A stretch of 64,000 nucleotides of DNA, from the IMG/VR virus record IMGVR_UViG_3300033066_001573; one strand, 5' to 3'. Of the stretch, positions 1 to 64,000 are shown one piece after another. A program made the translations under genes and the position numbers. Source of the stretch: an uncultured virus (IMG/VR IMGVR_UViG_3300033066_001573). Taxonomy: Duplodnaviria; Heunggongvirae; Uroviricota; Caudoviricetes. The notes beneath the pieces are model-generated. The model did no database searches. It saw only the letters and a list, made by a program, of their open reading frames with translations, and was not told the DNA's origin. The first letter of the stretch is position 1, and every line of letters begins with the position of its first letter.

Positions 1-659
1 CCTGTTGTAATTGGAATTATATCATTCGTTGAAAACTGCCAAGTTCCATCAATAATACCTGTTCCTGTCCCTTTTGGAATAACATTTAATGTAATAGCTG
101 TGGAAGGAATATTACTCGTCAATGCTATTGTCCCACTTGCATCAGGAAGTAACCAACTACGTATAGATGCTGTTGAAGCTGAATTTAAAGTACCACCTGA
201 ACCAACAGAAAAATTCAAAGTGTCACCTGAAGTCATAATAATAGGAAGTCCACCTGTAGTATTTCCTGCTGCTAATACTTGTGAAAGAGTGTCAGATGTT
301 ACTGAACTACTTTGAATTACTTGCCATGTAGCTCCATCCCAAAAATTAAAATGTGATGAAGTAGTATTAAAAATAAATAATCCTAATGCAGGGGTTGAAA
401 TAGAATTCCTCTGAGTTTGAGTCATTCTTGGAGTTAAAAAACCTTGACTTGTAGAAGTTAAATCTAAAATAGCTGAGGCACTAGGAGTAATTGTACCTAG
501 TCCAACAGAAGTTCCATTATCAAATAATAAGCTATTTCCAATGTTTGTTCCATCAGGTGTGAATTTACACAAATAGTTTAGAGTACCACCGCCTCCGATA
601 GTACCTCCGCCCCCGCCTCCGCCTGAGCCACTAAAACCAAATGGTGAATTTCCGAACAT
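1..659 (-). CDS. Spike/fibre-like protein, 3'-partial (runs off window; not in ORF track)
   Basis: Manual translation from ATG 659: MFGNSPFGFSGSGGGGGGG...SAILDLTSTSQGFLTPRMTQTQRNSISTPALGLFIFNTT..FNFWDGATW..TLSQVLAAGNTT. This module is typical of Bacteroidota fibre/adhesin proteins. Confidence 0.75.
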   Translation of the reverse strand, partial: MFGNSPFGFSGSGGGGGGGTIGGGGTLNYLCKFTPDGTNIGNSLLFDNGTSVGLGTITPSASAILDLTSTSQGFLTPRMTQTQRNSISTPALGLFIFNTTSSHFNFWDGATWQVIQSSSVTSDTLSQVLAAGNTTGGLPIIMTSGDTLNFSVGSGGTLNSASTASIRSWLLPDASGTIALTSNIPSTAITLNVIPKGTGTGIIDGTWQFSTNDIIPITT

Positions 660-675
660 TTAATTTATTTATAAA

Positions 676-939
676 TTATCTACCTACTATAATCAAAGCT
701 TCACCCGCTGATGCGTCAATCGTATATCCGTCAATGGGAAATTGAAAAGAAACGTTTAATGGAGTTCCGCTAGATAATGTTATAGCATCACTAGCTCTTG
801 AACCTAAAGTAAGACTACCTGAAACTGTAACTGTTCCACTAACTAGTAAAACAGATACAGAAGTAACCCCCATAGATGCAGATATAGTAAGAGTATCTGA
901 TGATAATATGTACGTACCAACGTTTTCTACAAATGCCAT
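676..939 (-). CDS. Small beta-rich protein, possible vertex/spike-associated protein
   Basis: 87 aa, S/T/V/G-rich alternating pattern; immediately upstream of the fibre gene. Confidence 0.4.
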   Translation of the reverse strand: MAFVENVGTYILSSDTLTISASMGVTSVSVLLVSGTVTVSGSLTLGSRASDAITLSSGTPLNVSFQFPIDGYTIDASAGEALIIVGR

Positions 940-949
940 TTTATTTATT

Positions 950-1339
950 TTAACTTATTAATTCTTCTATTTTAATCTCTCTAATTGGAGTGTCATTATT
1001 ATACAAATATAATCTTGGATTAAAATCATCACTTGTAGTATAGAACCTTCCGTTTACACTATTCTCATCAATATTTTCTTTTTTAGCAAAATTAGCTAGT
1101 GCATTACCTAAATAAGTATTAACTAATGGTGCTTGAATTGGATTAAGACCAAGTAAATCTTTTAAACTAACTTCACTAATCGAATCCATTTTTTTCATCA
1201 CATCACATTTTACCGTACTCGCAATAAATCCTTTTTTTCGAGATATACGAACACGAACTTCTTTAGTTGGTATTCCATTACTCTCAGCACAACTCTTTAA
1301 AGCTGACTGAATTTTGCTTACAATTTCTGCTGTTTCCAT
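950..1339 (-). CDS. Hypothetical protein
   Basis: 129 aa ORF with its own -7 box and A-rich leader. Confidence 0.7.
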   Translation of the reverse strand: METAEIVSKIQSALKSCAESNGIPTKEVRVRISRKKGFIASTVKCDVMKKMDSISEVSLKDLLGLNPIQAPLVNTYLGNALANFAKKENIDENSVNGRFYTTSDDFNPRLYLYNNDTPIREIKIEELIS

Positions 1340-1368
1340 TTTTATTATTTTTATTTGCTGTTAAGGTT

Positions 1369-1376
1369 CAAAAATA
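1369..1376 (-). promoter_or_regulatory. Bacteroidota-type -7 promoter element
   Basis: TATTTTTG (TAnnTTTG) on the minus strand, 30 nt upstream of ATG 1339. Confidence 0.55.
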
Positions 1377-1415
1377 ATAAAAATAATGGTTACTTATAAA
1401 AAAAAGACATTCAAT

Positions 1416-1946
1416 TTATGTAACATTTTCAACATCTTTGTTTGTGCTACTAGTTACATCAGCTAATGTAAAAGGCAGTTCGAATGGATATTTCCTCAAA
1501 TTAACTACACCTGCTTTTATATTCAAATTTCCTTTTATAAGTATCTTAACGTTTTTTTGATTCCCAAGCAAATCTGCAATATTAGCTATACCTGCCTTTA
1601 CAACATCTTTTGGGTCTAAACTAACGTAGAATGGTATTTTAGAAACTGATTTTGATTTAATCTTAACGTCCTCATTATTTGTTATTTTAGAAACAAATTT
1701 ACCATTAACGAATACATCATAATTTTGCTCTGATATAATCACACTTAAGTCTCCTTTATTTTCAACATTATAAAATAAGGTAAAGCTAATTCTATCTAAA
1801 GCTAACTTTAGATTTTTAACTCCCCCCATTACCCATTTAGCATTATATATGTAGTCAAATTGTTTTTTTAGATAAATACCTACTAATCCTAAAACAAGCG
1901 TTACTCCGCCTGCTATACCCCATTTTTGTCCTTTTGTAAGTGCCAT
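1416..1946 (-). CDS. LEA_2/WHy-like domain protein with N-terminal membrane anchor
   Basis: N-terminal TM helix, then the pattern VEN....V.I....YDVFVNGKFV...IK....SKIPF.V.L. Confidence 0.6.
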   Translation of the reverse strand: MALTKGQKWGIAGGVTLVLGLVGIYLKKQFDYIYNAKWVMGGVKNLKLALDRISFTLFYNVENKGDLSVIISEQNYDVFVNGKFVSKITNNEDVKIKSKSVSKIPFYVSLDPKDVVKAGIANIADLLGNQKNVKILIKGNLNIKAGVVNLRKYPFELPFTLADVTSSTNKDVENVT

Positions 1947-1973
1947 TTTAAATTATTTATTTATTTTTTAATG

Positions 1974-2639
1974 TTAAACCAAGATGTCTAAAATACTATT
2001 TGTTCCTATCAACTTTTTTATGTAGTTTGCAGTTTCAGTTGGAACTAAATTAATTAATTCACTAGTTGAACCTTTAAATGGAATTATTTTTTTAGATGAT
2101 TTACTATACCTACCTCCATTATAAACAGCGATAACCTTATCCAATCTTACTTTACCATTTTCAACGAACTCATCGCACAACTGCTTCAATAATATTGAAC
2201 CAATTAAAATATTTAACTCAGGCTTTAAAAGGTCAGATTTAGTAATGAATGTCTTTCCTAATGATTTCTGTTTAGGCTTAACTTTTTCAACTAAAGAATA
2301 TCTAGTTCCTAAATATTTTTTCAGCAATTCTTCTTCAGGTTTTTCTAATCTTCCTGCACCTTTTTCCGAAATAATTACATCCGAAGCTGTAGCGGGTGAA
2401 AGCTGCATGATTCCGACTGCGTATGGCGATTGAGCATCTTCACGACCTGCCGATTCTACAAATATTACACCTTCAATTAACTCAGAAGGTAATCCAACTA
2501 TTTTAGCAGTATTATTAATGATTTTTCCATACTTGGGTCTAATGAAATTTACTATTTTTTCTTCATTAGCCTTAGCAGAATCATTATCATAAAATGATTG
2601 TGATATAGCGGGTATTTTTATATTAAGCGTAGAAGCCAT
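1974..2639 (-). CDS. Lytic transglycosylase (SLT family)
   Basis: Motifs IFVESAG (catalytic E), AVGIMQL, AVYNGG. Confidence 0.85.
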   Translation of the reverse strand: MASTLNIKIPAISQSFYDNDSAKANEEKIVNFIRPKYGKIINNTAKIVGLPSELIEGVIFVESAGREDAQSPYAVGIMQLSPATASDVIISEKGAGRLEKPEEELLKKYLGTRYSLVEKVKPKQKSLGKTFITKSDLLKPELNILIGSILLKQLCDEFVENGKVRLDKVIAVYNGGRYSKSSKKIIPFKGSTSELINLVPTETANYIKKLIGTNSILDILV

Positions 2640-2655
2640 TTTGTTTTATTTTTTT

Positions 2656-2892
2656 TTAATCTTCTCTTGTGAAAACTATTTTATTTTTTTTTGAATCAGC
2701 ATCAACCTTACCTTCTCCAACTAACTCTTTTTCCACTGAAAAATAACCGATAGAAGCTCCAACCAACAATCCAATTACAGATGAAATAATATTATTACCT
2801 GAAGGTTTTTTTAAAATAAATCTTGAAACAGAATATCCTACAATAGTTCCTGTTACCCCAAAGCCCAATGCGTATTTAATTTTATTACTCAT
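2656..2892 (-). CDS. Small two-TM membrane protein
   Basis: Two Gly-rich hydrophobic helices. Confidence 0.7.
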   Translation of the reverse strand: MSNKIKYALGFGVTGTIVGYSVSRFILKKPSGNNIISSVIGLLVGASIGYFSVEKELVGEGKVDADSKKNKIVFTRED

Positions 2893-2900
2893 TATATTAT

Positions 2901-3323
2901 TTATTTTTTATTTAACAATAAAATTGAAGCAGAAATTAAAGCTACTCCAAGTGAAACTATTGCGATATATTTACCTAACTTTATTTCTTTTTTAATTACT
3001 CTTTTTGAAACAATAGGTGTTTCTTCTAAAATAGTCTGAGCATCTTCTTTTAAAGTATTTTTAATTGTTCTAACAGGCACACCCATTATATTAATAGGAA
3101 CAATAGATTTAGCAGGAAAAATGTTTTTATTATATCCAACCATAGTGATTGTTATATAATTAGAATCTTCAACTCCATTCAGAATCCACTTTCCTTTTTC
3201 ATCAGACTGAGTGTTTTTAGAGCCGATTAAAGGCTTTCCACTTGAGTCTGAAGTATAGATAGTGGCAAACTCTATTGGTTTGTTACTTGTATCTACTAAT
3301 TGTCCCGAAATAGTATAACCCAT
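2901..3323 (-). CDS. Carboxypeptidase-regulatory-like beta-sandwich protein with C-terminal TM anchor
   Basis: ISGQLVD..NKPIEFATI...TQSDEKGKW.L.....ITITMVGY; C-terminal TM followed by KK. Confidence 0.7.
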   Translation of the reverse strand: MGYTISGQLVDTSNKPIEFATIYTSDSSGKPLIGSKNTQSDEKGKWILNGVEDSNYITITMVGYNKNIFPAKSIVPINIMGVPVRTIKNTLKEDAQTILEETPIVSKRVIKKEIKLGKYIAIVSLGVALISASILLLNKK

Positions 3324-3643
3324 TACTTTAATTTTTTTAGAATATCCATTAATTTTGCTTTCTCAATAGTACTCATTTTTTTCTCACCCTTTTCTAAAAT
3401 AGACATTAACTCATTATGAGTTCTTCTATTAAATCCGCTTAAATATTTCTTTTTAGCAATTGCTAATTTATCAGCAGGAGCATCAAAAATATCATACCCT
3501 TTATTTTTTGATAAGCTAACAAGAGCATCAAAATCAGTATCAGAAAGTTTATTGTCTTTTTTATACATATAAAGACCAATTCCTAATCCTGTTAACCCTA
3601 ATAAACCTAATCCTAATAATATTCCTTTTGTTGTATTTGTCAT
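3323..3643 (-). CDS. N-anchored membrane protein
   Basis: GILLGLGLLGLTGLGIGLYMYKK. Confidence 0.7.
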   Translation of the reverse strand: MTNTTKGILLGLGLLGLTGLGIGLYMYKKDNKLSDTDFDALVSLSKNKGYDIFDAPADKLAIAKKKYLSGFNRRTHNELMSILEKGEKKMSTIEKAKLMDILKKLK

Positions 3644-3644
3644 T

Positions 3645-4235
3645 TTATTTATTTTTTGATTTACTTAAACTGCCTGAAACACTTACTCTATCGTAATCTA
3701 AAATTATTGTAGCAGTTGTTTTTGGTTGAATAACGTAGTCTAAGAAACAAGTTCCATCTAATATCAAGTTGTTTGGTCTAATTTCAGTCATTTTAGATTG
3801 AAACTGCATAGTTGACATCATTGGTATATACTCTTCAGTAGCAGAATTACCTGTTGCATCTTTACATGTCTTTACAAACATTTGATTTGTTTGAGCTACT
3901 GCATTAACTCCATTAGCTATTACCTTAATTGTTTTAACTTTCTTTGGTTCTCTTGGTAAAGTTTGATTAAAATAAGGTAAGTTTGTATTTGATAAACTCG
4001 AATAATTACCTCCGCCATAAGTATCAAATAATCTTATTTGAACAGGATTTAGTGAACTATTTTTAAATGCAAATTGAGTTAAAGAAGCTTTTCCGAAGTT
4101 GTCTATCATTTCTTCGACAAGATTAGACTTATTCTCTTCTTCTTTATTTTTTCTGTATTTTCTTACTCCAATAAAAACTAATGTAGCTGCTAAAAAAGCC
4201 CCACATACTGCTAATATTTTTTCGTTTTTCGTCAT
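3645..4235 (-). CDS. Membrane-anchored paralog of the putative capsid domain
   Basis: N-terminal TM; KDATGN...MSTMQFQS...LILDGT matches 27842..28573. Confidence 0.65.
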   Translation of the reverse strand: MTKNEKILAVCGAFLAATLVFIGVRKYRKNKEEENKSNLVEEMIDNFGKASLTQFAFKNSSLNPVQIRLFDTYGGGNYSSLSNTNLPYFNQTLPREPKKVKTIKVIANGVNAVAQTNQMFVKTCKDATGNSATEEYIPMMSTMQFQSKMTEIRPNNLILDGTCFLDYVIQPKTTATIILDYDRVSVSGSLSKSKNK

Positions 4236-4239
4236 TTGT

Positions 4240-4959
4240 TTATACTAATTTTAATTTAGTGCTTTTATTAAAAAATGTAAAGTAAACTAATCCCGCTATA
4301 CCTAAGCTAATTAACAATACAGGAGCAATATGATTTTTTTTAATGCCTTGATACGCTTCATTAGCAGCGTTTTCAGAAGCACTTTTTAATTGGTCAATTA
4401 TTTTTGCTATTTTATTTCCACCTTGTCTCACTAAACTACTTGAACTGTTTATTCTACTATTTAAAGCAACTTTAACTAGTTCGTTTCTGTTAGTAGTCCC
4501 TTTCGAAACAGCTTCATTAAAATCTTCTGCAAATTTTTTAAACCAACCTGAGCCATTCCACGTAGCATAAATAAAATTAAATAAAAGTCTATCATCTGAT
4601 TCTATAATTTTTCGTGATTCAGCAGAAAGGTATCTACTAGCTAATTTATTATATTGTTCAAACATAACACTAGCAGCACCTATCTTTAATCTATCTTCAT
4701 ATTCCCCACCTTTATAGTTCCACTTCCATTTTTTTCTTGCTCCTAATAAATCAATAACTTCCCAAAATTTTTTTCCTGAAGGTGATGTATTTAAACTACC
4801 TCCATTTTTTCTATCAATACCAAACATAGTTTCTCCACTACTCGAATATCGATTGTCTTTTACCCTCCCATCTTTTAACATATCGGGATGATAATATCCT
4901 CCCTCAATATTATCTATAATGAAATTAGTTATTTTTATATATCTTGCCTTGTCTAACAA
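4240..4959 (-). CDS. GH108-like muramidase with C-terminal TM anchor (TTG start)
   Basis: IEGGYYHP...SGETMFGID resembles the GH108 EGGY..GGET.YGI motif; C-terminal hydrophobic helix. Confidence 0.6.
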   Translation of the reverse strand: MLDKARYIKITNFIIDNIEGGYYHPDMLKDGRVKDNRYSSSGETMFGIDRKNGGSLNTSPSGKKFWEVIDLLGARKKWKWNYKGGEYEDRLKIGAASVMFEQYNKLASRYLSAESRKIIESDDRLLFNFIYATWNGSGWFKKFAEDFNEAVSKGTTNRNELVKVALNSRINSSSSLVRQGGNKIAKIIDQLKSASENAANEAYQGIKKNHIAPVLLISLGIAGLVYFTFFNKSTKLKLV

Positions 4960-4960
4960 A

Positions 4961-5335
4961 TTAATTTGGATATATTTTTTGTAAAGTATTTAATAACTTT
5001 AAATTATATTCATCATTTCTATTTGAAAGACCTAACTGAGCAGCCTCATATATAAATTTCAATTCATCAAAAGTTAATATTTCTGATATATTTTCTACAT
5101 CTTTAAATAATCTTAAATCATATCCGAAAGGAGTAGGGAACTCTACATATTTAACACCTTCATTGAAGTCGTCAATATTTTTTATTTCCTTGTACTTTTC
5201 ACGCATAGCCCTAACAAACTTCATTTTCTCCTCTTCTTCTTTTCTTACCTTATAATAATTAACGGCAGCTTTAGTAGAAATAGAAAGTCCTAATCCAACA
5301 ATTAAAAAAAATACTATTTTAGTCCCTTTTTTCAT
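4961..5335 (-). CDS. N-anchored membrane protein
   Basis: N-terminal TM, charged remainder. Confidence 0.7.
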   Translation of the reverse strand: MKKGTKIVFFLIVGLGLSISTKAAVNYYKVRKEEEEKMKFVRAMREKYKEIKNIDDFNEGVKYVEFPTPFGYDLRLFKDVENISEILTFDELKFIYEAAQLGLSNRNDEYNLKLLNTLQKIYPN

Positions 5336-5706
5336 TAAATATTTTTTAAATCTTCAAATAATTTTTCAATTTCTTTTCCATTAATTGCCTCTAATCCTTT
5401 TACTGAAATAATAGGAAATTTAATTTCATTCTTTTTTTCAATTGGAATAACCGCCATAAAATAATCGTAAAACGGATTAAAATCATCAATTTTCATACTC
5501 GATAAAGTTTTTTTCCAATTACTTATTAATTCTTTATCGCCTTCAGATAAATCTGTTTTATTTGATAATAATTTTTTATTTACCTCACCTAATATTTTCT
5601 TCTCTTTGTTTTTACGAATAGCGTAAATTGTCCCAAAATATCCTATCGATATTACTGATGGAACTAATACTGCAATTAATATGTTTTTAACCAAAGTCTT
5701 ATTCAC
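5335..5706 (-). CDS. N-anchored membrane protein
   Basis: N-terminal TM followed by RKNKEKK. Confidence 0.7.
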   Translation of the reverse strand: MNKTLVKNILIAVLVPSVISIGYFGTIYAIRKNKEKKILGEVNKKLLSNKTDLSEGDKELISNWKKTLSSMKIDDFNPFYDYFMAVIPIEKKNEIKFPIISVKGLEAINGKEIEKLFEDLKNI

Positions 5707-5712
5707 GACAAA

Positions 5713-6267
5713 TTATTTAAAACGATATTTAGGTAGTAACTTCAAATAATTAGCTAATTCATCTTCAAAAAGTATAGAATCACCTTCATTTGCTGTAACT
5801 ATTCCCCATGCACTTTTCCTAAGTTTAACTTCTGAAATTATATCTTTCATTAAATCTCTTTTAGTTAATAGAGTATATCCTGCATTAACCATTTGAAATT
5901 CAAATACACTCTTTATTTTACGAAGTGTTTTATAAAACAAATCCGTATCAGTACCAACACCTTCAATAGCTTTTTTAAAATCACTAGCTAACTGAACCGC
6001 TACTTTACTAGAATCAGCTTTTCCTTTATTATTAAATACAATAGCACCTTTTGGCATAGGATTTGATTTTGTATCTAATAAGTTTTTATTATACAAATTC
6101 TCTATTATATTAACATCACCTTGATTTTCAGTCCTTGAACTTTTTATTTTATCAAGAATAAAATCTACCTCTGCACTTTTTTTATTTCTATTATATAAAA
6201 TCCAAATAGTAGTACCAATTACTAACGTACCACCTATTATTAAACCTTTGTTATCTTTTAAATTCAT
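5713..6267 (-). CDS. Membrane-anchored protein with an annexin-like repeat
   Basis: KKAIEGVGTDTDLFYKTL...FQMVNAGY.....RDLMKDIISE matches the annexin consensus A..G.GTDE......Y.....DL..DI.SE. Confidence 0.65.
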   Translation of the reverse strand: MNLKDNKGLIIGGTLVIGTTIWILYNRNKKSAEVDFILDKIKSSRTENQGDVNIIENLYNKNLLDTKSNPMPKGAIVFNNKGKADSSKVAVQLASDFKKAIEGVGTDTDLFYKTLRKIKSVFEFQMVNAGYTLLTKRDLMKDIISEVKLRKSAWGIVTANEGDSILFEDELANYLKLLPKYRFK

Positions 6268-6668
6268 TTTTTAAGCCCTCCTGACACTAAAGAACTAGCA
6301 TTTTTAGATATGTTATAAACAGCAAATCCTAATCCTAAAATCAATATACCACCAACTGCAAAAGCAGTGTATTTTCCAATTTTCATCATATTTCCGAAAG
6401 CATCTGAAATACTATCTCCTTTATCTGCAATTTCTTGAAATACATTTTCTGATATTTTGATTCCATCATCATTCAATCTATCTCTTAAATCTGTAGTATT
6501 AGCTTCTTTGCTTCCACGTTTTTTCCATGCAGCTAAAAATATACTTGCAGCATCTCTCCTTCCATATCTACTACTTAATTTATCATACCAATTAATCCAT
6601 TCAATATCTTTCGATTTGAAATTTGGCATTGATAAAAGAAGTCTAACGTTTTTTTCTTTAATTTCCAT
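6264..6668 (-). CDS. Membrane protein with C-terminal TM
   Basis: W-rich N-domain; C-terminal hydrophobic helix. Confidence 0.7.
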   Translation of the reverse strand: MEIKEKNVRLLLSMPNFKSKDIEWINWYDKLSSRYGRRDAASIFLAAWKKRGSKEANTTDLRDRLNDDGIKISENVFQEIADKGDSISDAFGNMMKIGKYTAFAVGGILILGLGFAVYNISKNASSLVSGGLKK

Positions 6669-6669
6669 C

Positions 6670-7341
6670 TTAAATAATTTTATAGTAAGGTTTTAAAAAA
6701 CACTTACGTAATTTTAATGTTCCAATAACTTCTTCATACTTTGCTTTTCTTTGAAGTATTTGTTCAAAGTGAGATTCATGAATTTCGTTACCAACTAAGT
6801 GTTGCCTCAAAATATTTTCTTGATTATTACTATTATCATAATCAGGTAAAATTAAATTTCCTGATGGATTAGGCTCTGTTTTTAATTCAGAATTAACTCC
6901 ATTGTCAATACCAAAAACTTCTTTTCCATCAATTACAACAGATTGTTCAGTAGTTGTATTTACTGAATCTGAAGTATCAACTTCATTTTGAACAGTTGCA
7001 ATTGTTTTGAAATACTCTTTATTTAATAATTTACTTTCATTTACACTACCTCCTTTTTCTTTTTTATCAATTTCATTCTTACGAAGTTCAAACAAATATA
7101 AATCCATTTCAGAATCTTTTACAATTAAAATAGAATCTTTTTTTGTTATATTTATATTTTCCTTATTTGCATTTTCATTTAAAATTCCTTTTTCTTTTAG
7201 AAGAAGTATAATTTTTTCATTTGATAATTTTTTAGTATCAATAACCAAACTCATATCAAATGATTTATTAATATAAACACTATATGACACTGATTTTTCA
7301 TCATTATCATTTTCATGTTTTATTTTATTTTTATTTTTCAT
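6670..7341 (-). CDS. Hypothetical protein with GG linker and shared C-terminal CFLKPYY module
   Basis: KEKGG; ends LRKCFLKPYYKII, like 9221..12028. Confidence 0.7.
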   Translation of the reverse strand: MKNKNKIKHENDNDEKSVSYSVYINKSFDMSLVIDTKKLSNEKIILLLKEKGILNENANKENINITKKDSILIVKDSEMDLYLFELRKNEIDKKEKGGSVNESKLLNKEYFKTIATVQNEVDTSDSVNTTTEQSVVIDGKEVFGIDNGVNSELKTEPNPSGNLILPDYDNSNNQENILRQHLVGNEIHESHFEQILQRKAKYEEVIGTLKLRKCFLKPYYKII

Positions 7342-8507
7342 AAATTATTAAATGTAAACGTTCCAAAGTTGTATATTTTTTCTATTTTTTTTATGGAATA
7401 ACTTTTTTTAGTTACTTCAACAACGATACTATTTCCTTTGTTGTGCGTTCCATTTGCCACAAATTTTTCACCATCAATCCAAATCAAATCTTTTGGTTGA
7501 ATTGGATAACGTTGTTTACGAATAGAAGGTTTAAATCCTTTTCTGTTTAACTGAATAGCCCTGTTATTTCTACGTTTTTGACGTATTGTAATCGGGATAA
7601 TTCGGTCTTGATTTGTTCCATTTGCAATCACAAAAGCATCATTGTAATGTGTTTTTTCAAGTCCTAATTTATTTCTATCAACAAAAGTTATGTAGCCGTA
7701 AGTTGCTTTAAATTTTAAATCACGATAAAATCTTTTCGCAATACTCGACATAAAAGTTTCTGCTTTAATTGTTTTTGGAGCAGATAATTTAAGTCCTTTT
7801 TTGTGTAATTTTTCATGACATTTTTTGTGTAAAATAGCTAAGTTTTTAGGCATGTTTGAACCTTTTTTACTACGCTCTAAAACATGGTGAATATGCGAAG
7901 GTTGCCCTTTCGAAAACTCTTTTTTACACACTTGACATTTTCCATTTTCACGAGACATTAAATAACTACGAACGTTTTGGTATCCGTACATATCGCCCTG
8001 TTGATAATCTGTTCCGCTTATATCAGGATTATTTATTTTCTGAATATCAAAATTTCCAACTTCAATTTTTACATTTGAAATAGGTAAAACTTTTTTACAC
8101 AAATTAATAATTTTTAGATGTGTATTATACCTTCTTTCAACTGATGGTTGCAACATTCCTAATCTCTTTTTTCTGTTTAAAAATCGTGGCTTACGATACC
8201 ATAATTTGTTTCTTCTACCTCTTCTGTACATTCTTTTTTCAGTCAATCTACTTGATGTGTTTCCATCTAAAATTACTGTTCCTGAAATCAATTCTTCTTT
8301 TTCTGATACGCAAGAAAACCCAATATTTTCAAAACCTGTGTCGATTCCTAAACTAACATTTTGCACTACATTCTCACACTCAAAATTTAATTGGATGGTG
8401 AATGGAAACATTTTAAAAACCTTTGCTTTACCTGATTTCAGTAGCTTTTTAGCTTTCGCAGGTTTGCAAGGCATTAAAGGATTTCCACTAATTCCAACTA
8501 CGTACAC
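7338..8507 (-). CDS. iscB: IscB RNA-guided endonuclease (likely start GTG 8507; frame open to 8681)
   Basis: PLMP motif (GNPLMPC), RuvC-I LGIDTG, bridge helix RMYRRGRR, RuvC-II IEVGNFD, HNH CQVC..HIHH..N...LHKKCH, RuvC-III THYNDA. Confidence 0.92.
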   Translation of the reverse strand: MYVVGISGNPLMPCKPAKAKKLLKSGKAKVFKMFPFTIQLNFECENVVQNVSLGIDTGFENIGFSCVSEKEELISGTVILDGNTSSRLTEKRMYRRGRRNKLWYRKPRFLNRKKRLGMLQPSVERRYNTHLKIINLCKKVLPISNVKIEVGNFDIQKINNPDISGTDYQQGDMYGYQNVRSYLMSRENGKCQVCKKEFSKGQPSHIHHVLERSKKGSNMPKNLAILHKKCHEKLHKKGLKLSAPKTIKAETFMSSIAKRFYRDLKFKATYGYITFVDRNKLGLEKTHYNDAFVIANGTNQDRIIPITIRQKRRNNRAIQLNRKGFKPSIRKQRYPIQPKDLIWIDGEKFVANGTHNKGNSIVVEVTKKSYSIKKIEKIYNFGTFTFNNL

Positions 8508-8775
8508 AACAACTTTACGTTTCGATGTACGCTTCGATAAATCCACTTCGGGGATGTTAAGAGAGGTTTTTGAACTTGCAACACTAAGAGTTTCCTCTTT
8601 GTTTAATTGCAAATCACAGTTGCTACGGACTTGTGGAGCATCCGTAGGTGTGTATGTATTTCTCTTTCTTAACTTCTGCATTTTACTTTTTAATTTAAAA
8701 CTTACCCCCTAATCAACCTGTTACCCTCGAATCTCACGATTCAAGCCCGAACCTTTTAAAGTGTGGGTGATTGAC
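8508..8775 (-). ncRNA. omegaRNA (HEARO-like) scaffold of IscB
   Basis: GC-elevated structured region upstream of PLMP; GTCAATCACCC pairs with GGTTGATT; internal hairpin TTGAATCGTGAGATTCGA. Boundaries approximate. Confidence 0.75.
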
Positions 8776-8818
8776 AAGTTATTAACCTACAACTTAAATT
8801 TTCAATAAGGCGATTAAT

Positions 8819-8840
8819 AATAAGGCTTTTCAGCCTTATT
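8819..8840. terminator. Hairpin, probable terminator after 8886..9182
   Basis: AATAAGGCT-TTTC-AGCCTTATT perfect stem. Confidence 0.5.
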
Positions 8841-8885
8841 ACTATCTAAATTTTTATTCTTACTATCCTTATTTTCAGACATAGA

Positions 8886-9182
8886 TTACTTACCTGCCTC
8901 TACGTTAGCTACTGTTTTAACTGCTTCTGCCGCTGCTTTAACTGCTTCTGCTGTCTTAGCTGTTGCTTCTGCATTTTTAACTTCAGTGTTTACAGGCTTA
9001 AGAGTAGTGTCAGCTTTTTTGCCACCTAATAAGTAACCTGCCGCTGCACCTGCTGCAAGACCTATACCTGCAAAAATTAACATACTCTTAACATCTCTTT
9101 TTTTCATGAAATACGCAATACCTAATGCACCTGCTGCACCGATACCACCATAAATCGCCATTGGTTTCATTTTTTCTTTCAT
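8886..9182 (-). CDS. Two-TM Ala/Gly-rich membrane protein
   Basis: Two hydrophobic helices; Ala-rich tail. Confidence 0.75.
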   Translation of the reverse strand: MKEKMKPMAIYGGIGAAGALGIAYFMKKRDVKSMLIFAGIGLAAGAAAGYLLGGKKADTTLKPVNTEVKNAEATAKTAEAVKAAAEAVKTVANVEAGK

Positions 9183-9220
9183 TTTGTTTTTGTTTTATTT
9201 GGTTTTTATTTTTGGGTTAT

Positions 9221-12028
9221 TTATTTTATTTTTTTATAATATGGTTTAAGGAAACATCTACGAACATTATATCCGACAACTTCTTCTTCTGATTTAAGTT
9301 CTCTACCTAAATAAGTTTCTAAATCTTCTTCACTAATTTCTTTTCCTGAAGAAAGAGAACTACGTAATGAACGTTCAAGTGACTTTAATTCAGAACCACT
9401 AATAGTTCCACCTTCTTCAAACTCTTCAACTTCAATAATGTTAAATCCTTTTTTAGCAGCTAAACTTTTTAATTTATTTTGAATAGTTGATGTTGTTTGA
9501 GAATACTTTTTTGAAGTGATTTTAACATCCATTCCTTTACGAGTAGCAATTAATGTATAGTAATTTCTTAAAAGAACTTCTTTATCATGTTCATTATAAT
9601 GAGTAGATAAATTCTTCACGCTAACTTGTTCATTAGACTCAAGGAACGATTCAAGTACATCTTCATTTTTAGTAACTCTTCCTCCTTTAGCCATTTTTTT
9701 AGACTTACTTACTCTATCAAAAATAACATATCCATCTTCAAGCATTGTATCAATGAATGAATCAATCATATATCTTTCGAAGAAATATACTTCAGAATCA
9801 TCATGACCTTCATCAGTTAAATCTCCATTATCATCATAATAGAATCCATCAGTAATAGCAGGAGCTTCAGTTAATCCAAAACCTTGTGCGCCAATATCAT
9901 CAAAATACATAAGTTCAGAATTCCCTCTTATATCATCAAATAATTCTGACATGATATAATCATCATTTCTGTCATCATCACGCATTTCTAAAACTTCTGC
10001 TCTTCCATCTTCATCTAATGTAATTTTCAAATTACCATTAGGTGTAATATCAAGGCTAATGTATCTTCCTGAATGTAAATGTTTAGACAAATCTAATTTA
10101 CCACCTTCTTTAAGAATAGGAGTTTTAGTTGTTCTAACTTCAAACCAACCTTCTTGTTTCTTTAGTAATTCAGCGTTATTAGATATAGCATCATTCATTT
10201 CTTTAGTGTCTTTACCACTCATAGTCAATGATGATTTTTTGAAAACTCTACTTGTTGGAGTTGCTTTATATTCAATTCCAAAAATATATCTTTCTTTACC
10301 AACTGACCCACCTGATTCAAATTTATTTTGAAGAGCATCCATAATCATTTTCATGGTTTCTCTCTTACCTACATAATTTTTACCAAGACTTACATGAAGA
10401 CCATCTTTCTTAAAGATTTGAACATCACATTCTTTAACTCCAACGAAAACTTTAAGTTGAACTTCGTGTCCATTAATATTTCCTCCTAAGAAATGCCATT
10501 TATTTGTTTGTTTAAATGCATCTTTAAGCTTTTGTTCAAAATCTTCAATCTCTCCACCATCTGCCATTTTTTTAGAAGAAAGAAGAGCATCGTAATCAAC
10601 AATATCAGTATATCTTAAAACATCAATATTTTCTTTGAGTGTCTTTTTATAGTTCTCAGCAAACTTCTCAATAGCTTTTAATACAGCACCTTCTTCTTTA
10701 TTAGGAGTTCTAAAAGGAATCTTAACTGATTTCATAGCTAAGTATTTTTCCTTTGGGTCATCCAAATTTGGATTTCTGTAAATAGCTTGTCCACCATTAC
10801 CTCCAAATATTTGAGGATGTAATTCAAGTGAAGATAAATCTAAAGTCAAACTAACTGCTTGAGGGTATTGACCACGTACATTATTAATAGCATAATCAGA
10901 AGCAGCAATAAGAATACCTAAGTTTTTACCTTCTCCAAAATAGTTTTTATAAGTCCAAACTCTACGATAAAAATTAGGAACTACTTTTTCTAAAATAGCT
11001 TCAATTTTTGATTTTAAGTCATGTTCTTTTTCAGTAAGTTCTCCACCATCAGCAAATGTTCTTAATGTTTCTGCCAAATGCGCACGTTTAGATGTTTTAC
11101 CACCCATTTTTTCAAGCTTATGTAAATCAGTCATAGAAAGATTTTCATCTTCATTACGAAGTAAACCTTTACGCATTGCAGTTCTTCTTAAAGCACCTTT
11201 ATTTTTTCCACCTGATAATGCTCTTTGAATCCATTTTTTTGATTTTATATTTCCACCTTTAGCGTAATCCTTAAAATAATCAAATAAGTAAAGAGATTGT
11301 TTTATTGCATTTGGTAAATCAGAATAAATTGTTGTAGCCCACTTATCAATATCAATTGTAGTATTTTTACTTTCTTTACGATACTCTCTTTTTATAAAAG
11401 GCTTATGTTCATTTAAAAAATTAATTCTTTGGTTTAAACTTAAACTTTCCCATATTTCTTCCCTTGTTTTACCTTTAACATCGCCACCTTTTTTGAAAAC
11501 ACCTAATTGATGAATCATTCCATCATCTCCAACTTCAAGGTCAACACTTTTCATTTCACGAGCAGCGTTTTCTAATTTTTCTTCAACATCTTTATCGTAA
11601 CCTCTATCAAAGAATCCTGCACCATGACCATTACGAGTAAGCCATAAATCATGACCTAGTTGCTCATCAGTTGAACCACTTGCTTCAATAGCATCGTAGT
11701 TATCTTCAATGAACATTTTAACGTCCTTGTACATTCTTTCTCTTGTAGCAGGAGCAATATCAGAAACAGAGTAATTAGCATCTAATGGCTCATCAGTATC
11801 CATATCAGTAGAAGACCATAAGGCAGCAATCATGTAGTTATCTAAAACTTCATTTATTCTATCTTCAGAAATTTCTCCGCCTTTACCAAATCTCTTTGTT
11901 CTGTTAACATCAGAACGGTTTTCACGATATTCATAATAAGTATTTCCATCAGTGGAAACACGTTTCCCACTATGTTTAGCTTTGATTTTTTTATCTCTTG
12001 AAATTGCTAATTTTGTTCTTCTGTTCAT
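9221..12028 (-). CDS. Large modular polyprotein-like protein (935 aa) with nine xxGG linkers
   Basis: FGKGG, FKKGG, YAKGG, FADGG, MADGG, FESGG, LKEGG, MAKGG and FEEGG separate unrelated modules, including a GHDLWLTRNGHGAGFFDR phage module. Confidence 0.8.
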   Translation of the reverse strand: MNRRTKLAISRDKKIKAKHSGKRVSTDGNTYYEYRENRSDVNRTKRFGKGGEISEDRINEVLDNYMIAALWSSTDMDTDEPLDANYSVSDIAPATRERMYKDVKMFIEDNYDAIEASGSTDEQLGHDLWLTRNGHGAGFFDRGYDKDVEEKLENAAREMKSVDLEVGDDGMIHQLGVFKKGGDVKGKTREEIWESLSLNQRINFLNEHKPFIKREYRKESKNTTIDIDKWATTIYSDLPNAIKQSLYLFDYFKDYAKGGNIKSKKWIQRALSGGKNKGALRRTAMRKGLLRNEDENLSMTDLHKLEKMGGKTSKRAHLAETLRTFADGGELTEKEHDLKSKIEAILEKVVPNFYRRVWTYKNYFGEGKNLGILIAASDYAINNVRGQYPQAVSLTLDLSSLELHPQIFGGNGGQAIYRNPNLDDPKEKYLAMKSVKIPFRTPNKEEGAVLKAIEKFAENYKKTLKENIDVLRYTDIVDYDALLSSKKMADGGEIEDFEQKLKDAFKQTNKWHFLGGNINGHEVQLKVFVGVKECDVQIFKKDGLHVSLGKNYVGKRETMKMIMDALQNKFESGGSVGKERYIFGIEYKATPTSRVFKKSSLTMSGKDTKEMNDAISNNAELLKKQEGWFEVRTTKTPILKEGGKLDLSKHLHSGRYISLDITPNGNLKITLDEDGRAEVLEMRDDDRNDDYIMSELFDDIRGNSELMYFDDIGAQGFGLTEAPAITDGFYYDDNGDLTDEGHDDSEVYFFERYMIDSFIDTMLEDGYVIFDRVSKSKKMAKGGRVTKNEDVLESFLESNEQVSVKNLSTHYNEHDKEVLLRNYYTLIATRKGMDVKITSKKYSQTTSTIQNKLKSLAAKKGFNIIEVEEFEEGGTISGSELKSLERSLRSSLSSGKEISEEDLETYLGRELKSEEEVVGYNVRRCFLKPYYKKIK

Positions 12029-12048
12029 CTTGAATGTCTTTTTATTTA

Positions 12049-12558
12049 TTATATAGCAACGTTTAAACCTACTGATGGCATTTTATATTTCACTCCATTA
12101 GTACCTAAGAAATAAACCATTTTTGTTCCTTTGCTATCTTGCGTAACTACTGCAATATTTCCTAACAATTTATTTTTAATTGCTTTACCTGCTTCTTTAC
12201 CTTCTAAGTTATAGAACTTTAGTCCATCAATTACAGAGTAAATCTTTTTACCATTTGCTGATTTAAGACCACCTGCTAAAACATCATCTAATTTAACTAT
12301 AACAGATTCTTTATTGGATTCTACATTTGGTTTATACGCAACTCCTAAATTAGAAGGATTTAATGGCTTCACATTAGAGGTAGAACTTGTTTCAGTTTGA
12401 CTTCCAATATCAGTATTACCTTCCTTATTATTATCTCCTTCGTTAGAAGCGTCACCACTATCAGGTTTATTTTTTTTGTGAGAATAAATAGCAATACCGA
12501 ATGCAATAGCTAATAAGCTTCCGCCTATCAATAATATTTTTTTAGTTTGAGGTGTCAT
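12049..12558 (-). CDS. N-anchored membrane protein
   Basis: N-terminal TM, low-complexity linker, small beta domain. Confidence 0.7.
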   Translation of the reverse strand: MTPQTKKILLIGGSLLAIAFGIAIYSHKKNKPDSGDASNEGDNNKEGNTDIGSQTETSSTSNVKPLNPSNLGVAYKPNVESNKESVIVKLDDVLAGGLKSANGKKIYSVIDGLKFYNLEGKEAGKAIKNKLLGNIAVVTQDSKGTKMVYFLGTNGVKYKMPSVGLNVAI

Positions 12559-12618
12559 TTTGATATTAAAATTAAAACATTTGTAAAATTAGTGATTATT
12601 AAGCTTTTATTTTAAAGA

Positions 12619-12653
12619 ATATCTGTAACACATTTTTAGTATGTTACAGATAT
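12619..12653. promoter_or_regulatory. 12-bp perfect inverted repeat (operator or terminator)
   Basis: ATATCTGTAACA-N11-TGTTACAGATAT. Confidence 0.55.
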
Positions 12654-12658
12654 TTTTT

Positions 12659-15600
12659 TTAGTATGCTCTTTTATTTTTACTAGGCTTATCCGAGTGGTC
12701 ACGACGAAGTTCTTTGTATATTCTACGACGAGCAGATTTATCACCTTCCTCATAAGCTTGAATGTCTTTTTGAGTTACAGGTTTGTAATATTCTTTATCC
12801 GTTTTTTCAATAGTACGAAGTCTTCCTGTTTTCTTATCTACAATCTTACGATAGCGGTATCCAACAGGTCTTGCACGTACTGACGTGTCTCTACCACCAT
12901 AAGGAATATCCCTTTCATATTGTGCGCCACGTTGTTTTATAGCTCCACCTTTTTTTAATAAATCAAAATCGTGGTATTTATCTGCTAAAAATAAGTTGCC
13001 TTCAATTTCAAAAAGTGTCTTTCCATCTTTAGTTTCAGCAGTATCAACAACATCATTCCAAGCATCCCAATAACCTTCATTTTCAGGGTCACTAAGTTCT
13101 GTATAATCTTCTTTATTCAATCCAAATTCTTTGAAATCATATCTTTCATAGAATGTTTGAGGTACATAAATACCACGATTAGCATCTATTAATAATTCAG
13201 GCTCATTTACCCCTCCACCTTTAGCGTAATCTTCTACATTAGCGTATTTCGATTCAATTTTAATTTTTACATTTTTAGGTAAAAAATTAAATGTTTTTCC
13301 AACTAATGTTTGTTGAGTTCTTGGTGTTATTTCAGGTGTAAAGTTTTCATGTAAAAAATTTATTTTGTCTGAACTACTTAATTTCCCCCAAACTAATTCA
13401 CCTTTACTTACATGACCTCCTCTAGCAAATTCTTCTTCATCAGAATTTTCATCAATAGCTTCTTGATATTTTTTATTTAAAGTAATACCATGTTTTTTAG
13501 CAATATTAGGATAGTGCATTAAATCACCATTACCCTCTGCAAAATCAATATAACCTTCTGTAATGTCAACTATTTCAGATTCTTCAGTAGGAATTACATC
13601 TCCACCATATCCTCTGTATAAAACATCATATTCAAATGTTTCGTACTCTTCATTTTCTTTACCTTCAGAAATAACTAAACCTACTAATCCTCTGCTTCCT
13701 AAAGTTCTATTAAAAACTAAATCTCCTACTTTGAATTTATGTCCAATCCCACCACCATTTTTCATTTGATTTAATTTACTAAAATCAAATTTATTATAAT
13801 TATCTCCGTTTTCTTCAACCATTATACTACGTAAATAATCTAATTGATTTTCAGTAAAATATTCATGCTGATACTCTCCGTAATAAATTTTTTCTCCATT
13901 TTCAAGCTCTACTCCTTTTACCCTTGCATTAGTCCATAATAAATTACCTTTTACAATAATTAAATTATTACCTAAATCACTTCCTACATTTAAAGTTTTC
14001 GCTACACTAACAGCATCATAAAACCCTTTATTTTGAGTCGTACCTGCCTTTGCTTTGTTATATGCTATTATTGCATAGTTAGAATTATCAGAAGAATCAA
14101 CCCCACCACCATTAGACATTTTTTTAGCTTTCTTTTCTTTGCTTCTTTCGAATTCATCAACAATTTCTTCTACGAAGTCATCACCTTTCCACCCTCCAAA
14201 TGTTTTGAATGTCGTAGTTAATACTTCAACAGGTGAACCTAATTTAATTTTCTTTTTAGAACCATCATCATAAAGTTCATAGTAATTAACATCAGAATCT
14301 TGCTGTGCATCAAATGTAACTGAAGTGCCATCTTTAAATTCAAGATTAACTGAGTGTTTACCATCAATTACTTCTTCATAAAACTTCATTAAAACATCTT
14401 CTTTAGATTCTCCCTCTAAGAATATTGGGTCTCCGTAGTTACCACGAACATCACCGCCCATGTGAGGATGAGCTATCAAAACAAAACGTTCATCGTATAT
14501 GCTGTAAATTCTAAAGTTCCAATCAAATAATCCAAGATAACTTGAGTTATAAGTATTATCAGAAGCTACTTGTTCAAACTCTTCTCCTTCAGGACTTTGT
14601 AATCCCCATCCACTATCGTCTACTTTCAATGAAGTTGCTTTTTCAAATTCTTCAGTAGAACCATACATAGCGGATTTTCTTACTTTATCAAGAAACTCTT
14701 TTTCTGATTTTTTATCATTAGAATCAAAGCTTCCGTGATTATAAGAATTCCAATAATTAACAGCAGATTTTAAATTAGGAACAATGTTTTCTTTAATCCA
14801 TTCTCGTCTTTCAGCATAAGACATGTCCTTAACTTCTGTATCAGGACTACTTTTTTGTTTTTCATTAGGCACATCATATCTCTTAACAAAAGTTATTTTT
14901 TTATCTTTAACTAATTGCTGAGCTTCTTGTGGAGATAACTTTTTAACCAAATTCTTTTTGCTATCATAAAGATTATAATAATCAACTTCATGTTCTGAAG
15001 GCGTTAAAACAGAAACAACATATCCATCTTTTAGCTTGCCTCCATCTAATGCATATTTAACTTTAAATGTAGCCTTATATTCTCCAATAGTAACAGAACC
15101 ACCTTTTGCAAACTTACGAGAAAAACGAACAGGTTCTTTATCTGAATGGTCTGCTCTTACCTCAAAACCAAGCATTTTACGAGCTGTTACATCTCCATCT
15201 TTATAAGCTTTAATTTCTTTTTGAGTTGGAGTAGCATAATACTTTTTATCCTCTTTTGTAACTACACGCAATTTTCCTGTCTTAGGGTCACGTATTCTTT
15301 CATAACGGAATCCAACAGGTTTAGCTTTATGCTTTCTATCTCCTGAGCCATATCCATCAATTTTATATTGTGCGCCTTTTTGTTTTACAGAACCTCCTTT
15401 AGCTAATTTTATTGGAGAAACACTACCATTAACTTTTTTAGCAAAATCATCTGCTGATTCTTTTTCGTTTTCTTCAAAAACTCTTTCTCTCATTTGACCT
15501 TCTTCACTTACATAAAAAACTATGTATTTTGTTTTCTTCAAGTTACCGCCTTTTTTAAAGTTCGAACGCATTACTAAGTTCATAGGTATATTATAACCTT

Positions 15601-16594
15601 CAGTGTCAATAACAGGCTCAGATGGTAAATTTCCGTCTTCATCAGGCTCACCATTTTCATCCTCTATATATTCAATGTCTAACCAATCAGAAGTTTCAGG
15701 ATTTTCGCTTCCAAAGGCATCACGAACTCGTGCAGCTTCTCCATCATCACTCAACATAATTTCATATCCACCTGAATTTGAAACTGTGTAATGACCGTGA
15801 ACAATAAATTCATCTTCAACATCACCACCTTTAGCATAGGTTTTATTTGAATATAAAACATACTGAGTAGTATTTCCATATCGTTCTAATAATCCACTAC
15901 CATCAAATTCATTTCTTTTTATATCATTTAAGGTATTGAAATAAGGACTTACAACTTGTATTCTATTATCTGAATATGTTTTAGAAGCAGTTACCCCATC
16001 ATAAGTTTTATTTATATGGTCAATTTTATCTTGTAAAATACTAACTCCATCACCATTAGCATATTCTCCTTTGGCATGTTTTAATGAATCAGGAGACCAA
16101 CTATAATCATTTTCTTCTGTTTCAATATTTCCGTTTTTATTTACTCTTAATACAGTTTCTATTTTACCCTCTCTTGTTAATACTTTATCTCCTTTACGGA
16201 ATTTTTTACTACCAACTCTTCCACCATTAGCGTACTCTCTTACGTTTTCATTTATGTAATCTACTACTTCATCAAACATACCTTCTTGCATATTTGCATA
16301 ACGGAAGAATTGTCTTTTTTGAGACTCATCCATATCGTTATAAAGTTTTTTTACTTGAGTTATATTTCCGTTGATTAAACTATCATTGATGTAATCAAAA
16401 TATTCTTCAATAGAAGTAAAATCTAGTGGAGTCCAAAGGTCTCCGCCTTTACGGAACTTTTTTGTTCTATTGGCATCAGACCTATTTTCTCTGTACTCAT
16501 AATAAATATTACCATCAGCAGAAATACGCTTCCCACCATGTAAAGATTTTAATTTTTTATCTCTTGCAATTGCTAATTTAGTTCTTCTGTTCAT
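12659..16594 (-). CDS. Large modular polyprotein-like protein with about 12 xxGG linkers (start corrected to MNRRTK)
   Basis: N-terminus nearly identical to 9221..12028; linkers FRKGG, YANGG, YAKGG x2, FKKGG, LAKGG, FAKGG, MSNGG, MKNGG, FARGG, LKKGG. Confidence 0.8.
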   Translation of the reverse strand: MNRRTKLAIARDKKLKSLHGGKRISADGNIYYEYRENRSDANRTKKFRKGGDLWTPLDFTSIEEYFDYINDSLINGNITQVKKLYNDMDESQKRQFFRYANMQEGMFDEVVDYINENVREYANGGRVGSKKFRKGDKVLTREGKIETVLRVNKNGNIETEENDYSWSPDSLKHAKGEYANGDGVSILQDKIDHINKTYDGVTASKTYSDNRIQVVSPYFNTLNDIKRNEFDGSGLLERYGNTTQYVLYSNKTYAKGGDVEDEFIVHGHYTVSNSGGYEIMLSDDGEAARVRDAFGSENPETSDWLDIEYIEDENGEPDEDGNLPSEPVIDTEGYNIPMNLVMRSNFKKGGNLKKTKYIVFYVSEEGQMRERVFEENEKESADDFAKKVNGSVSPIKLAKGGSVKQKGAQYKIDGYGSGDRKHKAKPVGFRYERIRDPKTGKLRVVTKEDKKYYATPTQKEIKAYKDGDVTARKMLGFEVRADHSDKEPVRFSRKFAKGGSVTIGEYKATFKVKYALDGGKLKDGYVVSVLTPSEHEVDYYNLYDSKKNLVKKLSPQEAQQLVKDKKITFVKRYDVPNEKQKSSPDTEVKDMSYAERREWIKENIVPNLKSAVNYWNSYNHGSFDSNDKKSEKEFLDKVRKSAMYGSTEEFEKATSLKVDDSGWGLQSPEGEEFEQVASDNTYNSSYLGLFDWNFRIYSIYDERFVLIAHPHMGGDVRGNYGDPIFLEGESKEDVLMKFYEEVIDGKHSVNLEFKDGTSVTFDAQQDSDVNYYELYDDGSKKKIKLGSPVEVLTTTFKTFGGWKGDDFVEEIVDEFERSKEKKAKKMSNGGGVDSSDNSNYAIIAYNKAKAGTTQNKGFYDAVSVAKTLNVGSDLGNNLIIVKGNLLWTNARVKGVELENGEKIYYGEYQHEYFTENQLDYLRSIMVEENGDNYNKFDFSKLNQMKNGGGIGHKFKVGDLVFNRTLGSRGLVGLVISEGKENEEYETFEYDVLYRGYGGDVIPTEESEIVDITEGYIDFAEGNGDLMHYPNIAKKHGITLNKKYQEAIDENSDEEEFARGGHVSKGELVWGKLSSSDKINFLHENFTPEITPRTQQTLVGKTFNFLPKNVKIKIESKYANVEDYAKGGGVNEPELLIDANRGIYVPQTFYERYDFKEFGLNKEDYTELSDPENEGYWDAWNDVVDTAETKDGKTLFEIEGNLFLADKYHDFDLLKKGGAIKQRGAQYERDIPYGGRDTSVRARPVGYRYRKIVDKKTGRLRTIEKTDKEYYKPVTQKDIQAYEEGDKSARRRIYKELRRDHSDKPSKNKRAY

Positions 16595-16626
16595 ATTGAA
16601 GTTTTTTTTAATGTTTTTATTTTTTT

Positions 16627-17667
16627 TTAATACCAAGATTTTGATTTATCAAGACTATGCTCTAAATATGCCCATCTGCTATCCCCCGCCCTATTTATCG
16701 CACCATCCATATAGAACCCAATGAGCATACTTTGAGCGTTTAATTGGTCTTGTAACTCTTTCGATTTAAGGAACGCTTCTGCCTCATTCATTTCAGCATA
16801 ACCTTCTTCAAGGTTTTTTAAATTCAATGGAATACCTAGTCCGTATGATACCAAGTCAGTATAACCAACTTTATCAGGTTCTATGCCTGCTGAATCAGCA
16901 CACGACTCAATATGTGCCTTATCAATAAATTCAATAGAAGGGTAAATATTCAATGAAATGATAAATGGTTTTTCTTCAAACCTATCATCTCCTGTTGCTT
17001 CATAAAAGTTTTCTATTGTAGCTACAAGTACAAGTGGAATTTCTTTTTCATCATCTCCAACTATTACATGACCAAAATCTCTTGTGAAATACATTTGGTC
17101 TCCATAGTCTGCGATTTCAACAAACTCGTTTTCTTTTGACATATTTTTATTTTTTGAATTATCTTTTAAATCTCCGCCTTTTTTGAATTCTTTTTTATCA
17201 ATCATTTTTAAAGCTTCTTCTACTGCTTTTTCAATTGCATTGTTTAGAGCCTCTATTTTATCCATTTTATAGCACTCAATATCAAAACCTTTATCAGAAT
17301 AAACATAGTATCTAAATCCGTTGTTTATATGTCTATCCCTTGCTATAATAATTTTATATTCTTTCTCTAACCAATCAATTACTTCATTATATGGTGGTGC
17401 TGAAAAAGCCTCAAAATATTTTACATTATCTAACTTGCAACCAAAACATTCACTCCCTTTTTTAGTAAACACCCATTTAGGTTTATTCCAATTTTCATAA
17501 AATTCATTAACGTCTACAAAGTGTTCATATCCTGAAAAATCACTACCTGATAAATCAACTTCATTAGTAAAAAATTGCTTTCCTATGTAGGCATTTATTG
17601 TTGGCTCGATAAAACCCAACTCTTTCAGCTTCACAGCAATTTCGTATGTAACAAATTGTTCTTGCAT
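16627..17667 (-). CDS. Two-module protein joined by FKKGG
   Basis: N-module FVTYEIAVKLKELGF...SAP..NEVIDWL resembles Bacteroidota phage proteins; acidic C-module. Confidence 0.7.
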   Translation of the reverse strand: MQEQFVTYEIAVKLKELGFIEPTINAYIGKQFFTNEVDLSGSDFSGYEHFVDVNEFYENWNKPKWVFTKKGSECFGCKLDNVKYFEAFSAPPYNEVIDWLEKEYKIIIARDRHINNGFRYYVYSDKGFDIECYKMDKIEALNNAIEKAVEEALKMIDKKEFKKGGDLKDNSKNKNMSKENEFVEIADYGDQMYFTRDFGHVIVGDDEKEIPLVLVATIENFYEATGDDRFEEKPFIISLNIYPSIEFIDKAHIESCADSAGIEPDKVGYTDLVSYGLGIPLNLKNLEEGYAEMNEAEAFLKSKELQDQLNAQSMLIGFYMDGAINRAGDSRWAYLEHSLDKSKSWY

Positions 17668-18062
17668 TACGGATTTTTTTGTTTTAATTTTAATACACTA
17701 ACTAATACCCCTAAAGACTGAGTATCCATAAGTCCCATTGTCTTTTCAATTGGCTCTTCGAATCTGTTTATCCAATTTTTAGCATACGAATCACTTGAAT
17801 CTCTTTGAAAACGATTCTGAATAAACAATTCACTTATGCTTAATTTAGGATTTGTAACAGTTAATGGAACTTCCCTGTAGTAATCAGTTTGTTTTGCCTT
17901 TTCTTCAATTGATTGAATTAAAGCTGCACGAGTAGTGCTATCACCTTCGTTCCAAACCTTTTGAATCCCTTTTTCCCAACGATTCATCCAAGTTTTAAGG
18001 TAACTATCATTTGGGTCTAAACCTCCAAATCTGTTTTCTATAAATATTTCAAATAATGACAT
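17667..18062 (-). CDS. Hypothetical protein with internal duplication (start corrected)
   Basis: SLFEIFIENRF..DSYLKTWMNRW and SISELFIQNRF..DSYAKNWINRF. Confidence 0.7.
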   Translation of the reverse strand: MSLFEIFIENRFGGLDPNDSYLKTWMNRWEKGIQKVWNEGDSTTRAALIQSIEEKAKQTDYYREVPLTVTNPKLSISELFIQNRFQRDSSDSYAKNWINRFEEPIEKTMGLMDTQSLGVLVSVLKLKQKNP

Positions 18063-18161
18063 TTTTTTAAACTTTTTAAATACGTACAATATTAATGATT
18101 TCCAAATTAATAACAATGATTTTTACATACTTTATTGGTAACACTTTTTGTTACTTTTTTT

Positions 18162-18779
18162 TTATTTTTTTCTTCCGTTAAAAATCATTGGTTCTGTACT
18201 CATGAATCTCAATTCTGCTTCTGAAACCTTTGTATCTGTCAAACCTAAAGTTCCTTCTAGTTCTCTAAAAACAACTTGACCTGAAAGCATCTCTATCCTC
18301 TTTATTTGCTTATAGAAAATAAGCATTCTAGTGAGACTATTAGCAGGAAATGTGTATTGACTAAATAATGTATTATCATCTAAAATAAATTCGTTCTTTT
18401 CAAAATCAAGAGAAGCTATATTCGATTGAAATTGGTTAACTGATAAATCCGTATTTGGCAATCTAGGAAACTGACATTGGTTTCCATTTGCATCTCTTTT
18501 TAGAATAGTGAATGGTTGATTAAATTGAGATTGATTCTGAACGATTAATTCCATTCTTCTAAGCATCATAGGATTGTTTTGCACATCCTGAAGTAATGAA
18601 TTGTAGTTGTATGGGCTATAAATGTAAAATCCACTTCCTGATGTTGCAAAATTAGAAACAGTTATAGAATTAAAAATATCAATAGTAACAGGAGAACCTG
18701 TTGGATTAACAAAATCCACCTGAGTATAATCCCACATTGTATCAAGTGGGAAGTTGTTATGTGGATTCTGCAAACTCAC
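18162..18779 (-). CDS. Paralog of the putative capsid domain (possible second/minor capsid protein)
   Basis: YNSLLQDVQNNP...RDANGNQC...LSVNQFQSNI...ILDDNT. Confidence 0.7.
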   Translation of the reverse strand: MSLQNPHNNFPLDTMWDYTQVDFVNPTGSPVTIDIFNSITVSNFATSGSGFYIYSPYNYNSLLQDVQNNPMMLRRMELIVQNQSQFNQPFTILKRDANGNQCQFPRLPNTDLSVNQFQSNIASLDFEKNEFILDDNTLFSQYTFPANSLTRMLIFYKQIKRIEMLSGQVVFRELEGTLGLTDTKVSEAELRFMSTEPMIFNGRKK

Positions 18780-18782
18780 TTA

Positions 18783-19652
18783 TTATGCTGCTTTGGCGTA
18801 TTCCTTTAAATCTCCATCATGAAATTTCTTAATGAAGTCTTTTATAATTAAGTATCTCTTATGATTGCCTTCTGTTGCAGCTCCCTTGAATACAAATAAG
18901 AAAGCTTGATGAGCTTCAATTTCAGAGTAACCTAAAGATAGGTAAATATTTAAGGCATTAATATCTGCTCCCGTTTCATAACCAATAGCATTTCCATCTT
19001 CAGGATTTTTCCACTTATGAGAATACTCATGAAGCAATATAACCATTCGCATAGGAACGGTATATTTTAAGAAGTCTTCTTTGCTTATTTCAACTGTTCC
19101 TGTAGCGTGACCAATGCGGGCAGGAGTATTTAATTTCCTTCCTGTTTTTCTGTCTTTTATTTTATCCCAATAATCGAAAGTAAATTCACCACAATCAGAG
19201 CGATAAACAGAAGGAACTTCCTTCCCATTAACAATTTGAGTTGCCGATAAGTGTGATGCGTTTTCGCAGAAAAACTGAACAAATTTAATGAAGTTTCTAT
19301 CTCTTTCAGAAAGCCAAACAGGTTTTGTTTTTAATGGAACTGCTTCAAATTTTTCAATAGTAAAAGTAGGGTCTTCAGTGCCTTTAAATTTACCATTCTT
19401 TTTATTAAAAATATCAACATTTAATTTAGATGGAACTTGTGGGAATTTCAACTCAAAAGTTCTTTCTCCATTTACTATTCCTTTATGATTAACATAACCT
19501 GTTTTAACAGGCATCATTGTCTGAACACCGTTTATTTTTTGCATACTATCAACCACATCATATGCTTGTAACACAATGCACTCAGGTTTCTTTGTTTTAA
19601 CCTTTACAACAAGTGTAAAAGGAACGTTATATGTTGGGAATGTAAAATACAT
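18783..19652 (-). CDS. Zincin-type metalloprotease
   Basis: VILLHEYSH (HExxH), followed by E..AD..AL. Confidence 0.7.
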   Translation of the reverse strand: MYFTFPTYNVPFTLVVKVKTKKPECIVLQAYDVVDSMQKINGVQTMMPVKTGYVNHKGIVNGERTFELKFPQVPSKLNVDIFNKKNGKFKGTEDPTFTIEKFEAVPLKTKPVWLSERDRNFIKFVQFFCENASHLSATQIVNGKEVPSVYRSDCGEFTFDYWDKIKDRKTGRKLNTPARIGHATGTVEISKEDFLKYTVPMRMVILLHEYSHKWKNPEDGNAIGYETGADINALNIYLSLGYSEIEAHQAFLFVFKGAATEGNHKRYLIIKDFIKKFHDGDLKEYAKAA

Positions 19653-19664
19653 TGAATGTCTTTT

Positions 19665-19850
19665 TTATTTTGTTTTTTCTAATTTAAGCTTTGGAATAAA
19701 AGTAACCCCTATTCCTACAAGACCAATACCTAAAGCCCAATACCTTCTATTAACAGCTTTGTTATTATCTCTAATAAAAAAACTACTAGAAAGTAAAACA
19801 ACAGATGTTGTTTGAAGTAATAAACCTACTAATTTAAATTTGTCTTTCAT
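19665..19850 (-). CDS. Small two-TM membrane protein
   Basis: 61 aa, two hydrophobic segments. Confidence 0.6.
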   Translation of the reverse strand: MKDKFKLVGLLLQTTSVVLLSSSFFIRDNNKAVNRRYWALGIGLVGIGVTFIPKLKLEKTK

Positions 19851-19859
19851 GTTAAATTT

Positions 19860-20888
19860 TTAAATAACTTTTTTCCATTTTAATATTCCAAAGATAGTCC
19901 CTAAAGCAGCAATAACTGAAACTCCAACTATCACTTTTTTCTTAGTAGACCAACCATCATTAGAGTCTTTTTTATCTACATTATCATTCACTTTTGAATC
20001 ACTAATAGGTGAATCTTTTTTTTGACTCTTAACTAAATTATCTAATGTTTTATTAGATGTTGCAGTTGTAAATTTATCTGATTTTATCATGTTTGGTGCA
20101 TTTTTTTTAGGTGTTTTAGCAACAGGCACATTGTTAGTAACTTGTTTTGGTGGCTGTACCGATTGAGGCTGAGAAGCTACAACAGGAGTGTCTAATAAAG
20201 GATTAGACGGAGGGGTTAATCCCTTTGATAACATTCTTAATTGAGCTAATCCACCCGCTCTTTTAAAGTCTCTCCATCTTTTTCTCCACCCCCAAACTAT
20301 TACACCCTTATTTTCAGAACGACATTTTTCCCAATTAGCTATTCTAACTCTTTGGTCTGCTCTTTTTTGAGCTTGTTGTCTATTTTTAGCACAACAATCT
20401 TTATTTGTATGTTTTGATTTAGAACAGTCCCAAATACAAGGAACATTTGGATGAGCTAAATCAGGATTCAATGGTTTTATTCCACATTCAAAAACGGAAA
20501 TTTTAGCTTTACCATATTGAGCTTTTAATTCTAATTTCTTATTTCTAACTAATTCTCTAAATTTAGGTAATTCAGCGGCAGTAATATCATCTCCACCTTC
20601 AGACTCGTATTCAGCTTCTTCATTCTCATATTCAGTATATTCTTCATCTTCATATTCTTGCTCATCTCCATCAGCAGATGAGAATTTACCCATTGAATGA
20701 AGTAAACTATCATCTAAATTAGAACTATCAAAATTAGAAGCCGCTTCAAATTCAATTCCATTTCCGCCACCTTGTTTTGTAGAGTAAAAATATGGTTGAT
20801 TAACAGCAGGATATGAAATAACGACTTGTCTATTCATTTCACCTGCATTATATCTTATAGGAGTTTTATTTTCTTTTCCACAGCACAT
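19860..20888 (-). CDS. Tail-anchored membrane protein with acidic and Cys-rich segments
   Basis: SSADG motif; C-terminal TM followed by KWKK. Confidence 0.75.
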   Translation of the reverse strand: MCCGKENKTPIRYNAGEMNRQVVISYPAVNQPYFYSTKQGGGNGIEFEAASNFDSSNLDDSLLHSMGKFSSADGDEQEYEDEEYTEYENEEAEYESEGGDDITAAELPKFRELVRNKKLELKAQYGKAKISVFECGIKPLNPDLAHPNVPCIWDCSKSKHTNKDCCAKNRQQAQKRADQRVRIANWEKCRSENKGVIVWGWRKRWRDFKRAGGLAQLRMLSKGLTPPSNPLLDTPVVASQPQSVQPPKQVTNNVPVAKTPKKNAPNMIKSDKFTTATSNKTLDNLVKSQKKDSPISDSKVNDNVDKKDSNDGWSTKKKVIVGVSVIAALGTIFGILKWKKVI

Positions 20889-20905
20889 ATTAATTGTTTT
20901 TTTAA

Positions 20906-21778
20906 TTATTTTTTTCTAAATTTAAAATAGGCTAAAGTACCTATTGCTATTGCTGTAACAATTACAGTTGTTCCAATCCAAAACTTTTTCTTTTCAATTC
21001 CAAATATTTCATTCTTACCCTCTGAGTCATCAACTATTTTAGCTAATTCTTTTTCATCATTTGGTAATGGAGCGTTAGGAATATCAGCAGCTTCAGGTAT
21101 ACTATCTAATTCTTCTGCTTTAGCACCTTGTTTTTTAGCAAAAGATTTGAAAATACCACCCATAGAGGCAAATGCGCCTGCGCCTGAACCTGTCCAAATA
21201 GCAGCGGGAGCAGTAGCGGGGTTAGCAGCAAGTATTGGAGTGGCAGCAGCAAGTAAAGATGATGAAACTAAAAGAGATGTTCCCGCTATGTCACTTCCTT
21301 TTCCGTCAGCACTTGAATAACTACCATCAAATCCTTTTTTTCTTTTTTGAAACTTTTCAACTAAGTCTTTAAATAAAGCTTTTTTCTTGCTTCCTTTAAT
21401 CATTGCTTTATCAAACTTAGCTTTTTCTCCTCCCCACTTCCACCATTTCTGCATTACTTTTTCCCAATCTTCTTGGCTCTTAGCTTTTAAATCAGCTAAT
21501 GCAGATGCCATACCAACAACATTGTTAGATAGTATAGAAAGAACAGAAGCTCTCATTGTAACAAATGCAGGGTTGAATTTATTAACGGAATGAAAAGCTT
21601 TACTATCAGTTTTATTATTAATCTTTTCTTTAAAATTGTTTAACTTTTCTTTTCTTTTATCCTTTCTTACAACCTGTTTAGCAGTAGGTTTACCAATGCC
21701 AAAAGCACGAAACTCTGAAAACTCAGAGTCCATGCTTGACATTAATTGTGGTTCAAAGAAATGATTATTGTTAATCAT
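20906..21778 (-). CDS. Tail-anchored membrane protein, paralog of 21785..22750
   Basis: Shared FEP...FSEF..GIGK, KW..WGG and IFGIEKKKFWIG-TM. Confidence 0.75.
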   Translation of the reverse strand: MINNNHFFEPQLMSSMDSEFSEFRAFGIGKPTAKQVVRKDKRKEKLNNFKEKINNKTDSKAFHSVNKFNPAFVTMRASVLSILSNNVVGMASALADLKAKSQEDWEKVMQKWWKWGGEKAKFDKAMIKGSKKKALFKDLVEKFQKRKKGFDGSYSSADGKGSDIAGTSLLVSSSLLAAATPILAANPATAPAAIWTGSGAGAFASMGGIFKSFAKKQGAKAEELDSIPEAADIPNAPLPNDEKELAKIVDDSEGKNEIFGIEKKKFWIGTTVIVTAIAIGTLAYFKFRKK

Positions 21779-21784
21779 ATTTTA

Positions 21785-22750
21785 TTATTTTTTAATCCAT
21801 TTAAAATAAACAAAAGTTCCTATTGCAATTGCACCAATAACGCCCGTTCCAATCCAAAAAGTTTTTTTGTTAATTCCCATGATTTTATCATCATCAGAAT
21901 CATCATCTTCTGCCGCAGCTTCATCAGTTTCTCCACCCGCATCATCATCATTTGAAGTGTCAACAACTTCTTTCATTACATCATTATTTGCTTCTGATTC
22001 AGAAGGCTCATTACCTTTATCTTCATTGTAGTCTTCATTGAAATATTTAGCATCAGCAGTTCCCACTTCATATGGATTCTCATTTGCTCCATTTTTACTG
22101 AAAATACTTTTTAACCAAGCAAAGAAACCACGAATACCTTTTTGTTTTTCTTCTTCAGGAAACACCTCTTCAACTCCTGCTTCTTCATCAACAAAACTAT
22201 CATCAGATTCACCTTCTACAGAAGAGAAGTAGCTATAAAAACTATATGAATCGTTTTCACCATTGAATGATTTATATGGGTTTTTAAGGAATCTTTTCTT
22301 AGTGTGACCACTTACAATAGCAGCTTTTAATTCTGCTTCATTTCCTCCTAAACCAATCCATTTCTTAAGTAATTCAGAATAAACCTTTTTAGATTTAGCT
22401 ACATATGCAGGTCTGAATTTTCTTTGAGTCAATTCAGATTGTTGCGCAATAGCAGGATATAATTTAACAGCAGTACCATGTATATTTCTGCTAATATTAG
22501 AAAGAACTTTCTTTCTAACTACCTTACGGAACTTATTACGGAAGTTTTTACCTGCCTTACCTACTTTTGCTTTAATAGAAGTAACTTTCTTTTTCAAGTT
22601 AGCTTTCGCTTTAGCTGACTTCTTCTTAATATTAGCCTTAGTTTTTTTTAACTTAGCTTTTACCTTACCTTTTCCGATACCTAAAAATTCAGAAAAACCA
22701 TCATCCATATTTGAAATATTTGGTTCGAATAGCATATTTCTATTTTCCAT
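21785..22750 (-). CDS. Tail-anchored membrane protein (basic N-half, acidic C-half)
   Basis: Paralog of 20906..21778; IMGINKKTFWIG-TM-KK. Confidence 0.75.
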   Translation of the reverse strand: MENRNMLFEPNISNMDDGFSEFLGIGKGKVKAKLKKTKANIKKKSAKAKANLKKKVTSIKAKVGKAGKNFRNKFRKVVRKKVLSNISRNIHGTAVKLYPAIAQQSELTQRKFRPAYVAKSKKVYSELLKKWIGLGGNEAELKAAIVSGHTKKRFLKNPYKSFNGENDSYSFYSYFSSVEGESDDSFVDEEAGVEEVFPEEEKQKGIRGFFAWLKSIFSKNGANENPYEVGTADAKYFNEDYNEDKGNEPSESEANNDVMKEVVDTSNDDDAGGETDEAAAEDDDSDDDKIMGINKKTFWIGTGVIGAIAIGTFVYFKWIKK

Positions 22751-22755
22751 TTTAA

Positions 22756-23265
22756 TTACTTTTTAAGTTTAATAAATAATTTATAACCTCCGAAAATAAT
22801 TGCTGCTGCTCCTAATAAAGAAACAGTAATTCCTATTTTCTTTGGCATCCATAAAAAAGTTTCATCTTTAGCAACCTTTGTATCTGCCTTTATTGCATTT
22901 ATTTCAGGCTTATCTTCTTTAGATAAATCTGCATTATCTCCATCAGCACTATAATCTAATTTTGGAGCTGATTTATTTGAAGTTCCATCAAAACTCTCTC
23001 TTCCCATTGGTCTACCACCTTTTCTTCCTAAAACTATATCATTTTTTACTTGACGATTTGGAACTCGATAAGAAATAATATTAGGACTTGCAATAAATTT
23101 ATCCTTTAGATTAGAATCAAGAGATGAGAAATTACTTAATTCAAGCTCATCACATGTTTCTATACCATCAAATATAGGGTTAACTGTAGTTCCCTTTATT
23201 GTTGATTTAGGCTTATGCCAAGTTCCATAAGGATTAGAGCCTTCTGCGTTTGAATATCTGTTCAT
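22756..23265 (-). CDS. Tail-anchored membrane protein
   Basis: SNAEG, SFDG and YSADG motifs; C-terminal TM. Confidence 0.75.
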   Translation of the reverse strand: MNRYSNAEGSNPYGTWHKPKSTIKGTTVNPIFDGIETCDELELSNFSSLDSNLKDKFIASPNIISYRVPNRQVKNDIVLGRKGGRPMGRESFDGTSNKSAPKLDYSADGDNADLSKEDKPEINAIKADTKVAKDETFLWMPKKIGITVSLLGAAAIIFGGYKLFIKLKK

Positions 23266-23269
23266 TTTT

Positions 23270-23731
23270 TTATTTTTTAAATTTAACGTATAATTTATAA
23301 CCTGTAAAAGCTAAAGCAGCAGTAGCTAAAACTACAACTGTTATACCTGCTCCCATAGGCATACCTAAAAACTTTTTTTCATCATTGTTTTTAGTATATT
23401 CTTTATTAGAAGAAGGTGGATTAACGGATGGTGATGTAGTATTTGATTCTTTTGAATTGCTTTTAGATTTCAAATAATTATCAACACATTTTTGATAAGA
23501 TGCTTTTTTAGCTTTACCAATTAAAGGTTTTCTTCCACATGCAGCCTTGTATTCTTCTTTACTTATAGCTTTTGGTCTATTTTTTATAGCAGTTATTACA
23601 TTAGATGCAACTTGCGCACCTACTTGTATTTGCTCTGCCGTAATTCCTTCTGCATTACTAAATATACTATCATCAAGACCATCTGCGTTTGCTAATGCAA
23701 TTCTATCTACTTGTCTACTATTAAATGCCAT
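23270..23731 (-). CDS. Tail-anchored membrane protein
   Basis: ANADG and SNAEG motifs; KFLGMP-TM-KFKK. Confidence 0.75.
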   Translation of the reverse strand: MAFNSRQVDRIALANADGLDDSIFSNAEGITAEQIQVGAQVASNVITAIKNRPKAISKEEYKAACGRKPLIGKAKKASYQKCVDNYLKSKSNSKESNTTSPSVNPPSSNKEYTKNNDEKKFLGMPMGAGITVVVLATAALAFTGYKLYVKFKK

Positions 23732-23756
23732 TGTATTATTATTTTTTAATTAAAAT

Positions 23757-24089
23757 TTATTTACCTAAATTTTTCTTTTCATAATTTAAAAAAAGTGTAT
23801 ACCCTAATCCAACTCCAAATAAAATACCCGCTATAGCAAAAACTTTTTTATTTTTATTTAACTTAGATGCTAAAATCGAACCGCTTAAACCAAGAAAAGA
23901 ACCAATAGCAAGAGGGTATCCAATCATTCTAATCATATCCTTTTTACTAGCGTTCTTTGGCTTAGTTACAATTTTAGTTTCATCTACTATTTTATTAGTA
24001 GATGTCCCTTCTGATTTTTCAGTTGAATTAGCAGCATTATCGATTTCACTAATTCGTTCTTTTTTTAAAGATGTATTTTCATTTGTCAT
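23757..24089 (-). CDS. Two-TM membrane protein
   Basis: Two C-terminal hydrophobic helices. Confidence 0.7.
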   Translation of the reverse strand: MTNENTSLKKERISEIDNAANSTEKSEGTSTNKIVDETKIVTKPKNASKKDMIRMIGYPLAIGSFLGLSGSILASKLNKNKKVFAIAGILFGVGLGYTLFLNYEKKNLGK

Positions 24090-24091
24090 TT

Positions 24092-24760
24092 TTAGAATGC
24101 TTTTTTATAGAATTTGAAATAAGCAAAAGTCCCGACTGCAAGGACACCTAACGCAATAAGACCTTGTTTTTTAGTTAATCCAAGATATTTTTTTTCTGTA
24201 GCAGCAACTTTAGCGTTATCGCCTGAATTTTCTTCAGAAACGCCTCCTCCACCACCTCCGCCACCTCCCATACTTATAGGAGCTGAAGAAACAATAGGAT
24301 TAACAGCTGTAGGTTGACTAACAGACTGACTAATAGGCTGATTAACAGATTGATTCGAAGTAGGCATATATGAACTAGGCAAATTAAGGTCAGCAGGTTT
24401 TATAGTACTAGCTGTATCAAGTATTGCCGTTTTAGTAGTTGAAGTTGGAGATAATACTTTAGGAATTATTGGACTAACACTTGTCGTTGGTGAAGAGAAA
24501 GTAGTTACTCTAGGAGCAAGTGGATTAATACTAGTATTTAAGCTTGGAGATATTGTAGTTGTTGTAAATGAAGTTCCTGTAGCATTACTCATGCCTTCAT
24601 CTAACATATGAGCCATAGATAAATCAGAGCCTCCAAAATTAGATTCTAATTTTACATTATGTCTCTCTCTAATTGCATCACGAATAGTTTTTCTACTTGA
24701 ATTTACATTAAACTTATTATAGTTATCAAGAAGTGACATATCAATATCCATTTGGTTCAT
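24092..24760 (-). CDS. Ser/Thr/Pro-rich tail-anchored membrane protein
   Basis: Mucin-like STP stretch, poly-Gly, KYLGL-TM. Confidence 0.75.
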   Translation of the reverse strand: MNQMDIDMSLLDNYNKFNVNSSRKTIRDAIRERHNVKLESNFGGSDLSMAHMLDEGMSNATGTSFTTTTISPSLNTSINPLAPRVTTFSSPTTSVSPIIPKVLSPTSTTKTAILDTASTIKPADLNLPSSYMPTSNQSVNQPISQSVSQPTAVNPIVSSAPISMGGGGGGGGGVSEENSGDNAKVAATEKKYLGLTKKQGLIALGVLAVGTFAYFKFYKKAF

Positions 24761-24786
24761 TTTATTCTATTTTTAATTATTATTAA

Positions 24787-26325
24787 TTATCCCTTTTTAT
24801 TTTTTAATATTAACCAAGTGCTTACTCCAACTAATATAGTAACGGCAGCTACAGTTATACCAAAATTAATTGGATGCATTCCTAAAATATTTTTATCTGA
24901 ATCAGGTGAAGCACCTTGATTATCATAATCATTTATTGCATCAGGCGCATTAGATTTATCAGGCGCAGCTCCACCTTGTGCTTTTGTCAGTAATAATGCG
25001 TAACCAAATTTTGCTAAATTATTTAAAAATTTTACTGACTCATCTGATTTTAACCACTCTTTAAATGGTTTTTTAGTTCCACTTTTCTCATACATTATCT
25101 GAACCTCTTCAGGGGTGTATTCTACTTTTTTAGGGTCAGCTATTGCTTTTGCATCAGATGCCGTTACATCAGTACCTTTTTTTCTTTTAAAGAGTCTCTT
25201 TAACCAACCATCTGCTCCTGAAGAATCTTCGTCATCACTAAAATTAAAACTTACATCATTAGTGCTTCCATCTATATTAAAGCTTACCTCGTTAGTTGTA
25301 CCATCCATATTGAAGCTGACTTCGTTAGTAGAAGCATCCATATTGAAACTAACATCATTTGAACTAGCATCAATATTAAAATACATTCCTGTGTTATCCT
25401 CCATTGTAGTGGGAATATCAGCATTACTATCAAATGAAGATAATAAGTTTTTACGAGGAGGAATTCCTGCTACTAAAATTTTTGTGTTAGATTTAGGATA
25501 TACACGATTAGTATTTCCATCAAAATTAACATCTCCACCTCTAAAATCTTCAATATCTCCACCTTCAAATGCTGAATATCCAATCGCTTCATTGTATGAC
25601 TTCATTAATCTATCACTACCAACAAATGAATAACTAACAGCATTTAAAACTTTATTTCCCGCATCTTCAAGGCTAATTTGACCTTTAGGTTTACTACCAT
25701 CAAATGCGTATGAATATTTACCTGATTTTACAACAGCAATATAATCTTCCCCTAATGCAGATTTAGCTTTAGCTACTAAAGAAGGATTTGATTTTTCATA
25801 CTCATTTTCATTCTTTATAACATAAACATAGTAAGGCTCAACAACCAATTTATCTTTATCTTTTATTGGAACATAAGGATAATTACGTGAAACATTTTTA
25901 TCAGAAACCTTTAAAAAAGGAGTTAAACCTAGTACACTATCTTTTAAATAAACTATTTCTCCTGAAACTTTATTTATTTTTCCGATTGCCTTATTTGGCT
26001 CTGCAACTATTTTTGGCTTATCTGACTTAGTAATACCATAAGTTCTTGTATCTTCTAAAATCATCCAAATATTATCAGGAGCTTGCGGTAAAGTAGAACC
26101 AACTTGTTTTATAGTCTTCTTTCCTTCTTTTATATCTTTAATGCATTTAGCGGCAAAACTCTCTAAGTCTGATACTTTTTTATCATCACCCCATGAGTAA
26201 GTAAATGTACTTCCTGTTTGATTACAAGTCCATACACGAGTTTTTTTATTTGTTTTAGCATCAATAGTATCCTTATAAGAAAAAATCTTAGGATTTAATA
26301 TTTTAGTATCTAATAAATAAGCCAT
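24787..26325 (-). CDS. Large tail-anchored membrane protein with 11-aa repeats
   Basis: 512 aa; FN(I/M)D(A/G) repeats; NILGMHP-TM-KNKKG. Confidence 0.75.
   Translation of the reverse strand: MAYLLDTKILNPKIFSYKDTIDAKTNKKTRVWTCNQTGSTFTYSWGDDKKVSDLESFAAKCIKDIKEGKKTIKQVGSTLPQAPDNIWMILEDTRTYGITKSDKPKIVAEPNKAIGKINKVSGEIVYLKDSVLGLTPFLKVSDKNVSRNYPYVPIKDKDKLVVEPYYVYVIKNENEYEKSNPSLVAKAKSALGEDYIAVVKSGKYSYAFDGSKPKGQISLEDAGNKVLNAVSYSFVGSDRLMKSYNEAIGYSAFEGGDIEDFRGGDVNFDGNTNRVYPKSNTKILVAGIPPRKNLLSSFDSNADIPTTMEDNTGMYFNIDASSNDVSFNMDASTNEVSFNMDGTTNEVSFNIDGSTNDVSFNFSDDEDSSGADGWLKRLFKRKKGTDVTASDAKAIADPKKVEYTPEEVQIMYEKSGTKKPFKEWLKSDESVKFLNNLAKFGYALLLTKAQGGAAPDKSNAPDAINDYDNQGASPDSDKNILGMHPINFGITVAAVTILVGVSTWLILKNKKG
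25238..25383 (-). repeat. Degenerate 33-bp coding tandem repeat (about 4.5 units)
   Basis: FNIDASSNDVS FNMDASTNEVS FNMDGTTNEVS FNIDGSTNDVS FNFSD. Confidence 0.85.
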
Positions 26326-26330
26326 GATTA

Positions 26331-26606
26331 TTATTTTTTTAAATTTTCATCTTCTTTTATTCCGTAATTTTTAAAAGAACTGTTTGTCTCACTTGCTTCG
26401 GCAATTTTATATCCTATATAACCTCCACCTACAAGCCCTATTGCTGCAAACATCATTATTTTTTGTTTGAAATAAATCCCTGCCAATACACCTGCTATTA
26501 CACCTATCATTGCACCCTTTTTATATCCTGATGCCTTATCATTAATTTTAGAACCATAAGTTCCATTATTAATTTCATTCATGTTTTTTTCAACTGTACT
26601 ATCCAT
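26331..26606 (-). CDS. Two-TM membrane protein
   Basis: Gly-zipper-like helices. Confidence 0.7.
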   Translation of the reverse strand: MDSTVEKNMNEINNGTYGSKINDKASGYKKGAMIGVIAGVLAGIYFKQKIMMFAAIGLVGGGYIGYKIAEASETNSSFKNYGIKEDENLKK

Positions 26607-27277
26607 TACACAATTGGATTAGGATTTATATTATGATTCATATTTGTTGCTGCAACATTAGTAGGAGCGGCAACTTGTGTATTTAATAAATTGGAATTAA
26701 TAGCAGAACTTTCTGATACCGCTTTCATCTTTTTATAAATTAAATATGACAATGTTCCAAGAGCTGCTAAACCTAAAATCACCCACAAAGCAGTATAGCT
26801 TCCTGATGATTCGTTTTTCCAAATCTTTCTAGTGTAATCACCTTTCATTTTAGCTTTTGTTTGGATTTGCTGCATCACTTTTTGTTTTGTGATAAATTTA
26901 CTCTCATCACTCTTGGTTATTTCCTGTGAAGCAGGAGTTAATCCAAGAACAATAGTATTTACAGCTTTAACCCAATCAATTTGATTACCATTTGCAGTAT
27001 TAACTAATCCGTTATTTTCAGCAATAGCAAAACCAATAGCTTTTATTACCTTTTCATTCCCTGAAATTCCATTAATAACATCATCTACAATTTCTTCATC
27101 TGACATTTTTTCATTTACTTTAACATCAACTTTATTAAGAGTATCAATAAGTTTATGTGTATTATAAACAATCAAATCAGAAAGTTCATTAGCAAATAAA
27201 TCAATAGTAAGATTATTTCCATCAGAACTTGAACCTGCTGAGAAATTTGAAAAGAAATCTTGGTTTAAATAAATCAT
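26606..27277 (-). CDS. Membrane protein with near-C-terminal TM
   Basis: ALWVILGLAALGTLSYLIYKK. Confidence 0.7.
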   Translation of the reverse strand: MIYLNQDFFSNFSAGSSSDGNNLTIDLFANELSDLIVYNTHKLIDTLNKVDVKVNEKMSDEEIVDDVINGISGNEKVIKAIGFAIAENNGLVNTANGNQIDWVKAVNTIVLGLTPASQEITKSDESKFITKQKVMQQIQTKAKMKGDYTRKIWKNESSGSYTALWVILGLAALGTLSYLIYKKMKAVSESSAINSNLLNTQVAAPTNVAATNMNHNINPNPIV

Positions 27278-27295
27278 TGATTTACTACTAATTAA

Positions 27296-27751
27296 TTATT
27301 TTTTCATTAAAACAGCCGTACCTATTACTAATAATAGTCCAATTGCAATAATTGGAGCATGCTTAGTTAAAGCGTCTTTAGTTGTTTCTGTTGGAGCAGG
27401 AGCAACAACTGCCTTTGTAGGCTCTTCATCTCCTGTAGCGTTTGACTTCTTATTACAAGAACAATCTCCCGAACAATTAGATTTTTTTTCTCCATCAAAT
27501 CCTGAGCATCCACAAGCATTAGATTTATCTTCAGAAGTATTTTCTTGAGTTGATAAAATCAAAGCTTGATATGGCGTTTCAATATTTGCTAATTCCTTAG
27601 TAACAGCATTTCCTTCCTTAGACATAATAAATTTTAATTTTTTTATTGCATCAGGAAGATTTTTTGGAGCAGGAATACCTCTCTTAGTTAAGATTGCTGC
27701 AACCTCAATTGGGTTATTTGTAGCAATATAATGTTCTATACTAATTTTCAT
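27296..27751 (-). CDS. Tail-anchored protein with Cys cluster (start corrected to MKISIEH)
   Basis: SNACGCSGFDG..SNCSGDCSC..SNATG; the track start lies inside the terminator. Confidence 0.75.
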   Translation of the reverse strand: MKISIEHYIATNNPIEVAAILTKRGIPAPKNLPDAIKKLKFIMSKEGNAVTKELANIETPYQALILSTQENTSEDKSNACGCSGFDGEKKSNCSGDCSCNKKSNATGDEEPTKAVVAPAPTETTKDALTKHAPIIAIGLLLVIGTAVLMKK

Positions 27752-27775
27752 AACTTTATTTTTAATTTTTGTTAG

Positions 27776-27815
27776 AAAAAAAGGCAAGGCTGCGTTACCG
27801 CTTTAACCTTGCCTT
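27776..27815 (-). terminator. Rho-independent terminator after the putative major capsid gene
   Basis: AAGGCAAGG...CCTTGCCTT stem followed by a U-run on the minus strand. Confidence 0.75.
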
Positions 27816-27841
27816 CTTAAATATTACTTAAATAACCTTGA

Positions 27842-28573
27842 TTACTTAATTCTTGGTCTCATCGACGCAGGAGTAACATACATTGGTTGTGCAGCAACAG
27901 GTACTTGAGGTACACCATATTTTTGCAATGTAGACGCTCCACCTAACATACGAGATACGTTTGCTTTTTCAGCAGGGAAGAATGTCATTGTTACAGTTTC
28001 ACCCGCTAATACAGAGTAAGTTAAATAAGTATTACCATCAATTTTTAAGCTGTATGGAATATCTAAAATTGTACTTTGGAACTGATTAGCAGAGAAATAA
28101 GACTGCGTAATTAATGGAATTGTACATTGTTGACCATTAGCATCAGTTGACGTAATATTAACGATTTGAGTTAACTGAGTGTTAGTCGTAGTTTGAATAC
28201 GAATTAACGAAGTCTCAAATGGTTGGTCTCCTGATTGTTGTAACAACTGCAAGTAACTTACGTTAGATTGAGAAGGAGTTACAGTCAAACCTACTGCTGA
28301 ACCATAGTTTGTACTTAACAAGTAAATATTCTTACCGAATAATACTGCATTTAAAGTACCCGCAGTCGTGTTAGTAATCACTAACTGATACGGAGAAGGA
28401 CTTCTACGTACAGGAGCAGCTACACGCTCTGCATCTGCTGAATACATATCAGCGTCAGCGTTAAAAAATAAATCATCAGCATTGTCGTCGAAAGAATACA
28501 TATCTCCGTCGAATCCTGAAAACTGTGCTTCTGCATCACGCAAGTAAGCATTTACATCAAATTGATTTTTCAT
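27842..28573 (-). CDS. Putative major capsid protein (beta-rich, single jelly-roll-like) with acidic propeptide
   Basis: Short transcription unit with promoter and strong terminator; codon choices (CGT, TTC, TAC) differ from neighbours; best-conserved member of an 8-gene family; about 145 aa alternating beta pattern. The fold is inferred. Confidence 0.6.
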   Translation of the reverse strand: MKNQFDVNAYLRDAEAQFSGFDGDMYSFDDNADDLFFNADADMYSADAERVAAPVRRSPSPYQLVITNTTAGTLNAVLFGKNIYLLSTNYGSAVGLTVTPSQSNVSYLQLLQQSGDQPFETSLIRIQTTTNTQLTQIVNITSTDANGQQCTIPLITQSYFSANQFQSTILDIPYSLKIDGNTYLTYSVLAGETVTMTFFPAEKANVSRMLGGASTLQKYGVPQVPVAAQPMYVTPASMRPRIK

Positions 28574-28756
28574 GATTATAAAAAAAATTGTGCCTAATTT
28601 TTAGGCGTTTTTATTTTCGCATTAACCTCAGCGATTTATTGGAGTTGTTTTCCACCGACCAACCAAACGTGCTAGTTATTTAATTCTCATAGCTTCGAAA
28701 TTTATTTTGAAAAAATTTAGATACTTCCCTAAAGATTCTTTTTCATTAAAAAGTTA

Positions 28757-28867
28757 TTAACCTTTTACGAAACGGAAACTTTGCTTAGGTAGGTTATCTC
28801 TTAATGCTAAGACTAAAGCAACACCTGCTACTACTAATCCTGCTGTAATCAATACTTCCTTGTTCAT
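28757..28867 (-). CDS. 36-aa single-TM protein upstream of the capsid gene (not in ORF track)
   Basis: MNKEVLITAGLVVAGVALVLALRDNLPKQSFRFVKG*; A-rich leader. Confidence 0.75.
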   Translation of the reverse strand: MNKEVLITAGLVVAGVALVLALRDNLPKQSFRFVKG

Positions 28868-28906
28868 TTTCTTATTTTTTAAAGGTTAATAAATTATTTA
28901 ACGAGT

Positions 28907-28914
28907 CAAAAATA
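28907..28914 (-). promoter_or_regulatory. -7 promoter element for the capsid operon
   Basis: TATTTTTG on the minus strand, 40 nt before ATG 28867. Confidence 0.6.
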
Positions 28915-29057
28915 GTATGGATTTTTCTGATACGCTAAGTTTAAATCTGTAACAAAAAATACAAATAATGTTGAATGTCTTTTATTTATTAGTTTTTTAG
29001 TGTTACTAATTATCCCGAAAAAAAATTAAAAAAAACTTATATGTAATATATTTTATG

Positions 29058-29065
29058 TATTTTTG
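29058..29065 (+). promoter_or_regulatory. -7 promoter element for the plus-strand block
   Basis: TATTTTTG 20 nt before ATG 29085; divergent from 28907. Confidence 0.6.
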
Positions 29066-29084
29066 GAAAATAAACAGCAAAAAA

Positions 29085-29816
29085 ATGAGTAATTCAGAAA
29101 CACAAATTTTAAGAAAAAAAGACATTAAGGTATTAGTAATAACACCACATAATGAAGTGAAAAATTATTGCTTTGACGAATGGATGGCTCGTGTAAAAAA
29201 CCTTACATACCATAACTATGACGTGTTAGTTGCAGACAATAGTCCAACAAATAAGAACAAAAAGAAAATTCAAAAAGCAGGATTTGATTGCATTTGGATT
29301 AAACCTAGAAACAAAGCAAATCAAAAGTTTATTGCTGAAAGTCATGAAGCACTAAGGGTTCATGCATTAGCAAAGAAATATGATTTCGTTTTACATTTAG
29401 AGAGTGACGTTTTCCCACCACATGATATTATTGAAAGATTGCTTATTCATAGAAAAACAGTAGTATCAGGCATGTACTTTATTGGACAAGGAGAAGATAG
29501 TCATTTGATGGTACAGAAAACAGAAAAAACAGGTGACACCTTTAGACATACTATAAACATTGAAGAGGGATACGACATGCAATTAGTAGATGGTCAATTA
29601 AAAGAAGTACACGCATGTGGGCTAGGCAACTGCTTAATCCATAAAAGCGTATTAGAAAAAATAAAATTCAGATGGGAAGATGGTGCAAATGCACATCCTG
29701 ATAGTTTCTTTGCAGCAGATTTACAAATGCTTGGCATAAAGCAATACTTAGATACCTCAATATTAAGCGAGCATAAGAATCAGTCTTGGAGCGGTATATC
29801 AAATGTAGTTCGTTAA
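29085..29816 (+). CDS. GT-A fold (GT2-like) glycosyltransferase (start corrected)
   Basis: VLVITP...VADNS...FVLHLESDV...CGLGNCLIHKSVLEKIKFR...PDSFF. Confidence 0.8.
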   Translation: MSNSETQILRKKDIKVLVITPHNEVKNYCFDEWMARVKNLTYHNYDVLVADNSPTNKNKKKIQKAGFDCIWIKPRNKANQKFIAESHEALRVHALAKKYDFVLHLESDVFPPHDIIERLLIHRKTVVSGMYFIGQGEDSHLMVQKTEKTGDTFRHTINIEEGYDMQLVDGQLKEVHACGLGNCLIHKSVLEKIKFRWEDGANAHPDSFFAADLQMLGIKQYLDTSILSEHKNQSWSGISNVVR

Positions 29817-29827
29817 AAAAAAATAAA

Positions 29828-30589
29828 ATGGATGATAAACGTAAAGCGTATCAACGTGAATATAGACTTTTGAATAAAGAAAAATTGAAAGAATACAAAG
29901 TAAAATATACACAGGAAAATAAAGATAAAAAAAGAGAATATGATAGAGTTTACCGAAAAAAAAATAAACGTAAAATAAAAAAATATTGCAAGTTAAATAA
30001 AGACAAAATTAAAAAGAGAAGGGCAGAACATAGCAAGAAAAACGCTAAGGTTTTAGCTGAAAAATCAAGGATATATTACAGTAATAACAAAGAAAAGATT
30101 AAAGAAAGTAGAACAGCGAGTGAAAAACAGATACTATATAGAAAAAATTATTACATTAAAAATAGAGATAAAAAAAACAAAAAAGATAGAGAAAGAAGAG
30201 AGTTAGATTTAGATTTTAGAATAAGGGGAAATCTAAGACATAGAGTTGGAATGGCAATAAAGAACAATAGTAAGTCTGAATCAACATTTGAATTATTGGG
30301 CTGCTCAATTACCGAGTTAAAAAAACATTTAGAATCAAAATTCACAGAAGGAATGACTTGGGACAATTATGGCTTAAAAGGTTGGCATATTGACCATATA
30401 ATACCATGTGATGCTTTTGATTTAAGACACAAAGAGGCTCAAAAAATATGCTTCAATTACTCAAATATGCAACCAATGTGGGGCAAAGATAATAGAAAGA
30501 AACAAGCAAAAATAGATGTTTTGGATTTACAGAAATTAACTACTTATGAAAGACAATTTTTAAAGGAAAAATTTAAAAACAAATTATAA
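29828..30589 (+). CDS. HNH homing-type endonuclease with basic N-terminal repeats
   Basis: GMTWDNYG..WHIDHIIPC..FDL....Q..CFNYSNMQPMW..DN.KK. Confidence 0.85.
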   Translation: MDDKRKAYQREYRLLNKEKLKEYKVKYTQENKDKKREYDRVYRKKNKRKIKKYCKLNKDKIKKRRAEHSKKNAKVLAEKSRIYYSNNKEKIKESRTASEKQILYRKNYYIKNRDKKNKKDRERRELDLDFRIRGNLRHRVGMAIKNNSKSESTFELLGCSITELKKHLESKFTEGMTWDNYGLKGWHIDHIIPCDAFDLRHKEAQKICFNYSNMQPMWGKDNRKKQAKIDVLDLQKLTTYERQFLKEKFKNKL

Positions 30590-30592
30590 ATC

Positions 30593-30808
30593 ATGAAAGA
30601 ACACAATGTAGATGATTGGTATTGTTTTGATTCAGAAGAAAACTACAGCTTTGAAGGTGATGTAAAAAAATATAAAACTGTTATTAGTGCAACTACAAAT
30701 GTTTCATTTTTAAATTTTGGTAAATCATCTATTGAAGAGAAAATATTTTCTTCCTTAAAAAAGAAAGAGAAAATGAAAAGATTAAGAATTTTAATTTGTT
30801 TAAAATAA
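30593..30808 (+). CDS. Hypothetical protein
   Basis: 71 aa ORF within the operon. Confidence 0.55.
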   Translation: MKEHNVDDWYCFDSEENYSFEGDVKKYKTVISATTNVSFLNFGKSSIEEKIFSSLKKKEKMKRLRILICLK

Positions 30809-30824
30809 TTTTAAAATTAAAAAA

Positions 30825-31148
30825 ATGGATTTTGGATTTACCTCTTATGATTACGATGTTTTAGAGCCGATTGAATTATATTCAATTGAACATGTTAAAA
30901 ATGAGCGAAAAATATTTCAAAGCAATTGTAAGAATTGCGGTGCGCCACTAAAAAAAAATGATTGCTGTGATTATTGTAGAAGTGATTTTAGAGTAATTGA
31001 AACTCCTAAATTAAATAATTTTAAAAATGGAGGAATAGTAGAAACTAAGGAAGGTGGATGGAGCGACTTAAATTCTTATCAAAAAGTAGCAGTGATATTA
31101 TTTGTAGCTCTTGCACCAATACAACTTTTTAGATTTCACAAAAAATGA
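30825..31148 (+). CDS. Zn-ribbon protein with FKNGG linker and C-terminal TM
   Basis: CKNCGAPL...CDYC; FKNGG; hydrophobic C-end. Confidence 0.65.
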   Translation: MDFGFTSYDYDVLEPIELYSIEHVKNERKIFQSNCKNCGAPLKKNDCCDYCRSDFRVIETPKLNNFKNGGIVETKEGGWSDLNSYQKVAVILFVALAPIQLFRFHKK

Positions 31149-31540
31149 AAAACGAAAATGAATTAATACCAATTCAATATGTTATTGAGAATATTAATGG
31201 TATTCAAAAGATAACCAATGCTTATTATTTGAAAACAATAGATGGCAAACCTAATGATAAAATCCTAATTGATTTTAAAATACATACTTCTTTAATAAGA
31301 ATAGAAACAGATAATGGAACTTTAGTTGAAGAAACAGTAAAAAAGTTTTTTATAAAGGAAAAAGAAATAAAGTTACCTTCTTATTTTTCAGCTTATAATA
31401 TTCCAATCCATATAAAGGATATTCCTGTCGATGACCTTATTGAAAACACAAATGATTTAATTTTTGAATTAATTGAAAATTCAAAAATAATAGTTACAAT
31501 ATTCCGTAAAGATAGAATTAATTTAAAAAGATTTTTGTGA
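31145..31540 (+). CDS. Hypothetical protein
   Basis: 131 aa; ATGA overlap with the upstream gene. Confidence 0.6.
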   Translation: MKNENELIPIQYVIENINGIQKITNAYYLKTIDGKPNDKILIDFKIHTSLIRIETDNGTLVEETVKKFFIKEKEIKLPSYFSAYNIPIHIKDIPVDDLIENTNDLIFELIENSKIIVTIFRKDRINLKRFL

Positions 31541-31553
31541 TATAATTTGAAAA

Positions 31554-32180
31554 ATGAAAATTGAAATTATCATGCCTTCATTCTTGGGGGCTTACCAAAA
31601 TTCAGCAACAGATAGAGAAAGAAAGTTTGAAAGAGCTGTACAAAGCTTTTTGAATCAATCGTATGATAATAAATCTTTGATTATAGTTTCGGATGGCTGC
31701 GATATAACGAACAGAATAGTAAGGTCTAAATTTAATCATGAATGCATTAAATTAGTTTCTATTGACAAACAACCATTATTCTCAGGAGCAGTTCGTCAAG
31801 AAGGATTAAATGCCGCTGATGGTGATTTTATAACGTATTTGGATGCAGATGATATGTACAAAAATAACAATCACCTAGAAGTAATTGTAAATGGATTTAA
31901 ACAATATGATTGTGATTGGTTATACTTCAATGATTATGTAAAATACTTTCACCTAGACCACTTGCCATTAGCAGAAAGAAATGTTACATTGAATAAAGGA
32001 GAAATAGGAACGTCTAACATTGCTCATAAAAATAAAAAAGATATTAATTGGATTGGCTGTGATAATTATGGACATGACCATACTTTCATAATGAATATGA
32101 AAAATAAATATCCAAACTTTAAAAAGATTTCAGGAACATCTTATGTGGTATGTCATATTCCAAATTCGGTGGATGTTTAA
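31554..32180 (+). CDS. GT2 family glycosyltransferase
   Basis: IEIIMPS...SFLNQSY..LIIVSDGC...GLNAADGDFITYLDADD. Confidence 0.9.
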   Translation: MKIEIIMPSFLGAYQNSATDRERKFERAVQSFLNQSYDNKSLIIVSDGCDITNRIVRSKFNHECIKLVSIDKQPLFSGAVRQEGLNAADGDFITYLDADDMYKNNNHLEVIVNGFKQYDCDWLYFNDYVKYFHLDHLPLAERNVTLNKGEIGTSNIAHKNKKDINWIGCDNYGHDHTFIMNMKNKYPNFKKISGTSYVVCHIPNSVDV

Positions 32181-32201
32181 GGTTAAATCATTAATTAAAA
32201 T

Positions 32202-32238
32202 AAAAAGTCCTATTCAAATTGAGTAGGACTTTATTTTT
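32202..32238. terminator. Bidirectional terminator at the convergent junction
   Basis: AAAGTCCTATTCAA/TTGAGTAGGACTTT stem flanked by A- and T-runs. Confidence 0.8.
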
Positions 32239-32257
32239 AACCAAAAAAAATAATTAT

Positions 32258-32830
32258 TTAAACATTTTTACCATAAAATTTAATATTTAATTCCGTTTCA
32301 GGTTCAACTGTAAGTTTAAAATAAGAGTTACCATCAATTGTAATTCCAAAACCTCTAATTGGAATTATATTTTTATCTTCCTTATCTTCTAATAGAATAG
32401 GTATAATATTATTATTTCCAAAATCATCTCTATAAAATGATTTTGTAATAATTGGAGTATCAAGAGTACTTCCATTTTTATCAATGTTAATATATCTAAT
32501 AATATTATATAATTGATTTTTATTATGAGAATCTAACTCAATAAATTCTAAAGATGTTTTATGTTCTTCATTAACATTTTTTTTAACAAAAGAAATGATG
32601 TCTTCTGAACTTTTTTCAGATATTTTTATCTCAGAATCACTCCCGAAATTACCTGAAAAAATAAAAATATTTAATCCAAATAATATAGCCTGTTTTGCTT
32701 CTTTACTGTCATTAATTATTTTAAAATCATAAATAGCTTTTTTATCTATAGATTTAATAAATTCATTTTGAAGATTATCAATAGCCTCAAAGCTTTCATT
32801 TCCTTCATGTTTTCCATTTACAAATTTCAT
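32258..32830 (-). CDS. Divergent paralog of the putative capsid domain
   Basis: YDFKIIN....KQAILFG....NFGSD...DKNG....PIITKSF...IDGNSY. Confidence 0.7.
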   Translation of the reverse strand: MKFVNGKHEGNESFEAIDNLQNEFIKSIDKKAIYDFKIINDSKEAKQAILFGLNIFIFSGNFGSDSEIKISEKSSEDIISFVKKNVNEEHKTSLEFIELDSHNKNQLYNIIRYINIDKNGSTLDTPIITKSFYRDDFGNNNIIPILLEDKEDKNIIPIRGFGITIDGNSYFKLTVEPETELNIKFYGKNV

Positions 32831-32847
32831 TTATTTAAGATTAAGAA

Positions 32848-33210
32848 TTAATTAAAAAACCCATCAAATCCACTATCAAGGTTTTCTGTGTTTGACAAGT
32901 CGATTCCATCAAATGCCGTTATGGATTGAACTTTATTATTTACTTTATCAATAATAGGAGTGATGTAGCAAATTGTATCAGGTAAAACTCCAATATATTC
33001 TCTTCCGTTGATTGGATTTATTAACTTCCAAAATTCATTTTCTATAATGTTTCCATTAGCAGATTGGAATTTTAAACGTGTAATATCATTTTCAATTAAA
33101 AATGAATCCTTTTTTTTAACAGGTACATTAATAAATGACTTATAAAATCCATTTGCATCAGATAAAAATACCCTCATGCCAAAATCTTTTTTAAACACTA
33201 ATCTTTTCAT
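32848..33210 (-). CDS. Hypothetical protein ending in FDG motifs
   Basis: TAFDG...SGFDGFFN. Confidence 0.65.
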   Translation of the reverse strand: MKRLVFKKDFGMRVFLSDANGFYKSFINVPVKKKDSFLIENDITRLKFQSANGNIIENEFWKLINPINGREYIGVLPDTICYITPIIDKVNNKVQSITAFDGIDLSNTENLDSGFDGFFN

Positions 33211-33214
33211 TTTA

Positions 33215-33703
33215 TTATTTTTTTGGTGGAATAATCTTCATTGAGGCAGCAGCTAAAATTGTACCCGCTAATGAGAATAACAAGGCATAACCAATATATC
33301 CTTTAACACTTGATTTTTTGTAATAAGCAAACCCTAAACCTGCTGCTAAACCAATTGGTGATAATATTTTTGCTCTATTAGAAAATACTTGTAATTTATT
33401 AAAAACATTTTCTAATTCTTTTGGTGGTTCTATTGTTGTTGATGTAGAAGCCTTGCCTTCTTTAAAATCTGAAACCATTTTTCTAGCTGTATCATCAAAT
33501 GGCTCGAAGAATTCAGAAAATTGATTAACGTCTTTTGCAGCATATTCAGCAAAAGTTAATCCTTTTTGCTTTGTAGCATCAGATGTATACCTAAATGCTA
33601 CTTTCCAATTAGGGTCTTTATCATTAGAAATTAATTGACCATCAACAACCATATTTAATGGAGCATAATCTCCTACTTTTTTTATTACTTTAAACTTTGC
33701 CAT
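33215..33703 (-). CDS. Protein with two C-terminal TM helices (start corrected to MAKFKV)
   Basis: The track N-extension only reads through the microsatellite. Confidence 0.75.
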   Translation of the reverse strand: MAKFKVIKKVGDYAPLNMVVDGQLISNDKDPNWKVAFRYTSDATKQKGLTFAEYAAKDVNQFSEFFEPFDDTARKMVSDFKEGKASTSTTIEPPKELENVFNKLQVFSNRAKILSPIGLAAGLGFAYYKKSSVKGYIGYALLFSLAGTILAAASMKIIPPKK

Positions 33704-33723
33704 TTTTTTAAATTTATATTTTT

Positions 33724-33731
33724 CAAAGATA
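33724..33731 (-). promoter_or_regulatory. -7 promoter element adjacent to the microsatellite
   Basis: TATCTTTG on the minus strand. Confidence 0.55.
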
Positions 33732-33744
33732 GCAAAAGATATAC

Positions 33745-33792
33745 TATGTATGTATGTATGTATGTATGTATGTATGTATGTATGTATGTATG
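33745..33792. repeat. (TATG)12 perfect microsatellite
   Basis: 48 bp, counted directly. Confidence 0.97.
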
Positions 33793-33839
33793 AGTAACTT
33801 ACAATTAGTAACACTAAATGTTGCATGTTACTTTATAAT

Positions 33840-34094
33840 CTAATTGAATGTCTTTCTTTTAGAAATAGAATCACTTATTTGTTTTTTAACTTGCTCTATT
33901 TTAAATAAATTATCAGGGTCTTGCTTAACTAAATAATCTTCTATCTGTTCAAGTACCTGAAAATAGCCTTCATTAGCCATAGGAGCTGAATTTGATTTCA
34001 CTAATGATGTTCCATATGCATTCCAATAGAACTGAAGAAGTTCTTCATTAGAAAGGTTTAAATTGATTGGAATTGAATTTTTATTAGAATTCAT
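33840..34094 (-). CDS. Hypothetical protein (start corrected to MNSNK)
   Basis: The track start lies in the terminator hairpin. Confidence 0.6.
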   Translation of the reverse strand: MNSNKNSIPINLNLSNEELLQFYWNAYGTSLVKSNSAPMANEGYFQVLEQIEDYLVKQDPDNLFKIEQVKKQISDSISKRKTFN

Positions 34095-34099
34095 AAAAG

Positions 34100-34128
34100 A
34101 AAAAAGCCACACCGATTAAGATGTGGCT
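34100..34128 (-). terminator. Rho-independent terminator
   Basis: AGCCACA...TGTGGCT stem plus U-run on the minus strand. Confidence 0.65.
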
Positions 34129-34135
34129 ATTGTTT

Positions 34136-34717
34136 TTAGTCCGCTACTACTGACAAAGGAGAAGATGCCTTAACCTCTTCGCTAGGCTTAAACTTGCCTA
34201 ATCTAATTGCGTTTTCAACCTCTTGCTTGATGTACAAGAAGAACTCAACTTTTATTTTAATGTCATCGTTTTCGTTTTTATACGAATTCATTACATCTGA
34301 TAAACGAGGGTTTGTTTTCATTACCTCTTGTGCCTGTGAATAGATTTCATCATATCTACTATCGCAATCAGCTTTAAGCTCTGCAAACTTAGCGTCATAT
34401 TCTTTTCTTCTATCCATCCACATTTCAAAGTATCTTTTCTTTTCAAAAAGACTTGCCTCTGCACTTTTCTTCTCTAGGCTTAATTTACCAATATCATAAG
34501 AATCTAAATGTATTTTCTTTGTTACAGGGAAGCCCAATAATCTGAATGTTTCAGTTGTATAACCTCTTTTGATACGCTCATCAATAGCTTCCATGATTTT
34601 ATCAATTGCTAATAATGATTCTTTGTAAAAAGTAACCCTACTATCTATTTCAGGTTTTTGTTCGAGGATTTTTACTATTTCCTCTCTCTCTTCGGGAGTC
34701 ATGAATTTTTTACTCAT
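34136..34717 (-). CDS. Hypothetical helical protein
   Basis: 193 aa, charged, coiled-coil-like. Confidence 0.7.
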   Translation of the reverse strand: MSKKFMTPEEREEIVKILEQKPEIDSRVTFYKESLLAIDKIMEAIDERIKRGYTTETFRLLGFPVTKKIHLDSYDIGKLSLEKKSAEASLFEKKRYFEMWMDRRKEYDAKFAELKADCDSRYDEIYSQAQEVMKTNPRLSDVMNSYKNENDDIKIKVEFFLYIKQEVENAIRLGKFKPSEEVKASSPLSVVAD

Positions 34718-34796
34718 ATTGCTGTTTTTTTTGCTGTTAATAGATGATAAAAATAGTGAAATTATTTGAATGTCTTTTATTTTATTTTAAAAGTTA

Positions 34797-35642
34797 TTAA
34801 AAAATTGATTTTCCTAGTTCTCCAAATTTAGGATAATTATTACTAAAACCTAATAGATGATACATGACTTTTGTTCTGCCCATAATCGTTGTTTCAATTG
34901 ATTCAATTTTACTCAAGTCAAATTTATGTTGAACATCAACTATTCCTGATTGGAACTGATTAGCCGAAAAGCTATTTATAGGTTCAATTTTATCTAATGA
35001 ATCTTTTGATTTATTTAATACAGGCACTTCAAACTGATTATGATTTTTAGTCCAAATTCTCATTAATTCATAATTAGTTTTATCTTCATTAAAATCATTG
35101 TTAGTTATTTTAATTTTTTCATTTTCATTTATTCCTTTGAATAAATCAATTAAATTAACTTTAACAGACTCTAGTGATGTATTTTCAACTACAACATAAG
35201 AGCCTTGTTCATGTAGTTTATTACCTTTCGATTTACCTTCAAAAAAAGTAACACATACATGTTCCATAAACTTTAATGGAATTCTAAGATTCAAATCTTC
35301 TATTTCTGCTTCAAAAGGAATGTCAATTATACCTGATTGAAATTGATTAACCGAAAAATAAGATGATAAATTCACCTTCTTGTCAAAAAGAAAGAATGGA
35401 CGAGATAAAAAATCAAAAATATCAATATTGAATTGCAATCTCATTAATTCTATAGATTTGAAATCTTCATCTTCTTTTTGACCAACTCCTATTCTTATAG
35501 AACCTGAGTTTTTTACGAAATCTTTAGCGAATGGATTTACATAAACCACATCTCTATTGGCATTATATAAATCGAATTGTATAGGAGATTTACTTTGTTT
35601 GTAATCTCTAATGATGGTTTCTGATGCGAATATATCTTCCAT
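34797..35642 (-). CDS. Tandem double copy of the putative capsid domain
   Basis: YFSVNQFQSGIIDIPF and SFSANQFQSGIVDVQH, each preceded by ELMR. Confidence 0.75.
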   Translation of the reverse strand: MEDIFASETIIRDYKQSKSPIQFDLYNANRDVVYVNPFAKDFVKNSGSIRIGVGQKEDEDFKSIELMRLQFNIDIFDFLSRPFFLFDKKVNLSSYFSVNQFQSGIIDIPFEAEIEDLNLRIPLKFMEHVCVTFFEGKSKGNKLHEQGSYVVVENTSLESVKVNLIDLFKGINENEKIKITNNDFNEDKTNYELMRIWTKNHNQFEVPVLNKSKDSLDKIEPINSFSANQFQSGIVDVQHKFDLSKIESIETTIMGRTKVMYHLLGFSNNYPKFGELGKSIF

Positions 35643-35674
35643 GTTGTTATTATTTTTGCTGTTAATTTGTATTT

Positions 35675-36343
35675 TTATAATTTTGTATTTTTTAGTAAAA
35701 CATCTCCTCCGTAATCTTTAACTACTTCATAATAAGGTAATAATTCTAAAATTTCTGAAATATTTATTTTGTCACTGTAAGAATATCCATCAATATATTC
35801 AGTGTAAAGATATTTTACATGATTGGTAAATGTTTCCATTCCACCTCTTATCATGTCTTTTTCAGCTCCCTGAACATCAGCCCATATAAAATCTATTTTT
35901 TTACCTTTTAAAATACTGTTATTATAATGAGTATCAAGTTTAATGACATTAGTTTTTGATAATTCAAATTTAATATCAGGATATTCTCTAAGAATAATTT
36001 GCGGTTGTTTAATTGATGAACTTCCATGATAGCTAGTTATAAACTTACCATCTTCATATTTTTTTCCGCTGCTCACATGAAAATCACATTCTCCATCTAT
36101 ATTTCCTATTGCATATTCATAAAAATCCAATAATCCATCTTTTATATAATCTCCATTTCTATTATAAAAATCTGTTTTTAGATTTTTATTTGGCTCAAAT
36201 GCATGATAAATAAATTTTCTATTTAATAATTTAAGATGTTCAATCATTATTTTTGTTTGGTCTCCCTCACAAGTTCCAAATTCTAAAACAATTGGATTAT
36301 CTGATTTAGATATTAAATGTTTAAATTTTTCAAAAATTTCCAT
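35675..36343 (-). CDS. FkbM family methyltransferase
   Basis: VLEFGTCEG, HAFEPN, KLD, IDFIWADVQGAE, YLYTEY. Confidence 0.88.
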   Translation of the reverse strand: MEIFEKFKHLISKSDNPIVLEFGTCEGDQTKIMIEHLKLLNRKFIYHAFEPNKNLKTDFYNRNGDYIKDGLLDFYEYAIGNIDGECDFHVSSGKKYEDGKFITSYHGSSSIKQPQIILREYPDIKFELSKTNVIKLDTHYNNSILKGKKIDFIWADVQGAEKDMIRGGMETFTNHVKYLYTEYIDGYSYSDKINISEILELLPYYEVVKDYGGDVLLKNTKL

Positions 36344-36348
36344 TTTTT

Positions 36349-37041
36349 TTATTTTTTATAAAAGTAAGTTGGTGTTGAATTAGGAATAGTTAGTATTTCG
36401 GGATGGTATCCTATTTCATCAAAAAATTCATTACATGCGATTCTAACGCCATCTAAAGCCCAATCATCAATTACTACAATACCTCCTTCTGAAATAAAAG
36501 GATATAGCTTTCTTAGTGTATAGATTGTCGGGTCGTAAATATCCATGTCTAATCTTAATATTGCTATTTTACCAATATTACTTGCTACTTCATCAGTAAT
36601 AGTATTTTGAACCCAACCTTGAATTAAATTTATTTTTAATCCATCATAAAGTCCAAAACTTTTTAAGTTTTTAATTACTTGGTCTTTAGGATGACAAGTT
36701 ATTCCACTTGATTTTAATAGTTCGGATTCAGGAACATTAACATCATGTGTTATAGCTCCTATTCCTGCTTGAACAGTATCTTTTTTGCCCGCTAATTGTA
36801 TCCCTTCAAAACTATCAAACCCATAAAAATCTCTATTTAATCCTGATGGACTTGAAACAACTCCAAGTATCATGGAAGCAAAGTTTCCACCTGCCGCTAT
36901 ACCACATTCAATGATAGCACCTTCAATATTATTATCTACAACATATTTTCCTATATCAAAACTATGTTGTTTAGTTTCTGTTGATGAATATACTATTTGA
37001 CCTATTTGGTTAAGCGTATTGTTTATTATTTGTTCGTTCAT
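36349..37041 (-). CDS. TylF/NovP-like sugar O-methyltransferase
   Basis: IEGAIIECGIAAGG, GFDSFEG, IAILRLDMDIY, GGIVVIDDW. Confidence 0.9.
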   Translation of the reverse strand: MNEQIINNTLNQIGQIVYSSTETKQHSFDIGKYVVDNNIEGAIIECGIAAGGNFASMILGVVSSPSGLNRDFYGFDSFEGIQLAGKKDTVQAGIGAITHDVNVPESELLKSSGITCHPKDQVIKNLKSFGLYDGLKINLIQGWVQNTITDEVASNIGKIAILRLDMDIYDPTIYTLRKLYPFISEGGIVVIDDWALDGVRIACNEFFDEIGYHPEILTIPNSTPTYFYKK

Positions 37042-37066
37042 ATTTTTTTTATTTGTTTGTTTAAAA

Positions 37067-37741
37067 TTAAATTCCTCTTGCTAAAAAAATTGTTGATTCA
37101 TTAACAGGTATTCCATCAAATTCATACTGCATAAAAGTAGGATTTATTCTTTTAATATCCATACTATGTGCAACAAAAGAAGCAACTGATTGGTCATGTC
37201 GATGACCTAAGCATCTAGGGTCATTAGAGCATGAATTATTTTGATTATTCCAAGCTCCTTTGAATGTCATTTCTTGTTGTGCATAATTAAACCATCTATT
37301 AAAGAATTCACTTGATTTTTCATTTGTAAAATCTATTCCTGTAAATCCCGCTGAATGTAATTGAATTAGCATTGATTCATCTCTAGTTATTCCAAAAGTG
37401 CTTAAAGCTGAGTCAGTACAATACTGACCTAAACTATACCCACAATATTCTAAAAGAGTTCCATGCTCCTTAATAAAGTTAAAACAAGGCATTACGTTTT
37501 TTATAGGGTATAAAGATGCATCGCAATATAATACAACATCATATCCTCTTTTTTTCGCTTCATTTATTGCAAAAACTTTAAATTGATACGGAACTTCTTG
37601 TTGAGACTTACTTCCAACTTGGGAATAATCATCGAATAATAAAATATCTCCCTGATAATTATTTTCTAATAATTTTTTATATAATCGAGATTGCCCTGTT
37701 TTAAAAGAACCATTTGAAAAATTAACTATACAATGTTTCAT
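37067..37741 (-). CDS. Putative GT-A glycosyltransferase
   Basis: PYQFKVFAI.EA...GYDVVLYCDAS...HRHDQSVAS. Confidence 0.65.
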   Translation of the reverse strand: MKHCIVNFSNGSFKTGQSRLYKKLLENNYQGDILLFDDYSQVGSKSQQEVPYQFKVFAINEAKKRGYDVVLYCDASLYPIKNVMPCFNFIKEHGTLLEYCGYSLGQYCTDSALSTFGITRDESMLIQLHSAGFTGIDFTNEKSSEFFNRWFNYAQQEMTFKGAWNNQNNSCSNDPRCLGHRHDQSVASFVAHSMDIKRINPTFMQYEFDGIPVNESTIFLARGI

Positions 37742-38319
37742 TGTTTTTTCTTTTTAAAAATTACATCAGAATAATTAAATTTAACCTTTTTATTTTTTGA
37801 ATTAAATTTATGTACAAATCCGCTTTCACTTATTTCATAGCTTGGTAAAGGTAAGTATTTTTCATAAACACTTGATTCAAAAAAAGAATAATTTGCATTA
37901 TAAATAACTAACAATCCACCTTCATTTAACTTTGAATCTAAAATATTTAAAGCGTTATTAAAACTTTCAAATGGGTATATTAAAGAAGAGTCATCAGTTA
38001 ACTCTGTATCCTCCCACTTACAAAGAACGCTCATTGCAAATATAACATCATATTTTTTCTCATCACTTACAAATTCGTTATAGTGCATTACTTTATCAGT
38101 ACCAAACTCATTTCTACAGATGTTTATACAATTATCACTTATATCTACTCCATAAATATCAGAGCTTTTAAAGTAAATATCTTTAAAAGTTCTCATCTCT
38201 TCTCCTGTTGAGCATCCAAAAGATAATACTGATTTTGGATTTATTAAAATAGAACTAACCTCCTTAAATATATTTGGATACCGATTGTATAGAGTAGCAT
38301 TATTTTTTTGATGAACCAT
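37738..38319 (-). CDS. Class I SAM-dependent methyltransferase
   Basis: VLSFGCSTGEE, YGVDIS, YDVIFAMSVL, LNEGGLLVI. Confidence 0.85.
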   Translation of the reverse strand: MVHQKNNATLYNRYPNIFKEVSSILINPKSVLSFGCSTGEEMRTFKDIYFKSSDIYGVDISDNCINICRNEFGTDKVMHYNEFVSDEKKYDVIFAMSVLCKWEDTELTDDSSLIYPFESFNNALNILDSKLNEGGLLVIYNANYSFFESSVYEKYLPLPSYEISESGFVHKFNSKNKKVKFNYSDVIFKKKKQ

Positions 38320-38924
38320 TACTTTGCTGCAATTAAATTTTCTGCATTTAGCATAATTTGTTTGAATCCAAAATTAGATAGTCTTTCCATCATTTTAGCA
38401 TTATGATTATCGTGTTCAATACAAATCATTTTTAGTCTATTAAGAAAGTTATCAGGAAGTAAATTGAATAATTCCAAGTTAGTTCCTTCTGTATCCAATG
38501 TTAGAAAATCTATGTCAGAACCATTTTCTTCGATAAATCTATTCATACTTATAGCCTCCACAATAATCTTATTGTATTTAACCCCTGCTCCACGCTCCCA
38601 TTTATCCTTATGAGATACATCCGTAGTCCCAATAGCATCTCCTCCAATTGTATCATGAAACTCAATAGTACCATCTTGAGGTGTTATTGCAGCTTGAACT
38701 AATTTTATTCTAGGCTCATTAGAATATTCATTTACGAATTGCTTCATACAAATAGGTGAAGGCTCTACAATAACTCCACTAGCTCCTAATTCATATAAAG
38801 CTCTTGTATTTGAAAAAGTGAAAGGATGAAATCCACCAATCTCAATATATTTAATTCCTTCTCCATTATTATTGAAATAATTTAGAATGTAACTCTGCTC
38901 ATCGTTTTGACTATATTTTTCCAT
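38319..38924 (-). CDS. FkbM family methyltransferase
   Basis: YSQNDE, YIEIGG..P.TFSNT, VIVEPS, IDFLTLDTEG, MICIEH. Confidence 0.88.
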   Translation of the reverse strand: MEKYSQNDEQSYILNYFNNNGEGIKYIEIGGFHPFTFSNTRALYELGASGVIVEPSPICMKQFVNEYSNEPRIKLVQAAITPQDGTIEFHDTIGGDAIGTTDVSHKDKWERGAGVKYNKIIVEAISMNRFIEENGSDIDFLTLDTEGTNLELFNLLPDNFLNRLKMICIEHDNHNAKMMERLSNFGFKQIMLNAENLIAAK

Positions 38925-38938
38925 TTTTTATTTTATTT

Positions 38939-39304
38939 TTAAATTCTAGTTTTAAAATGTTCCTTTATTTTTTCTATTGCATCATAAGCAATTTTTGCAG
39001 CTTTTTCATTTTTACAATTTATCGCTACATATGCTAAGTTTCCTATTGAAGTTGTATTTGCAGATTGCAATTCAGCTATACTAAAATCCGTGTTTAAAAC
39101 TCCTTCAACAAACCATTCTTCATTAACATTACATTTAGTTGGAAAGTCAACATAATTTGCTTGTTCTTCGATTGGTATTGATAATATTTTAGGGAACATT
39201 ATCTCAAGATGTTCTATCGATGAACGTAGTCCAAATTTATCAAATCCCCAAGCGGTTCTTTTAAATATTGAAGCTGTATTGTAAATTATTTCTCTTAAAA
39301 ACAT
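38939..39304 (-). CDS. Hypothetical protein
   Basis: 121 aa ORF in the operon. Confidence 0.6.
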   Translation of the reverse strand: MFLREIIYNTASIFKRTAWGFDKFGLRSSIEHLEIMFPKILSIPIEEQANYVDFPTKCNVNEEWFVEGVLNTDFSIAELQSANTTSIGNLAYVAINCKNEKAAKIAYDAIEKIKEHFKTRI

Positions 39305-39310
39305 AATTAA

Positions 39311-39886
39311 TTATTTGTTTGAAACGTATCTGTAAAAGTACGTTGTTTTTTCTATTCTGCCCTCAGTTTTTAACAATCCTGACCTACATAATTGCATTGC
39401 CCAATCAGTATCCTCACCATGATTTATTTCAGGAAAAACAAATTGCTTACCAATAGAACTTCTAATTATATTTAAGTGATTAGGTGGTCTATAATGAACA
39501 TTGTCTTTAGTAAAGTATTCAGTATGTTTTAATTCGTGTATAAACGTTTGACTACTTCCTCCGTCAACTGTTAGTTCTCCTATTAAATTAATGCAGTCAG
39601 GATTTTGTGAATTTAAAATATCAACTGCTTCACGTAAGTAATCAGCTATCTTATCATCATCATCAATAAAACAAAACCATTTACCCCTGCATGCTTGAAG
39701 AAGGATATTTCTTTTCCATCCAATACTATGCTCTCCTCTTTTATCTTTTGAAACAAGAACTTCAATATCAATGCCTTCTTGTAATCCAAACTGCATCATT
39801 TGTCTTGCAATGTTGTATTTAAGGTCATCAAAGAAATGTTCTCTTCCTTCGATAGTACATATTAATATAGATAAAGTCGGCTGCAT
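39311..39886 (-). CDS. GT2 family glycosyltransferase
   Basis: LSILICT, IGWKRN.LL, GKWFCFIDDDD, GEDTDW. Confidence 0.88.
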   Translation of the reverse strand: MQPTLSILICTIEGREHFFDDLKYNIARQMMQFGLQEGIDIEVLVSKDKRGEHSIGWKRNILLQACRGKWFCFIDDDDKIADYLREAVDILNSQNPDCINLIGELTVDGGSSQTFIHELKHTEYFTKDNVHYRPPNHLNIIRSSIGKQFVFPEINHGEDTDWAMQLCRSGLLKTEGRIEKTTYFYRYVSNK

Positions 39887-39916
39887 TATTTTTTAGAAAC
39901 TTTTTTAGTTGACTTT

Positions 39917-40924
39917 TTAACTGATTTTTTTAGTAGTTAATTTTTCATTGTTCACTTTTTTTGAAATTATATCCAAAGTTTCTTTATTTTCATTTTTCGA
40001 AGTTTGTTTTTTACCAATTTTTCTTTTATATACTAAAACATTTGCTTTGTTACTTAGTTTTTTTATTTGCTTGAAAACATCATTATTTTTCATCTCTAAT
40101 TCAAACGCATCTAAATTATCAATAAAATTCTCAGCCTCTTTTATTAATGCATTAATATAGTCTTCTAATTCAACATATAAGTTAACCATATTTCTATACA
40201 AATCACTTGGAATATCATTTAAACCAATAAGAAGAGTATGAATTTTTTCATTAAAAAACATCTTAGAACTTGAACTACAATAACTATTAATTGCATTTTC
40301 CTCTTCATCTGCTTTATAAGAATTTCTTAATCGATTAGCTTCATTTATTTTATTGATTAAAATTTCAGAAAATGGATGCTTTATATCTTCAATCATTTTT
40401 ATCAAACCACTTTCTCCAAAATAAGCTTCAGCACCTCGTTTGTTTTCATAAAAAGGAAAAAATGTAAATACAACTTCTGTTTTAGGAGGAAGGGTGAAAT
40501 TTAAAGCTACTGAACCATCTAAATAAAGTTTATAATTAACATCAGCAATGTATTTTTGACTTTGTTTTGGGTCAATATAACTATTTATTAATAAAGGCAT
40601 AGTCAATGATTGACCATTAATATCTTGACAATGAATAGATAGAACTAAGTCTTTTAAATTATCTTTTGATTTTTTAGCATCAAACTTATCTTTTGAATTT
40701 TTTGTTTGAAGATGAAGACGCATCTTATCTATTCCATACGAAGAATGTAATAAAGTTTTTTGTACATGTGGGTATGTAATATTTTGAAAACAACTTTGAA
40801 TATCTTTATTTTCAAAATCATTAAATTCTGAACCAAATAAACTTATTTGTTTTGGCTGAATAGTTTCATTTTTAGCGATTAATTGCAATGGACATGAGCT
40901 GTGAAAGTACCTTTTTTTTCTCAT
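39917..40924 (-). CDS. Capsid-domain paralog fused to a helical C-terminal region
   Basis: PLQLIAKN....ISLFG...DINGQSLTMPLLINSY...LDGS...FTFFP. Confidence 0.7.
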   Translation of the reverse strand: MRKKRYFHSSCPLQLIAKNETIQPKQISLFGSEFNDFENKDIQSCFQNITYPHVQKTLLHSSYGIDKMRLHLQTKNSKDKFDAKKSKDNLKDLVLSIHCQDINGQSLTMPLLINSYIDPKQSQKYIADVNYKLYLDGSVALNFTLPPKTEVVFTFFPFYENKRGAEAYFGESGLIKMIEDIKHPFSEILINKINEANRLRNSYKADEEENAINSYCSSSSKMFFNEKIHTLLIGLNDIPSDLYRNMVNLYVELEDYINALIKEAENFIDNLDAFELEMKNNDVFKQIKKLSNKANVLVYKRKIGKKQTSKNENKETLDIISKKVNNEKLTTKKIS

Positions 40925-40945
40925 TTTATTTTTTTTTGCTGTTAA

Positions 40946-41728
40946 CTATTTTCTGAAAGGACATGAATTATACAATAAATCAAGGTCTTCAGTAATTATT
41001 GTTTTTTCAATATCCATATTATTTGCTATATGCTTTATATCTTCGATATTAAACTCATTTCTTAAATCTAAGAACGAAGGCTCTTTAATATTTGTTGTAG
41101 AAAAATAATCATGGTACTTAAAATCATCTCCACCTATTTTATCTGTAAATTTTACCCACTGACAAGGAACTCCATAAGCATGAGATGTGATTATACCATG
41201 TAAACTACTTGAGATAGTTTTATCACATTCATTTATTTGGTCAACAACAGACTCAATATCATCACAAACATTAATCATTTTTATTCCTAATTTTTGTAAG
41301 TCCCTATCAGAAATTCTTAGGACATCAAAAACTCTTTTTAAATCAACATAGTGAGGTATTATTCCGAGCTTATATTTTTTTTCTTTATTAGGAGAATAAA
41401 ATCTAGGCATGAGCAGTGCAGGGTCTCCATAAACTTCATCAAATTCAATACCTTGCTTCTTACAAAGTTCTCCTGTTAACCTTCCTCTTACTGCATATAT
41501 TTTAATTTTATCAGGTATAATATCGGTTGAAAAAGCCACTCCGCATCCCCAAACATAAGCATTAGGAACATCATTATTAAGTATAGAGCCTGTTATCATA
41601 TACTTTGGATTAGGGTCGTTAACATCAAGTAAAACAGGTTGATGTCCGCTTATTTTAGCAGTAATATAATGACTCATTGCATCACCAAAGTTATTCGAAA
41701 GATAATAATATACAGGAATATAACTCAT
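40946..41728 (-). CDS. Polysaccharide pyruvyl transferase family protein
   Basis: NNFGD, GSIL, AVRGRLT, GDPALL, LGIIPHY, ISSSLHGII.SHAYGVP. Confidence 0.88.
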   Translation of the reverse strand: MSYIPVYYYLSNNFGDAMSHYITAKISGHQPVLLDVNDPNPKYMITGSILNNDVPNAYVWGCGVAFSTDIIPDKIKIYAVRGRLTGELCKKQGIEFDEVYGDPALLMPRFYSPNKEKKYKLGIIPHYVDLKRVFDVLRISDRDLQKLGIKMINVCDDIESVVDQINECDKTISSSLHGIITSHAYGVPCQWVKFTDKIGGDDFKYHDYFSTTNIKEPSFLDLRNEFNIEDIKHIANNMDIEKTIITEDLDLLYNSCPFRK

Positions 41729-41730
41729 TT

Positions 41731-42477
41731 TTAAAGACTTATTTCTGATTTTTTAATCATTGAAGTTAACAATATTTTATCAATAGTACCATCGTATTTC
41801 ATAAAATCTAATTTAACACCATAGCCTTTTTCATAATCAATAGTAACATAATTCATGGAAACTAATCTAGTTAAATGAGACCAAACTTCTTCTTGATTAA
41901 CATCTTTAATCATTTTAAAAATTTCTTCGGCTTTAACGAAATCCTTACCTTGTTGCAGTTGACATGAAATAATAGAAAATAAAACTTTTATAAAACTCTT
42001 ATTTGTATGCTTATCAAAATCATCTAATAAAAAACCATGTAACTCTATAGTAAATTCTGTTTTCTTATCCACAAATAACTTAAACATAGTATTACCATCT
42101 ACTTTTATGTTTACGTAAATATCAATGTAATATAATTTAGTACCTTTCTCTTTTATTATATCACAACTATATGTTGTCATTTTTCTTGTCTCATCAACAA
42201 TTCCATTAGTTGTATTGTGTTGAATTGTTCTATGTAATTGTTTTTTGTTTTTGCTTTTTATTCTTATTAAATTAACTTGAGATGGAACATGAGCAGATTG
42301 CTGTAATACTTGAAGATAGCTTGCATTTACTAATGTAGGCACTACCTTAATATTAACATCAGAACCAAAGTTTACAGAAAGTAAGTTACTATTACTTCCA
42401 AACAATGTACATTCTTTAACTGAATCAGTTGGGTTACTAACAGTTAATGAATAAAGTTTATTGCCTAAATTTTTCAT
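41731..42477 (-). CDS. Capsid-domain paralog with possible C-terminal winged-helix
   Basis: TLFGSNSNLLSVNFGSD...SYLQVLQQSA...KVDGNT; C-term AEEIF....NQEEVWSHLTRLVSMNYV. Confidence 0.7.
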   Translation of the reverse strand: MKNLGNKLYSLTVSNPTDSVKECTLFGSNSNLLSVNFGSDVNIKVVPTLVNASYLQVLQQSAHVPSQVNLIRIKSKNKKQLHRTIQHNTTNGIVDETRKMTTYSCDIIKEKGTKLYYIDIYVNIKVDGNTMFKLFVDKKTEFTIELHGFLLDDFDKHTNKSFIKVLFSIISCQLQQGKDFVKAEEIFKMIKDVNQEEVWSHLTRLVSMNYVTIDYEKGYGVKLDFMKYDGTIDKILLTSMIKKSEISL

Positions 42478-42488
42478 TTTTTTTAATT

Positions 42489-43016
42489 TTAAAGTTTTTT
42501 TATTTTTGGATAAAATCTAATTTCTAATTCAGTATTTGGCAATACTTTAATCGTAAAATTAACAGAATGATTAACAATTATTTTATAAGGTATTTCAAGC
42601 CAGCCATTCTCATCTATATCTTTTAAATAACTTTCAATAATTAAAGGGATAGTACAAGATTGACCACTAGCATCTTTACTTTCAATATTAAGAACATTTT
42701 TTAATTGTTCAATATCTGAAGCTTTTATGCATATTAACTCTGTTTCAAAAGGTTCAAATGCGGATTGACAAAGCAGCTCCGTATAGCTAACATTATTACA
42801 TATCGTAGTTACATCTATACCATCATCTGAACCATAGTTTTTTCTGTGTATGTTTTTACTAAATCCAAAAATAGATGAATACAAAGCTTTATCTGTTTTA
42901 TTTGATATGGTAACCCCATAAGGAGATGGTCTTCTTTTCAAATTAACATCCTTAAAATAAGCTTCTGCACTTTCATCATATGAAAACCCTTCTTTATTTT
43001 CTGTATTATCTTCCAT
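42489..43016 (-). CDS. Close paralog of the putative capsid protein
   Basis: RRPSPY, NYGS, NVSY.ELL.QS..PFET.LI, DASGQSCTIPLI. Confidence 0.8.
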   Translation of the reverse strand: MEDNTENKEGFSYDESAEAYFKDVNLKRRPSPYGVTISNKTDKALYSSIFGFSKNIHRKNYGSDDGIDVTTICNNVSYTELLCQSAFEPFETELICIKASDIEQLKNVLNIESKDASGQSCTIPLIIESYLKDIDENGWLEIPYKIIVNHSVNFTIKVLPNTELEIRFYPKIKKL

Positions 43017-43027
43017 GTTTTCTTTTT

Positions 43028-43756
43028 TTAAATTTTAAAATGTAAATAAAAATTCTTTAATTTTCTTTCGTTGTATGTATTTCCATCAACTTGGTAAAAA
43101 CTTTCTGTTTGAATAAGTTGCGCATCTCTATGAAGACCTTTTACGTTAGCAGGATGATTGTGTCTGTATATTGGTGTTGGGAAATAAGCAATTTTATTAA
43201 GTATTCTTGCTACTTCTGTGTATTCATTATCACACCAAAGAGATATGTAAGAAGGATGATATATATAGTTAAAACGCTCATAGTATTTTCTACCCATGAT
43301 TGACATTGTAACAACTTTGTCTCCTGTAAATCCATCATTAAAATGTAAGTTACCATCTAAGTTTGGATAGAACTCATTGAATTTATTTCGGATGATTTCA
43401 TCGTATCCATCAACAATGAATTCCATATCATCACTGACGTTACAAATAATAGAATAGTCTTTAATTTTATCAATAGAACTAACTTTATTCATGTCTCTAT
43501 TGATAGCATCAATCTTTGATTTAGATTCACCAAAAATAGGAATAACAACTCCTGATTCAACGTATGGCTTTAATCTCTCCATTACTTGTGGATTGAACAT
43601 AGTTGTATCATTCATATCGGCAGAAACAAGGATAGCCATATTCTCCTTATCAGTTGCTCTGTTAATTATATTATCCAAGCAAGTAAAAAACTTTTCAGGT
43701 CTTGAACGTGTTGCGAATTTGTGTAATATAAAATGTTTTTTAATCTTCGTTTCCAT
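43028..43756 (-). CDS. GT-A glycosyltransferase (start corrected to METKIK)
   Basis: KFATRSRP, SKIDAINRD, NVSDDM, YIYHPSY.SLWCDNE, HNHP. Confidence 0.8.
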   Translation of the reverse strand: METKIKKHFILHKFATRSRPEKFFTCLDNIINRATDKENMAILVSADMNDTTMFNPQVMERLKPYVESGVVIPIFGESKSKIDAINRDMNKVSSIDKIKDYSIICNVSDDMEFIVDGYDEIIRNKFNEFYPNLDGNLHFNDGFTGDKVVTMSIMGRKYYERFNYIYHPSYISLWCDNEYTEVARILNKIAYFPTPIYRHNHPANVKGLHRDAQLIQTESFYQVDGNTYNERKLKNFYLHFKI

Positions 43757-43778
43757 AACGTTATTAAAATTATTAATT

Positions 43779-44993
43779 TTATTTATTAGATTTAAAATTA
43801 TTGGATAAAACATTAATTCTAACAGGGTTAAACGCTAACCCACTATCAGTTATCAGTTTTACAACTGAATCACCGAATACTTTTCGTGCAATGCCTATTG
43901 CTCCGTTTACATCTGCGTTTATTATTTTTTTTGTAGAACTCTGAAACAATCCTCTTTTCTTTCTTTTTCCTAAATAATTTTCTTGCTTTTTCATTTCTTC
44001 AAGAGATAAATGGTCGATTTTTGAAGTGTAACTTTCTTCATGTACAATTACTTTTATACCTACTAATTCAGCTTTGTATTTTATTTTATCAATCAGTTTA
44101 GCATGTGGAATACAAACGAATTTTTGGTTATTTACACTACCAATATTTATCGAATCTTTCCAACCTTTATTTTTACCAATTACTATTGTTCCGATTTTAT
44201 TTTCGATACAATAATCAACGATAAACCTACTTGATTTATGAATTGAATCTTCAATGAAATTATTTCTGTAAAGGGTAAGTTGTCCGATTCTATTGGAAGT
44301 ACCTTTGTTTCCAACATAAGACATAAGCTTAGCTTTAGTCTTATTAAACATTTGATTTACTGATTTTAAAACTTTACCATTTATAATGAAAGGTTTTTTA
44401 CCGACATTATTTATTGATGTAGCAAGGTTATTCAACCCTAAATCAAGTGCTAAGAAATTTTCTTCTTTTATTTCATTGTTTTTTTCTATTTTTTTATCGT
44501 AAATTACTTCAATCACAAAACAATTTGCCTGTGGAACTATTCTTACCTGAGCAACGTTATCCACATTTGTTTTTAATGGCTCTATTCCTGTTTGTTTTTG
44601 AAAATGAATGTATCCATCTTTTAATTTAACTTGTTGATTAGTAAAAACGCAAACGTAATACCCTTTATGGGCTAAATACTTTGGTATTCTTGGTCTTCCT
44701 GAGTATTTTGATGGGTTTTTATTGTAATCTTTTATTGACTTAAAATAAGATTTCCAACTTTTAAAAAGCAGTTTAATTGTTTGTTGACTAGTTTGAATCG
44801 GTAAGGCTCTGTAATCATATTGATTAAATTCTGCTAACAATTTTGAAAGTTCGTACTCTCCAAATTTCTCTAGTGTTCCAAAACAAACTTGTCTTTTATG
44901 GTAGTTACAAAAGTTGTACAAACGAGCAGTTTTAAAGCAAATATCTTGAATAGCCTTATTATTTTTCACGATATGTCGTTCGACTAATTGCAC
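43779..44993 (-). CDS. tnpB: TnpB RNA-guided endonuclease (IS605/IS1341-type, no tnpA)
   Basis: MQLVERH start, PRIPKY, RuvC-I ALDLGLNN, EESYTS, RuvC-III NADVNGA. Confidence 0.92.
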   Translation of the reverse strand: MQLVERHIVKNNKAIQDICFKTARLYNFCNYHKRQVCFGTLEKFGEYELSKLLAEFNQYDYRALPIQTSQQTIKLLFKSWKSYFKSIKDYNKNPSKYSGRPRIPKYLAHKGYYVCVFTNQQVKLKDGYIHFQKQTGIEPLKTNVDNVAQVRIVPQANCFVIEVIYDKKIEKNNEIKEENFLALDLGLNNLATSINNVGKKPFIINGKVLKSVNQMFNKTKAKLMSYVGNKGTSNRIGQLTLYRNNFIEDSIHKSSRFIVDYCIENKIGTIVIGKNKGWKDSINIGSVNNQKFVCIPHAKLIDKIKYKAELVGIKVIVHEESYTSKIDHLSLEEMKKQENYLGKRKKRGLFQSSTKKIINADVNGAIGIARKVFGDSVVKLITDSGLAFNPVRINVLSNNFKSNK

Positions 44994-45038
44994 TTTTTAT
45001 TGCCTAAATTTAATTATTTTAAACTATTTATACTGTTT

Positions 45039-45203
45039 TTATTTACTATATATTAAAATATTTCTACTTTCTGCTTCCTTATTAAAATAAATATATTCAG
45101 GAATAAATTTTAAAATATTATACGTTTTTCCTATGCCCCTATCTCCAATTATTAAAAACACAGAACCATCTTCTGAAATATTTTTTTTTAATATATTATT
45201 CAT
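45039..45203 (-). pseudogene. Truncated P-loop ATPase paralog, 54 aa (not in ORF track)
   Basis: MNNILKKNISEDGSVFLIIGDRGIGKTYNILKFIPEYIYFNKEAESRNILIYSK*; aligns to the N-terminus of 45196..46032. Confidence 0.65.
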
Positions 45204-46032
45204 CGTTTCCGTAATATGCTTCTGTTAATTCTTTTATTCCAAATGCAACACCTTTATTGTAGGCATCTTTACCTTTTCCAAATCTTTGTTGATATTTTGT
45301 AATCTCTCTTGGATGGCTCATCAAATAATTATAAGAAGCGACCATAAAAGCTCTTTTACTGAATTTACCTGATATTTTACTCATCTCATTATCAACATAA
45401 CAGAAAAATCTTCTATCTGATTTACATTGAATATTAACTAAAGTCTCAGCAATAAAGTACATTTCAGGAATTGGTAATCTGTTTTTATAACGAGTTACAC
45501 TATCATTTTGTTTATGAAAACGAACGAATGCGCAATTTTGCCACATACGAGTAGTAACGGGAGATAGAGATTGTAAGTGAATATAAATATCCAAATCTCT
45601 ATGGCGATTTGTTGTCATAATACTAATAACATCAGCGGTTTTAGTATCAATAAGGTAGTTATTAATATCCTCCATTACAAGAAGACCACTTCTGAAATAT
45701 TTTAGAATTTTATTAAGTATTTCAATTTTCCCATCAATACCTAATGGTTGTCCATTTTTATCTCTAGCTAATATTCTTCTTACTTCAGGATTTTTTTGCT
45801 GAGCAAACTTAGCTATATCTTCAACTGCAAGAAGTTTAGTTTGAAATTCATGACCATTCTTTTTTAATTCAGTATTATCATACTCTTCATTAACATCGAA
45901 TATCAAAACCTTTCTACCTTCTTTGCCTGTTTGAGCATTAGCACGGATATATCTACCAATAACCTTACAAGTAGTATAGGTTTTACCAACTCCTTTTCCT
46001 CCTGTTGCAATTATAAGTTTTGGTTCACGCAC
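45196..46032 (-). CDS. A32/FtsK-HerA-like genome packaging ATPase
   Basis: Walker A GGKGVGKT at the N-terminus, VLIFD, Walker B LLVMED, then NRH (Arg finger) and IHLQS; single 278 aa domain. Confidence 0.75.
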   Translation of the reverse strand: MREPKLIIATGGKGVGKTYTTCKVIGRYIRANAQTGKEGRKVLIFDVNEEYDNTELKKNGHEFQTKLLAVEDIAKFAQQKNPEVRRILARDKNGQPLGIDGKIEILNKILKYFRSGLLVMEDINNYLIDTKTADVISIMTTNRHRDLDIYIHLQSLSPVTTRMWQNCAFVRFHKQNDSVTRYKNRLPIPEMYFIAETLVNIQCKSDRRFFCYVDNEMSKISGKFSKRAFMVASYNYLMSHPREITKYQQRFGKGKDAYNKGVAFGIKELTEAYYGNDE

Positions 46033-46044
46033 TTTAATATAAAT

Positions 46045-46191
46045 TTATTTGTTTATTTCTAAATATTTTTTCTTTTCTTCTTCCTTAGCTAATCTTAAAG
46101 AATCATCTTTTCTAATTAAATGTTCAACAAAATGAAAGGTTGTTACCATACCATTCCAAACAATAATGTCTGTGCTATAATAATCTTCCAA
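46045..46191 (-). CDS. 48-aa hypothetical protein (TTG start; not in ORF track)
   Basis: MEDYYSTDIIVWNGMVTTFHFVEHLIRKDDSLRLAKEEEKKKYLEINK*; fills the gap between flanking genes. Confidence 0.5.
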   Translation of the reverse strand: MEDYYSTDIIVWNGMVTTFHFVEHLIRKDDSLRLAKEEEKKKYLEINK

Positions 46192-46192
46192 A

Positions 46193-47578
46193 TTATTTAT
46201 TATTATCATCTCCTTCGTTTAAAAAATCTTCTAAACTAACTTTATCTCCAACTACTGTTTCTTTATCTTCAGGAATATCTGAACTGATATTAGGAGTAGT
46301 TGAATTTTTAGCTGTAGTTCTCACATCTTCTTGTTCAGGAATGTCACTTTTTATATTAGAGTTTGGATTCTTAGTCTCTTCCCTAACAGGCTCTTGATTA
46401 CTAGTAGGTTCTTGAGTTACCGCAGCAGAAGCTTGTGTTCTAATTGCTTTATTCTCTTCATGGAATTTTTTAAATGATTCCATAGCGTTACTATTCTGTT
46501 GCATAAATTGAATAGCAGTTATACCCATTTGAACGATTTGACCACCAACTACCATTACTAATCTTTGAGTTGGAGTAAGAGCAAAATTATTTTCAAGTAA
46601 CACATCAATAAGAGGGTCTTTAATTTCCTCTTGCATTTCTTTAGTTACAACAAATGTTGATTCAGCTTGTTCATTTACACCCTCACAATAATCACGAACC
46701 TTAGTTCCATCTTCCATGATAATCATGTTCATATCAAGTTCATCATTCATATGTCTCTGTTCAAGCTTTCTGATGTTGAATGAAGATATTTTTTTGAAAG
46801 GAATAGGAACTAAATTAGCATAAGTTGTAATCAAGGCATCCGCAGTTTTCTCAGCAGCTTTTCTTTTTTGAGAAGCTGAAAGGTCATCTAACTTTGGATT
46901 TACAGGAGGTGCTTTTGGAGTTGTTGTTTTAGTAGAAGTTGAAGATACTTCTCCACCTTCTATTTCTACTTGTGGATTAACAACATTTATTACAGGCTCA
47001 GAAATAATAGGTTCTATTGGAGGAATATCATTTCCACCTAATCCATTTGAACCTTCTGATGTTTGTTGAGATTCATCTTTCTTAGCTCCTAAATTACCAT
47101 CAGTATACGAACGCTTAATAACTTTTCCTTTTAATGGGTCGAAATCATCATCAGGCATTTGAACATCTTCAGAAGAACTAGTATTAGTTATTTCTTCTAA
47201 TTCTGAAACTATTTCATCAGGAATATCCATTTCTTCCAACACATCAGTTGGAATGTCATTTTCTGCATCATCAATATTTTCTACTGATTGATTACCAAAA
47301 TTTTCTTCACTAGAATTTACATTAGAAGAGTTTTTGTCTTCTGATGAAAAATCACTTGCGTTTTGATTATTTACATTAGGCTCAGGAATGTCATTTTCAG
47401 ACTGCTGATTAGCCGCTTGCTGCTCTGCATTTTTTTTATTTTGCTCAGCAATGTCAGCAGCTCTCTTTTTAGCTCTTTCTTCTGCTTTTTTAGCAAGTTC
47501 AGCTTGCCTGTTATTAATTTCCTCTTGCTGTTTAGCTAATTCTTCCTCAGAAGAATTTTTATCTTTATTCTTCGCCAT
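46193..47578 (-). CDS. Acidic, largely disordered protein with a hydrophobic segment; possible packaging accessory
   Basis: 461 aa; LVMVVGGQIVQMGITAIQF; same operon as the ATPase. Confidence 0.6.
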   Translation of the reverse strand: MAKNKDKNSSEEELAKQQEEINNRQAELAKKAEERAKKRAADIAEQNKKNAEQQAANQQSENDIPEPNVNNQNASDFSSEDKNSSNVNSSEENFGNQSVENIDDAENDIPTDVLEEMDIPDEIVSELEEITNTSSSEDVQMPDDDFDPLKGKVIKRSYTDGNLGAKKDESQQTSEGSNGLGGNDIPPIEPIISEPVINVVNPQVEIEGGEVSSTSTKTTTPKAPPVNPKLDDLSASQKRKAAEKTADALITTYANLVPIPFKKISSFNIRKLEQRHMNDELDMNMIIMEDGTKVRDYCEGVNEQAESTFVVTKEMQEEIKDPLIDVLLENNFALTPTQRLVMVVGGQIVQMGITAIQFMQQNSNAMESFKKFHEENKAIRTQASAAVTQEPTSNQEPVREETKNPNSNIKSDIPEQEDVRTTAKNSTTPNISSDIPEDKETVVGDKVSLEDFLNEGDDNNK

Positions 47579-48062
47579 TTTCTAATTCTTGCTGTTTAAG
47601 TTCATTGATAAATATTTTCACCTTAGCATCTATTCTTTCATACTTAGCAAGAAATCTAGCGTCATCGGGAATACTTTTCTTCATCCCCTTAAACTCTGAC
47701 ATTGCACGGAAAGCTACTTGCCTAACTTTACCGAAGTAAGAGGCTACTTCAATATCTGATACCTGTGTATTATTTCTAATTACGATAATAGCCATTTTAC
47801 GAGCAACGGCAGCTTCGCCACGCTTGTTGGCTTCAAACAAATCATCTTTTGTAATCTTGTAATCCTGCCACTCCTGAAGGGTACATACTAAGATGTAATC
47901 TATTATCTCATCAATTTTCTCCTGTCTGAATCTATCTTCAGAATTCAAAGATTGGATATTTGAGATAAGGGTCTTTAACCCATATTTTTTAATGCCTTTT
48001 GCAACAACCCGAAAAAAATCTGAGAGCTGACCATTATCTTCTAACTTAAGATTATTCGTCAT
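47565..48062 (-). CDS. DNA-binding protein with DnaA domain IV/TrpR-like HTH
   Basis: ITKDDL...KRGEAAVARKMAIIVIR..T..SDIEVASYFG..RQVAFRA resembles the DnaA C-terminal domain. Confidence 0.6.
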   Translation of the reverse strand: MTNNLKLEDNGQLSDFFRVVAKGIKKYGLKTLISNIQSLNSEDRFRQEKIDEIIDYILVCTLQEWQDYKITKDDLFEANKRGEAAVARKMAIIVIRNNTQVSDIEVASYFGKVRQVAFRAMSEFKGMKKSIPDDARFLAKYERIDAKVKIFINELKQQELENGEE

Positions 48063-48092
48063 GTATTAATTTTAGATTTAATGATTGTAACA

Positions 48093-48100
48093 CAAATATA
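48093..48100 (-). promoter_or_regulatory. -7 promoter element of the HTH/ATPase operon
   Basis: TATATTTG on the minus strand, abutting a GTAACA box. Confidence 0.55.
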
Positions 48101-48163
48101 TGTTGTTAGTGTTAACGATATAAAAATAAAAACATAGTTTAATTAACACAGTTTTTAACAATG

Positions 48164-48194
48164 AAAAAAAAGGAGTAGATTTTTTCTACTCCTT
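48164..48194 (-). terminator. Rho-independent terminator
   Basis: AAGGAGTAGA-TTTTT-TCTACTCCTT stem plus U-run on the minus strand. Confidence 0.8.
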
Positions 48195-48212
48195 CAAATT
48201 AAAAAAAATAAA

Positions 48213-48947
48213 TTAAACGATTACGTAGTAAGATTTCATGTATGGCTTATGAAGCTTCATATCATAAACTTCTTGATAAGGATAACTTGGTTCTTTTCCA
48301 ATGAGTGTCTTTAATTCTGAAATTAAAATATGACCATTGTTAGCCTCTACTTTTTCTTTAATAGCTTTTGCCATTTCAGATGTGCCAAATTTATATGCTT
48401 TAGATTTAGCTGCTTCTTCTGCCGCTAAACGCTCCGCCTCAGCTTTTGCTTCTTCTTCTTCTTTTAGTTTAGCAGCCGCCTCTTCATCTGCTTTAGCTTG
48501 AGCTTCTGCTGCTAAACGAGCCTCTTCATCTGCTTTAGCTTGAGCTTCTGCTGCTAAACGAGCCTCTTCATCTGCTTTAGCTTTTTCAGCCTCTTCAGCA
48601 GCTAAACGCTCTTGCTCTAACTTAGCCGCAGCTTCTTGTTCTGCCTTAATCCTAGCTTCTTCTGCTGCCTGTTGTGCCTTAACCCTAGCTTCTTCCGCTG
48701 CTGCCGCCAATCTTTCTTCTTCTTCATCTGCCTCAGCCTCTTCTTCTAACCAATTTAAAATTTGATTTGAAACATCAACATCCATTTGAATTAAAGCGTT
48801 TCGATTTCCATCTGTAGGATTTTTTTGATACTTTGCGTAGTTCGGCTTTAATACATTAATTGATTTACGAATAGCCATAGGTAAATCTGATAATTGAAGA
48901 TTTTCTTCTGCAAGAATCCCTTCGTACTTAAATTCTAATTCTGCCAT
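48213..48947 (-). CDS. Ala/Glu-rich coiled-coil protein with shared C-terminal module
   Basis: EEARLAAEAQAKAD repeats; ends LHKPYMKSYYVIV. Confidence 0.75.
   Translation of the reverse strand: MAELEFKYEGILAEENLQLSDLPMAIRKSINVLKPNYAKYQKNPTDGNRNALIQMDVDVSNQILNWLEEEAEADEEEERLAAAAEEARVKAQQAAEEARIKAEQEAAAKLEQERLAAEEAEKAKADEEARLAAEAQAKADEEARLAAEAQAKADEEAAAKLKEEEEAKAEAERLAAEEAAKSKAYKFGTSEMAKAIKEKVEANNGHILISELKTLIGKEPSYPYQEVYDMKLHKPYMKSYYVIV
48478..48583. repeat. 42-bp perfect coding tandem repeat (2.5 units)
   Basis: GCCTCTTCATCTGCTTTAGCTTGAGCTTCTGCTGCTAAACGA. Confidence 0.9.
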
Positions 48948-49008
48948 TTTGCTGTTTTTTTTTTATTTGTTACTTATTGCTGTTATTTTACTTTTTTTTT
49001 TTTTGAAA

Positions 49009-49464
49009 TTATCCATTCGGGTATCTTCGACTTAATCTTTCAGAAGCTACTTTATTTCCTGATAATGAAGTCCATTCTTTGAATCTATCTTTTGCTGAAG
49101 GAGAAGCTGCGTTTGCTTTTGATTTAGTATACCATATACCATCACATTTTACATAATCAAAATCTCTATCAAAAGAAAACTTAACTTCACCACATCCAAC
49201 TCCACCATTAGGTAACGTTGATTTATCAACTTGAGGTTTACTTACATTAGGAGATGTATTATTAACCTGCTCTTCTTTATTTTTTGAAGTATCTTCATCA
49301 TCAACTTTAGTTAAGGATTTTAAATCAAGATGATTCTTAGATAAATCTTCTTTTTTACGAGTAGAAAAATAAACAATAGCACTTATAGTTGCTAATGTTC
49401 CTACTATTAATAAACCTTTTGTTGTAGTGGATTTACTTGCCCACCATTCGCCTATTCCTGCCAT
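49009..49464 (-). CDS. N-anchored membrane protein
   Basis: TM followed by RKK; small C-domain with a Cys pair. Confidence 0.7.
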   Translation of the reverse strand: MAGIGEWWASKSTTTKGLLIVGTLATISAIVYFSTRKKEDLSKNHLDLKSLTKVDDEDTSKNKEEQVNNTSPNVSKPQVDKSTLPNGGVGCGEVKFSFDRDFDYVKCDGIWYTKSKANAASPSAKDRFKEWTSLSGNKVASERLSRRYPNG

Positions 49465-49466
49465 AA

Positions 49467-50252
49467 TTATTCAACTGATTTTTTAATTGTATCTTTTATT
49501 TTTTTAACTACTTCATCTACCTCTTTAAATTCTTTATCAAAATCTTTTTGTTTGAAACTATCAGCAAGTATTGATTTCATTTCTTTTACAAATTTATCGG
49601 CTGCCGATTCAATTCTAACAATTGTTTTTAAGAACTTATTTGCTGATGATTTATTGTCGAGAATTCTATCTTTATTTTCTTTGAAAGCACCTTTAATTGC
49701 AGTAACTACAGACGAAGCAATATTATCTCCAACCTTAGCAGAAAGAGAATGTGTTTTTACTTTACCTCCTGTTTCTTGACGTTTCTTTTTACGTTCTTCA
49801 AGTTGTTTGATTAATATCTCACAGAAGTTAGTGTCGGTATCTAAATACGTTTTACCATCGAATACAACAGATAAACCTTTTGATTTTTTTACAGGCACTT
49901 TTGAAACTGATGCTTTTTTAGTTCCCATTTTAGGAACACTAATAGGTTTAGTTTCAACTTTTACAGGTGCGGCTTTTACAGGCGCAGCTTTTTTAACTTT
50001 ATATTTTTTACCTCCACGCATAGCTTTGGCGGCTTCTGACATAGCTATTTTTTTAACAGCAGGTTTATTTTCAACTACTTTTTTAGCAGGTTCAATTTTT
50101 TTTTCAGTTGGAGCAGATTTTAATTTAGCTTCTAATTCTGCTACTTCTGACTCTTGGAATTCAATCTCATCAGGACTTGCCTTCATCTTTTTTAATGCAG
50201 CAAGGTCTTCCTTAGCTTCTTTTAATTCCTTTTCTAACTTTTCCTTGTTCAT
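49467..50252 (-). CDS. Lys-rich, histone-H1-like basic protein
   Basis: KKAAPVKAAPVK, very high K content. Confidence 0.6.
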   Translation of the reverse strand: MNKEKLEKELKEAKEDLAALKKMKASPDEIEFQESEVAELEAKLKSAPTEKKIEPAKKVVENKPAVKKIAMSEAAKAMRGGKKYKVKKAAPVKAAPVKVETKPISVPKMGTKKASVSKVPVKKSKGLSVVFDGKTYLDTDTNFCEILIKQLEERKKKRQETGGKVKTHSLSAKVGDNIASSVVTAIKGAFKENKDRILDNKSSANKFLKTIVRIESAADKFVKEMKSILADSFKQKDFDKEFKEVDEVVKKIKDTIKKSVE

Positions 50253-50342
50253 TGGTGTTATTTTAATGGGTAAATTTAATCAAAATTTTGAATGTCAAAA
50301 ATAATTATTTAACTTCTTTTCAACTAAAAGGAAAAAGAAAGC

Positions 50343-50499
50343 TTAAAGCTTTCCTTCCTTTTTTAATTTTTTAGATGCAAGAGAAACTGCTTCAGAATAC
50401 TTTTTAAGTTTTCCTTCTGCCCAAATTTTCTTTTCCTCTGATTGAATCATAGTCATACGTTCCTTGTTCTTACTTGAACCTGCTGATTTTTTTTGCCAT
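50343..50499 (-). other. Small basic helical ORF interrupted by an A8 run (frameshifted or slippage-expressed)
   Basis: With A7 it reads MAKKSAGSSKNKERMTMIQSEEKKIWAEGKLKKYSEAVSLASKKLKKEGKL*; an in-frame ATG also exists at 50456. Confidence 0.5.
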
Positions 50500-53400
50500 T
50501 GTTTTTGGTTTTTTATTTGTTTTTGTTTGTTCTTTTAATTTTTCAGGTCTGAACTCATTGGTTTCAATTACTACTTTTCCTTTACTAACTCCTAAAGTTC
50601 TTGAAGATGGTAATGAACCACCTTTTTTATAGTTTTGGCTAAAAACATAAACTTCTCCATCATGTTCGATAGTATAGTAATCATACTCTAAGTCTTTGCC
50701 AAATTTCTTATAATCAAACATTATGAAGTTAGCCTTCATAATACTTGAAGCATCGTATAAACCTTGTTCTTCAACTAAGAAATTGTATGGGTATCTCAGC
50801 CCTTTTTCCCATTCTGATTCTATTTCTTCACGAACTGATTCTTTAGCTTCTTCAAGTATTCTGTCCATTTCCTCTTCATTTTCAGACTCCTCTGCCTCTT
50901 GATATTCATTGTCTAAATTAGCTTGTTTAAGAATATCATCATCACTCATACCATCAACAACATTATCAGCTTCTTCACTAGCAATTATTCTTTTATCAGT
51001 TTCAGAAATATCAATGTATTGCTCAGGATTTGACACTCCTTCGATACCACCTACAGAATCAACATATTCTCTTGCGAAATCATCAACACTATCAAATTTA
51101 CCATAGTATGCATCTTTCATTTTATTAGCAGCATCAACAGCATCTTCTCCTGTTAAAGAAGCAAACTCTTCTACTACTTCCATAGGATAATCAGTTCCGT
51201 TAATAGCTTCCCAATAATCAATTACTTTTTGGAAAGAACTTTCTCCCATGCCTTCTGAATACATTTGCTTAGGGAAGTTTTCCATATCATGTACAGAATA
51301 TTCTTCACGTTCTTCTCCTGCTTCTTCAGACCATTGTTTTAATAGCTCAGAAATCTTTTCCATGACTTCCTCACCGCTTCCAAACTCAGAAAGGTCTAAC
51401 CATTCACCAACTAAAGAGCCTTCGTTATAGGCAGCTAAATCAGCTATGTAAACTTTTGGTGTGTTGTCGGAAGATATTGAACCTCCATCTTTATACTTAA
51501 TAATTTCTCCCTTTTTATGGAATGAAGGAACTAATTGGAATGTTTGACCATCAGGTTTAGCAAAATAGAATCCTACAATTGAATTATCAGGCTTAAGTTC
51601 ATAACCCTTATCAGAGAAATGATTTTTGAATTCTTTTGCTGTCCAATTTTCTCCTATAACCATTTCAACTAAATCATCGTTTATAGTTGTAAGACTGAAT
51701 TTATCTTTATCTAAGTTAACACCTCCACCTTTTGAATATTTTTTAGGAATAGTATCATTATAATCTTCCTCATAGGTTGGCGAACCATCAATAATCCAAA
51801 TAAATGCATTATACCCATTACTTTTATTCTCGAAAACCTTTGCGTATCCTTTACGAACTGAATGAGCGAAATTTATAGCTTCTGTTTTATCATCTGTAAA
51901 ATACGATTCTGATTTAGGATTTGATTCCAACTCATTTACATAGCTTACCCAATACTTACTAATACCATGACCAACACTACCACCATCCGAATACTTATAA
52001 AAATATTCTTTTGAAGTTTTTTTAGCATGTTCATTTGTAGCTATTCTTAATTCTAATGATTTTATAAGTTCTTTATCTTTTCTTAATTTTGCTTGCTTTA
52101 GTTCTTCTTTTAAATCTTGTATTTTGTTATGAGCGTCAACATAAGAATCGTATAATTTTATTTTATCAGCACCCCATGATTCTTGTTCTTCGTAGCTGAA
52201 GCTCATTTCATTTGATGGTATATTTATTTTATTCTTCCCTCTTGGAGTAGTAGATGAACTAGCTTTTGAATGAAGGTTTTCTAATGCTTTTTCAAAATCA
52301 CCACCATCAGAATACTTATTTCCGTTTTTAGCATCTTCTAAAAGAATTTCCAAGTTTTCTTTTGAAGTTGATATTTCACCATCTCCATCAGAACCCATAT
52401 CATTATCAGCTTCAAATAACGCTTGTAATACTTCTTCTTTTTGGATTTCGCTTAATGATTGATAAATATTATATGCCTCAATAGACCTATCTTGTAACAT
52501 CTCTAACAACTTCATTTTCCAATTAAAGTCATCATTAATGAAGTTAGATTTTGAATACAAATCATTTATTTGAGATTCAACATTACCAACTCCACCACCA
52601 TTTTCAAAAATATTTGACACTCTAGTTATCTTGTACTTAATTCCATTTTTACTTCCTGTTCCAATTACAGTAACTCCTTTTGATAATTTATCTATAGCTC
52701 TATTATTGACAATAATACTTCCTATATCATCATTTCTATCAGTATCAAATTGATAAAAAGAATAGGTATCACTATCATTTTTCTCTGCTCCTGCTAATCT
52801 AATTGTAGTATTAACTCCATCTGCAACTAATTTAAAAACTCCTGTAGTTTCTGTATCATAAGGAATGGAATATACACCACCTCCATTTTTAAACTTTAAA
52901 TTTTCTCTCTCCGAAATATGTCTATCAAAATCAGCTAATATTTCTGCTTTAGTTCTTCCTGAACCACCTGATGTCTCCTTATAATCTTCAGGCATTTCTT
53001 TTTCTATTTTGGCTCTTTGTTCTTTTAACTCATTTATTCTTTCTTGATTCATGTTAGAAAGCCACTCTTGAGTTTGAACATCACCACCATTTTCAAATTT
53101 ATCTCCTAACTCTTTTTTAGTGCTTGGAGCGATTTCAGCAGAACTATGTTTGGACTTATCATAAAATTCTAAATCTGAAATTGAAACAACTCCATCAGCA
53201 TCAGTTCTAACTTCTCCTTTATCAAAAACATCTCTTACTATTCCAATGGTATTATGAACTTTATTATAAACAACATCTCCTACTTTTAATCCTTTAATAT
53301 CATTGCGAGAATAAAAGTCAGTAACTAATTTATTTTTTCTAAATAACTGAAAGAAAGTTCCGATAGTTGAATCATCTTGTTTATATCCATTATCTCTAAC

Positions 53401-54840
53401 ATACTTAATAGCTTTATTTTTAAGTTCATCAGACAATGATTGTTTCTGCTCTTCAGTTAAAGTTTCATTTTGTTTTTTGAACCATTCTCTGAACTCAGTA
53501 CTATTATAAATATCCCAAATTTTTTCAGATGCAGGGAGGTATTCTTTAACTCCTAAATCATCATGAGAAATGATATAGTTTATGCCATCAATCTTTTTGC
53601 TACCTAAAATAGTATCAATTAATTTATGCATTAAGAGTTCTTTATTACTTTGAGTTCCAACTCCTCTTAAGCTTCCATTTGTATAATCATTAACGCTATA
53701 ATGAACACCATGAATATTAGAGTCTTGACGAACTTCAATTGAGTACTTACCACCTTTTGTATCTGCCTTAAAAACTAAAGTTCCATCAGTATCTTTTGAA
53801 TGGATTTGTCCACCATCTTTATACCAATCTTTGTCTTCTTCATCCCAATGAAGTTTTCTTCCTTCTTTTAATTTATTGGTAATAAATTGAGATTCTTCCT
53901 GAGTTAATTCAGAGCCATCAACATTATAAATGTGAAGTGAATAATATTTTTCGATACCTTTTTCAAAATAATCACGGTCATTATCAGGAGATACACTTGA
54001 CCACCAACATCCTGCCATTACAGAACTAATACCATTTTCATTTTTAGTTGAAGATGGCTCATGAATACCATATCTATTTACAGCTTCTTGAAGAATGTCT
54101 TGTAATTCATCAATAGTTTTTTCAACTTCAAATCCTTGTGAATCGAAGTCTCCCTCTTCTGCGCTCTCAGGAGTTATTGTTTGATAAGTAACAGAGTATT
54201 GATATTTTTTATCACCTTCAAGAGTTCCACCTAAATCAAAACGAACTTTTTTTCTTGTCAATTTTAAATCAATTAACTGACCTGCAATAAATCCACCTAA
54301 AGCACCGAATAAGAATCCACCAAGAGATTTTTTAACTACCTTTTTTTTTGAAGCAGTCTTAGTTTTTTTTAATTCTTCTTTGAATTTAGCAATCATTTTT
54401 TCGATTGTCTTAACTCGTATTTTAAGCTCAGTCTTCTTTAAAGGCTGCTTAAGAATCATTTTATTAACTACACTTAATCTAGTTTCAAGGTCTTTAATCT
54501 TTGTTTCTAATTCAGATGTATCAACAGGTTTTTCTTCAGCTAAAACAATAGGCTCAGACTTAACTACAGGCTCAACTTTAGCAACAGGTGCTATTGAAAC
54601 AACCTTAGCATCTTCTTTTATTCCAAAGGCAGCAGGATATAAATCAGCGAATGTTTCAATCCATTTTTTGAAGGTAGATTGTTCGAATTGTAAATCAAGT
54701 GTATCATCAGATACTCCTGATAAATCACCTTTCATCTTATCTCTAACTTCTTTTGGTAATTTTGAATAATCCAATTGTTTAAATACAATTGAAGGTTTCA
54801 TTGATTGAAAATTCTTTATGATGGTTTTCTTATCTGACAT
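50470..54840 (-). CDS. Large polyvalent protein with about 11 xxGG linkers and a C-terminal ArdA antirestriction domain
   Basis: ArdA-like PKVYIADLAAYNEGSLVGEWLDL...EEYSVHDME...YYGKFDS..DFA.EY...FDYKKFGKDL (about 50640-51465), bounded by YKDGG and YKKGG. Confidence 0.82.
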   Translation of the reverse strand: MSDKKTIIKNFQSMKPSIVFKQLDYSKLPKEVRDKMKGDLSGVSDDTLDLQFEQSTFKKWIETFADLYPAAFGIKEDAKVVSIAPVAKVEPVVKSEPIVLAEEKPVDTSELETKIKDLETRLSVVNKMILKQPLKKTELKIRVKTIEKMIAKFKEELKKTKTASKKKVVKKSLGGFLFGALGGFIAGQLIDLKLTRKKVRFDLGGTLEGDKKYQYSVTYQTITPESAEEGDFDSQGFEVEKTIDELQDILQEAVNRYGIHEPSSTKNENGISSVMAGCWWSSVSPDNDRDYFEKGIEKYYSLHIYNVDGSELTQEESQFITNKLKEGRKLHWDEEDKDWYKDGGQIHSKDTDGTLVFKADTKGGKYSIEVRQDSNIHGVHYSVNDYTNGSLRGVGTQSNKELLMHKLIDTILGSKKIDGINYIISHDDLGVKEYLPASEKIWDIYNSTEFREWFKKQNETLTEEQKQSLSDELKNKAIKYVRDNGYKQDDSTIGTFFQLFRKNKLVTDFYSRNDIKGLKVGDVVYNKVHNTIGIVRDVFDKGEVRTDADGVVSISDLEFYDKSKHSSAEIAPSTKKELGDKFENGGDVQTQEWLSNMNQERINELKEQRAKIEKEMPEDYKETSGGSGRTKAEILADFDRHISERENLKFKNGGGVYSIPYDTETTGVFKLVADGVNTTIRLAGAEKNDSDTYSFYQFDTDRNDDIGSIIVNNRAIDKLSKGVTVIGTGSKNGIKYKITRVSNIFENGGGVGNVESQINDLYSKSNFINDDFNWKMKLLEMLQDRSIEAYNIYQSLSEIQKEEVLQALFEADNDMGSDGDGEISTSKENLEILLEDAKNGNKYSDGGDFEKALENLHSKASSSTTPRGKNKINIPSNEMSFSYEEQESWGADKIKLYDSYVDAHNKIQDLKEELKQAKLRKDKELIKSLELRIATNEHAKKTSKEYFYKYSDGGSVGHGISKYWVSYVNELESNPKSESYFTDDKTEAINFAHSVRKGYAKVFENKSNGYNAFIWIIDGSPTYEEDYNDTIPKKYSKGGGVNLDKDKFSLTTINDDLVEMVIGENWTAKEFKNHFSDKGYELKPDNSIVGFYFAKPDGQTFQLVPSFHKKGEIIKYKDGGSISSDNTPKVYIADLAAYNEGSLVGEWLDLSEFGSGEEVMEKISELLKQWSEEAGEEREEYSVHDMENFPKQMYSEGMGESSFQKVIDYWEAINGTDYPMEVVEEFASLTGEDAVDAANKMKDAYYGKFDSVDDFAREYVDSVGGIEGVSNPEQYIDISETDKRIIASEEADNVVDGMSDDDILKQANLDNEYQEAEESENEEEMDRILEEAKESVREEIESEWEKGLRYPYNFLVEEQGLYDASSIMKANFIMFDYKKFGKDLEYDYYTIEHDGEVYVFSQNYKKGGSLPSSRTLGVSKGKVVIETNEFRPEKLKEQTKTNKKPKTMAKKISRFK

Positions 54841-54860
54841 GGCAGTAAATTTACAATAAA

Positions 54861-57800
54861 TTAATTAAAATATTTGTTAGTTGGATACACTTCTAAAACA
54901 GGTTTTTCGATTGATGGAATAGAGCCTTCATAAGCTAAAACAAAAACAATGTCACCATCTTTATATTTAACGAATAAACCACCAATACTATCTGAATAAG
55001 GTTCATTCGTTAGCTCATCAACTTCACTGAATTTTGGGTCAAAGTGAGTAAGTATTTCTTTTACCTCAGTGCTATCAGAAATAAATTGAAGTGAATCATC
55101 TTCTTGAGCATCACCAATAGTTTTAATTCCAAATCCAAACTCTCCGCCAAATTCCATTTTACTCATTTCTTTTTCCTTGTATTTTTTAGCAAAGTTAAGA
55201 GTATCAACAAGTATTCTCATAGCTTTATTATTCTCTTTTTCTTTTCTAAGTTCATACAATTCTTTTTCCATTTCCTGCATTTTCTTTAGGTCAGCAGCGG
55301 CAGCTAATTCAAATGGTTTATTTTGTTCTTTTTCGTATTCCTCAAGATTAGCATTATACTTTCTAATCATTTCCTCAACAGCATCTTCTTCTCTTGCTCT
55401 ATCTTGAACATCATATCGGTGAGCAATAGTTTTGAATTCTTCAAAATACATATTCATTGGGAATCCTAATGAGTAAAGTATTTCAATTATCTTTTCTGCA
55501 TTTTCTTTTCCAACAATATCAGCCTCATAATAATCTCCCCACTTAGTCCAACGAGAATCTAAGTATTGATTAAGTTCATTGTTTTTATCAATATGATAGC
55601 TCTTCTTTTTTGTAGCTTCTCTTCTTAGTAAAAGCTTGTTAGCTCTAGGAGTAATTTTTATAATATCATCATCACCAAAAACTAAAACTTTACTTGTTCC
55701 AAGTGCATTACCTACAATATCTTTAGCTGCCTCTACAGGTATTTTAACGTATAAAGCATAAGGATTAAATCCTTCTTCAAGTAAAATACCTTTCTTTACT
55801 TTTTTATCGATTGTAGAGTAGCTAATCAATTTGTTTTGACCACTGCTTAACTCAGGAATACCATAAGCTTTAAGAATGTTTCCTGTTACAATGTAACGCT
55901 TAACACGCTCTGATATTGAATCCTTAATTTTATCATCCCAATCATTGAATAAGTTTTTACCTAAAACTTCTCTCTGTCTGTTATCATAAACATCATTAGT
56001 AGAATCCATTATTTTCTTTATGTCTTGCATACTAGCGAAGCTTAATTCAACTTGACGTAAAGAAGAAGGGAAGGCTATTTTTAAAGAGAATCCGTATGAA
56101 CTCAACCATTTACCTGAATCCATTTTAACTCCAATAACAATTCCGTCAAAGTTTTGCTTTTGAACTTTATAAGAAATAATTGTTTTAGGTTTAAAGAAAG
56201 AAACTACTTCTTTAAACTCTTTAGCTCTTTTGTAAACACTTTCTAATTGAGATATTTTCTCATCCCACAATTCAATTATATGAGCTGTTTCATCTCTTAA
56301 AGCTTCTGCTCTTTTCGATTCATTTTTAATTTTAGTAAATCTCTTATCCTTACTTAATCCATCTACCTCTCTTTGTTTAGCTTTAATATACTGAGGATAA
56401 AAATGATTGTATTCTTCTTTTGCTCTATTGTCAATAGCATCATGAAGCATATCAACGTATTCCTCAATAGATACATCAACTATATTTTGTTTAATATCCT
56501 TAGTAGATAAAATACCTGCAAAAAGATTTCTTAGATAATTTTTATTAAAAGGTTTTCTAATATTGTTTATCTCACAAAGTTCAAGGAATGTAGCTCCACC
56601 AAATAATGATTTTTTCTTAGGATTACCAACTGATACAGCATCTTTTTCAATAGTTTTAGCTTGTAAATCTAAACTATCAACTTCTAAGTTCCATCTACCT
56701 TCTTGAATTAATTTAGATTGATATGCCTTGTACATATCAGTAACTTCATTGTAGAATTTCTCTTGGTCTTCAGTACTAAGTATAGCAACTCTTCCTGTAG
56801 CCCTGTGAGCCAATTCTTGAATAGAGCCACTAGGAATATTTTCTGTTTCTCCATTTTCATTAATAATAGTTTCATAAGAAACAGGGTTTCCTATCATATT
56901 ATTAACTTCAGGATTATTAGCTAAATATTTCGCTACAACTTCATCACCATATTCATTCAAGAAATCAACAACATCAAGTATTTCATTTGATTGTTTTTGA
57001 TTTGAAGAAGTATTAGCATCTAATGAACGAAGCTTTTTTCTAAGCATCATCATTAAACGTTTTTGAGAAGGGATAGCTGAAATAATATAATCGTAAATAG
57101 GGTTGAATATCATACCTGTACGGAATATTCTACCACGCTTTTGAACTTCTTTATTTACATCACGCTCAGCTTCAAGTATAATCATACAACGTTGCTTAAC
57201 CTCTTCTGTATTTTCTAATGAAGTAGGCACAACAGGTATTCCGTTTTCGTAATTAACTTGATTAACTTTTGTTGTTTTTATAGAGTGTGCAGAAGAACCT
57301 GTAGCACCTGCTTGATTGATAATCAAACAATCGATTACGTTATTATTGAAGTTATTAAAAACATCAGTAGCATTTGGAATATTTCTATTCTTAACATAAC
57401 CACTTTCTTCTGTTTTATCAAATTCAACAATACGAGTTCTTCCTGTTACTTCTTCAACAGTAAATCCTGCTTCAGCAATTCTTTTTCTAATTAAATCAAT
57501 AGGACTAATAGTTATTCCTGTAAGTAAACTATCGATACTCTCAACTATTGTCTCGTAATTTAATTGTGCTTTACCACCAAGTTCTTCAATATCTAAACGA
57601 TTTTTTTCAGGTACACCTTCTTTAGATATAGTTGTATAAGATAAAGCGTTAGCAAGTCTTCTTTTTAATATTACAGAAAAATCAACATCAATTTTAGAGC
57701 CTGTACTTTCTTCGATAGCATAATCTAATGCACTTTCCATAGTAGAAGCGAGAGCAATGATTGGTTTTTTACCTTGCTTCATTCTATACACAGCCCATGT

Positions 57801-59456
57801 AGCAACTGCCTCTGCATTTATAGAGAAGAATAATTGATTAACAATATTGAATATGCCTTGATAAGCGTTGTTATTATATAAATCTGCTTGACAAACTGCA
57901 CGAGCAGCATCTTTTTCATCACGACTACCGAAAAGTATCTGATTAGCTAATTCTACTCCACATTCTGATTCAATCCAACCTTGTCTTTTTGCATGTACAA
58001 TAGGATTAACATCTTTTTGAACGAACTTAATAATATCACGAATAACAGATAAGAATCTATCCGCAATAGCATAATGAGCATTCTTTAAGTTAAAATCAGG
58101 TTCTTTTACTTCAGCAGATTCATCGAGTGTCATATAATTAATCTCGATTCCTTCGTAGCTTCTTTCTCTACGAATCATCTGTCCTTCTGCAACTAACTGA
58201 GAAGAAATTATTTCTTGCATCGCAACTCCACCTTTTGTTAAAGCAGATATTAATTCTTCTGAGGTTAAATCAGCATCAGCGATATTAGATTTAATTGAAT
58301 AAATAGGCATATTATCAGGTCTTTTAGCATAAGTAGCAGACGCAAATAAATTACCCTTAGTACCTTCAACAATATTTTGTAAAATTGAACCTCTACGTGA
58401 AGCTCCTGAGCTATTATGTGACTCATCCATACAAACGATATTATCCTTTGCAACTTCCATCATAAACTCAACTTTTTTAGAAGCTCTCATTGAACTAAAT
58501 TGAGAATAAGTAGCAAGAACACAATCGTATTCTTCAACTAATGTTTTTGAAGAAAGAACTTCATTTAATTTTACAGAAGGTAATCCTTTGTATAGGATAT
58601 TACCATCTTCATCTTTAATTTCTGTTTTACTACTTGCACCATTTATAATGAATGGAACAAATCTCTTTTCACCTTGAATGTCTTCTTCATAAGATTTATT
58701 TGTAGTGTACTTATAAACCTTCATTACTTGGTCAGGGAAGTTCTCAGCACGATAAGCATCAATAGCTTGTTCTGTAAGTTCTTTATTTCCTTTTTTGAAA
58801 AGTAAATCACCATCAAATCCTTCTAAATCAAAGTCATCATTGTCAATATCTTCCTTCATAGCTGAAATAACTAATTCACGAGATACTTCAACTGTTTTTT
58901 CAACCTCACCACTTCTGAATTTTATTGGGATACCTGCATCTAAACCGATAGCAATCATATCACGATAAATATCAGAATACAAGTTTGGTCTTTCTGTAAT
59001 GAATATTGGCTTTTTACCCTGAACCTTTGCGTATCTCATTACTCCTGCAAGGCATCGACCTTTGCCTGCCCCTGCCATATCGCCTAAAATCAAGGCTTTA
59101 CCATCTTGAATTTGTACAATTGCAGCAGCAATAGCATCAATTTGTTCAGCACTAAAAGCTCGGCACAATTCAATCATATCATTGTATCCAAGTTGCTCCA
59201 TAACAAACAAATCGATACCACGAACCTTTCTGTCAATATCCTTTAAGTTTTTGTTCATATCAAACAACATGCGAATAGGAGCTGACATATTTAGTGTATC
59301 ACACACTTCAGAAGTAGGAATGTATGCATCAATAGTAGCATCAGCATTTTGAATATTCTTTTCCTCTACAGGATTAGAATCATCAATTTGTTTTTGTTCG
59401 GTACTAATAACGTTTGTAATTTCGTCTTTATTTGAAAGCGGATTATCTTGCATCAT
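54861..59456 (-). CDS. Strawberry-notch-like SF2 helicase, polyvalent
   Basis: LGDMAGAGKGR, ATYSQ, MDESHN, SATYAKRPDNM, EVTGR, QKRGRIFRTG, LRSLDANTS; terminal module after MEFGG. Confidence 0.88.
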   Translation of the reverse strand: MMQDNPLSNKDEITNVISTEQKQIDDSNPVEEKNIQNADATIDAYIPTSEVCDTLNMSAPIRMLFDMNKNLKDIDRKVRGIDLFVMEQLGYNDMIELCRAFSAEQIDAIAAAIVQIQDGKALILGDMAGAGKGRCLAGVMRYAKVQGKKPIFITERPNLYSDIYRDMIAIGLDAGIPIKFRSGEVEKTVEVSRELVISAMKEDIDNDDFDLEGFDGDLLFKKGNKELTEQAIDAYRAENFPDQVMKVYKYTTNKSYEEDIQGEKRFVPFIINGASSKTEIKDEDGNILYKGLPSVKLNEVLSSKTLVEEYDCVLATYSQFSSMRASKKVEFMMEVAKDNIVCMDESHNSSGASRRGSILQNIVEGTKGNLFASATYAKRPDNMPIYSIKSNIADADLTSEELISALTKGGVAMQEIISSQLVAEGQMIRRERSYEGIEINYMTLDESAEVKEPDFNLKNAHYAIADRFLSVIRDIIKFVQKDVNPIVHAKRQGWIESECGVELANQILFGSRDEKDAARAVCQADLYNNNAYQGIFNIVNQLFFSINAEAVATWAVYRMKQGKKPIIALASTMESALDYAIEESTGSKIDVDFSVILKRRLANALSYTTISKEGVPEKNRLDIEELGGKAQLNYETIVESIDSLLTGITISPIDLIRKRIAEAGFTVEEVTGRTRIVEFDKTEESGYVKNRNIPNATDVFNNFNNNVIDCLIINQAGATGSSAHSIKTTKVNQVNYENGIPVVPTSLENTEEVKQRCMIILEAERDVNKEVQKRGRIFRTGMIFNPIYDYIISAIPSQKRLMMMLRKKLRSLDANTSSNQKQSNEILDVVDFLNEYGDEVVAKYLANNPEVNNMIGNPVSYETIINENGETENIPSGSIQELAHRATGRVAILSTEDQEKFYNEVTDMYKAYQSKLIQEGRWNLEVDSLDLQAKTIEKDAVSVGNPKKKSLFGGATFLELCEINNIRKPFNKNYLRNLFAGILSTKDIKQNIVDVSIEEYVDMLHDAIDNRAKEEYNHFYPQYIKAKQREVDGLSKDKRFTKIKNESKRAEALRDETAHIIELWDEKISQLESVYKRAKEFKEVVSFFKPKTIISYKVQKQNFDGIVIGVKMDSGKWLSSYGFSLKIAFPSSLRQVELSFASMQDIKKIMDSTNDVYDNRQREVLGKNLFNDWDDKIKDSISERVKRYIVTGNILKAYGIPELSSGQNKLISYSTIDKKVKKGILLEEGFNPYALYVKIPVEAAKDIVGNALGTSKVLVFGDDDIIKITPRANKLLLRREATKKKSYHIDKNNELNQYLDSRWTKWGDYYEADIVGKENAEKIIEILYSLGFPMNMYFEEFKTIAHRYDVQDRAREEDAVEEMIRKYNANLEEYEKEQNKPFELAAAADLKKMQEMEKELYELRKEKENNKAMRILVDTLNFAKKYKEKEMSKMEFGGEFGFGIKTIGDAQEDDSLQFISDSTEVKEILTHFDPKFSEVDELTNEPYSDSIGGLFVKYKDGDIVFVLAYEGSIPSIEKPVLEVYPTNKYFN

Positions 59457-59488
59457 GTGAATATTTTTTAAGCTTAATTAAGCATTAG

Positions 59489-59496
59489 CAAAAATA
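59489..59496 (-). promoter_or_regulatory. -7 promoter element
   Basis: TATTTTTG upstream of the helicase start. Confidence 0.5.
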
Positions 59497-59524
59497 AGAA
59501 TAATTTTTATCTTTTTGATACTCA

Positions 59525-60448
59525 TTATTCTATATGCTCAACAATATCGTTAACACATTCTTTACCTTTTTCTGTTAACGAAAAAGCGTTACCTACAATT
59601 TCGTAATCCCTGAATAAATATCCTTTACTAACTAAATCAGAAACATATTCTAAATCTTTAGAAGAACTAATAAAGAAGCCATCTAGGTCATCATTAAAGT
59701 TCCTGTATAGTATTTCACCTTGATAACCACCAATATCATTGTAGTCTCTTGAAATAACCTCAGATATATCTTGTGTAACATCATAAGTTGTTGCAGATAA
59801 ATTACCGCCTTGTTCTTTTAGTGGAATCTGAGATACACCAATGTCAGAAATAACCTCAAAAAGACTATCATCTTCTTTTAGAACGATTAAATAAATACCT
59901 CTAGGCTCATAAATAACAATGCTATCGAAACCTGCCTTAAGAAGCTTTGTGTTTAATTCATTCTTATCCTTTACTTCTCCTTTTCCAATTAGCTTATTTA
60001 AAAGCTCTGTGTATTCGAAAGAAGGGGTTAATCTGTCATGGTTTATAAAAACGTATGGTTGCTTTATTCTTGGCTTAATAGTAACAAAGCGAGCATTCTC
60101 AAACTTATCCCTGTAGAAATCAAAATCATCAAGGAAGTAAATTCCAAACCCATACTTGTTAGCTGAATCATAAGAAATTTGAAATGGCTCACTGATTGAA
60201 GGATAATACCTGTAGAACTCCATTGAGTTTATTTTATCAACAGTTGGATAGTTAAGTGCCTTAGCCTCTCCACCATCTTTAAATATTTCCTTATCATCAG
60301 CATAACCAATAATTCTTTCTTTTGAAACTAATGATTCACCGATACCATTATGCATAACGTAGAAATCCCCACGTACATCTAAAATATCTCCTTTAGTTAT
60401 TTTTCCATTTTCTGAGAATAGAACTGAGTCTGTTAATTCGTATTTCAT
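59525..60448 (-). CDS. Three-module protein with a central ADP-ribosyltransferase-like (polyvalent ART) domain
   Basis: FKDGG | FYRY...YGFGIYF...IKQP...LLKAGFDSIVI | KEQGG. Confidence 0.5.
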   Translation of the reverse strand: MKYELTDSVLFSENGKITKGDILDVRGDFYVMHNGIGESLVSKERIIGYADDKEIFKDGGEAKALNYPTVDKINSMEFYRYYPSISEPFQISYDSANKYGFGIYFLDDFDFYRDKFENARFVTIKPRIKQPYVFINHDRLTPSFEYTELLNKLIGKGEVKDKNELNTKLLKAGFDSIVIYEPRGIYLIVLKEDDSLFEVISDIGVSQIPLKEQGGNLSATTYDVTQDISEVISRDYNDIGGYQGEILYRNFNDDLDGFFISSSKDLEYVSDLVSKGYLFRDYEIVGNAFSLTEKGKECVNDIVEHIE

Positions 60449-60459
60449 TTCTTTTTTTT

Positions 60460-63400
60460 TTATGCGTTTAAATCTTTCAAAACATATTCAATATCCTTAA
60501 AGAAAACCTCCATTGTGTCTTGGTCTTCATCATAGAAATTAGTTCCTATTGCTGAAACAGAATCATAATCATACAATTCAATCTCGAAAGTTCTATCGTT
60601 TTCATCACCGTCTCCAATAACCAAAACTTCTACTTTGTAACTTCCATCTTTTTCTATATAACCTAATTTTTTAAGATATTTAGCGAATTCATATCCTGTA
60701 TATGGCTTTATAACTAATTTATTTCTTCTTTTTTTAGTTAAGATACCACCATCTTTCATCTCAGAATTATCTTCAATAAATAAGTTCTTTTTCAATTGCT
60801 TAATCGCTTGCTCTTTTAATTCTTTTTTCAAGTATCCATTTTCATCATATTTATCTCCATCCCAATCTCCGAACAAATCAAATTCAGTAACAGCAGCAAA
60901 TCCTTTAATGTTTCCATGTCTGTATATTCTTATAAAACTAGGATTAGCGTCATCATAATTTAACGCATTTTGATACGCATCAGCAACATATTTTTGGTAT
61001 ATTATTTTATTAGAATAGAATTTATTTGAATACTTATCATGATATTCTTTACTTACATAGAAAACAGCTTCGTAATCATTAATATCTTGTTTTGATTTTT
61101 TAAGAAACTCATAGAACTTCTTATGACCTGATTCATTAATATTTTTAAGGTACTCAATAATTATTTTTTGAGCATCTTTATCAGCAGCGGAATTAGTATT
61201 ATTGTGAACTACTATTTTAGGTTTTTCTGATACTTCTCCGCCATCATTGTAGTGAGTTGATGACTTCCAATGTTCATAGTTATTGAAATAATATGGAGGT
61301 ATGTTTTTTCTTTCTTCTTCTGTAAGACTTAACCTGTAATAAACATCCCATGCTTCTTTTTCTGCGGGTTGATTAATATAGGTATAATATGAAAATATAG
61401 AGATATTATCTTCTACAAAATCATAAATAGCTAACCTTCGTTCACTATTTTTAGTATTTCCTGCTCGAATGACGGAAGACCTTCCTCTTTCAACATAGTA
61501 TCTAATTGCATCTTTAATTTCATTGTAGCTTGCTGCTTTTCCAAAGTCATGTCGTCCCTGAATGTAGTGCTGTGTTTCGTGTGTAATGACTGCGTTAAGC
61601 TTTCTACGTATGCTCTCGATTCCCTCATCACTTGTTCCCGATTTCCTAATTTTTTCATAATTTTTTATGTTTAATGTAATAAAAATATAAAATTTTTCAT
61701 CCTTATAACCTGATAAAGCAGATATTAATTGTTCTTGATTTGGCTCATTATCTAAAACAAAGATAATATCTTTTGAATTAGGATAAAGATAATATAAATT
61801 TTCATGATTAAAAATATCAGATAACTTATATTTATAAATAAAATTATCGTAGTTTTCAACAAGTTTATCTAAGGAAATACCTATATCCGAGTTACTATCA
61901 TCAATTTCAAACTTAAATTTTTTATCTGATTCATCATAAATCCACCCCGTATCTTCCCAAACTTTTTTAGGAGAAATACCATCTTTTATTAATAATTTAG
62001 CTTTATTTAAAAGGTTATAATTTGGAGCTTTTTCAAGTTCTCCGCCATATAAATACTTCTTTATTAGTTTTGTTTCTTCTGATTTGATGTACTCTGAACC
62101 TTTAGCATTTGAACCTGCGCTCTTGCTTCTTCCAATGTAATTGGCGGTTGTTTTGATAACATCTTCATTCCTAACTTTGCTCTTTCCTGAAATGATATTG
62201 TTGATTTCATCTTTTTTTTTATCTAAATTGTCAAAATATCCTCCATCATTCATGGAATCCTTACCTACCTTATTGGTTAAGAACTCCTTCTTATTTAAGT
62301 CATAGTAAAGCATACCATGAGGCATTTCAGATTCATTACTCTTAATAGAAACTCTAATTCCTGATTCTTCAAGTCTTATTAATGAAGAAACATTTTCTGA
62401 AATATAAAGTCCATTTTTAGAAACTCCGAACTGAACTGTATCAATTCCCATTTTAATTATAGCGGCTAATGCTTCTATAAAATCACCTAAACAAATAGTG
62501 AATAAATTAGCACCTTGTTTAATGTAAAGAATAGAATAGCTAGATACTTTTAATTTCAAACCATCAACTTCTTTTTTAACGTAATCTTTATAAGCTTTAC
62601 TCGAATAAACAACGCTCATATCCTTGAACATAGTTTGTATTTGGTCATGTGTTAAAACGGAAATGCCTTTATTGAATTCACCTTTTTCGTTGCCATATGT
62701 TGCCATATATTCTTGGAAAAACTGAATAGCTTTTTTATCTTTTAGCATATTAAGTCTTTTAGCTCCGTATGCAGGTAAAATATTTTTAGCTGAATTACTA
62801 AGACCATAAATACCTTCTTCAATATTATTTTTAGGAAGATAACCTTTTTTACCTTTAAGGAAAATGTCAAGTGTGAACTTACTTGCGAATACTCCGTCTT
62901 TACCAAAATAAACTCCTAATGTAGAAGTAAGAACCTTAGTTTTATTAACGAATGCATCAACTATCTCAGCTAAATTTTTATCTTTAGGATTTAGGTCGTA
63001 TTCTAATTCGTTAGGCACTTCGAATGGAGAGTATGGTAATAAGTTAAAAATATTATTTAGCTTCTTATTTTCGCTTCCAAAAATCATTTCAGAATCAATA
63101 ACATTTTCAATGAATTTATTTACAACATCTTCTTCATAGTGAGCGTTATTGTAAATACCATACATTAACATTTTATTTCTTTGGTTTTCCGTAAGGTATT
63201 CATTTTGTAAATCTAACCATACAGGAGTATAGAATATGTATTCAGAAACTACATCATTAAATAATGAAACAAAGTGATTAAGTATTTGATTTTTTAGAAA
63301 AGATTCTACTTCATCAGGAACTCCATCTCCTATTTGTTTATGAGCATATTTTATTTTATCAATAATTGGTCTAGCTTTTAACTCAACTATTTCTTCAACA

Positions 63401-64000
63401 GATAATCCTTCTAACTCTCTTTGTTTTTGAGAAAAAGCTTCCATGTATTCGTCATGACTGCTAAATTTAGAAGGGTCTAATTCTTCCATTGTTTTCTCTG
63501 CCTGAATAAGAACGTCATAGTAATAAGGATTTTCAACTAAATGGTCTTTAACTATTTCTCCCATTTTTTGTTTATCCTTAGTATGCTCTCTTTCAACTTT
63601 CAAACCTTTTTTAAATTGTCTGATTATTTCTTTTATAGGAACACCATGTTTTTCTGAAATATCATAAATAGATTGACTATCAGCGTATCCGCCAACTAAA
63701 CTTTCTATCTCTTCTTTTCTTTCACTTATAGCCTCTCCTAATAATCCTTCAGGAATTTCAAATCCTGCGCTCTCTATGATGAAGGCAACTTTATTTGCAG
63801 AAACAGTTCCTTCTTTAATTAATTTTTCATATTTATTTGAATCAATAGCATCATTAATTATTTGGCTGTATCTCTTATCTGATAAGTGATTCATTTCCGA
63901 ACGTTCGTACAAATAAGGAAAGCGAACCTTGTCAAGAACTTCTTCTTGATTAGCTTTCTTCATTGACCATACCGCTTGTATGTCAGGATGTAGTTCTATA
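60460..64000 (-). CDS. Large polyvalent protein, probably 5'-partial
   Basis: Frame is open to the window end (IELHPDIQAVWSMKK). Modules: GLKVEREH...DHLVENPYYY; TGW...DKKFKFEIDDS (LPD23-like); HETQHYIQ zincin. Linkers MNDGG, YLYGG, YNDGG, MKDGG. Confidence 0.8.
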   Translation of the reverse strand, partial: IELHPDIQAVWSMKKANQEEVLDKVRFPYLYERSEMNHLSDKRYSQIINDAIDSNKYEKLIKEGTVSANKVAFIIESAGFEIPEGLLGEAISERKEEIESLVGGYADSQSIYDISEKHGVPIKEIIRQFKKGLKVEREHTKDKQKMGEIVKDHLVENPYYYDVLIQAEKTMEELDPSKFSSHDEYMEAFSQKQRELEGLSVEEIVELKARPIIDKIKYAHKQIGDGVPDEVESFLKNQILNHFVSLFNDVVSEYIFYTPVWLDLQNEYLTENQRNKMLMYGIYNNAHYEEDVVNKFIENVIDSEMIFGSENKKLNNIFNLLPYSPFEVPNELEYDLNPKDKNLAEIVDAFVNKTKVLTSTLGVYFGKDGVFASKFTLDIFLKGKKGYLPKNNIEEGIYGLSNSAKNILPAYGAKRLNMLKDKKAIQFFQEYMATYGNEKGEFNKGISVLTHDQIQTMFKDMSVVYSSKAYKDYVKKEVDGLKLKVSSYSILYIKQGANLFTICLGDFIEALAAIIKMGIDTVQFGVSKNGLYISENVSSLIRLEESGIRVSIKSNESEMPHGMLYYDLNKKEFLTNKVGKDSMNDGGYFDNLDKKKDEINNIISGKSKVRNEDVIKTTANYIGRSKSAGSNAKGSEYIKSEETKLIKKYLYGGELEKAPNYNLLNKAKLLIKDGISPKKVWEDTGWIYDESDKKFKFEIDDSNSDIGISLDKLVENYDNFIYKYKLSDIFNHENLYYLYPNSKDIIFVLDNEPNQEQLISALSGYKDEKFYIFITLNIKNYEKIRKSGTSDEGIESIRRKLNAVITHETQHYIQGRHDFGKAASYNEIKDAIRYYVERGRSSVIRAGNTKNSERRLAIYDFVEDNISIFSYYTYINQPAEKEAWDVYYRLSLTEEERKNIPPYYFNNYEHWKSSTHYNDGGEVSEKPKIVVHNNTNSAADKDAQKIIIEYLKNINESGHKKFYEFLKKSKQDINDYEAVFYVSKEYHDKYSNKFYSNKIIYQKYVADAYQNALNYDDANPSFIRIYRHGNIKGFAAVTEFDLFGDWDGDKYDENGYLKKELKEQAIKQLKKNLFIEDNSEMKDGGILTKKRRNKLVIKPYTGYEFAKYLKKLGYIEKDGSYKVEVLVIGDGDENDRTFEIELYDYDSVSAIGTNFYDEDQDTMEVFFKDIEYVLKDLNA

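Follow-up and report, generated by a model that had tools for sequence, protein, structure and literature searches.

A nine-member family of predicted jelly-roll proteins in a large, apparently tailless bacterial virus: a likely major capsid protein, two core minor paralogs and six accessory copies

The analyzed window, a 64,000-nt stretch of viral DNA, encodes nine proteins that share one domain and are named here by the first coordinate of their genes. Eight of them, all on the minus strand and at the positions given for them, had been listed as capsid-domain paralogs in a first-pass annotation, and leave-one-out profiles run against 140 contig ORFs recovered each of the eight (E-values from 2.8e-41 to 4.5e-7), the best ORF outside this set scoring E 0.013. 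The list was one short: a ninth gene on the plus strand (31145..31540) had been overlooked and matches the profile of the 34797 family at E 1.2e-11. Pairwise identity between the domains is 13-40%. The six motifs described as common to the family do exist, but they form a mosaic in which each occurs in 4-6 of the nine domains and all six only in 27842. The remaining architectural claims held up, in that 34797 carries two copies of the domain, 3645 is the single member with an N-terminal hydrophobic helix, and three of the eight members lie in a structural block while five lie among glycan-modifying genes recognized by Pfam.

By sequence comparison, the domain is new to Pfam (where 3645 alone gave a match, at chance level), PHROGs (a single weak match), NCBIfam and PDB sequences (no match). 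A match to a non-virion enzyme or carbohydrate-binding family, named beforehand as a result that would overturn the capsid reading, was not seen in any of these four collections. No family members were detected among 50,697 phages or 72,556 plasmids, nor was the domain found in 400 other Bacteroidota genomes. Clustering at 50% yielded 1,265 domain representatives; an N-terminal membrane anchor is present in 36 of the 144 top representatives, 33 of which have more K/R residues after the anchor, and 32 of the 150 top representatives are tandem arrays. In the phylogenetic tree, the 27842-type proteins form a clade with short branches (support 100/97), 18162 and 3645 form another (99/96), and the other copies occupy long branches. 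A sister position of 42489, 41731 and 32258 to the capsid clade appeared in a quick tree (support 93) and was dropped, the careful tree leaving their placement open. The copies fall into three tiers, namely 27842, the pair 18162 and 3645, and six extras.

The first gene of the structural block, 27842 (27842..28573, minus strand, 243 aa), probably encodes the major capsid protein, in a single-jelly-roll form. Its AF2 model comprises an N-terminal helix with an acidic arm, the domain itself (residues 58-202) and a C-terminal arm; the domain is an 8-9-strand sandwich with pLDDT >90 over most of residues 60-200. The protein has 335 homologs and is 46-59% identical in five other genomes. Its orthologs rank 3/63, 13/381, 13/148, 3/100, 1/109 and 1/103 by codon index in six genomes; the counts are small, and rank 1 in the present contig belongs to 34136. 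Within the family, 27842 is the most conserved and most codon-tuned member. Among 148 of the 161 ORFs of a closed relative (G003:C48), no rival capsid candidate emerged. The structural matches are generic: a 124-residue chain of PR772 (Z 6.5) stands among the top VIA rows together with capsid halves of phiCjT23, FLiP and PBCV-1, but a Z of about 6 is within VIA's range for common arrangements, and AlgX (Z 6.3), a comovirus capsid and nucleoplasmin tie with these. Foldseek against PDB returned nothing under E 0.001, the matches in the viral structure library are generic jelly rolls, and the Atlas matches all score 0.76. Profile homology extends to all nine members and a predicted jelly-roll fold to the two that were modelled (27842 and 34797). 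These folds, the lack of an enzyme or carbohydrate-binding sequence match, and the conservation and codon use of 27842 support the original capsid-domain reading.

The two core minor paralogs are near-universal among relatives, and the roles of minor capsomer and membrane tether suggested earlier suit them. The 205-aa protein 18162 (18162..18779, minus strand; dN/dS 0.124 against G006) is likely a vertex or penton-type subunit, a candidate single-jelly-roll penton with variable inserts; in 15 of the 20 relatives examined it has a long, weakly beta-propeller-like insert near residues 31-58. The 196-aa protein 3645 (3645..4235, minus strand), with orthologs in G001-G006 and a dN/dS of 0.108, likely tethers the shell to a membrane: its N-terminal hydrophobic helix is preceded by one K/R and followed by six, which predicts that the domain lies on the cytoplasmic side. 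Directly upstream of 18162, the conserved gene 18783 (18783..19652, minus strand; 48-55% identity in five other genomes) encodes an HExxH motif, read from the sequence, and is a candidate maturation metalloprotease. Short repeated motifs were also noted in the structural genes.

All six extras reside in a glycan-modification block (29055..43813) whose gene order is conserved in relatives. According to Pfam and PHROGs, the block encodes glycosyltransferases (29055, 31554, 39311, 43028), methyltransferases (35675, 36349, 37738, 38319) and a pyruvyltransferase (40946). The glycan setting noted in the first-pass annotation is real, with the correction that these genes form a conserved, operon-like series. 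At its head stands 45196 (45196..46032, minus strand), an FtsK/HerA-type P-loop ATPase and probable genome-packaging motor. Its Walker A, Walker B and RH..Q motifs are conserved in four genomes, all four of which give a weak HerA match in Pfam, below the cut-off; a weak match to the terminase-family P-loop was also obtained (E 2.3e-6). No near relatives of this ATPase or of 34797 were found in viral contigs. Of 28 loci with at least 8 kb of downstream sequence, 20 carry a member of the family there, and 13 compact relatives retain this glycan block while having none of the extras.

The extras are diverse in architecture. The closest paralog of 27842 (40% identity) is 42489 (42489..43016, minus strand, 175 aa; codon rank 59/63), which lacks the C-terminal arm, as well as the N-terminal membrane anchor found in most of its nearest relatives. 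The 248-aa protein 41731 (41731..42477, minus strand) joins the domain to a predicted C-terminal winged helix-turn-helix, whose Atlas matches are of DtxR, MarR and Rio2-N type (TM 0.61-0.67 by query, under the tool's naming bar). A word-indexed search returned no relatives of 41731; the same architecture occurs in G001 95548, P0220 and P0212. The 335-aa protein 39917 (39917..40924, minus strand) has full-length relatives at 70, 41 and 39% identity; its long C-terminal tail belongs to no known family (no Pfam match). Two extras differ between close strains in a comparison that covered positions 27800-38900: the gene 32258 (32258..32830, minus strand, 190 aa) is present in run X12, but one contig of run X5 either skips it or has other sequence in its place, and the shortened, long-branched ninth member (31145, 131 aa) is cleanly absent, the contigs of both runs joining across its position. 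The compared runs carry an RNA label and are probably DNA.

The sixth extra, 34797 (34797..35642, minus strand, 281 aa), consists of two tandem domains and is predicted to be double-jelly-roll-like (AF2 model with pLDDT 83 and pTM 0.81). Its one Foldseek match under E 0.001 is PM2 P2 (E 6e-4). VIA places double-jelly-roll capsid proteins at ranks 1-7, both domains being aligned, with the phiCjT23 capsid protein, described in its paper as double-barrel, at Z 8.7 (rmsd 4.6, 191 residues aligned); cellular DUF2961-type proteins score Z 6.7. Full-length orthologs range from 96 to 38% identity, and five tandem rows match capsid orthologs at E 2.5e-12; a profile-profile match of 99.6% was not relied on, because the alignment included a capsid-like single-domain row. 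Residues that are invariant across the 34797 family coincide with the common structural positions and do not make up a new catalytic set. A role of the tandem type as an essential packaging-vertex capsomer was considered and rejected: although found close to the ATPase in G000-G003, the type does not occur in the 13 compact relatives.

The extras are dispensable in relatives, and an essential capsomer role for the five copies among the glycan genes (six with 31145) is ruled out because relatives do without them. Their presence is patchy already between strains whose capsid genes are 97-98% alike. They are weakly codon-tuned (ranks 39-61 of 63), yet intact: every listed cluster member has an open frame, and full-length relatives exist. 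Two extras of G001, standing in for the copies of this genome since 34797 has no near relatives in viral contigs, have a dN/dS of about 0.3 versus 0.11 for the capsid gene, and their dS is higher as well. Of the 71 conserved capsid-protein residues, the extras retain 15-36, and the QFQS motif is lost in 42489, 41731, 39917 and 32258, which makes their docking on the lattice uncertain. Family copies also occur far from structural genes (G006 29624 and 37550, G001 235761); these, together with the winged-helix fusion of 41731, may fit non-structural roles better.

The virus itself appears to be a large, Bacteroidota-type, tailless phage. Its relatives have genomes of 109-375 kb, an FtsK/HerA-type ATPase and many membrane proteins; one of them, G003:C48, is closed at 109 kb by a 127-nt end overlap. 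Major-capsid, portal, terminase, tube and sheath families were found neither in 148 of the 161 ORFs of this closed genome (E 1e-5) nor in 109 ORFs of G001 (E 1e-8) or 15 ORFs of G006. The hallmarks of Caudoviricetes (HK97 capsid, portal, terminase) are lacking from these ORFs, the matches in G003:C48 and G001 being restricted to fibre-type and endolysin families. Hydrophobic helices in 24 of the 76 ORFs of the present contig suggest that the virus may have an inner membrane. Cell-wall hydrolases were recognized among the virus genes by Pfam, and Rep3, ParB and an integrase are encoded in G003.

Viruses of Helvetiavirae / Singelaviria, such as P23-77, SH1 and HCIV-1 of the Halopanivirales, have a packaging ATPase and an inner membrane, and they build shells from single-jelly-roll proteins, as is proposed for the present virus. 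Their defining feature is a pair of single-jelly-roll major capsid proteins (PMC10848233, PMC8812541), which form hetero-capsomers. Here, judged indirectly, a single gene is conserved and codon-tuned like a major protein in six genomes, and genomes reach 109-375 kb. Halopanivirales and SPV1 capsid proteins are absent from the top 50 VIA rows for 27842, where the matches are generic jelly rolls (Z 5-6.5), an absence that carries no weight against kinship. Portogloboviridae (SPV1) have one single-jelly-roll major capsid protein, as is likely here, but SPV1 is archaeal and has no packaging ATPase (PMC8812541); the genome here is far larger, and the probable packaging ATPase 45196 is conserved beside the glycan block. 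The resemblance to Bamfordvirae whose double-jelly-roll capsid proteins are minimal (phiCjT23, FLiP, PM2, STIV, PRD1), of which phiCjT23 and FLiP infect Flavobacterium (PMC9719478), lies in the predicted two-barrel 34797, in the matches of 27842 to single halves and the small PR772 chain, and in the putative FtsK/HerA-type packaging ATPase. Here, however, the likely major protein has one domain, and the two-domain type is dispensable, being absent from the 13 compact relatives; for prokaryotic double-jelly-roll viruses, PMC8812541 moreover gives sizes of under 20 kbp. The cellular DUF2961 glycoside hydrolases share the two-barrel fold predicted for 34797 and the carbohydrate context, but no Pfam, NCBIfam or PDB sequence match links them to the family; the halves of 34797 are recognizably akin to the viral single domain, and the family was not found in the 400 other Bacteroidota genomes.

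The best working model for the extras is provided by the eukaryotic virus PBCV-1, which combines a large genome, an inner membrane and several divergent capsid paralogs with a common fold. Its shell holds five major-capsid variants of 25.6-42.8% identity with varied glycosylation (PMC9617893). The PBCV-1 variants differ in being double-jelly-roll proteins with a demonstrated place in the shell and in retaining 41-58% identity within the base body, more than most of the present extras do. Here the unit is a single domain in a virus of bacteria, and the extras, putative shell proteins, vary in presence from strain to strain.

We favour, at a probability of about 0.45, a jelly-roll shell of a large, tailless and probably membrane-lined virus, with 27842 as major capsid protein, 18162 at the vertices, 3645 as tether and the six extras as low-copy surface variants. 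In such a virus, a membrane taken from the host and holding the many small membrane proteins would be covered by capsomers of 27842, 3645 would pin the lattice to this membrane, 18162 would close the vertices and, in most relatives, display the inserted propeller-like domain, and 45196 would pump DNA in. The extras would be made late and at a low level, together with the packaging and glycosylation genes, and may dock through the shared domain surface, altering the shell exterior locally, the display of glycans or the modules attached, in the manner of the PBCV-1 variants.

With the same core, the extras might instead be conflict genes, that is, capsid mimics that enter the assembling shells of related viruses in the same cell and stall them, or that titrate host sensors of capsid protein. 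Their strain-level patchiness, faster evolution with raised dS, loss of arms and of one motif with the other half retained, and the anchored (36/144, 33 with more K/R after) and tandem (32/150) forms would suit this role, as would the copies among accessory genes and the replication, partition and integration genes of G003, which make a resident state plausible. We nevertheless consider it somewhat unlikely, as the six copies sit in the block of the probable packaging ATPase and would probably be produced beside the virus's own capsid protein, and a literature search gave no bacterial-virus precedent. It is quite unlikely that the extras were repurposed off the shell, as adaptors bringing glycan enzymes to the capsid protein, as carbohydrate-binding or enzyme-like modules, or as regulators, with 41731 linking DNA binding to the amount of capsid protein: 13 relatives retain the glycan block without any extra copy, no CBM or enzyme family is matched by sequence, and the 34797 family has no new catalytic set, against which stand the transferase neighborhood, the winged-helix tail and the jelly-roll similarity of AlgX, CBMs and DUF2961-type enzymes.

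The core can also be read differently, with 27842 as a transient scaffold or coat of an enveloped or vesicle-like particle, or with the element as plasmid-like and the domain serving another job. The generic single-domain fold scores, the many membrane proteins, the candidate protease, the repeated motifs and the plasmid-type replication genes of G003 speak for this, but the tandem form resembles double-jelly-roll capsid proteins before anything else, penton-like and tethered paralogs accompany an ATPase and cell-wall hydrolases, the 72,556 plasmids gave no match, and the 148 ORFs of the closed genome yielded no rival capsid candidate; we regard such a reading as very unlikely. Finally, simple drift of surplus duplicates to loss in an expanding genome would account for the long branches, the low codon index, the shortened 31145 and the isolation of 41731 in the word-indexed search, but is extremely improbable given the open frames, the full-length orthologs of 34797 and 39917 down to 38-41% identity, the dN/dS of about 0.3 and the confident fold of 34797.

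The group may represent a lineage of tailless, membrane-lined jumbo phages (109-375 kb) not described before, whose shell is built from one single jelly roll that repeatedly gives rise to tandem double-jelly-roll-like derivatives with sequence-recognizable halves, a doubtful yet far from negligible possibility. A search by title or abstract opening found no literature on this virus group, for which the jelly-roll domain can serve as a marker gene. If trimers of the 34797 type are pseudo-hexamers fitting the 27842 lattice, they would represent a living single-to-double step, treated as refuted for viruses by current reviews, and the optional copies would form a tunable repertoire of shell variants or capsid decoys unprecedented in phages. 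Since single, membrane-anchored, insert-ready and tandem forms of one domain occur within one genome, both the single-to-double question and the choice between variant and poison are testable with purified proteins. Glycosylated shells with several variants have been described in giant algal viruses, and the tailless jelly-roll phages known so far have been small; here a widespread group of bacterial viruses with genomes of up to 375 kb would unite the two traits.

All eight open reading frames that the first-pass annotation had grouped into one family were present as described, and leave-one-out profiles searched against 140 ORFs recovered each of them (E 2.8e-41 to 4.5e-7), the best ORF outside the eight scoring E 0.013. 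A profile search added a ninth member at 31145-31540 (+; E 1.2e-11), and the family is thus real and larger than first reported. The common domain comprises ~145 residues, with pairwise identity between copies of 13-40%, and occurs twice in 34797 (genes are named by start coordinate). The six proposed shared motifs are present, but as a mosaic, the complete set being found in 27842 only. Searches of Pfam, PHROGs, NCBIfam, and PDB sequences gave no meaningful match for any member. Clustered at 50%, the domain counts 1,265 representatives; a search of 400 other Bacteroidota genomes did not detect it. Copy number is 9 here, 11, 6 (plus 3 on a second contig), and 4 in the relatives G001, G002, and G003, and 3 in each of the partial G004 and G005; G006 includes two copies at distant positions. 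Four copies (G006:C1 29624-30253 and 37550-38149; G001:C16 235761-236363 and 105728-106186), three of them distant from structural genes, share a basic-hydrophobic C-terminal tail (R-[IY]-[LR]-x-[LI] type) that may be a degradation or targeting signal.

The virus record is linear (73.5 kb), and the window covers 64 kb of it. The first 21.5 kb of the window overlap with G006 (170 kb), a close relative that extends ~140 kb beyond; therefore, judging from these two strains, the genome size of the lineage is probably >200 kb. Other relatives measure 97, 102, 109, 149, and 375 kb. The 109-kb contig G003:C48 closes with a 127-nt overlap, and no major-capsid, portal, terminase, tube, or sheath family was found in 148 of its 161 ORFs, the sole virion-type matches among these being fibre-type, endolysin, and one small "virion structural" protein; head-tail families were likewise absent from 109 G001 ORFs (240-1000 aa) and 15 G006 ORFs. 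At 74471-75367, the closed G003:C48 genome also encodes a CAP12/Pycsar TIR-domain effector. In the window, 24 of 76 ORFs have a hydrophobic helix, the ATPase (45196) is conserved and has FtsK/HerA-type motifs, and a lytic transglycosylase, TnpB, IscB-like protein, and ArdA are also encoded. A Shine-Dalgarno-like word occurs in 1 of 56 start regions, and A at -3, -6, and -12 in 39, 36, and 45 of them, which we take to be the Bacteroidota pattern. Three of five genome bins containing a relative are titled Bacteroidota, although a bin title is no proof of host. The 375-kb contig G001:C16, from a Bacteroidota bin, looks viral throughout, with an even 31% GC and no cellular core in 109 scanned ORFs; it encodes RNA ligases, RtcB, tRNA nucleotidyltransferase, NAD salvage, and homing endonucleases, and lacks a head-tail core. 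G006:C1 carries a run of >12 similar DNA-methyltransferase-like ORFs (77800-115700), judged by N-terminal sequences.

The likely major capsid protein is 27842, the first gene of the structural block; no other capsid candidate emerged. It shows 46-59% identity in five other genomes, and its clade has short branches (support 100/97). By codon index (the fraction of Phe, Tyr, Asn, and Ile codons that end in C), 27842-type genes rank 3/63, 13/381, 13/148, 3/100, 1/109, and 1/103 in six genomes. In the present contig this index is headed by 34136-34717, a conserved gene that looks helical, belongs to no known family, and adjoins two divergent glycosyltransferases in nearly all related loci. The capsid N-arm and the membrane proteins of the structural block share a recurrent short motif, SGFDG/SSADG/SNAEG (19860-28573; 12 observed vs. 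1.2 expected in the block, 1 in the rest; pattern picked post hoc), which may be where the HExxH protein 18783 acts or may serve in docking to the capsid. Giant polyvalent proteins (9221-16636, 50470-54840, 60460-64000, and onward to G000 64573-73284) are punctuated by [FYM]xxGG, with 29 matches vs. 0.8 in shuffles (again picked post hoc), as candidate cut sites.

The model of 27842 is a beta-sandwich (residues 60-200) with flexible arms. Structure matching with VIA returned generic jelly rolls, namely a PR772 chain (Z 6.5, rmsd 2.8, 94 aligned), AlgX (Z 6.3), and the phiCjT23 and FLiP capsid halves (Z 6.0); in a second comparison comovirus, AlgX, PRD1 P3, and nucleoplasmin tied. The most divergent member, 34797, gave a confident model of two packed sandwiches (pLDDT 83, pTM 0.81), with PM2 P2 as its only Foldseek match under E 0.001. 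Its seven best VIA matches are double-jelly-roll capsid proteins aligned across both domains: phiCjT23 (Z 8.7, rmsd 4.6, 191 aligned), STIV (7.5), PM2 (7.2), EhV (7.1), faustovirus (7.1), PBCV-1 (7.0), and PRD1 (7.0), followed by cellular DUF2961-type proteins (Z 6.7). Since capsid-type single-domain proteins are retrieved with a profile built from five tandem proteins (E 2.5e-12 in 5.8 billion), the tandem and single forms are kin by sequence. The proposal of a capsid-domain family is thus supported: the two of the nine members that were modelled (27842 and 34797) share the predicted fold, and no sequence match to an enzyme or carbohydrate-binding family was found. In our strand assignment on the model, the YFS.NQFQS motif spans the helix between strands F and G; for phiCjT23, such helices are described as wedging between adjacent barrels (PMC9719478).

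Two minor paralogs, 18162 and 3645, form one clade with their orthologs (support 99/96) and have dN/dS of 0.124 and 0.108, respectively, against G006. Of 28 loci extending at least 8 kb downstream of the capsid gene, 20 carry a family member in that stretch, mostly immediately after the HExxH gene. A long insert near residues 31-58 is found in 15 of 20 18162-type proteins, with a weak, below-cut-off propeller-like match in two of four tested; for 18162 we infer a penton-like role. The 3645-type genes are present in G001-G006, each with an N-terminal anchor, and since basic residues are more numerous after the anchor than before it, the domain is predicted to be cytoplasmic, the side on which the shell would assemble.

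Six further copies (42489, 41731, 39917, 34797, 32258, and 31145; the extras) lie in a block with the conserved order ATPase, glycan genes, capsid gene. Among 85 loci screened, 24 had at least 8 kb upstream of the capsid gene, and 5 of these contain extras; four profiles found none in the 13 loci reaching the ATPase. Because these 13 belong to one subclade (capsid proteins 70-98% identical) and a 10-kb reach covers only compact loci, this result speaks to dispensability and not to frequency. Among close strains, 31145 is bypassed by contigs from both sequencing runs, X5 and X12, and the X5 contig skips or replaces 32258. Mobile inserts were also observed: an ORF (29786-30589) cleanly absent in three related strains, a TnpB insert separating the ATPase from the first glycosyltransferase (43779-44993), and an IscB-like gene (7338-8681) differently positioned in G006.

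In codon index the extras fall at 39-61 of 63; they retain 15-36 of 71 conserved capsid residues and lack the N-arm motif of the capsid protein, present in 80 of 97 capsid homologs. Full-length orthologs of 34797 (96-38% identity), 39917 (70-39%), and 41731 and 42489 (32-46%), with dN/dS of 0.31 and 0.29 for two G001 extras, show that they are not debris, and drift is highly improbable. They are modular: 41731 bears a predicted winged helix, a membrane anchor is present on 36 of 144 top representatives, and 32 of 150 contain two to four domains. Non-shell adaptors or regulators are an unlikely reading. A scaffold instead of a capsid is slightly less credible again. Assembly poisons or decoys deserve more weight than these, although we doubt them. 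Tentatively (probability about 0.45 for the whole model), the extras would be optional low-copy shell variants, produced together with the packaging and glycosylation genes. The precedent is PBCV-1, for which five capsid variants (25.6-42.8% identity) differing in glycosylation are described (PMC9617893). The tree gives no settled branching order for the extras, and separate extras may have separate functions.

By its genes, through which it is known here, the virus would work like a membrane-lined jelly-roll virus. Bamfordvirae are defined by a double-barrel major protein and Helvetiavirae/Singelaviria by two major proteins, neither of which was found here, and Portogloboviridae by having no ATPase, whereas this virus has one; it likewise fails the defining tests of Caudoviricetes. 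No description of this virus group was found in the literature searched, and the lineage appears to be undescribed. The literature puts prokaryotic double-jelly-roll viruses at <20 kbp and argues that the double fold arose in cells, not by viral fusion (PMC8812541; PMC10848233). An origin of the known double jelly rolls by duplication does not follow from the 34797 tandem, and the predictor may favor that packing. What the tandem type does show is that duplication of a single domain in a virus can yield a form predicted to be double-barrelled.

Follow-up and report, generated by a model that had tools for sequence, protein, structure and literature searches.

The stretch of DNA analysed here (the window, 64,000 nucleotides) comes from a tailed phage that is uncultured, large and low in GC. 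On the minus strand lie seven genes (Table 1) for polyvalent cargo proteins, chains of small, independently folding, freely exchanged modules joined by a short recurring peptide that we call the seam. The polyprotein genes lie amid small membrane-like proteins, upstream of transglycosylase and baseplate-like genes, and the same arrangement was observed in the relative G002 (53% complete); a second relative, G001 (170 kb, 255 ORFs), is 82% complete. We detected no tRNA genes in the window, a genome-contig scan for host or taxonomy gave no match, and no relatives were found among cultured phages; a single module had wide matches, and P0049 had none. IMG/VR scans turned up few relatives, with polyprotein B matched at one locus and the zincin-like module at one distant locus; a conserved module was present at eight IMG/VR loci, with heavy seam use only in L012. 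A PDB sequence search with two large neighbouring ORFs was empty.

Table 1 Features of the cargo locus, with positions in the window.
Feature	Position	Strand	Remarks
223-aa protein with degenerate seam KEKGGSV	6670..7341	-	anchor-module HMM E 2.3e-17
Cargo polyprotein A, 935 aa	9221..12028	-	51-aa basic leader, 8 modules, C-terminal anchor; 9 seams
C-terminal anchor module of polyprotein A, ends ..CFLKPYYKKIK	9224..9406	-	preceded by seam FEEGG
Best-scoring seam KMADGGEI, 20.1 bits	10553..10567	-	pLDDT <50 at residues 488-493
Cargo polyprotein B, 1311 aa from ATG 16594	12659..16594	-	ORF extends to TTG 16636; 11 seams
Two-module protein, 346 aa	16627..17667	-	one seam, EFKKGGDL at residue 161
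244-aa Ala/Glu/Lys-rich scaffold-like coiled coil	48213..48947	-	anchor HMM E 5.2e-8, residues 196-243
ArdA-bearing polyprotein, 1456 aa	50470..54840	-	10 loose / 7 strong seams
SF2 / Strawberry-notch-type helicase, 1531 aa	54861..59456	-	AAA_34, Helicase_C_4, ResIII
307-aa protein	59525..60448	-	60-aa N-terminal piece, FKDGG, 247-aa module without family; one site
DUF5661/LPD23/zincin-like polyprotein	60460..63999	-	open at window end (5'); 4 loose seams
Zincin-like metallopeptidase module, 268 aa	61237..62040	-	only protease candidate in window
HETQH (HExxH) motif of zincin-like module	61567..61581	-	see text

Many unrelated domains in each giant chain are the defining trait of polyvalent proteins, and the window shows this trait together with the hallmark domains ArdA, SF2/Strawberry-notch helicase, LPD23, DUF5661 and an HExxH zincin. 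ArdA occupies residues 1130-1280 of its polyprotein (Pfam, E 3.8e-19), which also has a hydrophobic stretch at residues 170-195, and LPD23 and DUF5661 lie at residues 649-704 and 113-168 of theirs (Pfam). Polyproteins A and B begin with the same leader. The seven ORFs contain 45 segments of at least 30 aa, and 1039 segments from relatives fell into 346 clusters, the modules being unrelated to one another. The hallmark domains in Pfam, the separate domains in AlphaFold2 and the clustering all agree with the view, put forward in a sequence-only reading of this DNA, that these are polyvalent-type chains of unrelated modules.

Modules span about 50-250 aa, with a median spacing of 91.5 aa, and mostly belong to no known family; Pfam searches with 30 single segments (E ≤ 0.5) gave sub-threshold noise only, and Foldseek with the whole 935-aa model of polyprotein A gave nothing at E ≤ 0.001. 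Homologs of the cargo proteins carry RadC, GNAT, ART-PolyVal and LPD11. The ART-like label that the sequence-only reading had placed on the 307-aa protein found no backing, with no Pfam match at E ≤ 0.01 and a BLASTP E value of 1.3 against an ART-PolyVal-bearing homolog.

The eight-residue seam and its place between modules

The pattern [FYML]-x-x-G-G occurs at 38 sites in the seven ORFs (7,079 aa), against 6.3 ± 2.5 (maximum 16) in 2000 residue shuffles of the same sequences, an enrichment of about 6-fold that bears out the roughly 40 copies first reported. Outside these ORFs, 64 others in the window (13,314 aa) contained 12 loose matches, most of which fell in hydrophobic, membrane-like segments. 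The motif proper spans eight residues, K-[FYM]-[AEK]-[KDN]-G-G-x-[VIL]. At the 38 window sites, the aromatic or Met residue is most often preceded by K, Met takes the first motif position in 7, and the second residue after GG is aliphatic, Phe or Ala in every case (V 16, L 9, I 8, F 3, A 2). The hydrophobic residue at this last position was a feature left unused in the motif as first described.

An 8-column matrix, trained on homologs only with close relatives excluded and applied at a threshold of at least 12 bits, identified 27 sites in 8 cargo ORFs (7,288 aa), where shuffles gave 0.23 (maximum 4), an enrichment of about 100-fold; it identified 0 sites in all other ORFs of at least 70 aa on both strands (14,767 aa). 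In 118 related metagenomic proteins we counted 735 extended sites against 39 expected, and across 947 sites in these proteins the information was limited to the 8 residues, the flanks carrying none. The first position was F in 35%, Y in 31%, M in 27% and L in 8%, in a column preset by the [FYML] search pattern; at the independent positions, the preceding residue was K in 32% and the second residue after GG was V, I or L in 72%. G001 has 32 sites in two polyproteins, with only scattered single matches in its other ORFs. A chain carries at most 11 copies in the window and at most 17 in G001, where the EFKKGGDL seam of the two-module protein is also kept. GGA encodes the first Gly at 6 of the 38 window sites, and GGT or GGC make up 84% there against 50% elsewhere; this variety of GG codons indicates that selection acts on the protein.

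Two outlying single copies claimed earlier fell away under this definition, since KEKGGSV in 6670..7341 is degenerate and without the aromatic or Met residue, and FKNGGIV in 30825..31148 scores below 12 bits and fits chance. The helicase carries 2 loose [FYML]xxGG sites: LTKGG at residue 406 lies inside the AAA_34 domain (312-449) and is probably a chance match. Its strong seam, KMEFGGEF (residue 1434, 13.5 bits), sets off a 93-aa C-terminal module.

Seams were found at module boundaries and outside folds, as had been proposed. In the AlphaFold2 model of polyprotein A, whose pTM of 0.34 corresponds to beads on a string, all 9 seams lie in coil between confident domains and 8 of the 9 touch segments with pLDDT <50; in a comparison with Pfam domains, seams never fell in a domain interior (0 of 13). 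The predicted flanking of individual domains was likewise confirmed for ArdA (seams at residues 1116-1120 and 1404-1408) and for LPD23/zincin (649-653 and 917-921). Connectors are brief: secondary structure resumes 2-14 residues past GG, and the F/Y/M residue often closes the preceding helix or strand, so that access may be tight. Ends of HSPs lie within 10 aa of seams in 52% and 50% of cases, compared with 17% in shifted controls. In 18 of 93 proteins a seam stands 7-15 residues from the N-terminus, and some seams occur in tandem.

Two modules have stand-alone homologs (9 and 4 proteins) that stop short of the seam at one end and begin beyond it at the other, and terminal copies of a third module stop at the would-be GG position. 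The seam peptide is added at fusions and is absent from stand-alone and terminal module copies. Splitting polyprotein A at its motifs and searching each piece succeeded in part, 2 of the 10 pieces having motif-less stand-alone homologs.

Comparison with relatives showed exchange of modules. Polyprotein B and its 87%-identical G001 ortholog differ in module content, with breakpoints at seams; identity to the relative changes from block to neighbouring block within one gene (97, 93, 90, 89 and 72-75%), and for most block ends a seam is found 0-24 nt away. The position of these breakpoints is explained equally well by selection for viable junctions.

C-terminal anchor and candidate protease

An HMM of the C-terminal anchor, built from 6 non-window sequences, matched polyprotein A (E 1.2e-17), the 223-aa protein and the scaffold-like coiled coil, the best remaining window ORF scoring E 0.48; of 162 related proteins, 28 end in the same module. 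By architecture, in the window and in relatives, a seam divides the leader from the first module and the last module from the anchor. The gene context and the shared C-terminal module point to a putative role of these proteins as virion cargo.

The zincin-like module has the hallmarks of the zincin-like MPTase fold, a three-stranded sheet, an HExxH helix and a downstream Glu. Its model (pLDDT 86.6) places strands at 93-97, 106-113 and 116-123, H154-E155-x-x-H158 on helix 138-164, and E227/E229 in helix 225-236; in an alignment of 29 sequences H154, E155 and H158 were invariant and E227/E229 nearly so. Comparison of the model with solved folds (Foldseek, VIA) gave no significant match and only weak rows, several zinc proteases among them, and the weak VIA rows matched only a helical hairpin; the family profile found nothing at E ≤ 1 among PDB sequences. 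The family has 656 homologs at E ≤ 1e-3. In 150 of these we counted 52 strict seams against 2.9 in shuffles, concentrated in about 10 proteins; part of these sites are an intrinsic GFAxGG element, and most homologs are without a seam. Complex prediction of the zincin, with Zn, and a 50-aa stretch around the best seam (score 0.01, mark 0.34) speaks neither for nor against recognition. The embedded zincin is a protease candidate only, and its family does not track the motif.

Apart from the zincin, Pfam scans of the window and of the 255 G001 ORFs, two incomplete genomes in which most ORFs are unannotated, identified no protease of clan CE or of any other known kind, and the window had no credible match to a prohead protease of the S77, S78 or ClpP/S49 type. 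PF04586 and PF00574 had no match in the incomplete G001 or G002; PF03420 had none there either, in a search whose control matched nowhere and which is hence uninformative. A match to phrog_53, 'head maturation protease' (E 0.005), was rejected as an artefact on a low-complexity coiled coil.

What the seam may do

The seam most likely marks the chain for cutting or handling in the virus particle. We consider its best reading, to which we give slightly less than an even chance, to be a predicted protease site at which cleavage frees the modules. The C-terminal module would load the proteins into the particle, and one protease, phage- or host-encoded, would recognise the seam; cutting would release each module from its neighbours and from the anchor, allowing exit through the tail, after which they would act singly, ArdA in anti-restriction and others as further takeover factors. 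The scissile bond could lie after GG, in the style of viral cysteine proteases; in front of the aliphatic residue, as would suit a zincin whose S1' pocket is hydrophobic; or after F/Y/M, as in a chymotrypsin-like P1 preference and in register with the cut in T5 pb2 (see below). Cleavage is favoured by the preference for particular side chains on either side of GG in 118 proteins, by the seams near N-termini and in tandem, where there is nothing to hinge, by the stand-alone and terminal module copies that stop or start at the seam, by the coil position of the seams of polyprotein A, and by the specificity of the motif for cargo ORFs, with leader and anchor each bounded by a seam; the mapped cut in T5 pb2 and the processing predicted by Iyer et al. 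(2017) are precedents. Against it weigh the searches for known head and di-glycine protease families, which had no credible match in the window or the two incomplete relatives, the mostly seam-free homologs of the zincin, the brief connectors, the polyvalent proteins that remain full length and the low absolute score of the T5 match.

A less likely alternative is that the seam is an uncleaved standard joint, a GG hinge with small hydrophobic caps that permits any-to-any module fusion and persists as the only viable joint in chimeras, the polyproteins acting whole. The block ends near seams, the differing module content of orthologs otherwise 87% identical in shared blocks and the clustering of HSP ends are all consistent with it, as are the aromatic or Met residue that often ends the final helix or strand of the module before it and the precedent of known polyvalent proteins that can remain full length (PMC5512222). 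However, a passive hinge would require neither a fixed K, nor a fixed aliphatic residue at +2, nor a choice of F/Y/M that leaves out I/V/W, over about 350 unrelated families; nor would it be expected after N-terminal peptides of 6-14 residues or in tandem, with nothing hinged. Stand-alone modules moreover fold without the caps, and the varied codons speak against the view that what is conserved is a DNA microhomology.

It is rather improbable, in our estimate, that the seam is an uncut docking or handling signal by which one partner (for instance a packaging chaperone, the tail lumen, the capsid interior or an ejection machine) threads or holds the chain module by module. Such a signal would account for a motif that is compact, specific by position and set in disordered segments, as short linear motifs are, for its presence at extreme N-termini and its restriction to proteins with virion-cargo hallmarks, and for the gene neighbourhood in the window and G002; yet the C-terminal module already resembles the loading signal, and up to 17 copies per chain are many for an address tag.

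That the motif is a by-product of chance, low complexity, one repeated domain or an internal RBS and start (AAA GGA GGN, Met first) is scarcely credible: K-G-G can be encoded by the Shine-Dalgarno-like AAAGGAGG and Met does come first at some sites, but F and Y cannot start translation, the scarcity of GGA and apparent avoidance of GGAGG led us to reject internal starts, and the shuffle, matrix and clustering results led us to reject the rest.

Known processing systems and implications

Processing of polyvalent proteins has been predicted before, by embedded zincin-like metallopeptidases, in Iyer, Burroughs, Anand, de Souza and Aravind (2017; PMC5512222), where the proteins are predicted to be effectors delivered along with DNA, and where N4 vRNAP, ArdC and TraC1 remain full length. 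That paper describes no junction motif, and the words 'linker' and 'glycine' are absent from its text. The general idea is already in print; a description of the motif was not found in the main texts of the literature searched. In contrast to the polyvalent proteins of that study, those of the window have a fixed 8-residue seam at nearly every joint, and their modules are mostly tiny.

Among di-glycine systems, the C39 double-glycine leader differs in being a single N-terminal GG leader, whereas the sites here are internal and repeated and no C39 domain was found by Pfam. The adenovirus protease and ASFV pS273R are clan CE enzymes of di-glycine polyprotein maturation, and the adenain-type consensus has a hydrophobic residue at P4 and Gly-Gly at P2-P1. 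Both act on structural or core polyproteins of large DNA viruses, cut beside Gly-Gly in the particle, as is here only predicted. The analogy, which the sequence-only reading had drawn, does not extend to details: if the cut falls after GG, the hydrophobic residue is at P5 and not P4, and Pfam found no clan-CE protease in the window or among the G001 ORFs. The conserved aliphatic P2' is a further difference, and the hosts of those viruses are eukaryotic.

In T4, internal proteins processed by gp21 bear a capsid-targeting sequence; in T4 and in phages of the phiKZ/SPN3US type, cargo is loaded by a targeting piece and cut at one short consensus, ending in Glu, over many virion proteins, and ejection proteins are released. 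The likeness is one of architecture, a targeting piece split from its cargo by the same site as is used elsewhere. The window differs in having Gly-Gly sites and an apparently C-terminal targeting piece shared with a scaffold-like protein, and the substrates of T4 and phiKZ are not dozen-module chains.

Tape-measure proteins offer another parallel. T5 pb2 is cut after R1127, at FVPR/AEGGMM, by an unidentified activity (PMC10038345), and lambda gpH is cut in its glycine-rich C-terminal region by an unknown catalyst (PMC12617516). By our seam matrix, the mapped T5 pb2 site is the best of 1212 eight-residue windows in that protein, with a score of only 4.2 bits and R in place of the aromatic or Met residue. 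The resemblance would be that of a virion-internal protein cut beside A-E-G-G-x-M, and the polyprotein genes of the window lie upstream of transglycosylase and baseplate-like genes; unlike the cargo chains, tape-measure proteins have a single site per protein and are long helical rulers. This match ties the motif to an old question, namely what cuts tape-measure proteins.

On the question of whether and how polyvalent proteins are taken apart, the defined 8-residue seam provides a concrete site to mutate, to put in reporters and to seek in proteomics. The 'anti-defence library' of the sequence-only reading is something we only infer, ArdA being the only module so annotated. More boldly, and with rather more doubt than confidence, we suggest that the seam may be a universal 'cut here' code of widespread uncultured phages, in which loading would use a C-terminal module borrowed from the scaffold and a predicted protease would dice the polyproteins, at some 30-40 seams per genome, into dozens of small effectors; the code might also cover the tape-measure cuts of T5 and lambda, and the approximately 350 families would then be a catalogue of injected takeover and anti-defence factors. 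A natural tag for loading cargo is suggested by the C-terminal module that these proteins share. The seam itself parses hundreds of giant metagenomic proteins into natural units, 346 clusters in this set, and the modules so catalogued, mostly of no known family, are candidate factors of early host takeover or of anti-defence.

Recurrence and composition of the seam motif

The seam, an [FYML]-x-x-G-G site between modules (extended 8-residue form K-[FYM]-[AEK]-[KDN]-G-G-x-[VIL]), was found 38 times in the seven ORFs listed by the sequence-only reading, compared with 6.3 ± 2.5 (maximum 16) in 2000 shuffles of the same proteins, which bears out the recurrence claimed by the sequence-only reading; the rest of the window proteins (13,314 aa) gave 12 loose matches, mainly in membrane-like stretches. 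The single copies also claimed in the 6670 and 30825 ORFs did not hold up, the former being degenerate and the latter at chance level. One helicase site, located within the AAA_34 domain, is probably a chance match.

At all 38 window sites the residue two after the GG is V, L, I, F or A, Lys is the most frequent residue preceding the aromatic/Met position, and positions +1 and +2 favor A/K/E and K/D/N, respectively. An 8-column seam matrix built solely from distant homologs (cut-off at least 12 bits) revealed 27 sites in the cargo ORFs; shuffled sequences gave 0.23 (maximum 4), and all other window ORFs of at least 70 aa (14,767 aa) contained none. Since the seam Gly codons vary (GGT, GGA, GGC), the constraint acts on the protein. 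At 84% of the 38 sites the first seam Gly codon is GGT or GGC, versus 50% for other Gly codons in the same genes, a bias that avoids GGAGG and indicates that Shine-Dalgarno pairing is probably used by the host. Seam flavors differ by cluster, with Y/F-S/K/E-D/N-GG on the head side (50470-54840) and F/M/Y-A-K-GG on the tail side (9221-16594); junctions may travel together with their modules.

A search with the 935-aa polyprotein A (9221-12028) recovered 118 large mosaic metagenomic proteins containing 735 extended sites against 38.8 expected, with 21 of the 118 having none. The logo of 947 sites carries information only at -1 to +6 (K / F-Y-M(-L) / A-E-K / K-D-N / G / G / x / V-I-L), its first aromatic/Met column being fixed by the [FYML] search pattern itself. 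Seams are spaced at a median of 91.5 aa (5-95% range 50-245 aa). The related phage contig G001 encodes a 1656-aa polyprotein with 15 sites and a 1939-aa one with 17, with only scattered single matches in its other ORFs; in a second related contig, G002, three neighboring proteins of locus L012 hold 8, 2 and 6.

Seams as module boundaries

Five independent lines of evidence agree that seams are module boundaries, as the sequence-only reading had held. AlphaFold2 prediction of polyprotein A (48 aligned sequences; mean pLDDT 77.3, pTM 0.34) placed just 126 of 935 residues below pLDDT 50, and 8 of the 9 seams touch these residues; the ninth lies in coil where pLDDT dips to 62, and three low-confidence segments (222-225, 408-417, 542-546) are located away from seams. 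Similarly, no seam falls inside any of 13 Pfam domains in 11 homologs, and seams are frequently a few residues from the domain ends. When 124 proteins were aligned locally with one another (7279 alignments), a seam was no more than 10 aa away from 52% of the alignment starts and 50% of the ends, whereas shifted controls gave 17%.

Individual pieces also exist as stand-alone proteins. Among 44 shorter homologs, module 52-182 matches nine proteins of 119-137 aa and module 330-492 matches four of 145-150 aa, all of which lack the seam, ending before and starting after its position; a third module, in proteins where it comes last, terminates at the point where the GG would come. Furthermore, DNA identity to G001 changes by block within one gene (97, 93, 90, 89 and 72-75%), with block ends mostly 0-24 nt from seams, and entire modules are held by one phage and missing from the other. 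Splitting all relatives at seams yielded 1039 segments in 346 clusters, with 224 singletons.

Genomic setting

The window has a G+C content of ~30%, and its minus strand carries nearly all genes. PHROG and Pfam scans identified an SLT transglycosylase, a large-terminase fragment, an IS605-type TnpB, an RRXRR-HNH endonuclease and a glycosyl-/methyltransferase block as phage-type items, and Pfam hallmark domains of polyvalent proteins (ArdA, SF2/Strawberry-notch helicase, LPD23, DUF5661) in large ORFs. We found no cultured phage related to the window; the nearest record is the IMG/VR contig G001 (169,658 bp, rated 82% complete), whose polyproteins share up to 87% identity with their window counterparts.

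The TnpB gene (OrfB_IS605 plus Cas12f-like TNB domain; 43779-44993) directly adjoins a 278-aa ORF (45196-46032) whose similarity to a large terminase is restricted to the C-terminal part of that protein; the gene for the terminase may have been split or interrupted. The RRXRR-HNH gene (7338-8681) lies between cargo genes and is probably a mobile homing element, since its G001 homolog occupies a different place (L002, 12880-14217). Genes for glycosyltransferases, FkbM/TylF-type methyltransferases and pyruvyl-transferases form a long island (29055-43813), part of it on the plus strand, which suggests sugar modification of DNA, virion or host surface. In G001, a run of ~17 DNA methyltransferase genes (N6_N4_Mtase, D12, MT-A70, Dam) at L006-L008 (contig ~77-115 kb), together with Fic, RtcB, RNA ligase, NADAR and integrase, constitutes a heavy anti-restriction load.

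Interspersed among the polyprotein genes are genes for small proteins (12049-12558, 8886-9182, 6264-6668, 5713-6267) that contain a hydrophobic helix with Gly-Gly in it (e.g., LLIGGSLLA). A like helix occupies residues 170-195 of the 50470-54840 polyprotein, and many polyprotein homologs begin with a similar one (MIPYILAAVGGYLIG..); the hydrophobic-helix proteins may be membrane-inserting ejection proteins.

Leader, anchor and predicted processing

Polyproteins A and B (the latter at 12659-16594) begin with the same leader, which is very basic, 51 aa long and has a seam at its end. This mini-module recurs internally in other polyproteins, with up to four copies in one homolog (P0011). Polyprotein A ends in a ~50-aa anchor module (..LGRxPxYxxxVG....KCFLKPYYK), and an HMM trained on six copies from outside the window matches exactly three window proteins, the next-best ORF having an E-value of 0.48.

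Leader and anchor modules in the window
Module	Position	Strand	Location	HMM E-value
Leader (..GKRxSxDGNxYYEYRENRSD..)	11876-12028 and 16442-16594	minus	N-terminus of both tail-proximal polyproteins	
Anchor	9224-9406	minus	polyprotein A	1.2e-17
Anchor	6670-6820	minus	6670 protein (223 aa)	2.3e-17
Anchor	48213-48360	minus	244-aa Ala/Glu/Lys-rich scaffold-like coiled coil (48213-48947)	5.2e-8

Among 162 related proteins, the anchor gave 29 matches in 28 proteins; 28 of the matches are at the extreme C-terminus, each with a seam 2-33 residues before it (looser pattern [FYMLKHW]xxGG). At L012 the anchor closes each of the three neighboring seam proteins. In analogy to the C-termini of scaffolds and the cargo peptides of encapsulins, a C-terminus common to a scaffold-like protein and cargo suggests that the anchor may be a particle-loading tag.

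The seam has the properties of a recognition site, not of a passive linker: its length and its side chains on both sides of the GG are fixed in hundreds of unrelated contexts, seams lie near N-termini (7-15 residues away in 18 of 93 proteins) and occasionally in tandem, and they divide leader and anchor from cargo.

Profile searches detected no known protease family in the window or among 255 ORFs of the 82%-complete G001; PF04586 and PF00574 had no match in G001 or in the 53%-complete G002, nor did PF03420 in a search without a positive control. The only candidate protease is the HExxH module (61237-62040) of polyprotein 60460-63999, whose model (pLDDT 86.6) has the topology given for polyvalent-protein zincins by Iyer et al. 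2017 (PMC5512222). The best 150 zincin homologs contain 52 strict seams against 2.9 expected; as these are confined to ~10 proteins, with some matches due to an intrinsic GFAxGG element, zincin family and motif do not go together. That element, exactly 12 residues past HExxH and conserved in many zincin modules (P0169, P0170, P0175, P0178, P0181, P0182, P0186), resembles the seam F-A-K-G-G, a likeness that may be accidental or may reflect mimicry of the substrate built into the module.

The adenovirus/ASFV di-glycine analogy drawn by the sequence-only reading does not fit in register, and Pfam detected no clan-CE protease in the window or among 255 ORFs of G001. T4/phiKZ processing resembles the predicted one in its logic, with different sites. 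In T5 pb2 the cut falls after R1127 (PMC10038345), at FVPR|AEGGMMYP; under the seam matrix this is the best of 1212 windows in pb2, with a low score of 4.2 bits and Arg where the seam has aromatic/Met; the match is suggestive, not proof. From this comparison the scissile bond may follow the aromatic/Met, follow the GG or precede the aliphatic residue. The cut in lambda gpH lies in a region rich in glycine, its catalysis being given as unknown in PMC12617516. The class of polyvalent proteins was defined by Iyer et al. (PMC5512222), who suggested that zincins process them and noted that N4 vRNAP, ArdC and TraC1 remain whole; unlike here, no junction motif is named in their text. Searches of the literature found none described elsewhere.

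The sequence-only reading had proposed packaged polyproteins cut into individual effectors; its observation is confirmed, and its interpretation is supported in part. Cargo tethered to the anchor would require release, and predicted cleavage at the seam is the simplest reading.
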